Of a DNA stretch of 64,000 bases, positions 1 to 64,000 are shown one piece after another; positions within the stretch are counted from its first letter, which is position 1, and each line of letters starts with the position of its first letter. The DNA lies in NCBI GenBank assembly GCA_965243025.1, contig CBDETY010000003.1:1920001-1984000 (forward strand). Direction: 5' to 3'. The notes under the pieces are model-generated. The model was not told the origin of the DNA. It saw only the letters and a list, made by a program, of their open reading frames with translations, and did not search any database. Source of the stretch: Candidatus Latescibacterota bacterium (GTDB taxonomy: Bacteria > Latescibacterota > UBA2968 > UBA8231). The position numbers and the translations under genes were made by a program.

Positions 1-546
1 GTTCCGGTCAGGGGGCAGGAGCTGCTCAGGTATTTCCCCGGTGAGGCGCCCGTTGACGTACGCCGTGGAGACGTGGACGAAGTCGACCCGCTTGCGGCAG
101 CCCGAGGCGAACTTCATGAGGGCGACCGGGCCGTGGGTGTTGAGGCGGATCGAGTCGTCGAGGGGCTCGTCGAAGACCACGGTCGCGGCGCTGTTGATGA
201 CGGTGTCGATCTCATCGCGCAGGCGGTCGAGCATCGCCGGTTCGACCCCGAAGTCCGGCTTGTCCGTGTCCCAGGGGACGGCGACCACCCTGGCGGCGCG
301 GCGCGCGAAGCCGTCAGGATCGCGGTCGCGGTGGCGGCGGAAGACCGAGTCCTCCGCCAGCATCCGCTCCACCCGCTCTTCGGCGGATAGAACCTGGCGG
401 TTGGGGCCGCGTCCCGGCCGGGCGAAGGCGTAGATCCGCTCCACCCCCGGCAGGTCGCGAAGGATCTTCGCGATCAGGGCCTGGCCGAGGAAACCGGTGC
501 CCCCTGTGATCAGCAGACTGCGGCCGGTGAAATATTCGCGGATCAT
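1..546 (-). CDS. Fatty acyl-CoA reductase-like extended SDR (N-terminal part; runs off window start)
   Basis: Not in ORF track; translates MIREYFTGRSLLITGGTGFLGQALIAKILR...VINSAATVVFDEPL...FVHVSTAYVNG, the TGxTGFLG and HVSTAYV motifs of FAR/NAD_binding_4 proteins. Confidence 0.85.
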   Translation of the reverse strand, partial: MIREYFTGRSLLITGGTGFLGQALIAKILRDLPGVERIYAFARPGRGPNRQVLSAEERVERMLAEDSVFRRHRDRDPDGFARRAARVVAVPWDTDKPDFGVEPAMLDRLRDEIDTVINSAATVVFDEPLDDSIRLNTHGPVALMKFASGCRKRVDFVHVSTAYVNGRLTGEIPEQLLPPDRN

Positions 547-677
547 CTCGTGACCTGTTACGCTATCTCGCGGCGTTGCCAGTGTTCGCCGAACAGACGC
601 GGAGGCCTTGCGAGGCGGGCGCCTCGGCCGGGAAATCCTGGTGATTCATTTACGGGGGGAGACAATTGCGGGAACGA

Positions 678-938
678 TTACTGGTTGGTGGAGTCGGGAA
701 AGTCGGCGGGAAAACGGCCTGATGCCGCCGGGTCCTGTTCGCTTTCTTCCGGTCCGGCCTGTTCCCCTTCCGGGCCTTGCGGCGGCTCGAGCCCCTGTCC
801 GGTAATGTACGGGTGCCTGAGCTGCTTCCTCAGCGCCTCCAGGCGCGGCTCGTCGAGCCGTGCCGGGCCCCCGCCGCCGTTGCCGGTCCTGTCTTCGCGA
901 CGTTTCGCCACTTGCATTCCTTGTCCGGGAAAACTCAT
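678..938 (-). CDS. Possible small hypothetical protein
   Basis: C-terminal part of ORF 678..1982 that fills the intergenic gap; no recognisable motif. Confidence 0.25.
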   Translation of the reverse strand: MSFPGQGMQVAKRREDRTGNGGGGPARLDEPRLEALRKQLRHPYITGQGLEPPQGPEGEQAGPEESEQDPAASGRFPADFPDSTNQ

Positions 939-1013
939 TGAAGATACGCCGCCCCGTGGTGTCAGCAATTTGAGCGGAGGCAGCACCGCCGCCGGGGTAG
1001 AGCAGCAGAGGGG

Positions 1014-1937
1014 ATGAAAAAGGATCCGACAGGAGGGGAACGCTGGACCGTCATCGCCAATCCGGCAGCGGCCCGTGGCCGCGCCACCCGCCTGGCGGCG
1101 GCGGCTTCGCAATTCCTCGAGGAGCGGGGAATCCAGACCGAGCTGCTGGTTTCGGAGAGCCGGGGCCACGCCTGCGAGCTCGCCGGCAAAGCGATCGCCG
1201 AAGGGGCCTGCCGCATCGTCGTGTGCGGAGGCGACGGAACCCTCAACGAGATCCTGCCCGCGGTCGCCGGCTCGGGGGCCGCGGTCGGGCTGCTGCCCTG
1301 CGGTACCGCCAACGACTTCGCGCGCGCCCTGGGGATACCGAGGCGGCCTCGCCAGGCGCTGCGCAACCTGGTCGAGGGGCGCGAGGTCCGCGTCGACCTC
1401 GGGGCCTGCGGCGACCGCTACTTCTGCACCGTCGCCGCCTGCGGATTCGACGCCGAAGTCAGCGAGATGATGCGCGAGGGACGACGCTTGCCGGGAACCG
1501 CGGGTTATCTCTGGGCGGGGCTCCGCCACCTGTTCCGCTTCGAGCCCGCCAAGGTTTCGGCGACCGGGGATTTCGGCCGCCTGGAGGCCGAGGTGCTGCT
1601 CGTCGCCGCCGCGGTTACGCGGAGCTACGGCGGCGGCATGCGAATCGCGCCGCACGCCGATCCGGCGGACGGGAAGTTCGACGTCGTCATCGTCGGGTCG
1701 GTCGCCAGGAGAACGGTGGCGGCGATGCTCCCCCGCCTTTTCCGGGGGGGGCACACCCGGCATCCCGCGGTGCGCATCGAGCGCTCCTCCTTCCTCGAGA
1801 TCGAGACCGGGGGCGGGTCCCGGCCGCTCTACGCCGACGGCGAACCCCTGGGGAGTACGCCGGTTACCCTGCGCACCGCCGCCGGCTCGCTTCGCGCCAT
1901 CGTTCCGGAGGGCCCAACCGAGAGGAGGTGTCCGTGA
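1014..1937 (+). CDS. Diacylglycerol/lipid kinase family (YegS/BmrU)
   Basis: NPAA, GGDGT, LPCGTANDFARALG, YGGG and DGE motifs. Confidence 0.93.
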   Translation: MKKDPTGGERWTVIANPAAARGRATRLAAAASQFLEERGIQTELLVSESRGHACELAGKAIAEGACRIVVCGGDGTLNEILPAVAGSGAAVGLLPCGTANDFARALGIPRRPRQALRNLVEGREVRVDLGACGDRYFCTVAACGFDAEVSEMMREGRRLPGTAGYLWAGLRHLFRFEPAKVSATGDFGRLEAEVLLVAAAVTRSYGGGMRIAPHADPADGKFDVVIVGSVARRTVAAMLPRLFRGGHTRHPAVRIERSSFLEIETGGGSRPLYADGEPLGSTPVTLRTAAGSLRAIVPEGPTERRCP

Positions 1938-2085
1938 CCGCACCGACGCCGCCGAAAAGGAGCGGGACCGGCATGCATGCACCGGCGACCATTCTTGCCC
2001 GCAGCCGCCATTGTCGCCAAATTAGAAGTCCCCCCACTGCAGCGCCGGGCACCGAGCCCACCCCCCTTGAAAGCTGTTGCGCCCA

Positions 2086-3057
2086 ATGGCATCCCGGGCA
2101 CAGAAAATCCGCCTAGCCGTCTTCGTGCTTGCCGCCGGGGGCGTGCTCCTGCTGTTCCTGTTCTACGTAGCGGGAAAAAGCCTCCTCACGCCGCGCCAGA
2201 CCTATTTCGTCGAGTTCCCCGACTCGATCGGGGGGCTGCGCGGCGGGGACAAGGTCAAGTACCTCGGAATCGATGCCGGGCGGGTCGAGAACACCTCGAT
2301 CTCCCCTGACGACCACTCGGTCATCGTCGTCGAGATCTCCATCGAGGGAGACAGGGTCCCCAACGTCATCCGCGAAGACACGCGGGCGCGTCTGCACAGC
2401 GCCGGCCTCACCGGGTTGAAGCACGTCGAGCTCGTGGCCGGATCCCCGGATTCGCCGGTCCTGCCCCCGGGCTCGCGCATCCCCTCGAGCCCGACCTTCC
2501 TGTCTGAAATGGGAGACCGCGCCCAGGAGCTGACCGACAAGATGGAGCTTCTGCTCGAGAACCTGACGGAGATGACCGACCGGGAAAACAGCGCTCAGCT
2601 CAACAGCATGCTCGCCTCGGGCAGCGAGTTCACCGCCAGCGCCAACGATCTGATGAACGACAACCGCCGGCAGATCGATGAAAGCTTTCGCAACCTCGCG
2701 GCAATGACCAGTTCCCTCGCCGGGGCGGCGGCCTCCCTGCACGCGACCATGGATTCGGTGAACGCCCTGCTCACCGACGGCGAGCTGCGCGGCACCCTCT
2801 CCGACCTGCGCAGCACCAGCCGCCACCTGCAGCTTCAGATGGAGGGCCCGGTTCCGCAGCTGCTCGCCAACCTCTCGCGCATGGCCGGCAACATCGACAC
2901 CACCTTCATGCGCCTCGACCGCACCGTGATGCAGGGCCGCCGGAACTTCCTCGACTCGATGCAGGACCTCCAGGAAACGATGCTCAACGTCCGCCAGATG
3001 ACCGAGCTGATCAAGGAGAACCCCTCCATTCTCATCCGCGGCCGCGCCGACCGCTAG
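2086..3057 (+). CDS. MlaD/MCE-domain substrate-binding protein
   Basis: N-terminal TM helix, GLRGGDKVKYLGIDAGRV MCE motif, helical C-terminus ending NPSILIRG. Confidence 0.9.
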   Translation: MASRAQKIRLAVFVLAAGGVLLLFLFYVAGKSLLTPRQTYFVEFPDSIGGLRGGDKVKYLGIDAGRVENTSISPDDHSVIVVEISIEGDRVPNVIREDTRARLHSAGLTGLKHVELVAGSPDSPVLPPGSRIPSSPTFLSEMGDRAQELTDKMELLLENLTEMTDRENSAQLNSMLASGSEFTASANDLMNDNRRQIDESFRNLAAMTSSLAGAAASLHATMDSVNALLTDGELRGTLSDLRSTSRHLQLQMEGPVPQLLANLSRMAGNIDTTFMRLDRTVMQGRRNFLDSMQDLQETMLNVRQMTELIKENPSILIRGRADR

Positions 3058-3061
3058 CTCC

Positions 3062-3859
3062 GTGCCGATGCCTTCATCCATCCCTGTCAGCGCGCGGTTC
3101 CTGCGAGGAGCAGCGATCCCCTTCCTCGCCGCCTGCGCTTCCTGCACGAGCCTGATCGGGGGCAAGGCGGAGATCCGCGAGAACCGCAAGTTCATCATCG
3201 AGTCCGGGCAGCTGGAGCTTAACCTGCCGAACTCGGAGCGCCCCTACGCCCTGCACGTGGAGGTCGGCAAGTTCGACGTCTCCAGGCTGTACGACCGCAA
3301 CCGGATCATCCTCAGAAAGTCCGCCGAGGAGGTCCGCGACATGGACTACCACTCCTGGGCGGTGCGGCCGAGCGAGATGATCACCGACGCGGTCGAGGGC
3401 TACCTGAAAGAAGCCCGCCTGTTCACCGACATCCGCCAGGACTTCGTCGACGTCATCCCCGAATACAGGATCACCGGCACCGTCAAGTCGCTGGAACGGC
3501 TCGACAGCGGCGACCAGTGGTACGCCAACTTCAGGCTGTCGGTGCAGCTTGTCGACGGCAGGAACGAGGTCGTCAAGAGGTGGGACTTCGACGACGAGGC
3601 GGAGCGCGTGTACCACCGGGATTTCGTGCACACCGTGTCGGCCTTCAACGAGCTGCTCAGGCGCTTCATGTACCGGGTGGTCCGCGACATGGACCACATG
3701 TTCCTCATCCGCAAGCTGCAGCGCGAGAACCGGCCGTACCAGCACATTCTCGACGTTCCGAACGGCCGCGCTGCGGCGCCCGCCGACACCGCGGTCAGCG
3801 ACACCACCCGGGAGGCCCCGAATCCCGACTACGACATCATCCCCGGAAAGGGGCTGTAG
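3062..3859 (+). CDS. ABC-type transport auxiliary lipoprotein (PqiC-like)
   Basis: Lipobox-like Cys, YHSWAVRPSEMI motif, position directly after the MCE gene. Confidence 0.75.
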   Translation: MPMPSSIPVSARFLRGAAIPFLAACASCTSLIGGKAEIRENRKFIIESGQLELNLPNSERPYALHVEVGKFDVSRLYDRNRIILRKSAEEVRDMDYHSWAVRPSEMITDAVEGYLKEARLFTDIRQDFVDVIPEYRITGTVKSLERLDSGDQWYANFRLSVQLVDGRNEVVKRWDFDDEAERVYHRDFVHTVSAFNELLRRFMYRVVRDMDHMFLIRKLQRENRPYQHILDVPNGRAAAPADTAVSDTTREAPNPDYDIIPGKGL

Positions 3860-3860
3860 C

Positions 3861-5402
3861 ATGCGCCGGTGGCGTTCCGCCCCCTCGGGCGTCGGCCTCC
3901 TCTTCCTCGCGGTCCTGGCGGTCGGCGTCGCGACCGCCGACGAGAGCACCTGGTCGGCGCCTCCCGCACGCGTGCAGCTGGCCGAGGATCCGCAGCTGAT
4001 CCCCAAGGGGAAGGGGATGCTGTTCGTGCCGATGATGAGCGTCCCCCACGGCAACGAGCCCAGCTACCAGATCTACAGGAAAGGGGGTGAACACATCGGG
4101 TCCGCCAGTCCCGGAAGCGGCGTGCTCCTGCCCCCCGGAAGCTACCGGGTGCGCATCGGTTCCGGGGCGATCTCGCAGATGATCAGGAAGACGGTGGAAA
4201 TATTGGAGGGGAGCAGCACCCTGCTCAAACCGGACTGGTCCGCCCTGGTTATCGACGTCATCGACCAGACCCGCACCCCGGTCAGCGAATCGTACGAACT
4301 CTACCAGGAGCAGACCCAGGAGAACTTCGGCCAGGGACTCGGAATCGAGGAAGAGCGCGGGGAAAAGGTACGCACCTGGATCCTCAAGCCCGGCGTCTAC
4401 CACGTGGTCAAGGTCGGCGAGTCGTTCTCGACCATCCGCAAGTTCAGCGTCCGTCTCGAACCGGGGAAGCTGGTGCAGCGCGACCTCGTTTATGACGACG
4501 ACGCCGGCAACTACATCGGCTTCTACGCGCGCCCGGTGCTGCCGTACGGGACCGCCCGCATCGCCAGGAACGTCACCTCGCAGACCGAGCTCAGCGGTTC
4601 GACCCTGTTCCACACCTCCCAGAACACCGCAGGCGAGGACATGGCGAGCACCTCGCTGTCGCTGCAGGTCTTCAACCGGACCCGCTACAGCACCGACCGG
4701 CACTTCGCAAACCTGCGCCTGATCTTCGAGGAGGGGGCCACCCAGGAGGGGGACAATGGCTTCCACAAGTCCATCGACAAGCTCGAGCTGCGGGGCACCT
4801 ACATCTACCGCGTGTCGACCGCCTTCGGGCCCTACCTGCGGGGGGTGCTAAACACCAAGCTGTTCTCCGACGACGTGTCGTTCGATCGTCCCCTCGAGGG
4901 GGACTTCATCAAGTACGGCGCAGCGGGCGACACCCTGAGCATAATCCCCAACCCGGCCGAGGTGACCCTGTCCCCCGCGTTCTTCCCCCTTCGTCTTCGC
5001 CAGGGTATCGGGATCAACTCCCAGCTCGTGCGCTCGTTCGCCCTCAACGCCGACGTCCGCCTCGGCTTCGGAGCGCGGCAGACCTACGTCTCCGACTCGT
5101 TCGAGCTCGCCTCGACCGAGCGCTCCGCGACCGAACTCCAGAACGCCTTCAGCACCGGTTTCGAGGCGGTGTTCATCACCGACGCGCGCCTGGCCAAATC
5201 GATCAACTTCGACTCGGAATTCGACATCCTCATCCCGGGCAGGAACAGGGACGACTGGGTGTTCAGCTGGCAGAACCGCCTGCGCATCTTTCTCACAAGC
5301 TTCATCAACCTCGACCTGGTGGCCGATCTCGAGCGCGAGGAGACACTGAAGCGGCTGCAGGGACGGGAGCAGATCCTGCTGCGGTTCTCCCGTTTCATCT
5401 GA
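3861..5402 (+). CDS. Secreted/outer-membrane protein with probable C-terminal beta-barrel
   Basis: Signal peptide from ATG 3861, alternating beta-strand pattern, ends LLRFSRFI; inside the Mla operon. Confidence 0.6.
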   Translation: MRRWRSAPSGVGLLFLAVLAVGVATADESTWSAPPARVQLAEDPQLIPKGKGMLFVPMMSVPHGNEPSYQIYRKGGEHIGSASPGSGVLLPPGSYRVRIGSGAISQMIRKTVEILEGSSTLLKPDWSALVIDVIDQTRTPVSESYELYQEQTQENFGQGLGIEEERGEKVRTWILKPGVYHVVKVGESFSTIRKFSVRLEPGKLVQRDLVYDDDAGNYIGFYARPVLPYGTARIARNVTSQTELSGSTLFHTSQNTAGEDMASTSLSLQVFNRTRYSTDRHFANLRLIFEEGATQEGDNGFHKSIDKLELRGTYIYRVSTAFGPYLRGVLNTKLFSDDVSFDRPLEGDFIKYGAAGDTLSIIPNPAEVTLSPAFFPLRLRQGIGINSQLVRSFALNADVRLGFGARQTYVSDSFELASTERSATELQNAFSTGFEAVFITDARLAKSINFDSEFDILIPGRNRDDWVFSWQNRLRIFLTSFINLDLVADLEREETLKRLQGREQILLRFSRFI

Positions 5403-5412
5403 CCTCTCGACC

Positions 5413-6507
5413 ATGAGCGAGGTCGCAAACGTCGACGAGGGGATCCGCCTCACCGGCCCCCTGACCCTGGAGACCCTGCCCGGCCTCGAAGGCCGCTGCC
5501 GGCGGCTGATCGACGGCCATCCGCGCACCCGCCTGTCGGCCGACGTCGCCGCCGTGAGCGAGATCGACACCGCCGGCGTCGTCTTCCTGCGCGGCCTCCC
5601 GGGCGCCGCCGGGGCCGCCGGCAAGGAGCTGGTGGTCGGTCCCCTGCCCGACGATCTGCAACCGTTCTTCGACTTCGTGCGGCCTCCGCAGGCCGCCGCC
5701 AGCGAAGCGCCAGCCCGTCCTGAACTCCGCCAGCGCTGCGGAGACGCCGCCGAGGAGTTCGTCGACCGCGCCGCGGATTTCCTCTATCTCGGCTCCGACC
5801 TCACCTGGTCGGCGGCCGCGGCGATCTTCCGGAGGTTCGGCATCCGCCGCGGCGCCTTCGTCGACCAGGCGGTCGCGGTCGGCTCCCGGGGCCTGCCCAT
5901 CGTCGCCCTCATCCTGTTCCTCATCGGAGGCGTATCGACGCTTCAGGCCGCCGCACAGCTGCGGCAGTTCGGGGCCAACATCTTCGTCGCCGACCTGCTC
6001 GCCATCGGCATCAGCCGCGAGCTCGGGCCGCTGATGACGGCGATCATCGTCGCCGGGCGCAGCGGCTCGGCGATCGCCGCCGAGATCGCCACCATGAAGT
6101 TCACCGAGGAGATCGACGCCCTGCGCACCATGGCTCTCGACCCGCTGCGCATGGTCGCCGTTCCCAAGATGTGGGCGATGCTGGCCACGGTTCCCCTGCT
6201 GACGGTGATGGCGGTCTTCTTCGGCCTTCTCGGGGGCACCCTCACCGGGGTCCTCTCCCTCGACATCGCCGCGGCTACCTTCGTCGCCCGCATCGCCGAC
6301 GCCCTGCAGCTCAAGGACATCCTCACCGGCCTGGTCAAGAGCGTCTCCTTCGCCTGGATCATCACCGTGATCGGCGTCCACCGCGGCCTCACCTCCAGCG
6401 GGGGAACTACCGGGGTCGGCGTCTCCACGACCTCGTCGGTGGTCAGCTCGATCTTCGGCATCATCGTCCTCGACCTCGCCTGGGGTCTGATCTTCTACAT
6501 GGGGTGA
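5413..6507 (+). CDS. mlaE: MlaE permease with N-terminal STAS domain
   Basis: IDTAG STAS motif; RELGPLMTAIIVAGRSGSAIAAEIATMKFTEEIDAL. Confidence 0.93.
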   Translation: MSEVANVDEGIRLTGPLTLETLPGLEGRCRRLIDGHPRTRLSADVAAVSEIDTAGVVFLRGLPGAAGAAGKELVVGPLPDDLQPFFDFVRPPQAAASEAPARPELRQRCGDAAEEFVDRAADFLYLGSDLTWSAAAAIFRRFGIRRGAFVDQAVAVGSRGLPIVALILFLIGGVSTLQAAAQLRQFGANIFVADLLAIGISRELGPLMTAIIVAGRSGSAIAAEIATMKFTEEIDALRTMALDPLRMVAVPKMWAMLATVPLLTVMAVFFGLLGGTLTGVLSLDIAAATFVARIADALQLKDILTGLVKSVSFAWIITVIGVHRGLTSSGGTTGVGVSTTSSVVSSIFGIIVLDLAWGLIFYMG

Positions 6508-6512
6508 CGGCG

Positions 6513-7262
6513 ATGGCGGCGGATTCTGCGGCGGTCCCGGCGATCGACATAACGCGGCTGCGCGTGGCCTACGGCGACTTCCTCGTGCTGCGCGACATCA
6601 GCCTGCGCGTCGAGCAGGGAGACGTCGCCGTCATCGTCGGCGGCAGCGGCTGCGGCAAGAGCACCCTGCTCAAGGCAGCCATCGGCCTGGTGGAACCGAG
6701 CTCGGGGGAGGTGCGCCTGCTGGGATCGGAGCTGCGCTCCCTGGAGGAATCCCGGCAGGATGCGCTCAAGAAGCGGATCGGGGTGATGTTCCAGTACGGG
6801 GCCCTGCTCAACTCGCTGACGATCGGCGAGAACGTCGCCCTGCCCCTGGAGATGCACACCGACCTCGACCCGGGCCTGGTGCGCGAGGTGGTTTCGACGC
6901 GGCTGCATCTGGTCGGCATCGGGCAGGCGGTCGACCGCTACCCGAACGAGCTTTCCGGCGGCATGCGCAAGCGCGCCGCCCTGGCCCGCGCCATGGCCCT
7001 GGAACCGGACATCCTGTTCTGCGACGAGCCGGGGGCCGGGCTCGATCCGGTGACCGCGGCCGAGGTCGACCGCCTGCTGCTGACCGTCAACCGCAGCCTC
7101 GGCGTAACCCTCGTCGTCGTCACCCACGAGCTGCTCAGCATCGACAGACTCGGGGGCCGCCTGCTGATGCTCGCCGGTGGGGAGGTGCTGTTCTCGGGCC
7201 CCTCGGAGGAAGCGCGCCGCTCCGGGAAGCCGGAGCTCGCGGAGTTCTTCCGCCCGCAGTGA
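6513..7262 (+). CDS. mlaF: MlaF ABC ATPase
   Basis: GGSGCGKST, LSGGMRKRAALARA, DEPGAGLDP, VTHE. Confidence 0.93.
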   Translation: MAADSAAVPAIDITRLRVAYGDFLVLRDISLRVEQGDVAVIVGGSGCGKSTLLKAAIGLVEPSSGEVRLLGSELRSLEESRQDALKKRIGVMFQYGALLNSLTIGENVALPLEMHTDLDPGLVREVVSTRLHLVGIGQAVDRYPNELSGGMRKRAALARAMALEPDILFCDEPGAGLDPVTAAEVDRLLLTVNRSLGVTLVVVTHELLSIDRLGGRLLMLAGGEVLFSGPSEEARRSGKPELAEFFRPQ

Positions 7263-7305
7263 CGCCCCCCGCCCCAGGTGAATCCCCCTTCCCGCCGGGA
7301 CCGAC

Positions 7306-8001
7306 TTGAAACCGATTCCCCCCTTCCTCGCCCGCCTCCCCGACCGCTTCCGCAGGAACGGGTTGGTGCGCGGTTTCCGCGCCTCGTACCTGGCGCGGAT
7401 CTGCCGCCCCGCCACCGTCTTCGACGTCGGCGTCGGACGCGGCACCGACGAGCTGTACCGCGCCTTCCCCGAAGCGAGGGTGCTGTTGATCGAGCCGCTG
7501 GCCGAGTACCGCCAGGCCCTCGAGCGGATCTCCGGGAAGTACGACTGCCGGATCATCGACAAGGCGGTCGGCAGCCGCTGCGGACAGGCGGAAATCGCCG
7601 TCGACACGGGCGATCCGCACAAGTCCTCTTTCGGGCGCCGCACCGGCCCGGGGTCGCCGGGGGGTTCGCTGGCGGCCCGCACCGTCGAGATGACGACGCT
7701 GGACCGGATCCTGCGGGAACACCCGGACCTCGAGCCCCCCTTCCTCCTCAAGATCGACACCGAGGGACACGAGCTCGAAGTGGTCGAAGGGGCTCAGGAG
7801 CTGCTGCGACGGACCGAGGTCGTCATCGCCGAGGTCTCGGTCGCCGAACGCTTCGAGGAGGGGTACCGGTTCGAGGAGTTCGTCGCCGCCATGGGGGCCC
7901 GCGGCTTCCGGGTGTTCGACTTCCTCAGGGTCCGCTACGAAAAGAAGGCGCCGGGGACGAGGTTTGCCGACATCGTTTTCAAAAAGGCGGATGCGGGATG
8001 A
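7306..8001 (+). CDS. FkbM family methyltransferase
   Basis: VFDVGVGRG, IEP, LLKIDTEGHELEVVEGA. Confidence 0.88.
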   Translation: MKPIPPFLARLPDRFRRNGLVRGFRASYLARICRPATVFDVGVGRGTDELYRAFPEARVLLIEPLAEYRQALERISGKYDCRIIDKAVGSRCGQAEIAVDTGDPHKSSFGRRTGPGSPGGSLAARTVEMTTLDRILREHPDLEPPFLLKIDTEGHELEVVEGAQELLRRTEVVIAEVSVAERFEEGYRFEEFVAAMGARGFRVFDFLRVRYEKKAPGTRFADIVFKKADAG

Positions 8002-8519
8002 AGATCGTCCTTATGGCGGCGGTCTCTCCGGACCGCGTCATCGGCAGGGGAGGCGCCATACCCTGGCATTACCCGGCCGATATGCGCTACGTCAGACAGA
8101 CGACCACCGGCCACCCCTGCGTGATGGGGCGGAAGACCTGGGAATCCCTCCCCCGCCGGCCGCTTCCCGGGCGGCCGAACCTCGTCCTCACCGGACAGGC
8201 CGACTACGAGGTCGCTGCCGGAGTGATCGTCTGCGCCAGCTTCGAAGAAGCGCGGCGGCGCTGCGAGGGGATGGGGGCCGGGCGCATGTTCGTTCTGGGA
8301 GGAGAGGGCGTCTTCCGCGAGGCGATGTCGGCGGCGGACGAGATGCTGATCACCCATGTTCCCGACCGCGTCGCTGGGGACGTGCATTTTCCGTTATGGG
8401 ACGAGCGGGAATGGCTCCTGGAAGAGAGCCGGGAAGAGGAAGGGCTGCGCTTCGCGAGGTACGTCCGCCGGCGCGGCGGCAATCGAACCGAAAGGAAAGA
8501 GACGGAGAGCGATGTTTGA
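7998..8519 (+). CDS. folA: Dihydrofolate reductase
   Basis: VIGRGGAIPWHYPAD, VMGRKTWESL, PLPGRPNLVLT, GDVHFP; true start ATG 7998 inside ORF 7278..8519. Confidence 0.93.
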   Translation: MKIVLMAAVSPDRVIGRGGAIPWHYPADMRYVRQTTTGHPCVMGRKTWESLPRRPLPGRPNLVLTGQADYEVAAGVIVCASFEEARRRCEGMGAGRMFVLGGEGVFREAMSAADEMLITHVPDRVAGDVHFPLWDEREWLLEESREEEGLRFARYVRRRGGNRTERKETESDV

Positions 8520-9711
8520 ACACCTCGATCAGGCCCCGGCCGACCCGATCCTGGGTCTGACCGCGGCCTTCAGGGAAGACCCGGCCCCCGGCAAGATAAA
8601 CCTCGGGGTCGGCGTGTACTGCGACGACCGGGGGGAGACCCCGGTATTCGCCGCGGTAAAGGAGGCGGAAACCCGTCTGCTGGCCGCCCAGTCGACGAAG
8701 AACTACCTGCCGATCGACGGCACCGCGGACTTCGGCCGCGAGGTGCGGAAACTGCTGTTCGGGCCGGAACTGGCCGATCGGTACGGCGCCGCCGCGGTGA
8801 CGGTGCAGGCTCCCGGCGGCACCGGGGCCCTGCGCCTGGCCGGCGATTTCCTCAAGCGCCTGTTCCCCGGCGCCGGCGTCTGGCTCAGCGAGCCGACGTG
8901 GGCAAACCACTCCCAGGTGTTCGCCGCCGCGGGCCTGGGGACCGCCACCTGCCCCTACTTCGACTCCGACGCCAACGGCCTCGACTTCGATGCCTTCTGC
9001 GCTTCACTGGAATCGGTGCCGGCGGGGGACGCGGTTCTGCTGCACGGCTGCTGCCACAACCCGACCGGGGTCGACCCGACTCCGGAGCAGTGGCGGCGGA
9101 TCGGGGGAATCCTCGCCTCCCGCGGCGCCGTCCCGCTGGTCGATTTCGCCTACCAGGGGCTGGGCGCCGGGATCGAGGAGGACGCCGCCGGGCTGCGCGA
9201 GCTGACCGCCTGTTGCGGCGAGCTCCTGGTCGCCAACTCCTTCTCGAAGAACTTCGGCCTCTACCGGGAGCGGGTCGGCTCGCTGACCGCGGTGTGCCGC
9301 TCCCCGGAGCAGGGCGCGGCCGTGCTCAGCCATCTCAAGACCTGCGCCCGCAGCAACTTCTCCAACCCCCCGGCCCACGGATCGGCCATCGTTACCGAGG
9401 TCCTGCAGGACGAGCGGCTGCGGTCGGACTGGGACCGCGAGCTCGGGGAGATGCGCGACCGCATCAACGGGGTTCGCCGACTGTTCGTGGAGACCCTCGA
9501 GGACCGGGGTGTGGACCGGGACTTCAGCTTCATCGAGCGGCAGCGGGGGATGTTCTCCTTTTCCGGACTGGACCCCGGACAGGTAGCCCGCCTGCGGGAA
9601 AGGCACTCGATCTACATCGTCGACTCCGGGCGCATCAACGTCGCCGGAATCACGTCGGGGAACATCGACAGGCTGTGCCGGGCGATCGCCGAGGTGATCG
9701 CCGAAAACTGA
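8512..9711 (+). CDS. aspC: Aspartate/aromatic aminotransferase (class I)
   Basis: MFEHLDQAPADPILGL, HGCCHNPTG, DFAYQG, SFSKNFGLYRERVG. Confidence 0.93.
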   Translation: MFEHLDQAPADPILGLTAAFREDPAPGKINLGVGVYCDDRGETPVFAAVKEAETRLLAAQSTKNYLPIDGTADFGREVRKLLFGPELADRYGAAAVTVQAPGGTGALRLAGDFLKRLFPGAGVWLSEPTWANHSQVFAAAGLGTATCPYFDSDANGLDFDAFCASLESVPAGDAVLLHGCCHNPTGVDPTPEQWRRIGGILASRGAVPLVDFAYQGLGAGIEEDAAGLRELTACCGELLVANSFSKNFGLYRERVGSLTAVCRSPEQGAAVLSHLKTCARSNFSNPPAHGSAIVTEVLQDERLRSDWDRELGEMRDRINGVRRLFVETLEDRGVDRDFSFIERQRGMFSFSGLDPGQVARLRERHSIYIVDSGRINVAGITSGNIDRLCRAIAEVIAEN

Positions 9712-9810
9712 GTCTCTTGCAGGAGGGGTATGCGGGCGGCTTCAACCGGCGGCGGCAGGGTCGCTAAACGACTGCCGACGCGGAACAGGCGCATGGGAAC
9801 GATAACTTCC

Positions 9811-10380
9811 ATGAACAGGGACCTGAAGGGAGTTCTTGCACCGCTGATCCTGCTGGCACTCGGGTGTGCCGACGGAGGCGGGAGCCCGGTCCGCCCTCCC
9901 GGCGCCACGTTGCCCGGTACCTGGATCGACTCCCGGGATTCGGGGAACCATATCGTCTTCCGCACCGACGGTACCTTTCGCAGGGTTGCCGGCGGCGATA
10001 CAGCGGACGGCTCGTGGCAGGCTGCGAACGGAATATTGACGCTGCGCTGCGAAGGGACGTACAAGCCGGTGATAACTGGAGACTCCCTCCACTTCGAGGC
10101 AGTGCAGCGAGGGTGTTCGCGGATGGCCGATTGCGTCTTCACCGGAGTGGGACAGGAACTGGAGGGCACCGACTGGCTGGACGAGTTCGGCCTCGTGCTG
10201 CGGTTCGACTCAGAGGGCTACTACCTCTGGGGCGATGCCCTGGAAGAGGGCACCTGGGTCCGCGAGGGCCGGAACATCCGGGTCATCTCGGTCGACAGAC
10301 CCACTTACCTGATCGACGGAGACCTGCTCATGATACGGCGCCATGACGAATCCGAAGGCACGACGTTCCGGCGAGGTTGA
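9811..10380 (+). CDS. Hypothetical lipoprotein with two small beta-repeat domains
   Basis: LALGC lipobox; repeated GTW/GSW...FxxDG pattern. Confidence 0.6.
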   Translation: MNRDLKGVLAPLILLALGCADGGGSPVRPPGATLPGTWIDSRDSGNHIVFRTDGTFRRVAGGDTADGSWQAANGILTLRCEGTYKPVITGDSLHFEAVQRGCSRMADCVFTGVGQELEGTDWLDEFGLVLRFDSEGYYLWGDALEEGTWVREGRNIRVISVDRPTYLIDGDLLMIRRHDESEGTTFRRG

Positions 10381-10457
10381 GCCACGCAGCCCGTCGATGA
10401 GTTGCTCAGCGAGCGCCAGGGCCGGTCCGCAGCCCGGATGGGCTCGTCAACGGGCTG

Positions 10458-11657
10458 TCAGGAAACCGGCTCGGTCGACAGCTCGCGCAGGCGGCCGACG
10501 ATCCCGGGGAGCAGCTCGAGACAGCGCGCCACCTCGGCCTCGGTGTTGCCCCATCCCAGGCTGAAGCGCACCGAAGAGGAGGCGAGGCGCGGCTCCAGCC
10601 CCATGGCGAGCAGGACGTGCGAGGGCTCGGGCGCTCCGGAGGTGCATGCCGAGCCGCTGGCAACCGCGATTCCCTCGAGGTCGAGGCCGAGGATTACCGC
10701 CTCCGCCTCGACGCCGCGGAAGGCGGCGTTGCAGGTCCCGGGCAGGCGGCCGGGGTCCCCGCCGGCAGCGGATGCCCCGGCGCTCCTGCCGTTGATCTCG
10801 ACCGCATCCAGGCTCGCGAGAATGCCGGCTTCAAGCTGGTCGCGCAGCCTGCCGACCCGCCGGGCCGGGGTTTCGCCGGGCCCCTGCAGTTCCTCAAGGG
10901 CGAGGGCAGCGGCCGCCCCCAAACCGACGATCCCGGGGACGTTTTCCGTTCCGGCGCGGAGGCCCCCCTCGTGGCCGCCGCCGTGGGCGAGCGGGTGCAG
11001 CGGGGTCCCCGGGCGCACGTAGAGCGCACCCACCCCCTTGGGGCCGTTGATCTTGTGGGCCGAGACCGAAACCAGGTCCGCTCCGAGGTCGGTTGCCCGC
11101 CACGGCAGCTTGCCGAACGACTGCACCGCGTCGCAGTGGAAGAGGCTGCCCCGCTCCCTGGCAGCTGCGGCGATTTCGGCGACCGGCTGCAGGCGCCCGG
11201 TCTCGTTGTTGGCGTGCATGACCGAGACCAGCAGGGTCGCCTCGTCAATCAGCTCACCGACCGCCTCCGGAAGCACGGTGCCCTCGGCGTCGACCGGGGC
11301 GTAGGCGACCTCGACGCCGAGCTCCTGCAGGTGCTCGCAGGCGTGCCATACCGCGTGGTGCTCGATGGAGGAAGTGACGATGCGGCGGCGCCGGCTCCCC
11401 GAAGCGGCTGCCGAGACCACCCCCTTTATCGCCCAGTTGTCCGACTCGGTGCCCCCGCTCGTGAAGCAGACCTCGCCGGGGGCGCAGCCGAGGGCGGCGG
11501 CAACCTGCTCGCGGGCCCTGTCGACGTCCGACCTCGCCCGGCGCCCGGCCGCGTGCAGGCTCGAGGGATTCCCCGCCAGCCCGCCGAGGTGGGGCATCAT
11601 CGCTTCGAGCACCTCCGGCCGCACCGGGGTGGTGGCGTTGTGGTCGAAGTAGATCAC
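10458..11657 (-). CDS. iscS: Cysteine desulfurase (IscS/NifS type)
   Basis: IYFDHNATTP, FTSGGTESDN, HANNETG, SAHKINGPKG, SGSACTS. Confidence 0.92.
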   Translation of the reverse strand: MIYFDHNATTPVRPEVLEAMMPHLGGLAGNPSSLHAAGRRARSDVDRAREQVAAALGCAPGEVCFTSGGTESDNWAIKGVVSAAASGSRRRRIVTSSIEHHAVWHACEHLQELGVEVAYAPVDAEGTVLPEAVGELIDEATLLVSVMHANNETGRLQPVAEIAAAARERGSLFHCDAVQSFGKLPWRATDLGADLVSVSAHKINGPKGVGALYVRPGTPLHPLAHGGGHEGGLRAGTENVPGIVGLGAAAALALEELQGPGETPARRVGRLRDQLEAGILASLDAVEINGRSAGASAAGGDPGRLPGTCNAAFRGVEAEAVILGLDLEGIAVASGSACTSGAPEPSHVLLAMGLEPRLASSSVRFSLGWGNTEAEVARCLELLPGIVGRLRELSTEPVS

Positions 11658-11658
11658 G

Positions 11659-12867
11659 TCAGTTGGGTTGAACCTCGAAGGAGACGGCGCGCACCAGAAC
11701 CGGGGCCGCGTAATGGATCTCCGGCAGGCTCTCGAAGGTCTCCCCTTTTATGGTGAATATCTCGGAGCGGCCGCTTTCGATCTCTCCGGCGCGCAGCACC
11801 TCTACCGGGGGCGAACCTTCGAGCTGGTTGCGCAGGAAATCCGCGAGCATGACATCGACCTGGTCGATGCCCTGGAAGCGGTTGAGCTGGCCGTTTTTCA
11901 CGAGCTCGGCGATCTCCTCGAAGAGGTCTTCGCGGCGCTCACTCTCCAGGTCCTCGGCAACCGCGAAATAGAGGGTGTACACCTCGTTCCCCCCGAGGTC
12001 GATCCATTCCTCTTCGCCGGGACCGTACTGCAGGCGGGCACCGTACACGCGGTCCCCGGAGAAGATCCCCTGCCGCTCTCCGCTCGAGAGCTGCAGGAAA
12101 GCCCAGACAGCGCAGGTCCTGCTGACCCGGAACCGCAACTGCAACTGGTCGCCGCCGCGCAAGACCGCACCCTCGCTCAATTCCACCAGCTGCGGGAACT
12201 CTCCCTCGACACGCCGCACCAGCAGGTGGAGATCGACGTCGGCGGCGAAGTCGGATACCTCTGCCTCGCCGTCGCTTCCCCGCAGCGCCGCCAGGGCGCC
12301 CCCGCGGCGGTCCAGCTCTCCTTCCGACACCCGGCCCCCGACGCTGCGCAGAACGGTGCCGTCGGTGCGGTCGACGAGCACCAGGCGCAGGTACGCCCAG
12401 GGGGGTTCGTAGCGCACCTGTCCCCCGAGCAGCCTCGGGGCATCCAGCTCCTCCCAGTTGCGGGGCAGGAGAGATTCCATCGACCAGCGCAAGGCGGGCT
12501 CCCCCCTCAGCTCTTCGAGGAGTCCCACGTCCGGGGCGACCGGCATGTCGAGGGACAGGGCCGCCGACACCAGGGCCTCGTCGAGGGTCTCGGTGCGCAG
12601 GGTGCGCTTGCCGTCGGCGTCGCGAAAGCCGACCAGGGCCACCCGCGAGTCCGCCGGCAGCGCGGCCGCCATCCCCGACACCATGTTCCCCAGAACCTCC
12701 CCCACCTCTTCCACTCGGGGTTTCCCTGCGAAGAAGCCGCACCCGCACCAGCCCAGGACCGCGACCCCGGCCAGGGCCGCGCCGGCCGCGGCCCCGGGCA
12801 ATCCGAATCGCCGGGACCTGGGAGCGAGGTACGTGCGGGGGGGCTTTTTGGCAGAACCGAAAATCAT
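11659..12867 (-). CDS. Hypothetical membrane-anchored protein (FlgO-like N-domain, DUF4384-like C-domain)
   Basis: N-terminal hydrophobic segment; GAVLRGGDQLQLRF resembles DUF4384. Confidence 0.55.
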   Translation of the reverse strand: MIFGSAKKPPRTYLAPRSRRFGLPGAAAGAALAGVAVLGWCGCGFFAGKPRVEEVGEVLGNMVSGMAAALPADSRVALVGFRDADGKRTLRTETLDEALVSAALSLDMPVAPDVGLLEELRGEPALRWSMESLLPRNWEELDAPRLLGGQVRYEPPWAYLRLVLVDRTDGTVLRSVGGRVSEGELDRRGGALAALRGSDGEAEVSDFAADVDLHLLVRRVEGEFPQLVELSEGAVLRGGDQLQLRFRVSRTCAVWAFLQLSSGERQGIFSGDRVYGARLQYGPGEEEWIDLGGNEVYTLYFAVAEDLESERREDLFEEIAELVKNGQLNRFQGIDQVDVMLADFLRNQLEGSPPVEVLRAGEIESGRSEIFTIKGETFESLPEIHYAAPVLVRAVSFEVQPN

Positions 12868-13142
12868 GATTTCCAGCAAGTTGCCGCAGTGCCTGAGAGC
12901 ATCGGGGCCCGGGCAAGGATCGAGTCAGAGGGAACCCATTCGGGAAGATCGAACACCCGTTGGTCGCTGCCGTGAATATAACATTCCGGCCGCTCCGGCA
13001 GCGGGCCAGGGTCCGGTCCCCGGGTTCCGGCGGCGAAACCGCAGCTCACGCAACAGAGCGAGTCCCGATCGACCAGGTCTTGCCTCCGGGGACACCCGGG
13101 GCCTGCGAGGAAACCGGGTGAGGTCCGGATGGAAAGGCGGAA

Positions 13143-14858
13143 CTACCGCTCGAGTTTCCGCAGGACCGGCAGGAAGTACTCTCCGGCCACCCTTTCCCAG
13201 CTCATCCGCGAGGCGATCTCGTACCCCCTGCGCAGGTTTTCCGCGAGCCTGCCCTCCGCCCCCTGAAGCAGGTCGGCGAGCTGCCGGGCGGCCTGGCGGC
13301 TGCGAACCGCCTCTGCCCGGCGCCGGGCCTCTGCTCCGATCTCCAGGGCGTCGGCGAGGGAGGGTTTCCGGTCCAGGCGGGTGTAGTCGGCGCGGATGTA
13401 CCCCCTTCCGGCCCCGCCATCGCCGGCGCTGGCCCGCAGAAACCCCAGGCAGCCGCAGACATCGCTGACGACGCTTGTGCTCCCGAAGCCGATCGGCTCG
13501 ATCTGGGCTATCCCGAACGGCTCGTAGATCGACTGCCCGAACTCGGCGTCGCTTCCGTGCCGAAGGTCGGAGAAACCGATGCCCGGCATGCCCCCGCCCC
13601 AGGCGTCCGGAGCGATACCGAACTGGTTGACGAACACCACCTTGACGGCGCGCGAGCGGGCGTTGAAACGGCGCACCTGGCGGTCGAAATCCTCTTCGCC
13701 GCCGGCGAGGTCGGGAAACCCCTCGCGGTGAACGAGGGGCCATCCGTACCCCGCGGCCATGCGCCTCACGGCCTCCGGCTCCCGGCGGCCGGCCGCGGTC
13801 GCCAGCACGACCAGCACGGCGCTGCGGCCGCGCCGGACCAGAAGGTCGTCGAGGGCCCGGCAGACCAGCAGGTCCCGCCACAGCCCCTTGCTCTGCACCA
13901 GTCTCGAAACGTGGGTGAGGACGTAGTCGGGCCGGAAACCGAGAAGCCGCTCCGCGAACCGGGCGAGCGCCGCCCGCGCCGACTTCCGGTCCCCGGGGGA
14001 GATCTCCTCGGCCTCGACGCCGTTGTACACCAGCGCGGGCGGGCCGGAGCGGAACTCGCCGCCGAGGAAAGCGAGCTCACGCATCACCAGATCCCCCACC
14101 GCCAGGACCCTGTCGCAGCGCCAGGCGCGGCGCACCAGGGCGTGCTTGAAGTAGCCGTCCTGGCTGCCGAAGACCTCCTCGAGTCCGGCACCGGTTTCCG
14201 AGGCCGCGGCGAGGGCGTTGTAGAACATCACGTCCTGCCCGGGTGACCCCTCGATAATCCGGCGCACCGTCGCCACCTCGTGGGCGTGGAAAAGAGTGGT
14301 GAAGCGGGGGTCGGCGGAAAGAATCGACTTGAATGCAGTGGGCAGGCCCATGAATTCGTGCGCCACCACACTACACGGGGTCGGCGCCCGAACCAGGCGG
14401 GAAACCGCGTCGAACGCCGGGCCGGCAAGGCGCACGTACTGCTCGTATTCCGGATCGGCCTCGTAGCGGTCCGAGGTCAGCCCGAAGCGCCTGAAGAGCT
14501 CGTGCTTGAATCCCCCCAACCTCTCTGGCGGGGTGGTCACGTCGACCAGAACCACCTCAACCGCAACCCCGGGAGCGAGCGGCCGCCGCCCGTACACCAG
14601 GCGCACCCCGTGCTCCCTCTCGACCTCCTCCAGGGCCCTTGCGGCCGCCGGGTCCCCGACCCCGGAGATGCGGTCGTAGAGCAGCACTCCCCGCGGCCCG
14701 AGCGGTTGCGCCGACGATGGATCGAACAGCGGTCCCACCAGGATGGAGCGCTCCACCGACTCGCGGTACGCCCGGCTTGTCAGCAGGCCCTGCAGGACAG
14801 CCCCGATGCCGCCGACTTTCTCGACCGCCTCGTGGGTTACGTGGGCGATGACCGTCAC
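13143..14858 (-). CDS. GT-B glycosyltransferase, glycogen synthase (GT3)-like
   Basis: HEAVEKVGGIGAVL (cf. KVGGI motif), AHEFMG, SIYEPFGIAQIE. Confidence 0.75.
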   Translation of the reverse strand: MTVIAHVTHEAVEKVGGIGAVLQGLLTSRAYRESVERSILVGPLFDPSSAQPLGPRGVLLYDRISGVGDPAAARALEEVEREHGVRLVYGRRPLAPGVAVEVVLVDVTTPPERLGGFKHELFRRFGLTSDRYEADPEYEQYVRLAGPAFDAVSRLVRAPTPCSVVAHEFMGLPTAFKSILSADPRFTTLFHAHEVATVRRIIEGSPGQDVMFYNALAAASETGAGLEEVFGSQDGYFKHALVRRAWRCDRVLAVGDLVMRELAFLGGEFRSGPPALVYNGVEAEEISPGDRKSARAALARFAERLLGFRPDYVLTHVSRLVQSKGLWRDLLVCRALDDLLVRRGRSAVLVVLATAAGRREPEAVRRMAAGYGWPLVHREGFPDLAGGEEDFDRQVRRFNARSRAVKVVFVNQFGIAPDAWGGGMPGIGFSDLRHGSDAEFGQSIYEPFGIAQIEPIGFGSTSVVSDVCGCLGFLRASAGDGGAGRGYIRADYTRLDRKPSLADALEIGAEARRRAEAVRSRQAARQLADLLQGAEGRLAENLRRGYEIASRMSWERVAGEYFLPVLRKLER

Positions 14859-14868
14859 AGGGGACCCC

Positions 14869-16995
14869 TCACTTGAGGACCATCATCTTGCCCGCCCGAC
14901 CAAAATCCCCCGCCTGCAGGCGAAATAAATACAACCCGCTGGCAACCAGCCCTCCCCCCTGATCCCGCCCGTCCCAGTAAGCGGCGCGGGAGGTGCCCAG
15001 GTATGAGCCGGCAGGTTGGCGCCCCAGGTCCAGCGTCCGGATCAGCGCCCCCCGAACATCGTAGATGCGGATGCGCACCCGGGCCGGGCGGTGCAATCGA
15101 TAGGGGATCCAGGTTTCCGGCTTGAAGGGATTGGGATAGTTGGCCAGCAAGGCCGTCCGTTCCGGCTGCGTGGTGGAAGGCCGGACCGCCGTCGATTCGT
15201 CCGGGGGAGAGACGCGGGTCTGAAGGATTGCCCATGGTCCCAGAAAAGGGATTTCAAAAACAGTCAGCCCGTTTCCGGTAGAAAAATTCACCTTCACCGG
15301 ACCGGCCAGGGGAGCGAACAGGGTAGCTGATTCGACGCGGTTTGAAAAAGCTTCACTGACGGAGACCGTGAAATCCGAGTAATGAATAATTCCGTTCTCA
15401 GCCCGGGAATAGCTGCTGTTGACCAGGTGAAAGACCTTCTCCGTTCCGCTTTTTTCGCGTGGAATCACTGATACATTGCCGTTACCCACCGACACCTCGA
15501 TGGACCTTGGAATCAGCGACCACAGACCGTCCAGAAGAGCGAGGTGAACCGTCTTGTCCGCATACCTGTTGAACAGGTTCTTCTCTTCCCGGTTCAAATA
15601 CTGGAAATCGTCGGTAATGACGATGGCTTCGAGTCCGGCCAGTTGAGCCTCGTCAACAGGCCGTTCGTACAAATCGTCCCCCACAAAGATGAGCTCGAAG
15701 GGAATGTTGTTTTCGACCAGTGCAACTACAGCATTTTCGCTGACAGCCTTTCCATAACGGCTGCCAAGGTGGCTGTAGAGCAACCCGACTTCCGCCATCG
15801 TTTCGTAGCCCTCGAACAGCTCCCTGTTGTCGCGGACAAAGTCATACATATACAGGAATTCCGCCGGATCCGGATCATAGAACCCTGGATTGGTCCATTG
15901 CCGGATCGGAACCAGGAAGATGGTGCCGTTTGCATAGGCCTGTGCGATCCAGGTTCGGGCCAGAGCTTCGGCGCCGCCATCCTGAATATCGAGCCACTGG
16001 CGGGGGCCTGCGGTTATCATCGACGGCTTTCCAACGGCATCACCGATCTTGTATCCGAGCACGGTTTCATGCCTGAATTGGAGCGAGGAGATCCAGTAAT
16101 TCACTCCCTCGGCAACAAAACCGTCGATTTCGGGAATGTAGGTCGTGTGCCGGACCTGGGATGGGTCACTCGAGGACAGGAACGGCATGCTTTTACCGGC
16201 GTGCGCGTCTGCATGGTCAGCGATAACCTTGTGAGCCTCGTTGATTGCACGGTAATGGTAAACGAGGAAGTCGCCGAAAAGCGGAATCGCCGCAGCGGGA
16301 CCTTTCCAGGCCTGGTTTTTATAGGAATCGAGGGTCCAGTTCCTGTCCAGGAGGAATTGCCGGTAGCTGAAGGTATCGATATCCTGAATACCCATATCAC
16401 TCAGCTCGGCCATGGAGTACCCGGCTTTCATGAACTCGCGGAAGCCGAGGGTGCAATGCCGACAGAAGCAGGCGCCCTGATTGATGTTGTCGGCCGAGTT
16501 GCGCTGCAGGTCCACTGAAATGAAATCCGCCCCTGCGTCGACGGCGACCTCCGCCCGCAGGTTCATTCCATCGCGGACCCTGGGGGAATTGGAGCAGAAA
16601 CGCTGGTTTCCGTTCCATGGGAAAACCTGAACCGTCCCGTCCAACAGAACGACGGCGTGATCGTCGACCTCCTCCCCGAAACTTTCGATGTATTCGTTCA
16701 TCTCCCAGGTCTGGTAATCAAAGGGCAGGCGGGCCATTACTCTCAATCCATCTCCCTGGGCTGCAGCCACCTCTGCCTTGAAGGTCCTGATCTGGTCGAC
16801 TTCCCCGCTATCGAAGGGAACCGGAATCACCGGAACCTGTGAGTAAGCCTGCCCGTCCGGACCATAAAGTTTTTCCGTTTCACCCCAGGACTTGGTCCAG
16901 ACGTCCGAATAGTTGAGCAACTGGGCGTTGACAAGGCTCCCCGTTGAAGCCACGAAGAACAGTACCCGCAGATCCAGCCATCTTCCATTCTTCAA
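14869..16995 (-). CDS. Secreted putative glycoside hydrolase-like protein with C-terminal FlgD/sorting-type domain
   Basis: Signal-like N-terminus, CFCRHC motif, tail TALLANYPNPFKPETWIPY...WDGRD...SGLY; start uncertain. Confidence 0.65.
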   Translation of the reverse strand: MKNGRWLDLRVLFFVASTGSLVNAQLLNYSDVWTKSWGETEKLYGPDGQAYSQVPVIPVPFDSGEVDQIRTFKAEVAAAQGDGLRVMARLPFDYQTWEMNEYIESFGEEVDDHAVVLLDGTVQVFPWNGNQRFCSNSPRVRDGMNLRAEVAVDAGADFISVDLQRNSADNINQGACFCRHCTLGFREFMKAGYSMAELSDMGIQDIDTFSYRQFLLDRNWTLDSYKNQAWKGPAAAIPLFGDFLVYHYRAINEAHKVIADHADAHAGKSMPFLSSSDPSQVRHTTYIPEIDGFVAEGVNYWISSLQFRHETVLGYKIGDAVGKPSMITAGPRQWLDIQDGGAEALARTWIAQAYANGTIFLVPIRQWTNPGFYDPDPAEFLYMYDFVRDNRELFEGYETMAEVGLLYSHLGSRYGKAVSENAVVALVENNIPFELIFVGDDLYERPVDEAQLAGLEAIVITDDFQYLNREEKNLFNRYADKTVHLALLDGLWSLIPRSIEVSVGNGNVSVIPREKSGTEKVFHLVNSSYSRAENGIIHYSDFTVSVSEAFSNRVESATLFAPLAGPVKVNFSTGNGLTVFEIPFLGPWAILQTRVSPPDESTAVRPSTTQPERTALLANYPNPFKPETWIPYRLHRPARVRIRIYDVRGALIRTLDLGRQPAGSYLGTSRAAYWDGRDQGGGLVASGLYLFRLQAGDFGRAGKMMVLK

Positions 16996-17250
16996 ACTCA
17001 ATCCTTCAGGCTGTTGTGTTATTCGTAAAATGAGCCTTACCAGTAAACGTTGAGCAATCGAAACCATATCTTTCAACCCGCTCACCATTCCCGCGACAAG
17101 GCCACTCCGTGTCGGAATGGGTGGCTGCCCCCGGGCGGAGGTGAGCCTGGCCGGCGGGAGTTTGCCGTGAGATCGAACCATCTTCCGGGCGCTTTCCCGC
17201 AAAAGACGGCCGGCGCCCTCCGCAATCCGCCCCATTGTTGAAAATCATTC

Positions 17251-19383
17251 ATGGGAAAGCAGATAGCCTCCCCCCACCGCGAGCACCTCGAATCGCGGTC
17301 CGAGCCGGTCCAGTCCGGGCACCACCTCACCTGGCGTGGATTCTGGGTCGGGAGCTTTCTCAGCTTTTTCCTGGCGATCGGGGCGCCCTACGGCAACATG
17401 ATCCTGAAGGGCGACTACCTCGCCCTCGACATCAGCACCCCGGGCGCCATTTTTCTCTTCCTCCTGCTGATCGGGCTGCTCAACTTCCTCTTCAAGCTCG
17501 CTGCCCGCGGCAGGGGCACCGCCCTGGTTTTCGCCCTGGGTGCCGTCGCGGCCTGGTTCCTCGTCTACTGGCCCCCGACCGGCCTCGACCCGCTTTCCCC
17601 CGGGCTGATCTTCTCGACCTTCCTGCTGGTCTGCGCCCTGGCGAACCTGCCGGTGACCTGGGCCGGCCGCAGCCTCGCCCTCAACCGGGGAGAGCTGATC
17701 ATGGTCTACGCCATGCTGGCGATGGTCTCGGCCGTCTGCACCATGGGCCTGATCGAGCAGCTCCTGCCCACCCTGACCGCCATCTTCTATTACGCCTCCC
17801 CCGAGAACCAGTGGCGGGAGAAGCTCTTCCCCGTCTTCCCCGAGCGGAACGTCCTCGTCGACGACGGGGCGGGCAACGCCGCTTTCTTCGAGGGTGTCTC
17901 CAGACCCGGGCAGGAGATTCCCTACGGCGCCTGGGCCGAGCCGCTGGCCTGGTGGGCGGTGTTCCTGCTCGCCCTCTACGTCTGCACCATCTCGATGGCG
18001 GTGATCCTGCGGCGCCAGTGGATGGAGCGGGAGCGGCTGGCCTATCCCATCGCCCAGGCAGGCCTGGCCATGATCCGCGGCGAGGAGGCCGGCAGCCTGG
18101 TCAACAGCTTCTTCAGGCAGCCCATGGTGCTGATCGGCATGGCCGTCCCTTTCATCGCAGGCGGCATAAGGGGCCTGTCCCACTACTTCCCCTCGATTTC
18201 CCTGCCGGCGCTGTCGGTTCCCCTGCCGTTCACGAGCGGCAACGTCAACTACGCCCTCGTCGGGTTCTCCTACCTGATCGACACGAGGATATCGGCCGGC
18301 GTCTGGGTGTTCTTCCTGCTGGCCAGGCTCGAGAAGGCCGCCCTCAGGCTCTGGGGCATCAAGTCGGACCAGGTGCATTTCCACGGGGTGAGCGACTCCC
18401 CCCTGGTCGGGTACCAGGGCCTCGGCGCCCTGCTCGTGCTCGTGCTGGCGGGGCTGTGGACCGGCCGCGAGCACCTGAAAGCGGTCTGGAACAAGGCCCT
18501 GGGCCGGGCGACTGACGTCGACGACAGCGACGAGATCCTCCCCTACCGCGGCGCCGTGGCCGGGACCCTCGGCGGGGCCGCGGTCATGACCGCCTGGCTG
18601 GCGATCATGGGGACGCCGTTGTGGGTCTCGTTTGTCTTCGTCGTCACCGCCCTGCTGATCTTCACCGGGGTTTCGCGGATAATAGCCGAGGCCGGGCTCG
18701 CGACCCTGCGGGCCCCGGTCAACGCCCCGGACTTCGTCGTCATGGGGCTGGGGTCGGCCCTGGTCGGCCCCACCGGAGTGTTAAACCTCTCCCTCGCCTA
18801 CATCTGGGGCTCGGAGGTGCGCGCCTTCGCCATGGCGACCTGCACCAACGCCCTCAAGCTGATCGAGGAGATGGATTCCTCCGCCCGCCGGCTGGTCTCG
18901 CGCGCCCTCCTCCTCGCCCTGCTGATCGGGGCCTTGGGCTCCTTCTGGATGACCTTCCACATGGCCTACCGCCACGGCGGCGTCAATCTCGACGGGTGGT
19001 TCTTCAAGGCCGGACCGGGAGTGGCCTACGACCACGCGGCGAGGAACCTCGAGCCGGCGGGAATCTACTGGCCCGGAATGGGCTTCCTCCTGGGCGGGGG
19101 CGGCGCCATGGCCCTGCTGATGCTGGCCCGGCAGCGCCTCTCCTGGTGGCCGCTGCATCCGGTCGGCTTTCCGGTGGCGGCGACCAACCTGATGAATGGG
19201 GTGGTCACCAGCGTCTTCCTCGCCTGGACGGCCAAGGTTCTCGTCCTCAGGTTCGGTGGCGCCTCGGGGTACCGCCGCAGCCGGGGTCTGTTTCTCGGGA
19301 TGATCGCCGGCCAGATGCTCGCCATCGGCCTCTGGCTCGTCGTCGGCTACTTCACCGGCGCGGTGGGAAACCGGGTCTTTTGA
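17251..19383 (+). CDS. Polytopic membrane transporter (DUF6785/DUF6784, OPT-like)
   Basis: Many TM helices; RRQWMERERLAYPI, RIIAEAG, WWPLHPVGF. Confidence 0.8.
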   Translation: MGKQIASPHREHLESRSEPVQSGHHLTWRGFWVGSFLSFFLAIGAPYGNMILKGDYLALDISTPGAIFLFLLLIGLLNFLFKLAARGRGTALVFALGAVAAWFLVYWPPTGLDPLSPGLIFSTFLLVCALANLPVTWAGRSLALNRGELIMVYAMLAMVSAVCTMGLIEQLLPTLTAIFYYASPENQWREKLFPVFPERNVLVDDGAGNAAFFEGVSRPGQEIPYGAWAEPLAWWAVFLLALYVCTISMAVILRRQWMERERLAYPIAQAGLAMIRGEEAGSLVNSFFRQPMVLIGMAVPFIAGGIRGLSHYFPSISLPALSVPLPFTSGNVNYALVGFSYLIDTRISAGVWVFFLLARLEKAALRLWGIKSDQVHFHGVSDSPLVGYQGLGALLVLVLAGLWTGREHLKAVWNKALGRATDVDDSDEILPYRGAVAGTLGGAAVMTAWLAIMGTPLWVSFVFVVTALLIFTGVSRIIAEAGLATLRAPVNAPDFVVMGLGSALVGPTGVLNLSLAYIWGSEVRAFAMATCTNALKLIEEMDSSARRLVSRALLLALLIGALGSFWMTFHMAYRHGGVNLDGWFFKAGPGVAYDHAARNLEPAGIYWPGMGFLLGGGGAMALLMLARQRLSWWPLHPVGFPVAATNLMNGVVTSVFLAWTAKVLVLRFGGASGYRRSRGLFLGMIAGQMLAIGLWLVVGYFTGAVGNRVF

Positions 19384-19409
19384 CGGAACCGGGGGACCTG
19401 CCCCGGGCC

Positions 19410-21106
19410 TCACCGGGGAAACGCCAGCGTCGGCCGCCTGACTAAGCGCCTCATCCCCAGTTCCAGGCGAATGCGCATGCCGGGAGGCAGGCCGATCTCG
19501 ACTGTCGACCCGTTGACCGCGATCCCCTGCCGGTCACCGTCGGCCGCGGCTTCGGTGAACTCGTGCTCCCGCATTCCTCCGGCCTGGACCAGCACCCGTC
19601 GATGCTCCCCCCCGAGGTTCACCAGGGTCACATCGGTCCTGTCCGCAGTCATTCCCGACACGAGCGCGGCCACGCCGGGAGGCAGGCCCGGACGCCGGCG
19701 CTGCGCGTCGAAGTGGCGCAGCCGCGAAACCAGCAGGCCCCCGTTGTAGTGAGGCAGCGGCGCCCCGAGGGTGAGCTGCACCAGGCCCTCGCAGGTGACG
19801 GGGTTGCGGCGCTGGAAATAGGCGTCCGAGTACTGCGCCGGATCCTCCTCGTCCTGCTCCATGAACTCCAGGCGCGCCCGCACCTGGGAGAGGTTGTGCT
19901 CGAGAATCCGCTCGGGATACCCGTCGAAATCCCCGTGCAGCCAGGCCAGCCACCCCCAGTCGTGCCCCCCCTGGTCCTTGGTGTGGTGCCAGGAGTCGAG
20001 GGCGAACGGGTCGCCGCTCCTCCTGCGGGTCCGCTCGAACCGCTGCGTATCCCCCGGGCTCATCGACATGCACCAGAGATGGGCGATGTCGGACGGATAC
20101 ATCGGCATGAACTCGAACCAGCCGTCCCGCTGCAGGGCGGTGCCGTCCTCGTTCCGGATCGGGTACTGCATCCAGGCCCCCGGCTCGAAGGAGACTCTGC
20201 CAGGGTCGTCGTACTTGTGGGGCACGTAGAGCTGGTCGTCCCGCTCGATGCCGCGCGCGATCAGTTGGTCGATCTGCGACCTCGGGAAATCCATGTACCC
20301 GAGGTCTCCCGTGAGCAGGGCGGCGTTCTGGGCCGCCACCCCGACAGCCTGCCCGACGCTGTGCCACCCGTGGGGCCAGGCCCAGCCGTAGCTCGCCCCG
20401 TACCACTTGCCGTCGATGTGCTCGCCGACCTCTCCGGACAGGCCGACGTTGTCGGGGACAATGCCGCCGTTGGCCGCGGCGCGCTCGATCCATGCCCCGG
20501 TGTACTCCAGGACCCACTCGCGGTACTTCTCCTCACCCGTCAGCAGGAAGGCGTTGGCGGCAAGGCCGGTCGCCAGAAGGTTTACGACCGCATCCCCCCG
20601 GCCCTGGCGGTCCCGCATCGCCCGGCCGAGCCGCTCCGGAAGCGCCGGATCCCCGCTCACCGCCTCGTGGCTGGTGCATCCCGGCACGTCGTAGAAGGGC
20701 AGGTTGTACCCCTGCCAGGGCCAGTAGGGGCTGTCCTCGAAGGTCGAGAAGGCCGGTCCCATGCTGCCGTTCCGGGCGCAGCGGATGATTCGCTTTTCCC
20801 GGTCGTAGTTGGGGGCCTCCGGATCCTCGCCGAGGAACAGCCCGGCGAAGCGGCGGGCGCGCTCGAGGTTGGCGGCGTTGCCCGGGTCGGCGGCGCAGAG
20901 CATGTAGAACAGGTGGTTCCCCTCCCCCTGGTGGAACCAGTCGTACCCCGGCTGGTACTCCTTGACCACCATGGGGTAGCCGTAACCGCTGCCGTGGCGG
21001 CTCATGGTCCCGGTGACGGCCTCGAACCCCCGCCGGCCGTCGGTCAGGAAGCGGTCGCTGCCGCCGAGCAGGTAGAAGAGCGGCCAGTTGTGGAAGCTCT
21101 CGTAGC
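19410..21106 (-). pseudogene. Conserved hypothetical protein, 5'-truncated by the island insertion
   Basis: GC-rich coding sequence begins abruptly at YESFHNWPLFYLLGG; upstream sequence switches to AT-rich DNA starting GGGAATTAT; no native start or RBS. Confidence 0.75.
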
Positions 21107-21171
21107 GGGAATTATACAGATAACTGCGCAAGGGAATTTAAGTGATCTCATCCGCGAATTTAAAGAAAATC

Positions 21172-21180
21172 TGGTATAAT
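21172..21180 (+). promoter_or_regulatory. Extended -10 promoter (TGnTATAAT) pointing into the non-coding repeat block
   Basis: TGGTATAAT exact consensus in an AT-rich stretch. Confidence 0.55.
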
Positions 21181-21304
21181 TTAGTAGAGAAATTGCAGAG
21201 AAACGGACATCCTTCGTCCCACTGTTTAGCTGTGGGATGGGGGATGTCGACTGGCTGGCAATTCCACATGATTGCCTGCTGACCCGGAAACCTGCCAGAA
21301 TGGC

Positions 21305-21850
21305 ACCCTGAATCGGAAGCCCACTCTGATCGAGGAAGGGATGCGCGAGCCCCCTGGGCCTGCAAAGCCGTCGTCGCCGTGGTGAGGAGGAGATCATTTC
21401 GTTTGGTCGACAAGATGGCAGGGCAAGCTGGATCTCTTGCCTGATCTGAGTCGGCGACTCGCAGCGGCATATCATGGCGTTCTCAAAGTCAGGCAGTCTG
21501 CATCCTGCGATCTATCCGGACTCGCAGGTACCTCCCCCTGAAGTCGGCACCGTGGATCGAAAGGCCGCTTTCTGATGGAGGAGAGGATGCGCGATTGCCC
21601 CCTGGGTCTACAAAGCCGTCGTCGCCGAGGTGAGGAAGAAGTCATCCCGTTTGGTCGACAAGATGGCAAGCAGGGTGACTGAGGATTCCTCGGGTGCAGC
21701 CTGAGCTCCAGGCGTAACAGGGGAGGCAGCCGGCAGGGATGTCGCCTTGCCGACCATTCGGCATGATTCGCCGCTTCCCTCCACCAGATGAGCATCGATT
21801 CAGTTCCGCCGGCGATGCGGAAGACGGCAGGCACCGGCAGCGGGATGTCA
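21305..21850 (+). repeat. Degenerate tandem repeat (248-bp period), member of the dispersed island repeat family
   Basis: CAAAGCCGTCGTCGCCG at 21363/21611; CGTTTGGTCGACAAGATGGCA at 21400/21648. Confidence 0.9.
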
Positions 21851-22936
21851 TCTTCCTGGCCATCCGAACAGTTTCGCCCTTTCCTTCGACCGGTGATGAG
21901 TGTAGGGAACCGGAGGAACCTCCGTCGCCAGCAGATCCCGGTAGGTCAGCCGTTTCCTCATCATCCGCGCCGTCAGATACCTTATCCGCTCCTCGGGGTC
22001 CAGGTTGCGGATGTTGTGCTTGCCTGTGATCTCCTTGAGGTATCGGGGCAGATACTTGGGAGACACGTGGTGGTGGGTCCCGTATATCGTTCGCTTCGCC
22101 TTGGCCCAGAACGATTCCATGCCGTTCGTATGGACCTCCCCTCTGACGTATTCCTCCTTGTGGTTGACGGTGTCGTGTCTTCCCGGCCATTCGAAACCAT
22201 CGCCAAAGGTCGGGGCATTGTCGCTGAAAAGGGCGCCCTCCGGGCGTACGTTTTCCTCGGCGAAGGGGAACACGGTCTCGCGTGTCTCATCAGGGACCAC
22301 CTTGGAGGCCACGTCGCCGGTTTCCCGGCAGCGCACTCCGCTCACGGGGGTACTGCCAAACCTCCATTTCCAGTGAAACTTCTTGTCGGCGTGCCTGTTT
22401 TTATCGTCTCCGGCGAACCAGGCTTGATCTATCTCGGCCATGCTGCTGCGTAGCGGTTCGGGATCCGGCCAGGCTTCCCGGAGGCGGTGCAGCATGAACA
22501 AGGCCGACGAATACGCAAGGTCGAGGTCGCTCGCAAGCTGCCTGGCGCTGATTCCCTTCGGTCTGGATTCGTACAGGTGGACGCCGATGGCCCATTTTCG
22601 CAAGGGGATCTTGGAGTGGGACATTCCCCCTTCCGTGCGCACGCTGAAGCGCTTTCGACAGCCGCCGCACCAGTAGGGCATGGGCTTGCGGCCGGGGCAT
22701 TCCGATACCCTGTCGGAGCGGCCGCAGCGCGGGCAGTATATGAATTCGGGAAGGCCGTCTACGGTCTTCCCCCATCTTTTCTCTTCGAACCATTTTTCTG
22801 CGGTTGCGTCATCTGGAAACATGCTGAACAAATCAATTAACGAGATGCTTTTACCATTACTCATCCTTACTGACCTTCGGGCCGTGGAATACCGAACTGG
22901 AGACCTGCGGCCCTTACCAAAAACGATGTGATTCAC
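21848..22936 (-). CDS. IS1595 family transposase
   Basis: CPRCG...CGGC Zn ribbon, EIDQ, FSD, HTNGMESFW, HHHVSPKYLPRYL; alternative start ATG 22864. Confidence 0.93.
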   Translation of the reverse strand: MNHIVFGKGRRSPVRYSTARRSVRMSNGKSISLIDLFSMFPDDATAEKWFEEKRWGKTVDGLPEFIYCPRCGRSDRVSECPGRKPMPYWCGGCRKRFSVRTEGGMSHSKIPLRKWAIGVHLYESRPKGISARQLASDLDLAYSSALFMLHRLREAWPDPEPLRSSMAEIDQAWFAGDDKNRHADKKFHWKWRFGSTPVSGVRCRETGDVASKVVPDETRETVFPFAEENVRPEGALFSDNAPTFGDGFEWPGRHDTVNHKEEYVRGEVHTNGMESFWAKAKRTIYGTHHHVSPKYLPRYLKEITGKHNIRNLDPEERIRYLTARMMRKRLTYRDLLATEVPPVPYTHHRSKERAKLFGWPGR

Positions 22937-23082
22937 GCTCCCATGGCTGTCCTTTCGGTTTCAGTGGGATGTGACTCTGCCGGCGTGGCACCGACAGAAG
23001 GGACTGGGGAAGCGGCAGCGGATGCTGCCTTTCCCCGCGATCTATATGCCCTACAGTGTACCTGGATGGACTTAAAAAGCAA
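22933..23082 (-). promoter_or_regulatory. Sigma70 promoter + two-hairpin leader + 3-codon uORF of the IS1595 transposase
   Basis: TTGCTT-16-TACACT; hairpins GGGGAAAGGCAGC/GCTGCCGCTTCCCC and TCTGTCGGTG-CCA-CGCCGGCAGA; AAGGA RBS then ATGGGAGCGTGA overlapping GTG; related copies at 57.5 kb and 63.9 kb. Confidence 0.7.
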
Positions 23083-23470
23083 ATCGCATTCGAGAGATTC
23101 CGATAAAATCTCGTAATGGCGGCGGGAAACTTTGGTTTTATTGGAGCGGGCAGAGGGCGGCAAGGACTGGGGGAGCCGAGATGTCCGCGGGAGGTGCAGG
23201 AATGCCCGATTTCAAGGGAGTTGGAGCCGGGGTGCAGCGATCCTCCGACGCAATCGGCGAAACGGAGTCGCGCTGCGATTCCAAGGCAGAAAAGACCCGG
23301 TCTCTGGATAATCGAGAGGACGCAGAGGGAGGGCTTTCGGAGGCCCCGGCTACCTCGGGGTTCCGGGCGATTCGGGAACGGTCGAGGTGCCGGCTACGCG
23401 GAACTGCGAGGGGAAGGAAGCCCGAACCTGGCGAACCGGCAGGCCATGAGTGCCCTGGCATGGTTTTTGC
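23083..23470 (+). repeat. Dispersed non-coding repeat family copy
   Basis: Reverse complement aligns with 63590-63870 (CGTAATGGCGRCGGGAAACTTTGG, GGATAATCGAGAGGACGC, GAGTGCCCYGGCATGGT) and with 57300-57480. Confidence 0.88.
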
Positions 23471-23622
23471 AGGACTTCGCTTTGAAAGGGGAGTATTCTC
23501 CGAAGGAGAGTACTAACGGGAGGCAACGGCCAACGGGGGTACTTGTCCCTCCACCGATGAGGAAACGCCGAACGTCCTTGCGGGTTGCTCTGTTTTCTCG
23601 TCTGTTGTCCTTCCGGATGCCC

Positions 23623-23730
23623 TTATGGACTTTGGTCGTTTTTCTGATCGGAGTGGGCAAACATACGCCATATGAGCGTAGCGGTGGCCACCACTATGGC
23701 GAGGGCGGCTATCCAGATTTCAGCAGTCAT
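23623..23730 (-). CDS. Small membrane-anchored protein, possibly frameshifted
   Basis: MTAEIWIAALAIVVATATLIWRMFAHSDQKNDQSP; begins 25 bp after the NYN gene; a basic tail continues in another frame. Confidence 0.45.
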   Translation of the reverse strand: MTAEIWIAALAIVVATATLIWRMFAHSDQKNDQSP

Positions 23731-23754
23731 GCCGGTAGTAGCGGATTCTGAAAC

Positions 23755-24555
23755 TCAGCTCGTCCCCCACAGCTCGGGCCGGAACTCCACGGCCTTGACC
23801 GCCTTTACCTGACCGTCCTCTTCGGCTTTGGCCAGTTCGAACTCGATCATGGTGCCGCGCGTCTTGAACTGGGCGAACTGGGCGTTGGTTACGGGCCCGC
23901 CCTTGGCGGTCTGCAGGTCGGAGATGTGCAGGAAGACATCCTCGCGCACGCTGTCAAACTCCGTGCCGGTCCGCACCGTGAGGAAACCGAACCCCTTTTC
24001 CTCGTTGACCATGTGCAGGATCCCCCTGGCGCGCCGGTCGGAGCCGCGGTCGTCTGGAAGGATCCCTGGCACCAGGTAGCCGGAGAAGTGGTTATCCACT
24101 TCTTGGCGCAGCTCTCTGCTGGTGTTCATGAACGACAGCAGATCGACCCGCTTGCCCCTGTTCTGCAATGCCCGCACCAGGCGCACGAAGTCGCCGTCGC
24201 CGCTGCCGAGCAGCACGTAGTCGAGGTTGGCCGACTGCAGCAGGGCGTCAACGGCCAGCTCGAGGTCGGCGTTGGCCTTGGTGATGACCTGGCCCTCCGA
24301 ATCACGGTACTGCTTCACCTCCTTGAGCACGAGGTGGTACCCTTCCCGCCGCAACCGGGTGCGGTAATCCTCTCTTCGCTGCTGGTACTCGGCGTCCGCG
24401 CTTTCGCGCTCGCTGTTGATCGCCATGTAGGCGTTTGCCCGCAGGACCATCCCCCCTTGGCCCTTGACCAGTTCCCTGACTTGGCGGGACCGGAGGGCGT
24501 AGCCACCGCAGCGGCTCAGGTTGTCCATGTCGAGAAAAATACCGGCTTTCAGCAT
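23755..24555 (-). CDS. NYN (LabA/DUF88) domain protein with C-terminal cold-shock/OB domain
   Basis: FLDMDN, KANADLELAVD, LGSGDGDF; KGFGFL...DVFLHIS. Confidence 0.9.
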   Translation of the reverse strand: MLKAGIFLDMDNLSRCGGYALRSRQVRELVKGQGGMVLRANAYMAINSERESADAEYQQRREDYRTRLRREGYHLVLKEVKQYRDSEGQVITKANADLELAVDALLQSANLDYVLLGSGDGDFVRLVRALQNRGKRVDLLSFMNTSRELRQEVDNHFSGYLVPGILPDDRGSDRRARGILHMVNEEKGFGFLTVRTGTEFDSVREDVFLHISDLQTAKGGPVTNAQFAQFKTRGTMIEFELAKAEEDGQVKAVKAVEFRPELWGTS

Positions 24556-24850
24556 TGCTACTTTCCTATTACGATTTCGAAATGGATTATGTGAATTACC
24601 ACCCTCAGTCGCTCCACTGCAACCGTCCTTCCAGCCCTCCGAGCAGAACAACGGATTACCTAACCACGGACACAGAAAAGCCGCATCCCGCTGCTCTGGG
24701 ACACGGCCTTTTGGCTCCTCGATAACTGTCGTGATCTCAGGAAATGGTCAGTTATTTTCTGTCAAAGTCTACGACGGTTGCCTGTGTTCTGTAATTGGGG
24801 TGTGATGTTCGTCCAATTCGAGAAACTATCAACGGTGGTCTCGTCCAGTT

Positions 24851-24931
24851 TTAGTCTTCTTCTCGAAGCATCTCAGCGATGCCTTCAAGCACAGAAGCGG
24901 CTATTTTCTTGGCGAGTTTCTCCCAATTCAT
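24851..24931 (-). CDS. Small amphipathic peptide (26 aa)
   Basis: AGGAGAG RBS then MNWEKLAKKIAASVLEGIAEMLREED*; below the ORF-track cutoff. Confidence 0.5.
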   Translation of the reverse strand: MNWEKLAKKIAASVLEGIAEMLREED

Positions 24932-25556
24932 TGGGCACTCTCCTATTATGGAATGTTGTCCCTGCGAAGGTCTTTCCTTCAATGGGTGTCATGGGGTAGT
25001 CGTATCTCCTTGTCTGGTGAAGCATGTTATCCCCTGCGAAGGTCGATCCTTCTGCGGGGAAAGGAGCAGGATAACATGCGGTAGCCATATTGATATGTCA
25101 ACCCCAAAACCTCAGGGTATGTCCTGTAATCCAGAAATGGTTACAGGCATGCCTTGGGGTGCATATTTGAGCAGGTTGGTTAGGATCGTATATAATTCCC
25201 TAAAAGAATCCATCCGGGAGATACCCGGCGAATGGCGAGGACCAAGGGAAAGATGGTAGACCCGCAGGGTGCGCGTCGTGTGCGCGCACCCTGAGCGAAG
25301 TCGTTTTCGGTCAACGAGGCGGGGAAAAGAGTGCCTTTGATGAGGATGAAAGCAGCCATCGGATTCCTCATCGGGCTGGCATGCGAGTCGGGGGTCCCGG
25401 CCGAGGTGGCGGAGGACCTGCCTCGCCCATGTGCCGCGGAGCCAAGTCGTTCAGGCGTATCAGCGATCCGACCTGATGGCGCGCCGCAAGCAAGTGCTAC
25501 AGGCATGGAACGACTACATTCTGTAGCGGCTTCGCGTTAGTCTCAACCCGTCAACG

Positions 25557-26600
25557 GTGGGCAAACACAATGAAGAGGAAGCTGATTCAGTGGAGAGTAG
25601 TACGGGCTATCGCCTCTGGTTGAAGCTTCGGGTGGGTAAGACGCTGGGAACGGAAGAAGCTGCCCTGACGGCATCGGTGGCCGGCAGGAAAGTCGTGATC
25701 GAGTCCGAGTCGCAACCGCTCAAAGAGGCGTCATGGTTGTTGATCGGATGTCGCGGATTCGAGGCCGAAGACGACGCACGGGATTTCGGCGAGAAGCTCC
25801 GGCGAGCCGCCCATATGGCCGGGTTGTGCGCCCGAGTGGGTGTCGACGCGGGCGAAGACCGCACGGTCTCATGGTTCAATCCGGAGGTCTTGCGAGAATC
25901 CGGTGCCCTGGATCCCGATACACGACTCGGACCCGACATCCATGGCCTCCTGGTCCTGCCGGACGACGGGAAGACGGTGTTCCTTCGCATCGGGCAGCCG
26001 ACGGTGTCGGTACGCTCGAATGCCGGTGATTTCGTGCGGGCTCTTCAGGACGCGTTGCCGGAGAGCGATGAGCCCGCGGGCGATTCCCCCTCGATTCGGC
26101 GGGCGGTGAGAGTGCTGAATATGGCCGAGGTGAATACCGACCCAATCGTGAAGATCGTGATAGCGGTTTCCACCGTCGAAGGGTTGGCGACCGATCCGCC
26201 GTGGACGGACGCACAGAAGGGACTGATCGAGAGTGCCGCCGCTTGGCTTGAGCGCACGCATGGCGACGGCGAAGAGGTCCGCTAGGTCGCCAAGGCGATT
26301 CTCGGAATACGACCCGAGAGCATCCGTCAGCGGATACAGGAGATGCTTAATTCAAATGACCTGTCGGACTTGTTGCGGGATTGGGACGCCCTGTACGAGA
26401 AGCGGAGCCGCTTGTTCCACGGTGGAAGGGGTGGAAGGAAGGACGGCGGCGAGCAGCGGGGCGAACACTTGGAGGAATCCGAGCTTCACGCCTTGGGTCA
26501 AGAGGCATTGAGGCTCTGTGGTAGGATTGTCCTATCCATGGCAAAGCGAGAACGGATTCCGGTTCCCGGACGAGCTAGCGTGCATTTCGGTGTCGAATGA
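25557..26600 (+). pseudogene. Apea-like HEPN domain protein interrupted by one in-frame TAG
   Basis: ORFs 25557..26285 and 26343..26600 are in the same frame; VSTVEGLA then LYEKRSRLFHG (RxxxxH). Confidence 0.7.
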
Positions 26601-26644
26601 GTTTGATCAGGCGGCCGGTCGACGAGGCCGACGCCGTGCTTGAG

Positions 26645-26715
26645 TAGGTTGCCGGGATTCCAATCCGATCACGGGTCGAACCGGGTAGGCCGTGAGTGCC
26701 CCAGAAATCGATGGT
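26645..26715 (+). repeat. Short copy of the dispersed non-coding repeat family
   Basis: CCGGGATTCCAATC identical to the reverse complement of 63194-63207; GGGTCGAACCG..AGG.CGTGAGT shared with 33260-33285. Confidence 0.85.
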
Positions 26716-26808
26716 TCCTCAAGGCGATGGTCTACTGTGTTTTCCGAAATTCCCTAGATTCTTTCGGGAGCTGGGAATCGTCGAACGCACCCAGATGAAA
26801 CTCCGGGA

Positions 26809-29800
26809 TCAGTTTTCAGGACCGGCAACAGATTTAGGGTTTTCCGCCACCATCCGCCACGATTTACCAGGGAGGATCCATTTCCCGGCGGTCTGAGTCG
26901 GATTCCGGATGGGAAGCACTTGGTAGCCGTCGTCATCCGTCTTCTCCACTACATAGAGGTACCACGAATCCGTCCCCTGCTTTTCCGCCGTTTCAAACGC
27001 CTTGCCTATCTGAGCGCGCGTCAGCTCCACGACCTCCTCTTCATCCCAGGGACGGCCCCTCCCCTTCACCTCGATCAGCCGAACTGCCTTGGTCCTCGGG
27101 TCAGTACTGCGGATATCCCAGCCGGTTTGACGGGGATCTCCAAGTTTCGGCTCTCGGCCTGCTTCTCTCTCGTATTGCGCCGCAACCATTCGGTACTCTT
27201 CGTCCCCGAGAGCCGTAGGCCGGTCTTCGTTGGAGATTCCGGTGCCGGCTGCATCGTCCTCTTCAGGGTTCGGCGCGATCTCCCCTTTCAGCGAACCCCT
27301 CAACTGTTCCGCCAGGGCGTTCTGTCGGGCAAGAGCTCTGTCAATGGTGTAAGAGCCGCCGGTTGAACCGGACTCCGGGCGCTCAAGCTCACCGGGTTGC
27401 CCTGTCTCGTCGTCGACCGCCTTCCCATCGCCGGACAGATTAGACTTTCCAAGCCCAGAGGCGCCGGAAGTGCGCGTCTGGTCCGTAGGAGCAACCGCGG
27501 CGTGCCTTTCGTCCCCGGTCGGTGCAGCGGTACTCGGGGGTTGAGTCGGCTCGTCCCCAGGATCGGTTACTTCCTCATGATCCCAATCCAGCCGGAAGGC
27601 TGGCGGCAATTCGAATTGGGGAACATGGGAACGCCGGAACTTTTCTGCGGCAAAACGAAAATCCTGATCGACGTCAATTGCCGTCAGCATGCCAGTGAGA
27701 TCGGCGGCAAGATCTGCACGCTGTCTGAACGAAAATTCTCGTAGGAGTTCCTTGGCCGCGTCGGACGCGAACTGAAGCGGGCGGCCAGCGACGGTCAGAG
27801 CGCTCTCGTGCAGGCGGGCGTTCACCGGCACATCCTCGATGTCACCGTCAAGCAACCGAACCTGGAGAGTAAGCTCGCGAACGCAGATCAGCCTGGGGAG
27901 TTTTTCTGTCTCGATTCCGACTCCGTCGCCTTCCTCTTGCTCATTCCCCCGAACCCGTTGGAGAAGCTGGCAGGTAAGGTCGAACCTGGAAACCCAATCA
28001 TCGGAGAGTGGGGTCTCTTCTCCGCAACGCCACTTCAAGATGACCGAAGACGACAGGAGCGGAAGGCCAATCGCTTCCGCAGTGCCAAGTTGCTGCGGCC
28101 GGGAACGGCCAAGGTGTCCGCCCGTGACAATTCGCACTTGGTGTTTGCTTGGGAGAAATCTCCGATCTTCGATGTCGTCAAAATAGGTGTTGTCGGCCTC
28201 GGTCAAGAAAACCCAATCCCGTTCAGCAAAGACCGTTGCCTCCTTGGTGGCTTCCTCCCATCGTTCAGATAGCCCCGTTTCTCCTGAACAGTCTTCAAGG
28301 CAGTAGGCATATGCGGTCGGGAGCACGTAGCGCACCTCGTTCGCCAACCCTTCGGGCGATAAGCGGGCACGCTTCCATACCTCCCGGATATAATCCATGG
28401 CTTGGCTGCCGGTTGTGGTCTCCGGGAACTCAAAGGGTAAGTCGGGATGTTCCAACTCCGTCCGCAGCACATCTTCGATCTGATCCAGCGGTACGACCCA
28501 ACCTCCCAGCCCGCCTCGGAGACTACCCCCGACCCGCCGGACGATCCGATCAAGCGGGAAACGCCGGTTCTCACTGGACGGCACTGTGAGTTCTTGGAGA
28601 GTTTGATCGAATAAGCCCCTGTCCGTGTTCGACGTTACCTGTTCGCGGCACTCGGCAAGGAGCTGCGCCAGCTCTTCGGCATCGAGTCGGGAGCCGAGAG
28701 CCGAGAGTCTGCGGAGCGATGTAGCTTCCGGAATGACCGTACCGAATTCCACCCCTTCCTGTTCCAATTCGGACACGAGTTCGGATGAAAGTTGCGCAAC
28801 CGGCGCATCTTCCCGTGCTGGGTCGGGCCGTGGAAGTACGTCCTGCGGACGCCGGAGTTCGCCATCTTCACAGGGCACCCATGCCAGTTTGGATAGCTTG
28901 ATCACCCAGACGCTCGGGGTTCCATGGCTGATGTAGGAATGGTAATAGAAATACCAGCACTGCCGCCGCCCCGTGGCATGGAGGACTTGGGAACCATCCT
29001 CGATCCAGGCAGCCAGAGCCCCTCGGAGTTCTCTGGGTGAATCCGGACTCGGAAGACTTGGCTCGATGTCGAAGTCCAGAAGGCGGTAGCCGCTGTCATT
29101 CGATTCACGGATCGTGCCAAGGTCGAGGCCAAGGAATTCCGCCACACGCTGACGATTCCCTCGGAAAGCAAACTCCCGCAAGGTCCGCACTTCGATCTCT
29201 CCCTTTGCGCCAGCTTTCTCGAAGAAAGCCCGCCATTCCCTTGAGTTTGCATGCTTTGGATCCTGGTCCAAGTAATCCGCCGAGATCGACGGGTTCGCCG
29301 GAAACAGGAGGGCGCGATCCCCACCGTGTTCAACATACGGAGTTGCCAGAAGTGCCTCGCCAACCGGAAGGCTCGCTGATCCGCTCTCGGAATCCACAAG
29401 CACGTGAGTCAACAGGTCGGGGCGATTTCGATGTTTCGACCAGTGCCCAAGTGATACGAGCACCGACCAGTCCGGATTCGCAGATTGCATTAGATCGTTC
29501 ACGGCAGCCTCGACGATCTCCTGAAGACTGATGCCGCGGGCGTGCCTCTCGATCCAATCCCACGCTTGCGAAAGGAGCGTCGGCTCTGGCTCGTTGCGTC
29601 TCCGTTGGCGAAGGGTGGCAACCCATTCGTCCTCCAGGCGATTCTCGTTCGGGACGAACGGCTCCACGAATTCGCGGGTTTCGGATCCGCCCGGCTCCCT
29701 TTTGGAAGGAATCCTCTCGTTGAGGAATACGACCTTGGTCACCGGGTGCCATTTGCCGGCGAGGGAACGAATGCAATAAAGATCGACATCCCCCCAGACA

Positions 29801-31371
29801 TCATTAGAAAGCAGATCGGCGACAGCAGCCCATAGGCGAAAAAGCAGGCGCCGCCGACTCTCGTGCTCTCCGGGGAACTGTTTCCACCAATCTTCCAGAC
29901 CACCCTGCCACGCTTGCTCCAATTCTTGCGGCGACATCTCGCCGAGAAGACCAATCCGGCGTAGAAGAATGAGCGCTTTGTGTCCAACCACCTCGTTTAT
30001 AAGCACGGACCCTTTCAGAAGAACCGCCGGTCGCAATTCCGGATATTCCCTGAACGCCCTCGCCAAGGCGTCGGGCGGAACGACGGTTTCGCCCGGTTTC
30101 GCGAACGCCAGTGTGCCGTTCTCCTCACTCCAAACGGGAAACACCGCAGCGTCTTCAAGGCGATTCCGCAACCCCGACAGCCAGGGCTCCTCGGAAAGCA
30201 GTGCTTCAAGTCCTCCAGCCTCGGACGATGGCAACGCGAGGGCCCAAAAAGCCGCCTTGGCCCTGTCGGGCTCCCCAAGCGTATTGGCGGACCATTGGAG
30301 AAAGCTCGTCAATATGTCCGCGATACCGCGCTGCCAGGGATTGTCCTCGATCTCCCGGAGGCCAGTTCGGGAGATATTCAACAGCCAGTCGGCATTGATG
30401 TGAAGACCAAAGGGCAGAGTAACCTCAGTGGGCAAGGTTGCCCAGACCCGTCCCTTGGGGGGTGGTTTGGGAGTGCCGTCGTTATCCAAGGGCAGCACCC
30501 CCAACACCCGGCGATCACGGGCGGCTTCAGCGTAAACCTGCTCGCGCTCTTCCTCGGAAGGCTGGATTTTGCGGTGTTCGAGAAAACACGCAACCGATTC
30601 TCTGGAAGGTCGGAATGGCGCCGAAAATAGCCGCCAGAGCCGATTTTCGTGGTGCGTAACCGCAGTTGCCACCAAGCTCCCCCCGGCCTCTTCGCTGATG
30701 CTCAATTCCCACACCTGACCGTTCACTTCGAGGCGCTCCAGCCCGGACATCGCCAAGATTGCGAGTAGGGTGCGGTCTCCCTCGGGGAGAAAGTGCGCCA
30801 AGTCCGCTTGGAGGTCCCGTCCTCCTTCCGTTTGCCCGTGCATCTCGAACCGGGTGGTGAATCCAGGTTCGGGTGCCGGGATGGTGTCATCCCAGACTGG
30901 GGTTACCGCCCCCAACAAATCGCGTTGTACGTCTCCATACTCCTGGCCCTCCACCTGAGTGGTCTCATAGCGGAATGTCCAACCGCTCCCGGAGATCCAG
31001 GCATTTTGAAACCTCCCGAAGACACTCTTGAAGCCGATACCCATGAAGCCTACGGACGAGGGGCCTTTGGTCGACCGGAAGACTTTTGAGAGTCCCCTGA
31101 CGTCTTCCTCGTCGAGAGGTTGACCTCCATCGTGCTGGAAGGTCAAAGCGTCGCCGTTTTCTGCAACCCGGACTGCGATTGAATGTGCCCCTGCATCGAG
31201 TGCATTCTGGACCAGTTCAAACAGGTATACCCATGGATTCTCGAAGGCTAACTCGAAAACACGCAGTATGGCGCGGCCATCGGGTGAGCCGTAAAACCTC
31301 TGGTTCTCCTCGGCCAATCTCGAGACGAATGATTTTCGTTCATCGTTATCTATGGCGTTCATCCGATTCAT
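26809..31371 (-). CDS. Sacsin-like HATPase + C-terminal DUF3883 (NO VEIN-type) protein
   Basis: ELVQNALDA, STK...VGFMGIGFKSVF, LPT...HINADW; C-terminal GWDIRS...LIEVKG. Confidence 0.88.
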   Translation of the reverse strand: MNRMNAIDNDERKSFVSRLAEENQRFYGSPDGRAILRVFELAFENPWVYLFELVQNALDAGAHSIAVRVAENGDALTFQHDGGQPLDEEDVRGLSKVFRSTKGPSSVGFMGIGFKSVFGRFQNAWISGSGWTFRYETTQVEGQEYGDVQRDLLGAVTPVWDDTIPAPEPGFTTRFEMHGQTEGGRDLQADLAHFLPEGDRTLLAILAMSGLERLEVNGQVWELSISEEAGGSLVATAVTHHENRLWRLFSAPFRPSRESVACFLEHRKIQPSEEEREQVYAEAARDRRVLGVLPLDNDGTPKPPPKGRVWATLPTEVTLPFGLHINADWLLNISRTGLREIEDNPWQRGIADILTSFLQWSANTLGEPDRAKAAFWALALPSSEAGGLEALLSEEPWLSGLRNRLEDAAVFPVWSEENGTLAFAKPGETVVPPDALARAFREYPELRPAVLLKGSVLINEVVGHKALILLRRIGLLGEMSPQELEQAWQGGLEDWWKQFPGEHESRRRLLFRLWAAVADLLSNDVWGDVDLYCIRSLAGKWHPVTKVVFLNERIPSKREPGGSETREFVEPFVPNENRLEDEWVATLRQRRRNEPEPTLLSQAWDWIERHARGISLQEIVEAAVNDLMQSANPDWSVLVSLGHWSKHRNRPDLLTHVLVDSESGSASLPVGEALLATPYVEHGGDRALLFPANPSISADYLDQDPKHANSREWRAFFEKAGAKGEIEVRTLREFAFRGNRQRVAEFLGLDLGTIRESNDSGYRLLDFDIEPSLPSPDSPRELRGALAAWIEDGSQVLHATGRRQCWYFYYHSYISHGTPSVWVIKLSKLAWVPCEDGELRRPQDVLPRPDPAREDAPVAQLSSELVSELEQEGVEFGTVIPEATSLRRLSALGSRLDAEELAQLLAECREQVTSNTDRGLFDQTLQELTVPSSENRRFPLDRIVRRVGGSLRGGLGGWVVPLDQIEDVLRTELEHPDLPFEFPETTTGSQAMDYIREVWKRARLSPEGLANEVRYVLPTAYAYCLEDCSGETGLSERWEEATKEATVFAERDWVFLTEADNTYFDDIEDRRFLPSKHQVRIVTGGHLGRSRPQQLGTAEAIGLPLLSSSVILKWRCGEETPLSDDWVSRFDLTCQLLQRVRGNEQEEGDGVGIETEKLPRLICVRELTLQVRLLDGDIEDVPVNARLHESALTVAGRPLQFASDAAKELLREFSFRQRADLAADLTGMLTAIDVDQDFRFAAEKFRRSHVPQFELPPAFRLDWDHEEVTDPGDEPTQPPSTAAPTGDERHAAVAPTDQTRTSGASGLGKSNLSGDGKAVDDETGQPGELERPESGSTGGSYTIDRALARQNALAEQLRGSLKGEIAPNPEEDDAAGTGISNEDRPTALGDEEYRMVAAQYEREAGREPKLGDPRQTGWDIRSTDPRTKAVRLIEVKGRGRPWDEEEVVELTRAQIGKAFETAEKQGTDSWYLYVVEKTDDDGYQVLPIRNPTQTAGKWILPGKSWRMVAENPKSVAGPEN

Positions 31372-31579
31372 CGCGACCGTCCAGGCAACCTGATATGCCC
31401 TCGGTTCCTTGAACCCATCCACCAACGGGGAGCACCACCGAGCCGAGGAGTCAGGAGACGACTCAGCAGGAGTACCCAATTAAGCAGGCAAGAAAATAAG
31501 GCTCCCTGCATGAGAACAAAGTGAGAATGCGTCTTCGAAAGCAGAAAGGTGGGAATGGTGGGGGAGGCCGCGGGCGGTC

Positions 31580-33310
31580 GCCGGCACATGGATCGGAGAG
31601 CCCCCCCGGCTCTGATTGAGGAGGGATCTCAGTCCGGGATCGGTGTTCCGGAGATTTCAGGAACGGCGGCGTCGAGGTCGCTGCTGAGGGATACGATCTG
31701 GTGACCTTTGGCTCCACGACGGCCAGGGCCTCTCCGACGAGGAGACCCCTTTCATCGCCTGGGGTTTCCAGCAGACCGTCGAGCGATGCAGAAGACAGAC
31801 AGGCTGCCATGGTAGGAATCCCCGGTTGCCTGCTGGATCTTCTTCCGATTCGGCCAGGGCGCGTCGAAGTGTCGCTAGTAGCTCTGTTAAAGAGTCGGCA
31901 TTGAATTTTGGACCTTCACCAACTTGGCATCGTCCCGGTTTCGATGTCGCCATACGAGGTACTCCTGCATGCGTTGGCCGACGTCTCGATGGTCCCTTGG
32001 GTCGCTGTTCTTGATGACGAAGTAATGGGCCGCCGTCAGATGGCATTCGAGACGATTCATCCAGGAGGCGTTGGTCGCGGTGAAGACCAAAAAGACCTGA
32101 TTTCGCTGACACCATCGCCGGATCTTGTCGGTCGTGTGCGTCGACAGGTTGTCGAGGACGAGGTAGATGCGTTTGGCTTTGCGGTAGCGGCGCCGGATGG
32201 CCTTCAGGAAGGTGAGCACCACCGAGGCGTGCTTCTTCGGCTTGTGATGCATCCACAGGTGATCCTCGTGGACGTTGTAGGCGCCGAAGAAGTAGCTGAC
32301 GCCGGCGTGCCGGGAGTAGGTGGCCCGGTGCCGCACCGGGTGTTTCTGCGGCGCCCACGAAGAGCCGGCATGGGGCTTGATCTGCACCGACCCCATCTCG
32401 TCGAAGCAGACTACGACCGCGTTTTTCGGCGGGCGTCGGTAGAGGCGGTTGATGCGTTTTTTTTCGAGGAGAAATCCGGATCCTTCGACTCCTTCCAGGT
32501 GCGAGTCCGCTGGTAGGTGATCTTATGCCGGTCCAGGACCTTGGCGATGGTCACGTGCGAGACCTTGGGGATCATCTGGCGCCCCACCAGACAGTCGGTC
32601 AGCTTGCACAACGACCACTGATTGAAGGGTTCGCCGAAAGCCCGAGGGGGCATCTTGGCGATCTCCACCACCACGGACTCGTCTTCGGGCGTCAGCGTCG
32701 GGGGCGCCCCGGATGGGCTCGGGTGCGCAGCGAGGCCAGCCCTTCCTCGTTGTATTGCCGCAGCAGTTGGCGCAGGTATTCCTCGTGCAGATGCAGGGTC
32801 GACGACAGTTCCTGGACCCGCATCCCCTGGGCACGGAGGGAGATCAACTGCCCTCGGCGCATCTGCACGGCATTGCGCGGCCGCTTCAGCCATCGGCTCA
32901 GTTCCCTGGATTCGGCCGCATTCGGTGTTCGAGCATGGAGACACATGGCAGGACCTCCCCGTAAGAATCGACGTATGTCCCCATGATACCAAGGCTTACG
33001 AGAAAGTACAAGCCGGAATCCTTAACGGAGCACTAGCTGACTCGGCTGGTTGGTGCAGGTCTGAAGGGCGTCGCTACGCGGAACTGAGAGGTCTGCCCTG
33101 AAGCAATCCCGCAAGCTGGCCGAATTTTCTGCAAGAACCGACCTGAGGGCACTACTTCGGACGGCAAAGAACTTCGCTGACGAGGAAATCCGCATCTGCC
33201 GTGGGTTTCATACAGACAGCACCGAAACGAGCGGTTTTCCGGGATTCCTATTACGATCCGGGTCGAACCGTGTAGGACGTGAGTTCCCCTGAGGTTCGAT
33301 GCGGTGGATT
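31580..33310 (+). repeat. Dispersed non-coding repeat family block, split by IS630
   Basis: 31580-31877 and 33034-33310 align in pieces with the reverse complement of 62925-63480 (CTGATYGAGGAGGGATCT, GGAGATTTCAGGAAC, GCTGACTCGG, ACAGACAGC, CGTGAGTTCC). Confidence 0.85.
31878..33033 (-). mobile_element. IS630 family element (transposase has an extra frameshift, probably inactive)
   Basis: CTAG at both flanks (TA duplication); imperfect TIR GTAGCTCTGTTAAAG / GTGCTCCGTTAAGG; HTH, A-run slippage near 32460, CFDEMG, VLDNLSTH, ASWMNRLE. Confidence 0.9.
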
Positions 33311-33354
33311 TTGAAGCGCGCAAGGAGAACCCACTTCCTCTTAGCACGCGGTTG

Positions 33355-33452
33355 TTAGGCCCTGAGGCTGGCGACGTAGTGGAAGGCGCCAAAGACCCAG
33401 GTTATGCTGACGACGAAGAGGGCGATTCCGGAGGCAAAGTAACGGGGGTCAT
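33355..33452 (-). pseudogene. Small TM peptide gene with a frameshift in a C5 run
   Basis: AAAGGAG RBS, ATGACCCCCGTTAC; shifted frame gives RYFASGIALFVVSITWVFGAFHYVASLRA*. Confidence 0.4.
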
Positions 33453-33517
33453 GGTGCGTCTCCTTTGGTTTGCGATCCTTTCAAATCGCGGGGTTTAAGG
33501 TGACTGGCCCGGGTATC

Positions 33518-33532
33518 GCAAACGGTGTGCCA
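33518..33532 (-). promoter_or_regulatory. Sigma54 promoter
   Basis: TGGCAC-ACCGT-TTGC, exact -24/-12 consensus, downstream of an enhancer-binding protein remnant. Confidence 0.75.
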
Positions 33533-33769
33533 CTGCTCTGCCAGCTCCGGCGTGAAATAGATACAGGTTATTTAAAAACAGCAGGTCACAGAGAGTTAAC
33601 CGGTGGCTTGCAGGGCGGATATTTCCGCTCGTCCTTTCGGGTATTATCTTTAGGTAACCTGCTGTTTATCAGAAGGTTAGGACCAAACCTGGTGATTCGA
33701 GGGTAACCTGGGAAAATACCGGAGGCTCCGATATTTCGGACTGCTGAATCCGCTATTCCGTAGGCCGGT

Positions 33770-34050
33770 CGGCCCCGTGTTCGATGTTCAGCTTCATCAT
33801 GCGGACCCCAGAGGTTGTCGGCTTGACGTCGGTTCTTTCGGCGACCCCCTACGCCGGGGATGGCGCCACCCGGCCAACTCGAGCATCGCGAGAATGTGAC
33901 CGCCAGGTCGTGCGGCAGCTTCCCGCCTCCGTCGAGAAAAGAGCGTGCGGGCTGTCGGAGAGCTCGAAGCGCCCGATCTTGCGTGCTCCGGTCCCTGTGA
34001 AGGCCCCCTTCCCGTGCCCGAAAAGTTCGCTCTCCATCCGAGTTCTACGC
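33770..34050 (-). pseudogene. Sigma54 enhancer-binding protein remnant (internally deleted)
   Basis: ESELFGHGKGAFTG...GRFELS followed within about 150 bp by a Fis-HTH-like KPTT...RMMKLNI. Confidence 0.75.
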
Positions 34051-34641
34051 CTGCGCCGCGCAGTTCACTTTGACAGGAGGACCCTCGCGGACCCTCGTTG
34101 GAATCGCCAGTTCCTCCGGTTCAGGCCCGCCATATCCTGGAACCCCTTATTGCGTTCAAGTCCATGATTTCCTATCCTGTTGCCAAGTCACTCCTTCTGC
34201 AGAGATCCGGCTGCCTTCGCCGGGTCCCTGCCGAATAAACCCATACCTCGGTCGAAGGGTAGCTCCCTGAGACTTTGGGCGAATAAGCAGGACTTTCCCG
34301 ATCTCTCTGCGGAAGGGTGACACGGCCCGGCTTTCAGTCGGTGCCGTTCGTCACCTTGTCACCGGGAGAGAACGGTAACTTCATAGAACCTGAAGTCCCC
34401 AACTACTGATCCACAGAACCAGAAGAAGGTCGGGTGGTTATCTACGTTCGTCGGTCACCGCCTTTAGGACCTCCTCTCTATCTATTACTCCATAAGAGAG
34501 TATCCGTTGGACAAACCGCTATTTGAGGGCCCTGCTGGAAAAATTCGCTCCCCTCGGAAAAAGGAAAAACAGACAGCACCTCTATGACATCTCAAACCAA
34601 CTTGGTATTCCATAAAATCCCAAACAAAGGCGAACAGATAT

Positions 34642-35307
34642 TTGGATTGGATTAAGGATCTTCCACTTCTATTTACTCTCAACTACGTATTGGCTCTTTT
34701 ATTCTTTATTCAGACTTTAGCAGTAATTGGAGGGATCCTTTACGCAGCAAGTAAAGGAGTTTTTCGGAGATTGATCTGCTTGATATGGAGACGAGAGCTT
34801 TTACAAGAAAACATTACGGGGTTCTTGGTATGGGGAAGTTCTCTTTTTTCGTATTGGTATTTCCTATTTCTTATGAATATGGTCAACTCGGATATCAACG
34901 TCGGAGAATGCTTTGCAAACTATCCAATTGTCAGTTGGTATGTTATGACGATGTCTGTTACCTTCATGATATATATCCCGGTTGATACAACTCGGCGATT
35001 AAATGAAACCATGAAACGATGTCGCCAGTTGGAAATTTTGAGAAATATAACAGATGTTTTGGATGATTTAATTCCTATAGAGCCCATACTAAAAAAAATA
35101 ATTGGACCATTGAGTATCTCCCCTTTGGGCAAAAGAATTGGACTAGCAGGAAAAATAGTATCGTGGATAGTCAAAAGTCATATTGATCGAAAAGTCGGGG
35201 ATGCGGTTTCATATTTTCTAATCAGATCTTCTTTGGAATTTGGAGGACGAGTTTCTCTCCTGATTGGAGCTATATACTGTGCAACAGGAAAAATCATTCT
35301 TTGGTGA
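34642..35307 (+). CDS. Hypothetical membrane protein (AT-rich)
   Basis: 221-aa ORF with about 4 hydrophobic segments; start uncertain. Confidence 0.65.
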   Translation: MDWIKDLPLLFTLNYVLALLFFIQTLAVIGGILYAASKGVFRRLICLIWRRELLQENITGFLVWGSSLFSYWYFLFLMNMVNSDINVGECFANYPIVSWYVMTMSVTFMIYIPVDTTRRLNETMKRCRQLEILRNITDVLDDLIPIEPILKKIIGPLSISPLGKRIGLAGKIVSWIVKSHIDRKVGDAVSYFLIRSSLEFGGRVSLLIGAIYCATGKIILW

Positions 35308-35484
35308 GAAGCAAATCTGGCCAGTAGCGGTGCACTGGTACTGGCCAGATTTGTCTGAGAAGGCGAGATCGACCGCGAATGCTCCGACATGGCGCCCCAT
35401 AGCCATGCCTATCCTCACCAGATTAATTTCGGGGAAACCTTGCAACTATGCAGTAAAGTAAATTAAGGAGGGAGGGCAATAACC

Positions 35485-36111
35485 ATGCTGAGAGTCATAG
35501 GAATTAATCCGATGGCAGCCGCTGGTGTTATCGCCATCGACTCGATGCTTTTCGGTGGAACAGTATTTACCGGAGGCGTTGGTTACATAGCTTCGATTCC
35601 GGTTGGTATCGCAACTGCCATTGCGGTTTGCCTCATACAGAACCGTGGATTTCCGCGGGACGATTTGGGGCTCGCAGCCGGGAAAGGAATAATGGTGGGG
35701 TTGCTTACGGCGATCCCAACGCCCTTGCCTTCGGTTTTTGTTTTTGGAGCAGGGACGGCCGGTGCGTTGGTACGCAAAAGGAGGCTTGATCTCCTGGAGG
35801 GCGACTCAGCAAATTCGCAGAAATTTCTGAAATTTAGAACAGTGGTAATTTTAATCATTTTTATAGCCATTTTGGCATCGATGGTCCTTGTAATGGTCGC
35901 ATACATTGGTCGTTCAAACCAGGAAACTGTAAATTTGCCTAGAGTTGACCCGATTTCGTGGACACCTCATTTCCTGAAGAAAGAGAGGAGGATGTCCAAC
36001 CATGCCATGCCGAAATCAAAGGGCTACCCATCCCGTTCCCCGAATCGATTTTGGAAACCTAAGATTACCGCGCCCTGCCGCATTTCACCTTGGCATGAAA
36101 TGATTTGCTGA
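35485..36111 (+). CDS. Hypothetical membrane protein
   Basis: AAGGAGG upstream; hydrophobic segments, VGLLTAIPTPLP; 3' end may be truncated or chimeric. Confidence 0.65.
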   Translation: MLRVIGINPMAAAGVIAIDSMLFGGTVFTGGVGYIASIPVGIATAIAVCLIQNRGFPRDDLGLAAGKGIMVGLLTAIPTPLPSVFVFGAGTAGALVRKRRLDLLEGDSANSQKFLKFRTVVILIIFIAILASMVLVMVAYIGRSNQETVNLPRVDPISWTPHFLKKERRMSNHAMPKSKGYPSRSPNRFWKPKITAPCRISPWHEMIC

Positions 36112-36164
36112 TTCTCAAGCTAAAGGATAGGCGCAACGGATTGCACCTACCCTCCGGTCGGCAT

Positions 36165-36248
36165 CTACCGGCTGCGCCAGTGGTTCAGGACGATCTGAAT
36201 CACTTCCAGCGCGACTTCCAGCAGAATCGCCAACCATCTTGGCATCAT
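36165..36248 (-). CDS. Small hydrophobic peptide (27 aa)
   Basis: MMPRWLAILLEVALEVIQIVLNHWRSR*; ATGA overlap with the upstream stop. Confidence 0.5.
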   Translation of the reverse strand: MMPRWLAILLEVALEVIQIVLNHWRSR

Positions 36249-36634
36249 GAGCTATCACCCCCTTCCTGTGGTGGGTCCTTCCGGACGAACTTCCCGGTCT
36301 CGTCCCGCACTCTGCGCTGGGCAGCCCGCTGGGCCGCCCGACTTCTCGGGCTGGGTCCTTCCGGGTCTACGCCGTTCTGGATGTCGTTGTCAGGGATACC
36401 GGGGGCGTCCCGTGGATCGGGATCGGTTTCCATCCCGAAGTCTCGACGGACAACAGACAGCTTGTCCTTCACCTTCGCCTTGATCCACTCGGTATGGACC
36501 TTGTTGAGGGCCAGCTTGTAGAGGAACACTCCCGCCTCTCGGGCCGCGACCACGGCGATGACTTTGACAACGGGTTTCAGGGAGTTCAGCAGTTTCCGCT
36601 GTTCGCCGTTGCCGGTGAGGGGATTGGGAATCAT
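36245..36634 (-). CDS. Hypothetical protein
   Basis: AAGGAG RBS before MIPNP; contains RDETGKFV. Confidence 0.6.
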   Translation of the reverse strand: MIPNPLTGNGEQRKLLNSLKPVVKVIAVVAAREAGVFLYKLALNKVHTEWIKAKVKDKLSVVRRDFGMETDPDPRDAPGIPDNDIQNGVDPEGPSPRSRAAQRAAQRRVRDETGKFVRKDPPQEGGDSS

Positions 36635-36651
36635 GAGGGTTCTCCTTCGCG

Positions 36652-36861
36652 TCAAATGTCCTTCGGACGCCCGGGGGTCTTTCCTCCGGCCTCCCGGGAC
36701 AGCAGTTCGATGAGTTGCCTTGCCCGGCCTACGGGCAGGATGATTTCGTAGGTGCCACCTCCCCGGCGGGCGCCTTGAACGGAGATTCCCGGTATCTGAA
36801 GTCCCGAAAGGAAGGTGCATTCCTCAACGGTCTGGATCTCCACCGTGCGATGTTCGACCAT
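36652..36861 (-). CDS. Hypothetical protein
   Basis: AAAGGA RBS before MVEHR; co-oriented with the next small genes. Confidence 0.55.
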   Translation of the reverse strand: MVEHRTVEIQTVEECTFLSGLQIPGISVQGARRGGGTYEIILPVGRARQLIELLSREAGGKTPGRPKDI

Positions 36862-36904
36862 GCGGTTTCCTTTTTTTGAGCGGTTTGATGTTATGGGAGA
36901 GCAC

Positions 36905-36935
36905 AAAAAAGCCCCCGGCCTTCAAAGAGGCGGGG
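36905..36935 (-). terminator. Intrinsic terminator after the second IS1595 transposase
   Basis: CCCCGCCTCTTTGAAGGCCGGGGGC followed by TTTTTT on the minus strand. Confidence 0.55.
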
Positions 36936-36959
36936 GAGCGGCGAAGGGCCTGGCTGTTT

Positions 36960-37952
36960 TTATTTTACCAGATCCCGGTACAGCAACCGTTTGCCCACCA
37001 TCCGGGCAACCAGGTCTTCCATCTGCTCAAGGGTGTCCTTGTCGCGGATGTTGTGCCTTCCGACGAACTCGTCGATGTATCGCTGCAGGTGCTTGGGGGA
37101 CATTTTGTGATAGGTCCCCTTGTAGGCTCGCTTGATCATGGACCAGAAGCTTTCGATGCCGTTGGTGTGGGACCCATCGGTTGAGAACTGGCCTTTCGAG
37201 TGAATGACGAACTCGGATTTCCCCGGCCACCTGAAATCCTTCAAGGCACTGGCTCCATCGCTGTACAGGGTGCCGTTTGCTCTCAGGTGCCTCTTGGCAA
37301 ACGCTTGCAGAATGTCCGCCGTTTCGGCAGGGATAACGCTTGCGGCGACCTTGCCGGATTTTCGGTCCTTCATGCCCACGACGATGGTTTTTCCCTCCAT
37401 CCATCGTTCCCGCAGTCTCTTGTCGGCGTGCTTGTTGGCCTCCTTTCCGCCAAAATAGGCCTGGTCGATCTCGCCTCTCCTGCTTCCGAGCTTTTCTTGA
37501 TCCGACCAGGCTTCGCGGATGCGGTGGCCCATGAACCAGGCCGTTGCATGCGTTACCTGGAGGTCCCGGTGCAGCTTCAGGCTGGACACGCCCTTGAGGC
37601 TGGACAGGTGCAGGTAGATGGCGATGACCCATTTCTGCAGGGGGACCTTGGAGTGGGACAGCACCGTTCCGGTGCGCACGCTGAACCGCTTTCGGCAGTC
37701 CCCGCACCAGTAGGGCATGGATTTTCGGTCGGGACATTCCGATATCATGCCGTAACAGCCGCAGTGGGGGCAGTGGATCTGCTTGCTCCACCGGGTTTCC
37801 TCGAACCAGCGTTCCGCGGCCGCGTCGTCGGGGAACCTGGCGAACAGCTCGATCAGGGACAGGCCTTTCCGGTCGTTCCTTCCCGGCCCTTCCGGGACAA
37901 GCCCCCTGCCGGCTTTGGACCAGCGGCCCAGGAATCGTTTAAAAAGTTTCAT
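36960..37952 (-). CDS. IS1595 family transposase (second, divergent copy)
   Basis: CPHCG...CGDC, EIDQAYFGG, YSD, HTNGIESFWS, YHKMSPKHLQRY. Confidence 0.93.
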   Translation of the reverse strand: MKLFKRFLGRWSKAGRGLVPEGPGRNDRKGLSLIELFARFPDDAAAERWFEETRWSKQIHCPHCGCYGMISECPDRKSMPYWCGDCRKRFSVRTGTVLSHSKVPLQKWVIAIYLHLSSLKGVSSLKLHRDLQVTHATAWFMGHRIREAWSDQEKLGSRRGEIDQAYFGGKEANKHADKRLRERWMEGKTIVVGMKDRKSGKVAASVIPAETADILQAFAKRHLRANGTLYSDGASALKDFRWPGKSEFVIHSKGQFSTDGSHTNGIESFWSMIKRAYKGTYHKMSPKHLQRYIDEFVGRHNIRDKDTLEQMEDLVARMVGKRLLYRDLVK

Positions 37953-37993
37953 GAGTTCCTTTTCTGAGTGAGATGGAAGAACGGGGTCCCCCC

Positions 37994-38431
37994 CTATACG
38001 ATTCCGAGCTCCTTCATGGATACGCTTTCGCCAGGAGGAGCGACGACGACATGATCGAGCACCTGAATCCCCATCAGGCCGCCGGCCTCGGCAAGACGGT
38101 GGGTGAGATCGATGTCTTCCTTGGAGGGCGCCGGATCCCCGGAGGGGTGATTGTGCGCCAGAATGATGCTGGTGGCTCCCTTCAGGATCGCTGCCTTGAA
38201 CACTTCTCGGGGATGGACAAGGGAAGCGTTCTGACTGCCGATGGAGGTCGTCTCATGTGCGACTACGCGATTGCGGGTGTCGAGGTGGAGGACTATGAAC
38301 ACCTCCCGGTCGGCTGAGGCTATGTCGAGGGTTTCCAGGTAGGCGAGCACCTCGTTGGGACTGGTCAGCGGCTCCGAGCATACGTCCTGCCAGATCTGCC
38401 GCACCTTGCGTTCTACGACTTCGAGTTTCAT
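37994..38431 (-). CDS. radC: RadC-like JAB domain protein
   Basis: VHPREVFKAA, AHNHPSGDPAPSKED, VLDHVV. Confidence 0.92.
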   Translation of the reverse strand: MKLEVVERKVRQIWQDVCSEPLTSPNEVLAYLETLDIASADREVFIVLHLDTRNRVVAHETTSIGSQNASLVHPREVFKAAILKGATSIILAHNHPSGDPAPSKEDIDLTHRLAEAGGLMGIQVLDHVVVAPPGESVSMKELGIV

Positions 38432-38679
38432 GGGGTCCTTTCTTCTGGTGAGATGCCGTCAGTTCATGTTTTCATCCCCCCTTCTTGTTCTGCCACAGGA
38501 GGTTGCGTATAACAGGTGCCGCATTACGTTCCGGTTTTTCAGGACAGGCGATCAGGAAAGACCGCCGGGAGTGACTCAAAGAGGAGGGCAGCCTGGAGTC
38601 TTCGAATTACCCAGGTATGCTATTCAGCAAGGTCCCTGACCGCATCGAATCGGCCAAGGGGGACGCGAGACTACCGTAC

Positions 38680-38835
38680 CGGATCCAGAGCTGATTCCAG
38701 ATCTTTCAATACCTGAAGGAACGCTCTTTGGCTTTTGTCTGTGCATCGCAGCAGCTTGTTTGAGGGGCATCGTGATACACCCGCACCGTCAGCTTTTCCT
38801 GGCGGGGATAGATTTCGAAATCGAAAGAGGGTCCC
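38680..38835 (-). repeat. Degenerate duplicate of the 3' half of gene 39525..39836
   Basis: CTTTTCCTGGCGGGGATAGATTTCGAA and TCGAAAGAGGGTCCCG shared with 39535-39691; contains a frameshift. Confidence 0.9.
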
Positions 38836-39440
38836 GTTCGGGCCGAACCCCACTGCAGACCGCCGCCCAGTGGAATCAGAATCTCGCCGTCATCACAGCC
38901 AAGCTGAACGCCGGAGCGGACCCGAATGCCCGGGACAACAACGGAAACACCGCACTGCATTTCGCTGCCTGGAACGAAAAAACCTCTGTCATTACGGCCT
39001 TCCTGAAGGCCGGAGCCGATCCGAACGCTCGTAATCGATTCGGGGACACACCTTTGATGTGGTGGGCTGCCACGGGAAGGGCCAATCCCGTCGCCATCGC
39101 TGCTCTCCTGGAAGCAGGAGCCGACCCGAACGCACAGAATAAATCAGGCGAAACACCCCTGCGTTGGGCTGCAGCGGTTAACGAGAACCCTGCCGTCATA
39201 GCGGCTTTGCTGAAAGCAGGAGCGGATCCCAACGCACGGGACATGGATGGGAATACGTACCTCCACTCTGCAGCCGCCAAAAACCAGAACCCCGCCGTTA
39301 TCGCGGCCTTGCTGGACGCCGGAGCCGATCCGGCTGCTCGAAACGCGGAAGGTAAAATCCCGTGGGATTACGCCGAGGAAAACGAGGCGCTCCGAAAAAC
39401 CGAGGCTTATTGGCGGCTGAACGACGCGAGGTTCGAATAA
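38760..39440 (+). CDS. Ankyrin repeat protein (5 repeats), 5' end apparently chimeric or truncated
   Basis: Repeated G-TPL/ALH-AA...LL-AGADPNAR; ends AYWRLNDARFE. Confidence 0.85.
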   Translation: MRGIVIHPHRQLFLAGIDFEIERGSRSGRTPLQTAAQWNQNLAVITAKLNAGADPNARDNNGNTALHFAAWNEKTSVITAFLKAGADPNARNRFGDTPLMWWAATGRANPVAIAALLEAGADPNAQNKSGETPLRWAAAVNENPAVIAALLKAGADPNARDMDGNTYLHSAAAKNQNPAVIAALLDAGADPAARNAEGKIPWDYAEENEALRKTEAYWRLNDARFE

Positions 39441-39524
39441 CCAGATTCAAACAACCTGGTGGGAGGGGACGAGCCGATGTCCCAGGGCTCAGGTCGTGGA
39501 AGAATCAGCCAGGGGGCTCCGGGA

Positions 39525-39836
39525 CTAAGGTGCTGGACCCAGAGCAGATTCCAGTTCCTTCAATACCTGAAGAAGTCCGTCTTTCGCCTTTGCCTGTGCA
39601 TCGCAGGAGCTGAGTTCCGGGGTATCGTGATACACCAGCATCGTCAACTTTTCCTGGCGGGGATAGATTTCGAATTCGAAAGAGGGTCCCGGCTGAAGCG
39701 GCGGCTGGTAGAGGACCAGGACGATCTCCACCTCGGTAACGTATTTCCCTGCCGGTGGCGCAAAGATGCCGTCGGCAAACCGGTTCGGGTTCACCCTCTC
39801 GGTCTGGCCCGGGAGGGCACGGATTCGTTCGGTCAT
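39525..39836 (-). CDS. Hypothetical protein
   Basis: AAAGGA RBS before MTERI; a paralogous fragment lies at 38680. Confidence 0.55.
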   Translation of the reverse strand: MTERIRALPGQTERVNPNRFADGIFAPPAGKYVTEVEIVLVLYQPPLQPGPSFEFEIYPRQEKLTMLVYHDTPELSSCDAQAKAKDGLLQVLKELESALGPAP

Positions 39837-39863
39837 GCCAAGTCCTTTCTTTGAAGGAGGGAG

Positions 39864-40358
39864 ATGTTGAAGTGGCTGCAGCCTTCTGAAGAACTGACTG
39901 CCATTTTCGGCCACGAGCCGGTGTCCAAGGCTCAGGTCGTCGAAGGATTCTGGGGCTACATCCGGGAGAACGGCTTACAGGACCCGAGGAATCCGCGAAG
40001 GATCAAAGCCGGCGAAAACCTCGGGAGGATTTTCGACGGCCAGGATCAGGTGACCCTGTTCGAGTTGACCAGGATGGTCAACAAACACCTGTTCGTCTGC
40101 TCGGAAGGCGAGGCGGTAACAGACGAGGAGCTGGTGAGGGAGTTCGAGGAAAAGGTGCTGGCGGGGTCCTACGAGACGCTGGGGTGCTCGCCGGAGATGT
40201 CCGACGAGGAACTGAAACAGAAATACCGGGAACTATCTCGTGAATATCACCCGGACAAGCTGTCCGGGGAGGTTCCCGCAGGAATCGTCAAACTGGCGGA
40301 GGAGAAGTTTCAGGAGATTCAAAGCGCCTACGCCCTCGTGGTGACATCCAGGAGCTGA
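39864..40358 (+). CDS. SWIB/MDM2 domain - J-domain fusion protein
   Basis: PSEEL...WGYIRENGLQDP...VNKHL (SWIB); YETLG...YRELSREYHPDK...KFQEIQSAY (J domain). Confidence 0.85.
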   Translation: MLKWLQPSEELTAIFGHEPVSKAQVVEGFWGYIRENGLQDPRNPRRIKAGENLGRIFDGQDQVTLFELTRMVNKHLFVCSEGEAVTDEELVREFEEKVLAGSYETLGCSPEMSDEELKQKYRELSREYHPDKLSGEVPAGIVKLAEEKFQEIQSAYALVVTSRS

Positions 40359-40397
40359 CCCGGCATCTTGGGAAACCGTGAAGGAGGAAGTTGGCCC

Positions 40398-40475
40398 ATG
40401 AAAAGGTTCCTATTGGCCGCTCTGATTGCCGTGGCGGCGGCCTTTGTTCTTACGATGCTGCGAGTGATTCCGTAA
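40398..40475 (+). CDS. Small hydrophobic peptide or truncated secreted protein
   Basis: AAGGAGG RBS, MKRFLLAALIAVAAAFVLTMLRVIP*. Confidence 0.4.
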   Translation: MKRFLLAALIAVAAAFVLTMLRVIP

Positions 40476-40490
40476 GAGTGTCCCTGCCTG

Positions 40491-40763
40491 TCATCCTTTC
40501 TTCACCGCCATTTTCCTGATCTCCTCCAGGGCGGTGTCCAGATACGGATCCATGATACCCTCTGATTCTCCGAACAACTCCAGCAGGGCGAAGGTGAGGC
40601 ATATAGCCTGCACTGCCGACACCGGGAGGGCGATCCCTCCCATCTCGGGGTGCCGGAAGAAGAGGGCAATACAGGCTGGATCTACGTCCGCCATCAGGTG
40701 AACCTTCTCGAAGGCCACGTCCTGATATACGGATTCGATTTTGCTTCTGATTTTCTGGTCCAT
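40491..40763 (-). CDS. Hypothetical protein
   Basis: AAAGGA RBS before MDQKIR. Confidence 0.55.
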   Translation of the reverse strand: MDQKIRSKIESVYQDVAFEKVHLMADVDPACIALFFRHPEMGGIALPVSAVQAICLTFALLELFGESEGIMDPYLDTALEEIRKMAVKKG

Positions 40764-40852
40764 TGACTGGTTTCCTTTCCCGGAAAGGGAGATTTGCTGA
40801 TATATGCGGGCTTGTGGAGAACAGGAGAGCAATGGGGTGTGGGCCTGTCCTG

Positions 40853-41062
40853 TCACTCTCCATCCGCCCTTACCCATCCCTCGACCCTCTGAGACAGGGT
40901 CTTGACCTCGGAGAGACGGAAGACGAGTTCGCGAACTTCCCCTCCGTGCTTCTGGCGGTGTGCCGTTGCTTCCCGAAGGGTTTCGAACCGTTCAACCTTC
41001 TTGTCCTTGACTACTGCATATCGGCGGATGATCCACTTGGGTAGATCCACTTCCTCGGACAT
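40853..41062 (-). CDS. Hypothetical protein
   Basis: AAAGGAG RBS before MSEEVD. Confidence 0.55.
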   Translation of the reverse strand: MSEEVDLPKWIIRRYAVVKDKKVERFETLREATAHRQKHGGEVRELVFRLSEVKTLSQRVEGWVRADGE

Positions 41063-41137
41063 GGCATTCTCCTTTGTCGGTGGGTATCATCCGGATGGGG
41101 TTCGTTTAGTCGATGGGTAGCATTGAGCCAAGCTGAA

Positions 41138-41863
41138 ATGCTGATTCGAGAAGGGGTGGGGATTCCGGCCCGGCTGGCCCTGATCTTTGGGGTTCTCGCC
41201 TCTCCGCTTTTCTCCGAGACCTGGATGGGCCTCGAAGTCGAGCCCGAAAACCGATGTTCCCCCTACAACCGTGATCGGGACTACCGGTATTCTCAATCTC
41301 TGGAGCCGGCCATAGCCGCTCGAATGGGAGGCATCCGATGCCGGTACACCGGCAGGACCTACCGAAGCCTCCGGCAGACCGACATCGAGCACGTGGTCGC
41401 TGTGAGCGAGGCGCATGACTCCGGTCTGTGCGCGGCGGATGCGGCCACCAAACGCCGATTCGCCAACGACCTGCTCAACCTCACCCTGTCGGACCCGGCG
41501 GTTAACCGCTACCAGAAGAGCGGGAAGGATGCGGGAGAGTGGATGCCCCGGATCGACCCCCGAGGGTTTGCGGAGACCGTCATCAAGGTGAAGCGGAAGT
41601 ACGGCCTGAGCATTGACCGGAGGGAGCGGAAGGCACTTGAGATGGCCCTGGCCGGCGACACCCTCACTGTCCTGACCGATTCCCTGGAAGTCCAGGTGGA
41701 CCCTCTACGGGAGGAAAGCCCCCTCGATCTGTGGGACGACAACGGAAACGGGTGGATTACGTGTGCGGAGGCCAGAAGGCACGGGATTGCCCCGGTGCCC
41801 CGAAATCATCCGGCCTACATCTACATGCGCGATGGGGATGGAGACGGTTGGGTCTGTGAGTGA
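41138..41863 (+). CDS. Secreted DUF1524-type HNH nuclease with C-terminal Excalibur Ca-binding domain
   Basis: DIEHVVAVSEAHDSG, FANDLLNL...VNR.QKS.KD..EWMP; TCAEAR...YMRDGDGDGWVCE. Confidence 0.85.
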   Translation: MLIREGVGIPARLALIFGVLASPLFSETWMGLEVEPENRCSPYNRDRDYRYSQSLEPAIAARMGGIRCRYTGRTYRSLRQTDIEHVVAVSEAHDSGLCAADAATKRRFANDLLNLTLSDPAVNRYQKSGKDAGEWMPRIDPRGFAETVIKVKRKYGLSIDRRERKALEMALAGDTLTVLTDSLEVQVDPLREESPLDLWDDNGNGWITCAEARRHGIAPVPRNHPAYIYMRDGDGDGWVCE

Positions 41864-42058
41864 AACAGAAGCCCGCCGGTCCTGGTGAGGTTTGAGAACA
41901 GTGGCAGAGGGAACCGAAAGGCGGGTCTGGACGAAATCGGCAAAATGCGGGAGGGCTCTTTCCGGCTCAAGAGACTACGCTCGGGAGACATAGTTCAATA
42001 GACGGACAAGAGGCTCCAGCCAAGTGCCTCCCAACCTGCTCGATCCCCCCTGCTCAAA

Positions 42059-42211
42059 TTACCCGTCATCGTCGGCAGTTCTCTTTTCCTCTTCGGGATC
42101 TTCCTTCTCGCTGCACGGGATGCATATGTACTCGCCGGGAGCGGGCTTATAGAACAGGTGCCAGGGCCTGATTTCCTGGCCGCATACGCAGCAGACCGGC
42201 TTGAAAACCAT
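42059..42211 (-). CDS. Small Zn-finger protein
   Basis: MVFKPVCCVCGQEI...YICIPCSE; starts immediately after the upstream stop; not in ORF track. Confidence 0.55.
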   Translation of the reverse strand: MVFKPVCCVCGQEIRPWHLFYKPAPGEYICIPCSEKEDPEEEKRTADDDG

Positions 42212-42433
42212 TTACTCCCTCGTGTCCCCGATTCTGCCCTCCTCGTCCACGAAGATCCGGAAGGGCGAGGCCACCATTTTTCGGGAGGACTTGGTAAGGC
42301 CGTGCACGCACTCGATGCAGACATCGAACTTCCTCCCCTCGGCCATCCTGCTGGCCGTTCCGACCTTGAGCTGACCGCGCAAGTCGTCTTCGGATACGAC
42401 CTCGTTGCAGATATCACAAATGGTGGTTGCCAT
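42212..42433 (-). CDS. Small Zn-finger protein (phage-like)
   Basis: CDIC...DVCIEC. Confidence 0.65.
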   Translation of the reverse strand: MATTICDICNEVVSEDDLRGQLKVGTASRMAEGRKFDVCIECVHGLTKSSRKMVASPFRIFVDEEGRIGDTRE

Positions 42434-42659
42434 GTTCCTTTTCCTTTCCTGGTGGATTGAATGCCTTGTAGGACAGGATCAAGCCTTTTTCCTGGTGGTG
42501 GATGATCGCTCCCATGAGCCGGAGATACCTTTCCGGCATAGTTCGCTTTCCCTTCTCCCACAGACACACTTCGGCTTCGCTGACTCCGAGGGCGATGCCC
42601 AGCTCCCATTGCTTCATGCCCAGGGCGTCTCTGGCCCTTTTCAGCTGATTTTGGGTCAT
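42414..42659 (-). CDS. XRE/Cro-like HTH regulator
   Basis: LKRARDALGMKQWELGIALGVSEAEVCLWEKGKR. Confidence 0.85.
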   Translation of the reverse strand: MTQNQLKRARDALGMKQWELGIALGVSEAEVCLWEKGKRTMPERYLRLMGAIIHHQEKGLILSYKAFNPPGKEKEHGNHHL

Positions 42660-43078
42660 TTCTAATTCCCTCCATGTTAGGTTGGTTTTCGGCGGAAATA
42701 CTGACAGAAAGGGCACAGAACGGCCTGAGACGGCCTGTCGGGCATGGTCGTTGACTCGACAGTCCGCTATGCTATTTTTTGATTGGAAGGGTGTGTCCGT
42801 CGCCGTTGCGCCGACGAGAACAGCGGGAAAGGAGTTGTTACCTGAAAGGATAACCAGCCAACTACCACAGGCCGAAAGGCAATGGGGAGGTTAAAACCTT
42901 TCCACTATGTTATACCAGTTTTTTTGCAAAAACGCGGATCTGAGTTCCAACTGGGGTTGAGAATCCGAAGGCCGGGGGGCTCGGGAGCAAGCCCAAGGAA
43001 ATCACCAATTATTCACCTTGGCTGTAGAACATAGAATGACTGCATGGTTCATCCTTCCAAGGAGAATGACTTATAGCT

Positions 43079-43893
43079 TGTCCAGTTCCGGAATGGTGGT
43101 TGACACATCAGACCTCCGTTGTCGGGGGTTTCTCAGCGGCTCCCCAGAAGAGAGTCGATGGAGTGTGGCCGCGAGTTCGGTAGCCCTGATGGGGTCGCTC
43201 GTTGTTGTAGAAGTCGAGGAACCGCTGCAGGGACGCGTCCAGTTGCTGCGGGGTGGTGAAATACCTGCGGCGGAAGGCGACGCGCCAATGCTGGTGAAGG
43301 ATCGTGCTCGAAGCCGTTCGTCCAGGGGTGGTGCGGCTTGGTGCGGGTGTGTCTGATCCCGAGATCGTGACACGCCGCATCGAAACTGCCCTTGAATTCA
43401 CTGCCTCGGTCCGTGAGGACCCGCTGGAACGGCCATCCGGCGGCCTCGTAGAACGGCAGCAGGGAGTCGACGAGGAAGCGCACGGCATGGTCGCTGGTGC
43501 AGGCGGGGATGATACGGGCCACGGCGTAGGAACAGGCCGCATCGCACGCCGTAATCTGCCAGACCTTCCCGACGCCCTTGAGGCGGCCGATGTAGAACGT
43601 GTCGAGACAGACGAGCTCTCCCGGCTCGCTGGCCTGCACATGTCGCCTTTGCCTACGAGCTCGCTGCCGGCGGCGGCGCGTACGCTCGGTGAGCAATCCG
43701 CGGCGCTCGGCGCTGTGACGCTCGAGGAGAAGGAGCCGCTCATGCCGCGTACCCAGTCCGACGCGACGCAGGGCCCGGTAGATGGTGCTCGGGAGACAGG
43801 GGACGCAACTGCTCAGCCAGCTGCAGGGCGTAAAACCCGGGACCACACGTGGGGTACAACAGGGAATGCGGTTCCTCCCTGTTGAGGACTACA
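43079..43893 (-). mobile_element. IS481 family remnant (deleted and frameshifted transposase)
   Basis: TGT...ACA ends; GELVCLDTFYIGRLKGVGKVWQ, VLTDRGSEF, PWTNG, YNNERPHQG split over two frames. Confidence 0.85.
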
Positions 43894-43897
43894 GTGA

Positions 43898-45805
43898 ATG
43901 AGCCTGAGAGACATTAAATACCAGACGGATTATCGCTCTGGTTACGAAAACATCGTTGAAGCCTTTTTCCGTCCGTCACTTCGGGAAGCAAAGCGCTATT
44001 GGCGGGCTGTTGGGTATTTTTCCAGTTCCGCCCTAGAGTCTTTCGGTTCTCCATTGGGTGAGTTCGTAAAGAATGGTGGTTCCATCCGCCTTGTCACCTC
44101 CATCGAGCTTTCATTGACGGATCTTGAGGCGATCGAGAACGGCAGGCCAAAGGAGGAAATCTGCGCCAAACGCTTATTACAAACGATTGAGAACGAATTC
44201 GCCGACGGTGTCGGCGATGGCACCGCCCGCCTTGTGCGATTACTCGAACTTGGCAGGCTGGAAATCCAAATTGCAGTTCCTAAAACCGGAACCGGGATCT
44301 ACCATGAAAAGATCGGGCTTTTCATAGACAACGGTGATTTTGTTGCCTTCACCGGTTCTTCAAATGAAAGCCGTAACGCATTCGAAAACAACAGGGAATG
44401 CATTGACGTATACCCCTCATGGGAAAGCAGCAGGCGTGCCCAACGAAAACGGGATCACTTTGAAGCCCTGTGGAGGCGTACGGATATGGGAGTAGACGTT
44501 TTCAGTTTTCCGGAGGCAGCACAAAAAAAGCTGTTTCGCATTGTCGGTGAATTGGAAGGCGGACGGCGCACTCAGGATACCGACGAAAAGGGAAATCTCT
44601 GGTTGCATCAGAGAGCTGCCATTTCCGAGTTCATGGAAAAAAAACATGGTATTCTAGAAATGGCCACCGGAACGGGCAAGACACGCACAGCCCTTTCAAT
44701 TTTGGCCCACTTGGTCAAGTCGAATGCAATCCATACGGCGATTATCGCGGCGGACGGGAATGATCTACTGGACCAGTGGTGGGGCGACCTCGCCAGCGTT
44801 CTCGCTGAGTGCTATCCCCGTTTTCGGCTATTACGTCACCACGGACCGCATTTTGATCGTGATGAATACTTGATCGATCCAGAGAACACTGTCCTATTAT
44901 GCTCCCGACCGGCGCTGCAAGGAGTCCTCAGACGACTCGGTGAGAGATCGAAAGGTGGAGCGATCCTGATCCAAGACGAGGTTCATCGTTTCGGCAGTGC
45001 CACTCATGTAGCGAAACTTGATGGGGCAGCAGATGCCATCCCCTGGCGCTTGGGCCTCAGCGCAACCCCGGATCGCCAATATGACCAAGACGGAAATGCA
45101 TTCATCAAGCGAAATATCGGTCCAGTTATCTTCCGCTACGGTCTTGAGGAAGCAATCGCCGATGGTATCCTGTGTGAATTCGACTATGTCCCGCTTGAAT
45201 GGAATCCTAGCAAGGACGACAGATTGGCCGTTCACGCTCTGATGCGCCGACGGGCGGCGAGTCAAGGTGGGGACAGCCCGATGACCGAAGAGGAATTTCG
45301 ACGCGAGGTAGCACGCGTCTATAAGATTTCAACCCAAAAGGTCCCCCTCTTCCAGCGCTTCGTAACCGAACATCCCTGGACGCTGGAACGTTGCATAGTA
45401 TTCGTCGCCGAGAAAGCCTATGGGGAGTTAGTGAGGGATCACATTCATGCAGTCACGCCTCGATTCCATACCTACTTTGACGTTGATGATTCAGCAGTCC
45501 TTCGAGAGTTCGCGACCGGTGGAATTGAATGCCTAATAACTTGCCACCGCGTTTCAGAGGGAATCGACATCCGTAGCGTAAAAACGGTAGTACTCCTATC
45601 TGCCGATCGAACAAGGTTGGAAACTATTCAGCGGATCGGACGGTGTCTACGCATAGACCACCGTAATCCAAAAAAGAGAGCTCTGGTAGTCGATTTCATT
45701 CGACGGCGCACTACGCCAGATGACGACCCAACGGCAGACGAAGACCGCAAATTGTGGCTGGAAGCCCTTGGGAAGATAAGGAGAGCTTCAAGTTGTCAAG
45801 AGTGA
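43898..45805 (+). CDS. pbeA: PT-associated PLD + SF2 helicase (PbeA-like)
   Basis: GYFSS, YHEKIG...FTGSSN (PLD), MATGTGKT, DEVH, LGLSATP, IQRIGRCLR. Confidence 0.85.
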   Translation: MSLRDIKYQTDYRSGYENIVEAFFRPSLREAKRYWRAVGYFSSSALESFGSPLGEFVKNGGSIRLVTSIELSLTDLEAIENGRPKEEICAKRLLQTIENEFADGVGDGTARLVRLLELGRLEIQIAVPKTGTGIYHEKIGLFIDNGDFVAFTGSSNESRNAFENNRECIDVYPSWESSRRAQRKRDHFEALWRRTDMGVDVFSFPEAAQKKLFRIVGELEGGRRTQDTDEKGNLWLHQRAAISEFMEKKHGILEMATGTGKTRTALSILAHLVKSNAIHTAIIAADGNDLLDQWWGDLASVLAECYPRFRLLRHHGPHFDRDEYLIDPENTVLLCSRPALQGVLRRLGERSKGGAILIQDEVHRFGSATHVAKLDGAADAIPWRLGLSATPDRQYDQDGNAFIKRNIGPVIFRYGLEEAIADGILCEFDYVPLEWNPSKDDRLAVHALMRRRAASQGGDSPMTEEEFRREVARVYKISTQKVPLFQRFVTEHPWTLERCIVFVAEKAYGELVRDHIHAVTPRFHTYFDVDDSAVLREFATGGIECLITCHRVSEGIDIRSVKTVVLLSADRTRLETIQRIGRCLRIDHRNPKKRALVVDFIRRRTTPDDDPTADEDRKLWLEALGKIRRASSCQE

Positions 45806-46029
45806 ATGAGAATGTGATTGCGGCACTAAGGCGCGCAGCGAACAATGCCAATCAGCCAAAGGAAGTCGCAGAGCGTTTTGTTTCTTGGCTGGATGCACTG
45901 GCTACGGGTAACGCGGTGATAACCGACAATAATGAGGCGATAAAGCGAATCTCGGATCTACTGGACCTCGTGCGTGTATCCTCGGAACAAACCAAGGCGG
46001 ACGATCTGAAATCGGAGGTTGGAAAATGA
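45802..46029 (+). CDS. pbeB: Small protein coupled to the CxC ATPase (PbeB-like)
   Basis: GTGA and ATGA overlaps with both neighbours; 75 aa; assigned by synteny. Confidence 0.65.
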   Translation: MNENVIAALRRAANNANQPKEVAERFVSWLDALATGNAVITDNNEAIKRISDLLDLVRVSSEQTKADDLKSEVGK

Positions 46030-48017
46030 GCGATGTTCGGTTACTGGGTTGGAATGCCAAGGGAATGCGGTGCCCCGACCACGAGGTATCGCTGATTCGA
46101 TCAGACGGAAAACACCACCAGGTCAGCTTGATCCAGATGCCGAATGGCACAGGGAAGACAACAACCCTTGAGTTGCTCCGCGCTGCATTGTCAGGCCCTG
46201 AAGCTTGGGCGGATTCAAATAGGATATCCGAATTTGCGCCCCACCGAAAGGAGGTAGGAAATGGTGAGTTCAAAGTCCGTTTATTAGTCGATGGAAGACC
46301 CTTCACAATTGAAATGTTTCTTCACTTCGACATTAGGCGTGTGGATTTTCGGACGACATGGATATCATCGGTACCCCGGTTCCAACGCCCACCCTCTCTG
46401 TTACGCGTTCTGACTCCAGAGTTCGTTCCCTTCTTTGTCTTCAACGGGGAACTGGCACACGACCTCTTAAATCCAAAAAAGACACGCGCGCGCGAAGCAC
46501 TGGAGGTCCAGTTTCAACTGACAAGTCTAAATCACCTCTCAGGGCTATTGGATAAATACTGGGAAGATAAGACCCGCAATTCAACGGCGAGAGGTGCGAA
46601 GGGGTTAACCCAAAGACGAAACAGGCTGAATGATCTGTTAAAACGAAAAACCAAACTAGTCCAGGAACAGGAAAATCGGAAAAGTAAATTGGTCGAACTA
46701 ACCGCTAGGTTCGCAAAACTCGATGAGCAATACAAAATTCGATTTGATCAGGATAATCGAGCACAAAAGGAGCGGCGGCAACTCGAAGAAAATCTAACTC
46801 GGGCGAAAGAGAATTTATCCAAGTTGGTGGCGGTAACTCTTGATCAGATTCGCCATCCTCACTACCTGTCATTCCATTTCACGGCTGGGCTTCAGGCTCT
46901 CCGACAAAATTTCGAAAAGCTAAAATTACCGGAGAATGTAGCTAAGGAATTTTTTGAAGACTTAGCGGGAGCAAATCACTGTGTTTGTGGGGAAGAAATG
47001 ACTGACACACGGAAGATGAGGGTTCTAGAACGGCGGGATTCTTACCTAGGAAAGGAGGATCAAGGCATCCTGAATGGGATAAAGGGGGCAATTAAAGATA
47101 CAGCCGGTGCAGATCCCCGAGTCTATCGGGAGCAACTTAACAGGAAGCTAAATCGCCTTAATGATGGGGTCCGAGAACGTGACCTTATTCAAGGAGAGTT
47201 AGATGTTCTTGAACGAAAAAGGCTGGATGAGGGCGATGATGAGTTAACCGCAATGAAAGCCGAACTCAATGAGTTGGAGGAGGACATTGTAACGATTAAG
47301 AATCGGCTCGCGGAGTTGGACTCGGATGATGACTATGGCCGAGGTGACAAAACTGATTCTTTAAAAGCTCTTAACAAACTGATTATGCGGGCAAGGGATT
47401 TGGTTGACGAGGCGGCGGAAACTCGGGATGTGCGTCTGAAGACGGACCTTTTGAAAAATTTAATTGAAACAGCGGTAACCGAAGCTTCTAGGACCATCGC
47501 CAGCAAACTGGTTCAGTTTACCAATGAACGTCTAGAGACCATCCTTGTACGGGCACCGCTGCGTGTTTCGGATGTAGGAGACAGCGTAGTTCTTGATGGA
47601 CAAAGTCGTGGAAGCCCAGGACAAACCTTAGCCCTCGGTTATGCTTTTCTTCTAGGACTTTTTGACGCGGGGCAAGTGAGCCTGCCCTTTGTTGTCGACA
47701 GTCCCACCGGGGCACTGGATAAAAGTGTTCGACGGGAGATCGCAGAACTCCTCCCTGGGATGTCACAACAATTGGTTGCCTTCACTACCAGTTCGGAGTA
47801 TGACCGGTTCGTACCAGTAATCGATCACGCAGTTGGTGGAGATGTTCAATACCTGACAATGTTCAGGTTGAACAAATCAACTCGTACACTTCTCAAAAAT
47901 GTCGACCCTAGGTCGGTAACCTTGACAGAGAATGGTGCTCTTGTCGGATCCAAACCATTTTTTGAAACTTTTGATAGCGAGACTTACGACGACCCGGTGC
48001 CAGAGAGAGAAGACTAA
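46026..48017 (+). CDS. pbeC: SMC/Rad50-like ABC ATPase with CxC hook (PbeC-like)
   Basis: MPNGTGKTT, FFVFNGE, CVCG, coiled coils, GSPGQ, FVVDSP. Confidence 0.82.
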   Translation: MSDVRLLGWNAKGMRCPDHEVSLIRSDGKHHQVSLIQMPNGTGKTTTLELLRAALSGPEAWADSNRISEFAPHRKEVGNGEFKVRLLVDGRPFTIEMFLHFDIRRVDFRTTWISSVPRFQRPPSLLRVLTPEFVPFFVFNGELAHDLLNPKKTRAREALEVQFQLTSLNHLSGLLDKYWEDKTRNSTARGAKGLTQRRNRLNDLLKRKTKLVQEQENRKSKLVELTARFAKLDEQYKIRFDQDNRAQKERRQLEENLTRAKENLSKLVAVTLDQIRHPHYLSFHFTAGLQALRQNFEKLKLPENVAKEFFEDLAGANHCVCGEEMTDTRKMRVLERRDSYLGKEDQGILNGIKGAIKDTAGADPRVYREQLNRKLNRLNDGVRERDLIQGELDVLERKRLDEGDDELTAMKAELNELEEDIVTIKNRLAELDSDDDYGRGDKTDSLKALNKLIMRARDLVDEAAETRDVRLKTDLLKNLIETAVTEASRTIASKLVQFTNERLETILVRAPLRVSDVGDSVVLDGQSRGSPGQTLALGYAFLLGLFDAGQVSLPFVVDSPTGALDKSVRREIAELLPGMSQQLVAFTTSSEYDRFVPVIDHAVGGDVQYLTMFRLNKSTRTLLKNVDPRSVTLTENGALVGSKPFFETFDSETYDDPVPERED

Positions 48018-48550
48018 TGAGCTTTCGCCTTCGCATTGATGCCGAAAAGTGGTTTTCCGATATCGAATCAGATCTAGAATATAGGTTTGACGCATTTTAC
48101 TTTTGCCTAATGGCAGGATTCTCGGCCGTAAGAAAAGCTCCTATGACCTCGGAGGACAAACCGGCCTTCGTAGACGATTTTCCTGGACCATACAAACTTA
48201 ATCAAAATTTACTCCTTGGTGGGCTGATAAATGCAGAACTGCGGGATCTCCTGGGTCGCAGTGTTGCCATGAGCGATAAACCCGTCGTCGAGCAAACAGT
48301 GTCTAGGCTCCTATCCGTAACTGGATCAAATACTTACCTGAGCACCGGAGTAAATGGTGGCGCGGCGTTAATGAACGAGTATTCTAGTGGTGGCTTCAAC
48401 GTTCTTTCTGAACATCTTGACAAACCACGGCGACTCGAAACGTTCCTCCGTGGCTTCTCCAATCTAATTGAAAAACTGGATGCCCAAAGGATGGAGGTGG
48501 AAACCCTTCTTGAATCCGAACCCTTAAATGAGAATGTAATAACACCTTAA
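48017..48550 (+). CDS. pbeD: PbeD-like protein
   Basis: TAATG overlap; FDAFYFCLMAG, MNEYSSGG; assigned by synteny. Confidence 0.65.
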   Translation: MSFRLRIDAEKWFSDIESDLEYRFDAFYFCLMAGFSAVRKAPMTSEDKPAFVDDFPGPYKLNQNLLLGGLINAELRDLLGRSVAMSDKPVVEQTVSRLLSVTGSNTYLSTGVNGGAALMNEYSSGGFNVLSEHLDKPRRLETFLRGFSNLIEKLDAQRMEVETLLESEPLNENVITP

Positions 48551-48621
48551 CACAGCCTCTCCATTCAAAGTTCTAACTGTTCGCCTCCCCCAAAATACAT
48601 AAAGAGGTAAAAAACAAGCCG

Positions 48622-50499
48622 ATGGACCTAGATTCCTACATTCAACCGGTGGATTATCTTGAAGCAAAGCGAAAATTGCTGGGTGAAGTCTTTTTGGTTC
48701 CTGAGCGACAATTTGTCATCCCATTGAACCAAAGGCCTTGGGCTTGGAGGGACAGCAAAGATGTCCAATCGTTTTTGAGCGATTTCTGGAACATACTTTT
48801 TGCCTTTTTTGATCCGGATTCGTCCCCCAAGTGGGAAGCAAGAAAAGGAATCCAGCGACCGCCTCATTTTTTCGGGACGTTTGTTTTTTTCCGGCCTCCG
48901 GCCCACAATAATACCCTTGAGATTTTTGATGGACAGCAAAGAATAACCGCAGTTACCATGCTGTGCAGAATTCTCAGAGAACTCGCCATGGAACAAAGCG
49001 TAAAACCTGGTGGACACCAAACCTTGGCGCTCCAGTTGTATGGTGGCTTCGACAGCTGGCTCCGTGTATCCCCTTCCTCCGCAACGCCCCGACTTAGGCC
49101 GAACATTCTTTTCCAGGGTTTATTTAATGCACTAATTCTCCAGTCTCAAAATGAGACCGAACGAAAAGCGGAGATAATGAAACTCCCAGAAATACAACGC
49201 CACCATACGATTTCCAAAAAACTAATTAGCAGTTTCAGGCACATGCGTGCCTGGATTCGAGAACGAACTGACAGCGAAACTCCCGATGACTTAACAAGCT
49301 TTTTGAGCGCTTCTCATCAAGTATTGCGTTATTTGTTTTCCTGCATCGAAACATTGATTTTTGACGAACAATACTCTTACGAGGTATTTGGATGTCTTAA
49401 TGCCCGGGGAGAAAGGTTAACACACGCCGATAACATAAAGAATGAACTATTCAAAATCGCCAATGCCGAACACCATCGGACAATTTCTGAAACTTGGAAC
49501 CGAATTGGAGAGAATGTTCCGGGGCAAGACATAGGCGAATTTCTACGACGGCGTCATATTGCACTTTTTGATACTTGCAAGAAGCAGGAGATATACAGCA
49601 AAATTAATAGAACGGAATTGTCCCAGATTTCTACGGTTGAGCTAATATCTGACTGGGAACAAGATAGCCGTACTGTACGTCGAATCCTAAATCGAGACGC
49701 AAGTCAAGCAAAGGGGAAAACCTTAGAGAGGTTGAAGTGCATTTTTGATATCCTGAACGTAGGGTTAGCTTACATCCCACTTCTTTCGGCGGCTAGGAAA
49801 TTCCTACCTACTGATAAAGACAACTTCCATAAGTGTGTTTGCTTAGTGGAAAATTTCGTGTTTCGAACCCTAACCATTGGACAAATGGACACTTCTCAAC
49901 TTGAACAAAGGCTTGGAGAAGCAGCGAGGGGTCTGGTTGATGGTTGGTCTGTGGATAAGTTTCGGGAATTTTTGGCTGACCATAACAATGATTCGACCTT
50001 TAAATCAGATTTCGAAAAACACAGTGAACGGCGTTCTGGGGTTCAGTACTATATTTTGAGTGAATTGGAAAAGTTTTCATTGGGGAGCGGAAAAGGTGTT
50101 GTTCCAGGTGATCACGAATCAGCCAAAAACCACATAGAGCACATTCTACCCAAAAGGCTCTCGCAGGATAAAGGAAGGCAAGGTGAATGGGGTTGGGCTA
50201 GGGCTAATATGAACCAACACCGCAATCTAACTAATCGAATCGGAAATCTCCTCATTCTCGAAAGCGACATTAATAAATCGGTTGGAAACCATGTTTTCTC
50301 AGTCAAACAAACGGGAGAATTTAAGAAGAAAAGAAGTGGGGAGATAAAGCAGATTAAGTGCTACCGAGACTCATCCCTACCTTGGGCAAAGAGACTGCAC
50401 AACAGGCAAGCTTGGCGGCAATGGACGGAAACCCAGATTCAGAAAAGACAGGTAATGATGGCTAACGATGCTGTCAAAGTTTGGAACATTCAAGCCTGA
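48622..50499 (+). CDS. DUF262 + DUF1524 (GmrSD/SspE-like) NTPase-HNH nuclease
   Basis: IPLNQRPWAW, IFDGQQRIT, LNARG, IEHILP...IGNLLILESDIN. Confidence 0.9.
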   Translation: MDLDSYIQPVDYLEAKRKLLGEVFLVPERQFVIPLNQRPWAWRDSKDVQSFLSDFWNILFAFFDPDSSPKWEARKGIQRPPHFFGTFVFFRPPAHNNTLEIFDGQQRITAVTMLCRILRELAMEQSVKPGGHQTLALQLYGGFDSWLRVSPSSATPRLRPNILFQGLFNALILQSQNETERKAEIMKLPEIQRHHTISKKLISSFRHMRAWIRERTDSETPDDLTSFLSASHQVLRYLFSCIETLIFDEQYSYEVFGCLNARGERLTHADNIKNELFKIANAEHHRTISETWNRIGENVPGQDIGEFLRRRHIALFDTCKKQEIYSKINRTELSQISTVELISDWEQDSRTVRRILNRDASQAKGKTLERLKCIFDILNVGLAYIPLLSAARKFLPTDKDNFHKCVCLVENFVFRTLTIGQMDTSQLEQRLGEAARGLVDGWSVDKFREFLADHNNDSTFKSDFEKHSERRSGVQYYILSELEKFSLGSGKGVVPGDHESAKNHIEHILPKRLSQDKGRQGEWGWARANMNQHRNLTNRIGNLLILESDINKSVGNHVFSVKQTGEFKKKRSGEIKQIKCYRDSSLPWAKRLHNRQAWRQWTETQIQKRQVMMANDAVKVWNIQA

Positions 50500-50612
50500 A
50501 TCGCCATTGTCGAAAATCCCTCCTTTTTCCCGTTTCCGGGGTTTTTTCTAAGGCTTCGGGAGGCTCCTTAGTGCCTGAAAAAAATACAGCCCCATTACTT
50601 TGTTTTCGAAAA

Positions 50613-51782
50613 TTAACGCAACCCACTAATTTGCTTTGCTATTTCTTCCCAATCTACATTCCGGGTCAGATGGCACCACGACAGGCGGACCGCCCCTTCG
50701 ATGGCTGCGTCCGGCAGTTTCATCGCCCGAAGGACATGGCTTGGCTCGTAGGTTTGGGACGTGCAAGCTGATCCATTCGAAATGGCCGCAATGTCTTTCA
50801 GCGCAACCATAAGGGCTTCCGAATCAATTCCCTCCACAGAAAAGTTCAAGACATGGGGCAACGTTTGCCTGGGATCACCATGTAGGCGGATTCCCAGAGG
50901 GTTCAACGCATTTAAAGCTTGCTCCCGGAGCTCAAGACAACGAACTCGCCGGTTTTCGTGATTTTTCAGGGCCATTTCGGCCGCCAGACCAAACCCCACA
51001 ATCAAGGGAACAGGTAATGTGCCCGGTCGTAGCCCCCGTTCCTGACCCCCGCCGTAGGCTAAAGGCGCCATCGGTGGACGCCTGAACCCGCGCCTACGTG
51101 CGATCAACGCACCGATTCCAAGGGGCCCGTAGACTTTGTGCGAACTCACGCTGATGAGGTCGATTCTGGGGTATTGGAGCGGCAGCAGCTCCTTGCCGAA
51201 TCCCTGAGCTGCATCGACATGAAAAAACGCTTCGTAGCCCGAAAGGGAATCTGCGATTGCACCAATCGGCTGTCTCACCCCGGTTTCATTGTTTACCTGC
51301 ATTACCGAGACGAGGAGCGTGTCTGGCCTCAGTGAGGCAACGATTTCCTCGACCGCTACGGCACCCGAGGTCTGCGGCTCGATTAAGGTGACCGAGAATC
51401 CCCGCCTTTCCAGTACTTCAAGTGGCTCGAGAACGGCCTTGTGCTCGATCGCAGTCGAGACGACGTGCCGACGCCCTTCTGCTTCTCCCCAAGCAGCGAG
51501 TCCGAGAATGGCAAGGTTGTTACTTTCTGTGGCGCCGCTCGTGAAGACAACCTCGTCGGACTTACTTCCCACGGACGAGGCGATTTTCTCACGGGCCTGC
51601 TGCACTGCGTGCTTCGCCCGAGTTCCGTATTCGTGGGTTCGACTGCCGGCATTGCCGATCTCCTCCGTCAACCAATAGGAAACAGCCTCGAGAACCGCTG
51701 GTTCAAGTGGGGATGTCGCATTGCAGTCCAGATATACAGGCCCAGCGCGATGTTCGGATCTATATACGAACGTCCGTTTCAT
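50613..51782 (-). CDS. dndA: Cysteine desulfurase DndA
   Basis: YLDCNAT, SSHK, SNGSACTSQTYEPSHVL; divergent from dndB. Confidence 0.9.
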   Translation of the reverse strand: MKRTFVYRSEHRAGPVYLDCNATSPLEPAVLEAVSYWLTEEIGNAGSRTHEYGTRAKHAVQQAREKIASSVGSKSDEVVFTSGATESNNLAILGLAAWGEAEGRRHVVSTAIEHKAVLEPLEVLERRGFSVTLIEPQTSGAVAVEEIVASLRPDTLLVSVMQVNNETGVRQPIGAIADSLSGYEAFFHVDAAQGFGKELLPLQYPRIDLISVSSHKVYGPLGIGALIARRRGFRRPPMAPLAYGGGQERGLRPGTLPVPLIVGFGLAAEMALKNHENRRVRCLELREQALNALNPLGIRLHGDPRQTLPHVLNFSVEGIDSEALMVALKDIAAISNGSACTSQTYEPSHVLRAMKLPDAAIEGAVRLSWCHLTRNVDWEEIAKQISGLR

Positions 51783-51784
51783 TA

Positions 51785-51813
51785 TTGACAAACATTCTCG
51801 AAATGGTTAGTAT
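51785..51813 (+). promoter_or_regulatory. Sigma70 promoter of dndBCDE
   Basis: TTGACA-17-TAGTAT, 36 bp upstream of dndB. Confidence 0.7.
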
Positions 51814-51849
51814 TAGTATACGCACAACCTTGGCGCTTGGGAAGAAAAA

Positions 51850-52956
51850 ATGACTACCGGCTTCGAATACGTGTTCCCTGCCATTCGGGGCATCCAGGCC
51901 CAGCGGGAGTACTACGTTTCCATGTGTCCAATGCGTCTGCTCCCCAAGCTTTTTCTTTTTGACGAAGAAGAACTCGTTCCAGAACTTCGAGCCCAGCGCC
52001 ATCTGAACAAAGCTCGTCTCCCGGAGTTGTCCCGGTACATCACTGAAAATGCTGACAATTATGTCTTTTCCGCCATCACCGTCTCCGTCGATGGCGAGGT
52101 CACCTTCGACCAGATCGTCGACGAAGGCGGCAGTAGCCGCATTGGTACACTTCGCATTCCCATGTCCGCTCGATTCATTATCAATGATGGCCAGCACCGC
52201 AGGGCGGCGATCGATTTGGCCCTCCGGAAGAAACCCGAACTAGGAGATGAAAGCATCGCGGTGGTTTTCTTTCTTGATCAAGGCCTTGAACGGTGCCAGC
52301 AGATGTTCGCGGATCTCAACCGCTATGCGATTCGCCCGTCGAGGTCGCTCAGCATCCTTTATGACTACCGTGATCAGACTGCACGGCTGACAAAAGCGTT
52401 GATTGCCGAATCGTCCGTGTTTCGGGACGTCGTTGAGTTCGAGAAAACGAGCCTGTCAAAGCGATCAGGACGTTTGTTCACACTCAGTGCTATCTATCAT
52501 GCGACCCAAACGTTGATCAGCGAAGTGGAAGAAACCGATCCCCAGGAGACAGCCGGCTTGGCCCTGAAGTTCTGGGAGACCGTCGCAGAGAATTTGAGTG
52601 AGTGGGAGGATTTCCGAACCGGTGAACTTGCCGCTGGTGAACTGCGGAAAGATTACATACACACCCACAGTGTGGTTTTGCAAGCCTTGGCGCACACTGG
52701 TAAAACCTTGATCGCACGGCATCCCCATCAGTGGCAAAAGAAACTGGCCAAGATAAACAAAATCGACTGGAGACGGTCCAATAGTAATTTGTGGGAAGGC
52801 CGAGCCATGATTGGTGGTCAAATTTCAAAAGCCTACAAGAATGTCGTTCTGACCGCAAATGCAATCAAGATGCACCTTGATCTTGAACTGACTGAGGACG
52901 AACAACAAGCCGAAATCGCCTTTAATCGGGGAATGAATGGAAAAAAACAAGGGTAG
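51850..52956 (+). CDS. dndB: DNA sulfur modification protein DndB
   Basis: FPAIRGIQA, NDGQHRR, QQMFADLN. Confidence 0.95.
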   Translation: MTTGFEYVFPAIRGIQAQREYYVSMCPMRLLPKLFLFDEEELVPELRAQRHLNKARLPELSRYITENADNYVFSAITVSVDGEVTFDQIVDEGGSSRIGTLRIPMSARFIINDGQHRRAAIDLALRKKPELGDESIAVVFFLDQGLERCQQMFADLNRYAIRPSRSLSILYDYRDQTARLTKALIAESSVFRDVVEFEKTSLSKRSGRLFTLSAIYHATQTLISEVEETDPQETAGLALKFWETVAENLSEWEDFRTGELAAGELRKDYIHTHSVVLQALAHTGKTLIARHPHQWQKKLAKINKIDWRRSNSNLWEGRAMIGGQISKAYKNVVLTANAIKMHLDLELTEDEQQAEIAFNRGMNGKKQG

Positions 52957-54466
52957 GAAAAAGCAAGTCTCGGCCTTCGAGCAAGGAGGCTTAAAGGCCT
53001 CAGTTGCTTCCGCCATTCGGAAAGTGGCAGCACTTTACGAGAGTGATGAAACACCGTGGGTAATTGGGTATAGCGGCGGAAAGGATTCAACCGCTGTCCT
53101 CCAACTCGTCTGGCTCTCACTTGTGGAAATACCGCTTGAGAAACGCACCAAGCCCGTCTTTGTGATTAGCACGGACACGCTGGTTGAGAACCCGATTGTC
53201 GCACTCTGGGTCTCAAACTCGCTGGAGCGGATGGATGGCGAAGCGAAAAAACAGAATATCCCATTGACAGCTCACCGCTTGACACCTGCTACTGAGAATA
53301 CGTTCTGGGTCAATCTCATTGGTCGAGGCTACCCTGCACCACGTCCAAAGTTTCGGTGGTGTACCGAGCGCCTCAAAATAATGCCATCGACCGAGTTCAT
53401 TAGTTCGGTTGTGCAAAAACACGGCGAAGCCATTCTGGTCTTGGGAACGCGTAAAGCAGAAAGCCGCGCACGTGCGCGGGTTATGGAACGCTTTGAAAAA
53501 AAGCGCGTGCGCGACGCACTCAGTCCTAACGGAAGCCTCCCAAACTCCTATGTATATACGCCAATTGAGAACTGGACAAATGACGATGTTTGGTTGTTCC
53601 TCATGCAAATCCGGAATCCTTGGGGTTACAATAACAAAGATCTCCTGACGATGTACCAAGGAGCCTCTGCGGATGGTGAGTGCCCGCTGGTTGTCGACAC
53701 GAGCACCCCGAGTTGCGGGGACAGCCGTTTCGGGTGCTGGGTTTGCACCCTTGTGGAAAAGGACAAGTCAATGCAGGCAATGATCCAGAACGACCAAGAA
53801 AAGGAGTGGATGCTGCCGCTACTAGGGCTGCGCAACGAACTTGATCCGCCAAAGTCACGGCAGGCCGACCGCCCACTGCGGGACTTCCGGCGCATGAGCG
53901 GAGCAGTTCAGCTTTTTCATGATCGCCCCATCCCTGGACCCTATAAGCAGCACGTTCGCGAAAATTGGCTGCGGAAAGTTTTGGAGGCGCAGCAGCATGT
54001 CCGCGAGAACGGTCCGGAGGAGGTTCGCGAAATTGAACTGATTACCCTCGACGAGCTTGAAGAAATCCGGCGAATCTGGGTTGTCGATAAGCACGAGTTA
54101 GAAGACAGTCTTCCCTCGGTTTACCGTGAATCGACCGGACAGCCATATCCCGGCAGCCGGATCGATGACAATCCTATCGTTGGGTCCGGTGATATGAATC
54201 TACTTCGCGAGATATGCGAAAAAGACGATCTCCACTACCAACTCACGCGGGAGCTTCTTTCGATCGAAAAAAAACATAAGTCGATGCTACGGCGGGCAGG
54301 GATTTTTGATGTGATTGAGAGTGCCTTTCGCCGACATTTCTACGATGACGAGGACGATGCTCTTGAACGTGCACGCCAAAGGGAGGGAACACTAGAGGCA
54401 GCGCGAACTCGCGTTTTTGCACAAACATCGAGCAACATCCAAGAATCTCTATTTGACGAGCCGTAG
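52937..54466 (+). CDS. dndC: DndC phosphorothioation sulfurtransferase
   Basis: GYSGGKDST, FRWCTERLKI, GECP...SCG.SRFGCWVCT. Confidence 0.96.
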   Translation: MEKNKGRKKQVSAFEQGGLKASVASAIRKVAALYESDETPWVIGYSGGKDSTAVLQLVWLSLVEIPLEKRTKPVFVISTDTLVENPIVALWVSNSLERMDGEAKKQNIPLTAHRLTPATENTFWVNLIGRGYPAPRPKFRWCTERLKIMPSTEFISSVVQKHGEAILVLGTRKAESRARARVMERFEKKRVRDALSPNGSLPNSYVYTPIENWTNDDVWLFLMQIRNPWGYNNKDLLTMYQGASADGECPLVVDTSTPSCGDSRFGCWVCTLVEKDKSMQAMIQNDQEKEWMLPLLGLRNELDPPKSRQADRPLRDFRRMSGAVQLFHDRPIPGPYKQHVRENWLRKVLEAQQHVRENGPEEVREIELITLDELEEIRRIWVVDKHELEDSLPSVYRESTGQPYPGSRIDDNPIVGSGDMNLLREICEKDDLHYQLTRELLSIEKKHKSMLRRAGIFDVIESAFRRHFYDDEDDALERARQREGTLEAARTRVFAQTSSNIQESLFDEP

Positions 54467-54480
54467 TCAGAGCCTAATAA

Positions 54481-56472
54481 ATGATATTGGATGAAATCAC
54501 GCTCTATAACTTCGGTCTGTACTCAGATCGGCAGACCATTTCGCTTACTCCGGCTTCAGCTAGCAAACCGGTAGTCCTGCTCGGGGGATTGAACGGTGGC
54601 GGGAAGACGACCTTTCTGGACGCGCTTCACCTCTGTTTGTTTGGGCCCCACGCAAAGATCTCCAATCGTGGGTCGCTTTCCTACGGAGAATACCTGAGCC
54701 GTTCCATCCATCGCGGAGTGAAAACACTCGAGGCCGCGATTGAGATTACGTTTCGTCATACAAGCGAAGGTCAAGAAGACAGCTACAACCTGGAACGATC
54801 CTGGTACGTCTTTAACGGTAATTGTAGAGAGGTTTTCAAAGTTAGGAAGAATGGAGTCGCAGATTCAGCTCTTTCCGAAAATTGGGCAACACAGGTTGAG
54901 GATTTTGTCCCACCGAACATAGCCCACTTGTTCTTATTCGATGGTGAACAAATTGAAGGCTATGCCTCGGACGAAAAATCCTCCGAATTGATTGGTGCAG
55001 CGATACAGAACCTGCTTGGACTGGATATGGTCGATCAATTGGAGAAAGATCTTCTCGTTTTCGAGAGACGGAAACGATCTGATAAGAAAAATGATGTGGC
55101 CCTGGCGGAGATAAAAGGCGCAGAAATTGATTTGCTCGACCTTCGAAGACGAGCAGATGAACTGACCCAAGAGCGTGCTTCTCTGCAAACGCATGGGATC
55201 GACCGCGTGGAACGTGAGCTGGAAAAAGTAGAAGATAAATATCGCAAGCTTGGGGGCGATCTTTTCGATCAGCGTTTGAAATTGGAACGGTGTTTGTGTG
55301 AGGCCGAGACGGCTGTTTTTCAGAGCGAGAATGCGCTACGGGAGGCAGCTGCTGGTTTATTGCCGTTGATGATGGTCGAGGCCCTTATTGAATCCGCTCA
55401 CACAAGAGACCGACATGAGGAAGATTGTCGGCGCGCGCGAGAAGTGGTCGATGTGCTGCAGGCACGTGATCGTGCAGCACTGAAAAAACTTCGGTCTCAA
55501 TCTCTGTCCGAAGACGTTCTTGAAACGATGAGGCAGTTTTTCAAAGCCGACCGTTCAGACCGCAGGGCACTAGGGAAGAAAGAAACCCTCCTTGGTCTTT
55601 CCCCCGAGATACGGACCGATTTTCACAACTTGATGCGCGGAGACCTTGGGAAGGCGTTGGCCAATGCCAGCCAGGAACTTAAGCGGCATAAGGAACACGA
55701 AGCCCGAGCCGAGGCTGCTCGAGCGGAATTCGAGAGCATCCCGAGCGCTGATACGATTAGCGAGGTCGCCAGAGAACGCAACGAGCTGAAAGGGGAGCTT
55801 GGAACGCTCAAGGCACAACATGCTGCTTTGTCCAGAGAGATTGATCGGTTGTACAGAGAAATAGATCGGAAAGGCCAAGCCCTTACCCGCCTGCACGAGG
55901 CAGAAGCCAAAGCGATGAATGATCGAGATGACCGGACCCGCACTCTGCGGCACGCTGCGAAAGTTCGCGGAACACTCAAGGCGTATCGCAAAGCGGTTGT
56001 CGAACGCCATGTACGCCGCATTGAGCAGCTCGTTCTCGAAAGCTACAAGCAACTCCTCCGAAAAGCTACCCTTGTGACCCGACTGTCCATCGACCCTCAA
56101 CAGTTCTCGATCACATTATTCGGCGGCGAAGGACGGATTCTCACCACGGAGCGTCTGTCGGCCGGTGAACGGCAACTTCTTGGTATTGCCCTGCTCTGGG
56201 GGCTTGCAAAAGCATCGGGCCGGCCCTTGCCGACTGCCATTGATACGCCGTTGGGAAGGTTGGACGCTGGGCACAGGATGCATCTCGTCGAGCGCTACCT
56301 GCCCTTCGCCAGTCACCAAGTCTTGCTGCTGTCTACCGACGAGGAAATCGCGGGCGATTACCTCGACCGGCTTAAGCCGTGGATTGGGAAGACCTATTTC
56401 CTTGATTATGACGACCATACGGAAAAAACTCGAATTGTTCCTGGGTATTTCCAAGAAATGGAGGCAGCGTAA
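54481..56472 (+). CDS. dndD: DndD SMC-like ATPase
   Basis: GLNGGGKTT, FLFDGE, LSAGERQ, IDTPLGRLD, LLSTDEEI. Confidence 0.96.
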   Translation: MILDEITLYNFGLYSDRQTISLTPASASKPVVLLGGLNGGGKTTFLDALHLCLFGPHAKISNRGSLSYGEYLSRSIHRGVKTLEAAIEITFRHTSEGQEDSYNLERSWYVFNGNCREVFKVRKNGVADSALSENWATQVEDFVPPNIAHLFLFDGEQIEGYASDEKSSELIGAAIQNLLGLDMVDQLEKDLLVFERRKRSDKKNDVALAEIKGAEIDLLDLRRRADELTQERASLQTHGIDRVERELEKVEDKYRKLGGDLFDQRLKLERCLCEAETAVFQSENALREAAAGLLPLMMVEALIESAHTRDRHEEDCRRAREVVDVLQARDRAALKKLRSQSLSEDVLETMRQFFKADRSDRRALGKKETLLGLSPEIRTDFHNLMRGDLGKALANASQELKRHKEHEARAEAARAEFESIPSADTISEVARERNELKGELGTLKAQHAALSREIDRLYREIDRKGQALTRLHEAEAKAMNDRDDRTRTLRHAAKVRGTLKAYRKAVVERHVRRIEQLVLESYKQLLRKATLVTRLSIDPQQFSITLFGGEGRILTTERLSAGERQLLGIALLWGLAKASGRPLPTAIDTPLGRLDAGHRMHLVERYLPFASHQVLLLSTDEEIAGDYLDRLKPWIGKTYFLDYDDHTEKTRIVPGYFQEMEAA

Positions 56473-56855
56473 TGGTTGTTGACCACATCAGACTGTCCCA
56501 GCAGGCCAAGGATCAGCTTGTCAAGCTCAAACGGGTCACCGGAATTGAACACTGGAATGTGCTATGCCGCTGGGCATTGTGCGTCTCGTTCGCCGAGCCG
56601 AGTTTCCCTCCTTCCTCAAAGATTCCTGCGGACAGCAATGTAGAGATGAGCTGGAAAGTATTTGGGGGTCGGTACGCCGGTCTCTATATGGCACTTTTGA
56701 AAGAGCGCTGTGTGCGCGACGGTCTTGGCACGGATAGCGATACCCTATCTCAACAATTCCGGCTGCATCTCCACCGTGGCATTTCCTACCTCGCAGGAAA
56801 CAGGAATATACGTAGTATCACGGACCTTATTGCGCTTCCAGTTGCTCAAGAATAG
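56472..56855 (+). CDS. dndE: DndE
   Basis: WNVLCRWALCVS, EMSWKVFGG, LHLHRGISYL. Confidence 0.95.
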   Translation: MVVDHIRLSQQAKDQLVKLKRVTGIEHWNVLCRWALCVSFAEPSFPPSSKIPADSNVEMSWKVFGGRYAGLYMALLKERCVRDGLGTDSDTLSQQFRLHLHRGISYLAGNRNIRSITDLIALPVAQE

Positions 56856-57299
56856 ATATCGTCTTCGTTTGCCGCGATACGGGGCTGGCCCTCCTTGGGT
56901 GGGTTCCCGTCCAGCGATGAACTTGCCCCCCAACTACTGTTCTGTAATGCGACAGAACGATTGGTCCGACGCAAATAGGCGCACCTGAAACGCTCGCTCA
57001 ACCTCGCTCAACGAAAATGGATATCTCCGTAAAGTAGGGAAAGGGGGATCTCAGGGGACCCCCAGGAACAAGAAGAAAAGGGCAGCAAATCAACTACTAA
57101 TGGATTTACCTAAATTCTGCTGTCCGGTTGTCCAAAGACTGGGTTCACCTGACGTATTTGCCGGGGCAGCTCGCTGGTTTTTTGATCGCTTGCCCTGCAC
57201 GAATCCTCTGGCGATCAGGATCTCCTCCTCATCGGCGAGGCCCTTGCCGTCGAGGAATTCGGCCAGGAGGTCGTTATCCCTCAGTGGCACAGCGACCCG

Positions 57300-57660
57300 C
57301 CATTCCTGAAATCTCCCGGATAACACCGCGACTGGCGTCCTTCGAAGCGTAGCCTCCGGCGTCCTCTCGATTTTCCCCAGACAGTCGTTTCCCCCGACTC
57401 GACCTGAACAGATGGCGGAATCGCAGGGACTTCGTTTTCGCCGATTGCTGGGGGACTGCCTTCCCCTGCAAGGCCGACCTTTCCCTACTGCCAGGCCAGC
57501 CTTTTTCGGAATACTCTAGAGGCACATGCAACGGGGAAGCCGGCAGGATCCGCTGCCGCTTCCCAGTCCTTCTGTCGGTGACACGCCGACAGAATCACCT
57601 TCCCACTGAAACCGAAAGGACTGCCATGGGAGCGTGAATCACACTATTTGTTGAGGGCAG
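57300..57660 (+). repeat. Orphan copy of the IS1595 upstream region and leader without a transposase
   Basis: TCCTGAAATCTCC, CGTCCTCTCGATT, AGGCACATGCAACGGG, both hairpins, ATGGGAGCGTGAATCAC then an early stop. Confidence 0.9.
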
Positions 57661-57802
57661 GCCCTTGGCCGGGGGGTTCTGGTGGAGCCTGATACAGTTG
57701 CCCGAAAAGTTGCTCGAACCGCTGGACCTGCTGCGGAACCCAGTGGTCCGCCTAACCGAGCGTCAAGGGGGGCAAAAGGGTAAGCTTGATTAAGAAACAT
57801 AG

Positions 57803-60800
57803 TCACGCCATGAGGCCGTCAGCCCCGCGAAACCGCTGAACCGCCATTTCGAACGGCAGGGCATCTTCCCAGATTGCGCGACCGATTCGGAAGCGTGCCT
57901 CGCCCTCCGTGATTTCGAGTTCAATCTCGCCTCGCGGTTTGCGGGCAGTGTCCGCCGCTTCTTGAAGGGACTCGTAGTCCGACACTGCCGTCTGGAGGTG
58001 CGCCCCGATTCCGAATACGACCCGGAGCCCCTCGCGGATCATCTCGCTGGTTGGGGCGTCGTCATTTAGGGGAACCACGCACAGCGCGAAGCGGTCGCCG
58101 AGGGAGCACGCCTGCTTCGCCTGGACGGGCGTCATCTTCACTATGTCTCCTTTCGTGCTTTTGACTTCAATGAACGTGGAGCCGGGGGTGCCCTCCAGTT
58201 CGAGCCAGATCTCCTCATCGTTCTCGACGAAGTCGCTCTCCACCTCGAAGTCGGACCCTATCCCCGTGCGGCGCACGGTCAGTCCACAGCCTTCTAACTC
58301 CTGCTGCAGGAGTTGTTCGACCCGACGGCCGATCTCCTGGTTCCGCCGGACCTTCTGCCGGTCCTTCTTCTGTTCCTCGATCGAGTCTATGATCTCCGGA
58401 TGCTCGCAGATCTCGGTCGCCAATTGGCGGAGGCGGTCGACATCGCCAGCCACCTCCGCTAGGTCATGCATTGACCGGATCAACATCAGCCGTTGGTCTT
58501 CGTCGACGGCCACGGCCCGAAGCGCGAGGTCTGAGGGCCTGATCCCCAAGGCGTCCAGGAGTTCCTTACCCCGGGCACGGGACAGGAGTTCCTGCGTTTC
58601 CGGCGAATCCGCGAGGAGCTCTGCCAGCGATTCAGCGGATGCCGTCTCAGCGCGACCGCTGCTTGCATCGATCGGCACCCACCTCCGGTGGCGGAGCGGC
58701 GTGAGCCAAGCTGCACGGTAGGTCTTGTGGCAGTCGCCGCATTCGCAGTCGACGCCGAATTTATGGAAAGCTCTCTCGTCCGACTCTGCCACGTACTCGA
58801 TTAGGAACCGGACGAATTCCTTGGCACGCCTCCTGCTCTTTCGCGCCGTGTCGATCAATCCGATGTCGGATTCCTGAAGACACGCCACGTCTGATACCTC
58901 GACCTCGAGCGTCGACTTGTGGATGCCCTCAGGCGGCTCGTCGGGCAGGAATGCCTCAACCACTCGCTTTGTCTCGATCAACGGGGAGGCGTTCAAGTAG
59001 CCGCTCGCCACCAGCCTATCCCACACCTCGGGTTCGGTTTGGTCGACGAAGGCTTCCGCAAGTACTTTGCCCTTGGGGAACAGTGAACCGAACCGCCGTG
59101 CGCCTTCGGGCCAGATCGCAAGCGGCGCCAAGGGCTTTTCGGGTGCATCGCGTCCCCGTTCGAGACACAGCACGGCGAGGACGTCATCGCCCTCTCCGGC
59201 CGTCGGCACGGGGTAGCCCTCCAGAAGTTCAAGGTAGTCCGGGTGGACGGCAATCCAGTTAAACAGCCTGACAGCCGCCGGAGCCAGGAGCACCTTGATC
59301 GTTCCGTCCCGGCACTCCTCCTTCACGTGCGCCAGGAGTTTATCGAGCACCTCCCGTTCTTGCCTCGGCTCAAGGAGTTGGGTCAATACGTCCATCTCTG
59401 CCTGCCTGTCAAGCAGTTCGTTGCGAAACTCCAGGCCGAATGCCTCCGCGATGTCCTTGAGCTCGTCGGAGATCCCCTGGTCGCGAAAGAGGCCCTTGCG
59501 GGTTCGCAGGCCACCGGCTTGGGTAGGAAGTAACTTGTGCTTGTCGAGGATTCCTGTTTTTCCTGAGTCACAGACAAGTTCGAAAAAGGACAGGAGCCAG
59601 GACAGGCTTTCCCTGCTCGTCAGTAGCTGTTGCAGACCCTCCACGCTCTCTGCGTCGCTGACCAACTGTGCGACCTTTTCTATTGTTAAGGCCTCGTCCA
59701 TTTCCTCCCGCGGTTTGTCCAAGAGCTTTGCCCAGTTGGTGAGGTTTTTCGACCAGGAGTCCAGTTCCTCGCAGCAGGGAAGCCGCTGCTGGGCCTCGCT
59801 CCACAAGGACATGAGAGTCCAGAGCTCGGTTGAATGGGCTGGGTCTTCGGTCGTCGGCACCCACGACGCTTGCGGCTGTATCCAGTCCCCACCCAGAGTC
59901 GGCATCAGCGGCGTTGCCCGGGCTTTTCGGACCAGTTGAGTTAAGAGGCCGCGAAAAAAAGCATCTCCGTCAACCCAGTCCGGATGATGCGCGGTGTCGA
60001 AACCCAGCACTTGGTGGGCCTTGGTCCACTTCCTCTGGGCACACCAATCCAGGATCTGCTCTTGGTGCCGAACTGATTCCAGTAGCAATTGCTTGTTCTT
60101 ACGCACCCCTTCGGAATCTCCGGTCAAGAAGATACCGTTGCGGTCTTCGTGGGGCTTGAACCGTTTGCTGTTCACCGTAGCCGGAAGCCCCAGACCTTCG
60201 CTGCCTATCAGCGGGAAAACCACGAATAGTTTCGCAGTTGTCTCGTACCCCTGATCGATCTGAAGTCCGGATTCGCTTGGACGGAGCTGGAGTGCTGCGC
60301 AACATTCGCCTTCCCCTTCCGCGACTGCCACGTAGCGGGCCAAGTCCTCACCTGCCTCTGCGTACTGAATCAATAGCTCGCCGTCCGCACTCCGGTTGCC
60401 GCGTGTAAGGCTCCACCTTGCGTCGGAGGTCCCGACATGGATACTCGTAATCTCCGGACAGAAAGCCAGGACTAGCGGTCCGCACCGGCGAAGCTCCTCC
60501 AACCCCGCTTCGGCCAGCCCGCGCCCTGGTGGCGTGAATTGGTAGGCAAACGAGGTGTTCGGGCCCGCCCCCGGCTGCGCAGGTTTGACCGACTGCACGA
60601 ACGAGTCCCATGACCGATTCATTGCACAACCCAACTCTTCAACGGTCCTCCCAGTACGATCCAGCAGGAAGGTAAATGCTTTCAAGTCGTCGAGCCGCCC
60701 CGCAACTCGGATTTTCCGGGACAGGAGGTGCGTGGTCAGGAATCCCGACCCGAACTGACCGATGTATTGGTCGTCCTGAAACTTGGTCGAGCCATGGTAC

Positions 60801-61057
60801 ACGAGATGCGCTATCTCATCGGACGTAAATGGCTTGCCGTCGTGCGCGAACCGGAACTCCTTCGCCGAAACGCGCATCTCGATGCGGACACCTTTGCCCC
60901 TTGCCACATCCCGGGCGTTTTGAAGCAATTCCCAGATCCAGCGTGCGCTCAGAAGAGTTCGGTTGTTCTCGATTCGCTCAAGGTGCTTGAACACGGTTTG
61001 CCCAATGGTTTCCGCAACGACGCGGTCCTTGGCATCGTTCAGTTCTTTTTCGGTCAC
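57803..61057 (-). CDS. Sacsin-like HATPase + DUF3883 protein (second, distantly related)
   Basis: WELLQNARD, HDGKPF, GSTK...IGQFGSGFLTTH; C-terminal GIGSDFEV...FIEVKST. Confidence 0.88.
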   Translation of the reverse strand: MTEKELNDAKDRVVAETIGQTVFKHLERIENNRTLLSARWIWELLQNARDVARGKGVRIEMRVSAKEFRFAHDGKPFTSDEIAHLVYHGSTKFQDDQYIGQFGSGFLTTHLLSRKIRVAGRLDDLKAFTFLLDRTGRTVEELGCAMNRSWDSFVQSVKPAQPGAGPNTSFAYQFTPPGRGLAEAGLEELRRCGPLVLAFCPEITSIHVGTSDARWSLTRGNRSADGELLIQYAEAGEDLARYVAVAEGEGECCAALQLRPSESGLQIDQGYETTAKLFVVFPLIGSEGLGLPATVNSKRFKPHEDRNGIFLTGDSEGVRKNKQLLLESVRHQEQILDWCAQRKWTKAHQVLGFDTAHHPDWVDGDAFFRGLLTQLVRKARATPLMPTLGGDWIQPQASWVPTTEDPAHSTELWTLMSLWSEAQQRLPCCEELDSWSKNLTNWAKLLDKPREEMDEALTIEKVAQLVSDAESVEGLQQLLTSRESLSWLLSFFELVCDSGKTGILDKHKLLPTQAGGLRTRKGLFRDQGISDELKDIAEAFGLEFRNELLDRQAEMDVLTQLLEPRQEREVLDKLLAHVKEECRDGTIKVLLAPAAVRLFNWIAVHPDYLELLEGYPVPTAGEGDDVLAVLCLERGRDAPEKPLAPLAIWPEGARRFGSLFPKGKVLAEAFVDQTEPEVWDRLVASGYLNASPLIETKRVVEAFLPDEPPEGIHKSTLEVEVSDVACLQESDIGLIDTARKSRRRAKEFVRFLIEYVAESDERAFHKFGVDCECGDCHKTYRAAWLTPLRHRRWVPIDASSGRAETASAESLAELLADSPETQELLSRARGKELLDALGIRPSDLALRAVAVDEDQRLMLIRSMHDLAEVAGDVDRLRQLATEICEHPEIIDSIEEQKKDRQKVRRNQEIGRRVEQLLQQELEGCGLTVRRTGIGSDFEVESDFVENDEEIWLELEGTPGSTFIEVKSTKGDIVKMTPVQAKQACSLGDRFALCVVPLNDDAPTSEMIREGLRVVFGIGAHLQTAVSDYESLQEAADTARKPRGEIELEITEGEARFRIGRAIWEDALPFEMAVQRFRGADGLMA

Positions 61058-61350
61058 CTGCCAGTCTCCAAGAGTAAGGACTCCACCTGCCCTGTTTTAA
61101 GGCTCCTCTGTGCCTCGACCGGTCGGTTCTGGTGGAGCGGCTTGAGTTTCACGAGAACGCTCCCAGGGGGGCTCGACATGTTCCGCAACCAGTAGTGTGA
61201 AGGGCGTCCACAGCGGAAGAGGGAGTTTCGGCCCGGACGAGGTACGGAAATCGTTATCCTTCGAGGGCGTTCCTCCAACCGTCTTCACCCGTTCTGTGCA
61301 TCAATCCTGACCACATGGGCAGTCCCCCTCTGAGAAGTAGCAAGTTTATT

Positions 61351-62388
61351 CTAACTGGCCATATTTTTCCCGTCGGTACTCCACACGTTATCCCGTTCAA
61401 CAACTATAACCATACAAAATTTGGACAAGTCTTTTCCTTTCCAAAAGGATATATCGTATAAGGAATATGAAGACCAGTTGGTTATTACCAGAATACACGG
61501 GTTACTCTGAACGCGAGATGATTTTTTTTCAAGAATTCGAATGACTTCTTTGCTGACATCAGCCAAAGTTTCCCCAGGCTGTTTAGCGACACGTTGGATT
61601 GTCTCTTCTAGATTTTGGTATCCTGCCTTGATGGTCCATTTGCCCAAATCTGGTACAGAGGTTATTTCGATGTCATAAACGGTACCTTTGATAGCTGCTC
61701 TATAATCAGGGAATTCATTCTCCCCATTCGGATATTTTTGTTCTTCTGAAATGGTTATTTTCTTCTTCAGAATCCACAGTGAAACCTTATTCCAAGTAAT
61801 TTCTTCGGAGATCTCATTGCTATTCATCATCTCTGGTGAGAACATGGATATATTTGTTGGAGAATCGCTGGCAAGTATTTCCCACGGTGAATCGGCGGGA
61901 TTGTTCAAAACAATAAACATATCTTTTCTTTCTGCATCTATATCAAGGATTTCCTCGAAAAGTGGTAGAGATTTTTCAGTTCCTTTCTTGTTGCGAACGT
62001 GGAGAACTTTCCGAGCCTTTTTCCTGAATGGTTCCTCTTTTGTGACTATTGGAGAAGGAAGATGTGCTAACTGCTTGGTTACCGTAGTCTCAAGAGATTT
62101 AGAGAAAAGAATGGTTACGGAAGTAACTCCTTCGGCAAAATCGGGATCAGCAGCCTCAACGGTGTTATAATGATCCTGAATTGTTTTTACAATATTTCCC
62201 TCATCATTACCTCGTGAGATCCCTGGTAAATCTCCTAAATGGTACCACAAACGATAATCCCACATCTTTAAAAAGATGCGGTTCATTTCTCCAGGCGATG
62301 CCTCAATAATTATCGGGCATCGCATCAAAAGTGGATGATCCTGCTCGACACGACGCACGGGCAGTCCGTATGGAATTCTCCCATTCAT
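61351..62388 (-). CDS. AT-rich hypothetical protein, possible PD-(D/E)xK-type nuclease
   Basis: 345-aa ORF; ENEFPDY...YDIEIT, KKSSR. Confidence 0.6.
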   Translation of the reverse strand: MNGRIPYGLPVRRVEQDHPLLMRCPIIIEASPGEMNRIFLKMWDYRLWYHLGDLPGISRGNDEGNIVKTIQDHYNTVEAADPDFAEGVTSVTILFSKSLETTVTKQLAHLPSPIVTKEEPFRKKARKVLHVRNKKGTEKSLPLFEEILDIDAERKDMFIVLNNPADSPWEILASDSPTNISMFSPEMMNSNEISEEITWNKVSLWILKKKITISEEQKYPNGENEFPDYRAAIKGTVYDIEITSVPDLGKWTIKAGYQNLEETIQRVAKQPGETLADVSKEVIRILEKKSSRVQSNPCILVITNWSSYSLYDISFWKGKDLSKFCMVIVVERDNVWSTDGKNMAS

Positions 62389-62619
62389 ATAAATAAATCC
62401 TCCTAGTTAGGATCAGAGGGATCGGCGTTGGTGAAGATTTCCCACGCCGGCTGTTCTGGCTTTTACCGAGTCCTTTCGTCCATCCATTTCTCCGGTTTCA
62501 TGGGTTATACAGGGCCAAGTGGGGGAACAAAGGAAGCCGTCGTTCGATTCGATTCAATAAGGTTTTCCACATCGCTTCCGTGATTGAGGGCAAACCAATG
62601 GAGGCCGTTTTTTCGCCCC

Positions 62620-63870
62620 TGTTGGCCGATGTTCCCTCCCTGGAGGAAATCCAGTATAGTTCAAAAACCCGGCTCGCTGCGCCAAGAACGCCTCTGGATC
62701 GAAGGAGCCGCTCTCCCTCTCCTAGGCTTCCAAGGGCGCCACTCCTGCGATCTCGCGGATCGAGGTGCTCAGGTAGACGGCGGCCAGCAGGTTCGCGGCA
62801 GGTGCCGCATGCGATGTCGTGGTGAACCGGGGCCAAGGCGTAAACCGGATCGCCGTTGTCTGAACCCCGGGAGTTCCGGGCGCTTGCCCGTGAGTCGATT
62901 ACAAGGGCTTCGCCGACGAGGATAGTCCTGCCGAGTCAGCTGCCCCTCCCGCGACTTCCAAACGACCCCCCGATCCAGCGGGTAACCGAGGAATCCTCTA
63001 TAGAAGCATTCCTGTCTCCGGCAGCGCCCGTTGGTCTAAGCAAGCCCCACGTCAGGGATGGTGCTATTCTTCCCCGGCCGGGGTGGGACTTCCTGTTTCT
63101 CAGGTCCCCGAACATTGGCTCTCCTTTGGCACTTGTCAATCAAACCGCATCGACCCTCAGGAACTCACGGCCTGCCCGGTCCGACTCGGATCCGATTGGA
63201 ATCCCGGGGTATCCGCTCCTTTCCGAGCTGTCTGTAACGGAACCCAAGCGGATGAGGATTTCTTCGTTGGGGAACCCCTCGAATCGAGACCCCACCGGAT
63301 CGTATCGGCGGAACCGCTCCTGGAAAGCGGCCAGTTGCGGATTTAAGGTGGAGGCCCTCGCAGTTCGCTCCTCAGCACCCGGTTTTTTCGCACCTCGCCG
63401 CTCAGTTCCTGAAATCTCCCCGAATCCCGATCCGGACTCAGATCCCTCCTCGATCAGGAGCGGTGGCCTTCCGATCCCCGGTACCGATTTCCCGAGGGGT
63501 GTGCAAGGCACCGACAGGATCGCCTCGCGAATCGTCGGCTTCTGCATTCTCCGTAGAAGAATGCCCTCTTCCGCAGGCGCGATCTCAGCAAATACCATGC
63601 CGGGGCACTCGCGCCTCGACCCGCCGATCCTGAAATCTTTCGGATAAACCGGCGATTGCCCGCTTCAGAATCTTTGCCCCTCCGAAGCGCCTCCTTCCGC
63701 GTCCTCTCGATTATCCGCAGACCCCCGGTCTTCTCCGCCTCGTAGCGCGACTCCGTTTCCCAGATCTCCGGAGACTGCCCCTCCCCTGACCTGCCCTCTC
63801 CCCCCCTTGCAGAATGCGCCAAAGTTTCCCGTCGCCATTACGGGGTTTTTTGAATTCCCCGAAAGCCGAC
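62620..63870. repeat. Longest block of the dispersed non-coding repeat family
   Basis: 62925-63870 matches the 21.5, 23.1, 26.6, 31.6 and 33.1 kb blocks in reverse complement; 62690-62920 carries similar motifs in direct orientation. Confidence 0.85.
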
Positions 63871-64000
63871 TTGATTTTTTAATCCAGCGGAATACACTAT
63901 AGGCACATGCAACGGGAAGCCGGCAGGATCCACCGCCGCTTCCCCAGTCCCTTCTGTCGGTGCCACGCCGACAGAGTCACATCCCACTGAAACCCGAAAG
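63871..64000 (+). promoter_or_regulatory. Promoter + two-hairpin leader, third copy (cut by the window end)
   Basis: TTGATT-16-TACACT; GGGAAG.CGGC/GCCGCTTCCC; TCTGTCGGTG-CCA-CGCCGACAGA; CCCACTGAAACCCGAAAG. Confidence 0.75.

Follow-up and report, generated by a model that had tools for sequence, protein, structure and literature searches.

Repeat blocks in a Latescibacterota defence island are long end regions, or leftover fragments of end regions, of an IS1595 element of about 45 kb

Layout of the locus and its repeat blocks

The window analysed here is a 64,000-nt stretch of a Candidatus Latescibacterota genome (contig CBDETY010000003.1, positions 1,920,001–1,984,000). From position 21099 onwards it carries two IS1595-type transposase genes, a set of cargo genes and six blocks of repeats that an earlier note had picked out by reading the sequence. 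The features are given below in window coordinates; element A is the one in the window, while B, C and D lie elsewhere in the same genome.

21099..21106, unstranded: left copy of the 8-bp target-site duplication, CTCGTAGC (flank sequences)
21107..21216, plus: outer terminus with terminal inverted repeat, GGGAATTAT... (boundary and genome matches of 110 nt)
21107..21847, plus: outer non-coding arm, from the terminus to the transposase stop codon (repeats, arm alignment, no Pfam match)
21848..22864, minus: terminal IS1595-family DDE transposase, 338 aa, ATG at 22864 (PF12762, E = 9e-29; NF033547)
22865..23065, minus: putative transposase promoter and leader of approximately 190 nt (copy alignment, identity against synonymous divergence)
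23066..23540, unstranded: inner flank ('inner arm') of the left end unit (patchy match to other units)
23755..24651, minus: cargo, NYN nuclease with a weak cold-shock domain (domain search)
25469..26651, plus: block 94% identical to a block of element C, where it also lies beside an inner arm (element comparison)
26649..26705, plus: relic Z', a 57-nt inner-arm piece (direct repeat of 33236–33292, inverted repeat of 63160–63207)
26809..31479, minus: cargo, 1,556-aa TmtA-like protein with sacsin-type ATPase and NO VEIN C-terminal domain (profile match)
31582..31740, plus: relic X, partial inner arm with a further core-unit copy, in left-unit orientation (unit comparison)
31875..33040, minus: IS630-family insertion sequence splitting the relic (two 98% copies elsewhere among the matches listed)
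33041..33331, plus: relic Z, continuing the partial inner arm of X (collinear, inverted, with 63117–63267)
36118..42736, unstranded: central module common to all the giant elements (79–94% identity to B, C and D)
36960–37952, minus: second IS1595-type transposase of the central module, 330 aa, without inverted repeats of its own
38760–39440: ankyrin protein of the central module
39864–40358: SWIB-DnaJ protein of the central module
41123–41863: GmrSD_C/Excalibur protein of the central module
43898..56855, unstranded: cargo, PbeA, PbeC-like protein, GmrSD-type nuclease and DndA-E (profile matches)
57165..57660, plus: relic, inner-arm piece with promoter and leader, in right-unit orientation (repeats, unit comparison)
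57803..62388, minus: cargo block, second TmtA-like protein and a 345-aa ORF
57803–61057, minus: second TmtA-like protein, 1,084 aa (profile match)
63117..64000, plus: right end unit, with inner arm (63117–63887) and start of promoter/leader (63888–64000) (repeats, unit comparison)

The cargo of element A includes anti-phage defence genes, among them DndA-E, which performs phosphorothioate DNA modification and restriction. Profile searches yielded no known family for the 242-aa ORF at 25557–26285 or the 345-aa ORF at 61351–62388. A HEPN gene previously placed beside one of the repeat blocks was not recovered, the neighbour being the NYN protein at 23755–24651.

All six blocks are indeed repeated DNA at about the positions first proposed. 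The matches comprise inverted repeats (22957–23029 with 63922–63994, 73 nt, 95%; 22927–22969 with 57601–57643, 43 nt, 98%; 31603–31664 with 63405–63466, 62 nt, 76%) and direct repeats (26672–26705 with 33259–33292, 34 nt, 88%; 21349–21420 with 21597–21668, 72 nt, 89%). Shuffle tests covered two of the six shared words, the other four having been seen by reading the sequence: GAGATTTCAGGAA has three exact matches against 0.07 expected (three reached in 0 of 100 shuffles) and CTGATYGAGGAGGGATCT two against 0.22 (two reached in 2 of 100). A whole-genome BLASTN search with the six blocks as queries (E ≤ 1e-5) returned 179 HSPs, six of them self-matches. None of the blocks matched window positions 1–21098 (E ≤ 1e-3), in agreement with the reported absence of modules from the 21-kb core, and split NF033545 matches confirmed that an IS630 element at 31875–33040 interrupts block 4. 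Some boundaries needed revision: block 1 begins at 21107 rather than 21300, block 5 near 57165, and the family repeat in block 6 covers 63117–64000 of the 62620–64000 originally assigned, the remainder (62620–63117) having one outside match, at 62678–62873, among the matches listed.

Comparison with other copies shows what the blocks are. Block 1 is an outer arm, blocks 2 and 6 are leader plus inner flank, and blocks 3, 4 and 5 are partial inner flanks within the cargo. What had been taken for a distinct kilobase-scale scaffold is thus resolved into the arm, promoter/leader and inner flank of end units, together with partial inner-flank copies. These internal relics are diverged (74–91% identity) and unequal in extent; the one at 57165–57660 ends about 46 nt short of the position of a transposase start codon.

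An IS1595-family element with long end units

Element A is 44,915 bp long, running from 21107 to 2,021 bases beyond the window end, where its right terminus lies at genome position 1986021 and the second copy of CTCGTAGC follows (2,022–2,029 bases beyond the window). Over their first 20 nt, its termini (GGGAATTAT...) are inverted repeats with one mismatch (ATACAG versus ATATAG). A precise empty site is present in two congeneric genomes: in G002 the flanks abut with an 8-nt overlap and CTCGTAGC is present once, while in G001 the flank alignments overlap by 7–8 nt.

Two end units of approximately 2.1 kb, inverted relative to each other, enclose each giant element and comprise, from the outside in, the terminal inverted repeat, a non-coding arm of approximately 740 nt, a transposase gene reading toward the terminus and a conserved promoter/leader. 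The transposase, arm and terminus of the right unit of A all lie past the window end. The outer terminus is a sharp common boundary in all 12 end units. Within it, TGGTATAAT reads inward and is invariant in the six aligned arms; we read it as a putative extended −10-like promoter element, and a consensus scan found no promoters. The outer arm holds two direct core units of approximately 120 nt (21300–21425 and 21544–21673), and the variable flank inward of the leader has one or two further direct copies.

The terminal transposase scores 133 bits against NF033547 (cutoff 75). Its start (MSNGKS...) is conserved, and a 362-aa form initiating at GTG reflects a non-conserved upstream extension. The central transposase also exceeds the cutoff of the IS1595 models and is 50% identical to the terminal one, with the D, D and N/E columns invariant in both. 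Terminal transposases are under weak constraint (dN/dS 0.29–0.87 in 10 copies), and the central transposase is under strong purifying selection (7/7 copies intact, dN/dS 0.07–0.32).

The leader includes a −10-like box that we read as the putative transposase promoter, two hairpins, the invariant ATGGGAGCGTGAATCAC (an upstream ORF of three codons) and a hairpin that precedes the ribosome-binding site. Copies of the leader are 80–97% identical (82–88% between subfamilies), against a synonymous divergence of 0.34–0.41 for the transposase. As the arm units and leader are more conserved than synonymous sites, they have a function.

At least four intact giants of 34–49 kb are present in this genome, along with several decayed members. 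Elements B, C and D each have their own 8-bp duplication (GAACGAGG, CGACGCGA and ACCAGAAC, respectively) and an empty site; those of B and D show an 8-nt flank overlap in each of two congeners, and at that of C the flanks adjoin, the last ~10 nt being unaligned. The termini of B and of C are identical, inverted, over the first 20 nt, and those of D differ by one mismatch. A 25,871-bp giant in G001 (duplication AACGCCAC) keeps only approximately 240 nt of its left transposase gene, and a small congeneric member of 4,574 bp (duplication ATCGAGGC) has a 76-nt solo terminus copy as its other end. Every element with both ends located (6/6) is flanked by an 8-bp duplication. Each giant is present once in its genome, and no repeated movement of one same giant was seen. 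These termini, duplications and empty sites bear out the earlier suggestion of a large IS1595 transposon family, nesting included, which was found in element C, and the cargo varies from one member to another, as had been anticipated for related loci.

The central module, of approximately 6.6 kb, also holds conserved ORFs without an assigned family, and its parts and their order are the same in the G001 member. The modules are not genome-wide REP or MITE repeats unlinked to IS1595: of the 78 inner-module copies outside A, 76 have a family transposase gene no more than 30 kb away, compared with 18% of random positions, and 44 are inside B, C or D. Taken together, it is very probable that window positions 21107–64000 are the left 95% of a 44,915-bp IS1595-family transposon, with the repeat modules as its cis parts.

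Alternative readings and a proposed mode of mobility

An inverted transposase-bearing unit at each end could also describe an ordinary compound transposon, in which two autonomous insertion sequences chanced to flank a defence island. IS1595-like compound transposons are described, for example around mcr-2 (PMC5424208), and by our reading a degenerate terminus-like motif overlies the transposase −10 box, approximately 2.13 kb from the end. We nevertheless consider this unlikely, because the end units show no inner inverted repeat (the reverse complement of the first 30 nt is unmatched in the window at up to 9 mismatches) and because homology between units continues for 70–700 nt past the motif. 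Genome matches of the first 110 nt fall at the outer ends of units, the exceptions being a 28-nt piece at 998300 and three weak matches of 15–24 nt (E = 0.13–0.51), and none of four unpaired end units has a matching 8-bp duplication. The central module is moreover common to all giants and under purifying selection, and they therefore descend from one element and not from separate captures. The first interpretation of the modules, as dedicated recombination or binding platforms that capture defence cassettes much as attachment sites do in integrons, looks very improbable. It accommodates the relics at cargo junctions, where the direct repeats Z' and Z enclose the 1,556-aa TmtA-like gene together with X, and another directly repeated pair, 57165–57660 and 63117–64042, encloses the second TmtA-like gene with its neighbour; it would also suit the core unit, which recurs in direct orientation on either side of the transposase gene. 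Against it, the ORFs scanned (38 in A and 89 in B, C and D) yielded no domain of a site-specific recombinase, whether of the tyrosine or the serine type. Modules are absent from most cargo junctions in A, internal relics are lacking in B, and the 4.6-kb member is almost without inner modules yet duplicated its target. The partial, uneven relics are what decay would give.

That the arm, or arm and inner modules, should encode a long structured non-coding RNA, as the earlier note also proposed, is very unlikely. The inward-pointing TGGTATAAT, the conservation of the arm above synonymous sites and some stem positions that vary as G-C/G-U only would fit such a transcript, but the sole Rfam match at E ≤ 1 was a chance mir-204 hit in the cargo, compensatory changes were seen in 0 of 24 arm-unit pairs and 1 of 21 leader pairs, and the number and spacing of arm units differ among copies. 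Decayed copies of a protein-coding gene are an extremely improbable source of the modules. Long open frames do run over them (for example 62856–63647 and 21472–21834), as is common at the G+C content of this DNA, but six such ORFs, two of them over the outer arm, gave no Pfam family, indels among six arms are chiefly of 1–2 nt (82, versus 12 of 3 nt) and the repeats are spaced by 248 nt, which is not divisible by three. The original view that the modules are not a conserved protein therefore stands.

For the preferred reading, an IS1595-family transposon with long end units, a mode of mobility can be proposed. A DDE transposase would bind the outer repeats, move the whole element and generate the 8-bp duplication, with a transposase gene at each end supplying protein near the end to be bound. 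The leader would control translation of the transposase, while the repeated arm units could either bind protein or be transcribed inward, as antisense RNA. From collinearity and orientation, we infer that the internal relics may be scars of recombination or nesting among family members, which would offer a route of cargo gain and exchange. Identity between units is mosaic: between its two ends, A shows 100% identity at unit positions ~723–1823 and 59–98% outside, and C shows 100% at positions 1–600 and then 34–99%; between A and the left unit of C, pS is 0.025 for terminal transposases and 0.22 for central ones. This pattern fits homologous recombination between repeats, which may help shuffle cargo.

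Comparison with known elements

At each end of classical compound transposons such as Tn10 and Tn5 lies an inverted unit with a transposase gene, and the whole moves as one via the outer ends; the insertion sequences themselves are complete and can move independently, and the cargo lacks a conserved family module. The giants share the inverted transposase-bearing end units, but unlike Tn10 and Tn5 have a conserved family module inside. Described IS1595 transporter insertion sequences (tIS) are not known to exceed about 8 kb, and 26–49 kb with three transposase genes is, to our knowledge, beyond anything of this class.

The tIS concept is credited to Siguier et al. 2009 (as cited in PMC3129680 and PMC8496243). 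According to PMC5704250, tISCpe8 and MTnSag1/tISSag10 combine a DDE transposase of the IS1595 type with terminal inverted repeats, an 8-bp duplication and an internal passenger gene, all of which are found in the giants. As described there, they are 1.7–2.0 kb long with one transposase and one cargo gene, whereas the giants span 26–49 kb and have inverted end units of approximately 2.1 kb, three transposase genes, long arms and a central module. Around mcr-2, two IS1595-like copies flank and mobilize the cargo, and each of these copies is 714 bp long and carries 18-bp repeats of its own at either end (PMC5424208); the end units here have no detectable inner repeat, and the interior contains a conserved module.

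A relative in a Thioclava MAG (loci L110–L120) is a 2,813-bp IS1595-family element with passenger ORFs, one of which has a DNA-methylase-like DPPY motif by our reading. It has the same terminal motif as the giants (GGGGAATTATAT.../...ATATAATTCCC) and a transposase that is 38% identical, beginning 76 nt from one end with the cargo downstream. Unlike the giants, it lacks a long non-coding arm, encodes just one transposase and occurs as multiple identical copies in a genome. IS1595 cargo transposons are thus already known, and what is new here is the giant variant.

Identity of the repeated non-coding blocks

Base composition changes in the window from 64-72% G+C in the core (with a dip to 56% at 15-17 kb) to an island of 44-62% that begins at about 21.1 kb. 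Within this island an earlier note had described six blocks of non-coding repeats, read as an IS1595-linked modular scaffold or long structured RNA that helps defence cassettes accumulate. The repetition is real. Long matches link 22927-23050, 57521-57643 and 63922-63994 (the best being 73 nt at 95% identity), further pairs join 31603-31664 with 63405-63466 and 26672-26705 with 33259-33292, and a direct repeat spaced by 248 nt lies inside 21349-21668. In a genome-wide BLASTN search the six blocks gave 179 HSPs, none of them in window 1-21098, the core region where the earlier note had seen no copies. A shuffle test covering two of the shared words gave three matches for GAGATTTCAGGAA against 0.07 expected and two for CTGATYGAGGAGGGATCT against 0.22 expected.

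A BLASTN search with 20800-23900 found some twelve genomic copies of the stretch from 21107 to approximately 23175 (71-95% identity), and in all 12 the similarity begins at one shared base, GGGAATTAT or GGGATATAT. This end unit of approximately 2.1 kb comprises, from the outside in, a terminal inverted repeat, a non-coding arm, a transposase gene and its promoter and leader; an inner flank with modules X and Z lies beyond. The terminal ORF encodes an IS1595-family transposase (PF12762, E 9e-29; NF033547, 133 bits against a cutoff of 75); translated from its conserved ATG start at 22864, it has 338 aa. Each of the six blocks could be assigned to the end units or to pieces of their inner flanks:

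21107-21847, block 1: outer arm, an A+T-rich start followed by two direct copies of a core unit of ~120 nt
22933-23470, block 2: transposase promoter and leader of ~190 nt, then the inner flank of the left unit
26649-26705, block 3: a 57-nt piece of module Z
31582-31740 and 33041-33331, block 4: collinear, in inverted orientation, with X and Z of the right inner flank, with an IS630 between the two parts
57165-57660, block 5: partial inner flank and leader, ending short of the start codon
63117-64000, block 6: promoter/leader and inner flank of the right unit

Module X includes another copy of the arm core unit, in direct orientation relative to the end unit. Within the A+T-rich start of the outer arm lies an invariant TGGTATAAT that reads inward. 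The leader contains a -10-like box, two hairpins, a hairpin ahead of the ribosome-binding site at its end, and an invariant ATGGGAGCGTGAATCAC that can be read as a three-codon upstream ORF; a promoter scan of 21050-23600 returned no sigma-70-type sites. Both the start of the arm and the leader are constrained, keeping 80-90% identity between subfamilies with a synonymous divergence of 0.34-0.41.

That the modules are non-coding is borne out by the indels among six arms, 82 of which are of 1-2 nt versus 12 of 3 nt, and by the lack of any Pfam family for the six ORFs overlying them. They are also linked to IS1595: 76 of the 78 inner-module copies outside element A, the element that occupies the island, have a family transposase gene within 30 kb, compared to 18% of random positions, which rules out a genome-wide REP/MITE repeat. 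The structured RNA found no support. An Rfam scan of 21000-64000 (E<=1) yielded only a chance mir-204 match, in cargo, and RNAalifold identified compensatory changes in 0 of 24 pairs for the arm unit (15 units) and 1 of 21 for the leader (17 leaders), although both are weak tests because the available sequence divergence is modest. Nor do the modules form a separate scaffold system, being parts of end units and partial inner flanks. No tyrosine or serine recombinase domain was detected in 127 ORFs (38 of element A and 89 of its three relatives, B, C and D), and an integron-like cassette system is therefore unsupported; the only other recombination enzymes in the scanned ORFs were IS630, IS481-like and IS21 transposases. 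Of the earlier reading, then, the large IS1595 family with linked modules stands, the separate scaffold does not, and the structured RNA is unsupported.

Two other repeated sequences were seen in the island. A hairpin repeat of ~68 nt at 35939-36006 occurs at 13 other places in the genome (82-92% identity), is unrelated to the IS1595 family and shows no similarity to the IS630 ends of the window. The segment 33337-33898 is 80% identical to genome positions 5508354-5508916, distant from every family member, and is cargo with a chromosomal paralogue. A tRNA scan of 21000-64000 found no tRNA genes.

Four giant elements and their insertion sites

On their outer sides, the left unit of the window and the unit just beyond the window end are flanked by octamers that are reverse complements of each other. 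Three other unit pairs in this genome have the same arrangement of outer flanks, delimiting four giant elements:

Genome 1941107-1986021 (window 21107 to 2,021 bases past its end), element A: 44,915 bp, duplication CTCGTAGC
Genome 1304677-1339122, element B: 34,446 bp, duplication GAACGAGG
Genome 4234635-4283179, element C: 48,545 bp, duplication CGACGCGA
Genome 6017644-6058067, element D: 40,424 bp, duplication ACCAGAAC

Together they make up 2.5% of the genome (168,330 bp). The termini of B and C are identical inverted repeats over the first 20 nt (20/20), those of A and D differ at one position (19/20), and terminal similarity spans 76-110 nt in all elements. Empty sites were found in two congeneric genomes, G001 and G002. 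For A, both flanks abut in G002 sharing exactly 8 bases, and the two flank alignments overlap by 7-8 bases in G001. For B and D, both congeners show an overlap of exactly 8; the flanks of C are contiguous, with the final ~10 bases unaligned. Insertion of A breaks an open frame, which is uninterrupted in G002. The limits of the 43-kb defence island are defined to the base, and the island came in as a single transposon insertion, splitting a host gene. The large IS1595 transposon family is confirmed by its inverted termini, 8-bp duplications and empty sites.

The split host frame occupies 19410-21131 on the minus strand and resumes to the right of the element. It is a member of a multi-copy family without Pfam match; the two congeners have 40 and 31 DNA matches to this family. 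Contigs of four public runs covering 19500-24500 were too fragmented to resolve whether the site is empty or occupied, with loose ends at 21051-21055 and 21104 that may derive from paralogues of the multi-copy flanking gene. Among 22 listed public runs, none of them RNA, 20 (from 10 studies) contain part of 21107-23540. Runs labelled sponge metagenome contain about a quarter of the sampled words of that stretch, and contigs of one such run match the end unit at 90-100% identity.

Decayed family members cluster at 852-1036 kb and 3.30-3.35 Mb of the genome. Both the end unit at 852184 and that at 3354081 lack a matching partner, and copies of a second family transposase, described below, lie at 879, 940 (a fragment), 953 and 1024 kb, with a further fragment at 3312 kb. 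Within element C, 4267948-4270051 is a nested arrangement in which an end unit from 4268279 abuts a second unit that breaks off partway through the transposase gene, and the rest of the interrupted unit does not follow.

The end unit is present in eight of the 41 genomes searched, this one included, with strong matches in both congeners and one other genus. G001 holds a giant member of 25,871 bp (duplication AACGCCAC) and a small one of 4,574 bp (duplication ATCGAGGC), the latter having an end unit at one end, a 76-nt solo terminus at the other and 2.7 kb of cargo between them. A genome-collection scan yielded 219 transposase relatives, the best 80 of which are 35-44% identical. One element, in a Thioclava MAG (L110, 2895-5707), is 2,813 bp long, with limits set by copy comparison, and is present in at least four 100%-identical copies, one of them full-length twice over. 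It has the family's terminal motif and two passenger ORFs downstream of the transposase; since a DPPY methylase-like motif can be read in one, these are probably a restriction-modification pair. The termini therefore belong to a wider passenger-carrying IS1595 subgroup.

A shared central module and variable cargo

All four giants have a central module in common, at 79-94% identity, with its parts in the same order in the G001 giant:

36118-42736: central module of element A
36960-37952: second IS1595-type transposase, 330 aa, 50% identical to the terminal transposase

The central transposase (PF12762, E 6e-33; NF033547, 159 bits against a cutoff of 75) is accompanied by an ankyrin protein, SWIB-DnaJ, a GmrSD_C/Excalibur protein and unknown ORFs, with RadC additionally in B, C and D. 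No separate inverted repeats bound this transposase, and all seven of its genomic copies are intact, with dN/dS of 0.07-0.32, whereas the terminal transposases give 0.29-0.87 (10 copies); such a pairing of strongly conserved central and weakly constrained terminal transposases is unusual. Searches of the ESM Atlas with two central-module ORFs (a best score of 0.82 for one, none for the other) provided no lead. The ankyrin gene, which has five internal repeats of ~100 nt, lies between direct repeats of ~190 nt (38647-38836 and 39502-39691, 83% identical). Because the other elements hold the flanking segment only once, the gene seems to have been inserted or duplicated in the module.

Outside the central module, A shares only 25469-26651 with another element (C, 94%). 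Its cargo includes an NYN nuclease, two TmtA-like proteins, PbeA, a PbeC-like protein, a GmrSD-type nuclease and DndA-E. B carries a type I restriction-modification system, an ORC/Cdc6-like kinase protein and three WD40 proteins; C, Cas3-like and Cas8-like proteins, a 3,069-aa FN3 protein and LRR and WD40 proteins; and D, a 3,162-aa FN3 protein, a C25 peptidase and an IS21. Cargo thus varies from element to element. Across the elements, anti-phage systems (Dnd/Pbe, type I restriction-modification, Cas3-like, TmtA-like proteins) occur together with large WD40, LRR, FN3 and ankyrin repeat proteins and giant surface proteins. Searches with 13 unknown ORFs (Pfam at E<=1, PHROGs) gave nothing usable.

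Element architecture and comparison with known IS1595 elements

We considered whether the giants are simple compound transposons. No inner inverted repeat of the end unit was found, and unit-to-unit similarity extends 70-700 nt inward of the transposase promoter, past the candidate motif. None of the four unpaired units in this genome has a matching 8-bp flank beside terminus-like sequence, and none of three further ends in the congeners is a solo IS, one being the 4.6-kb cargo element. With no inner repeat, no solo unit with a duplication, homology past the candidate motif and a shared central module, a simple compound transposon can be rejected. Identity between ends is mosaic. The ends of A are 100% identical at unit positions ~723-1823, covering the whole transposase gene, with adjacent arms at 59-98%, and those of C are 100% identical at positions 1-600 and 34-99% thereafter. 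Between A and the left end of C, pS is 0.025 for the terminal transposases and 0.22 for the central ones. This pattern agrees with gene conversion and homologous exchange between members of the family. A bolder reading, which we regard as rather unlikely, is a distinct class of giant transposon, with the central transposase, SWIB-DnaJ, RadC and unknown core genes as its machinery and the ~120-nt units as binding platforms for end pairing and crossover points for cargo exchange. The units in arms and inner flanks would then let ends 45 kb apart pair, and crossovers at them would swap defence and eukaryote-like cargo between members. Homologous exchange remains our preferred source, as an inference, of the internal relics (partial inner flanks inside cargo) and of cargo turnover.

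Transporter ISs of the IS1595 family are small, with a single transposase gene. The present elements share with the family a DDE transposase that fits IS1595 models (terminal and central types), terminal inverted repeats at both ends and an 8-bp target-site duplication in all six elements with both ends located; they differ in size (26-49 kb) and in having two terminal and one central transposase genes. Searches of open-access literature text turned up neither giant IS1595 elements nor this family. The novelty lies in how large the elements are, in their long non-coding arms and duplicated 2.1-kb end units, in a conserved central module whose own transposase is strongly constrained, and in the presence of several different giants in one genome. 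If active, the family would offer a simple means of transferring whole defence islands, and genes for host interaction, within a lineage.

Passenger-carrying IS1595 elements, under the transporter IS concept, are described in passages of PMC3129680 and PMC8496243, and an IS1595-like compound transposon around mcr-2 in a passage of PMC5424208. PMC5704250 gives the 8-bp duplication rule of the family and describes tISCpe8 and MTnSag1, with 25-bp repeats and 8-bp duplications. These are 1.7-2.0 kb long, whereas the giants reported here, which also have 8-bp duplications, reach 26-49 kb, stretching the known size range of IS1595-type elements several-fold.
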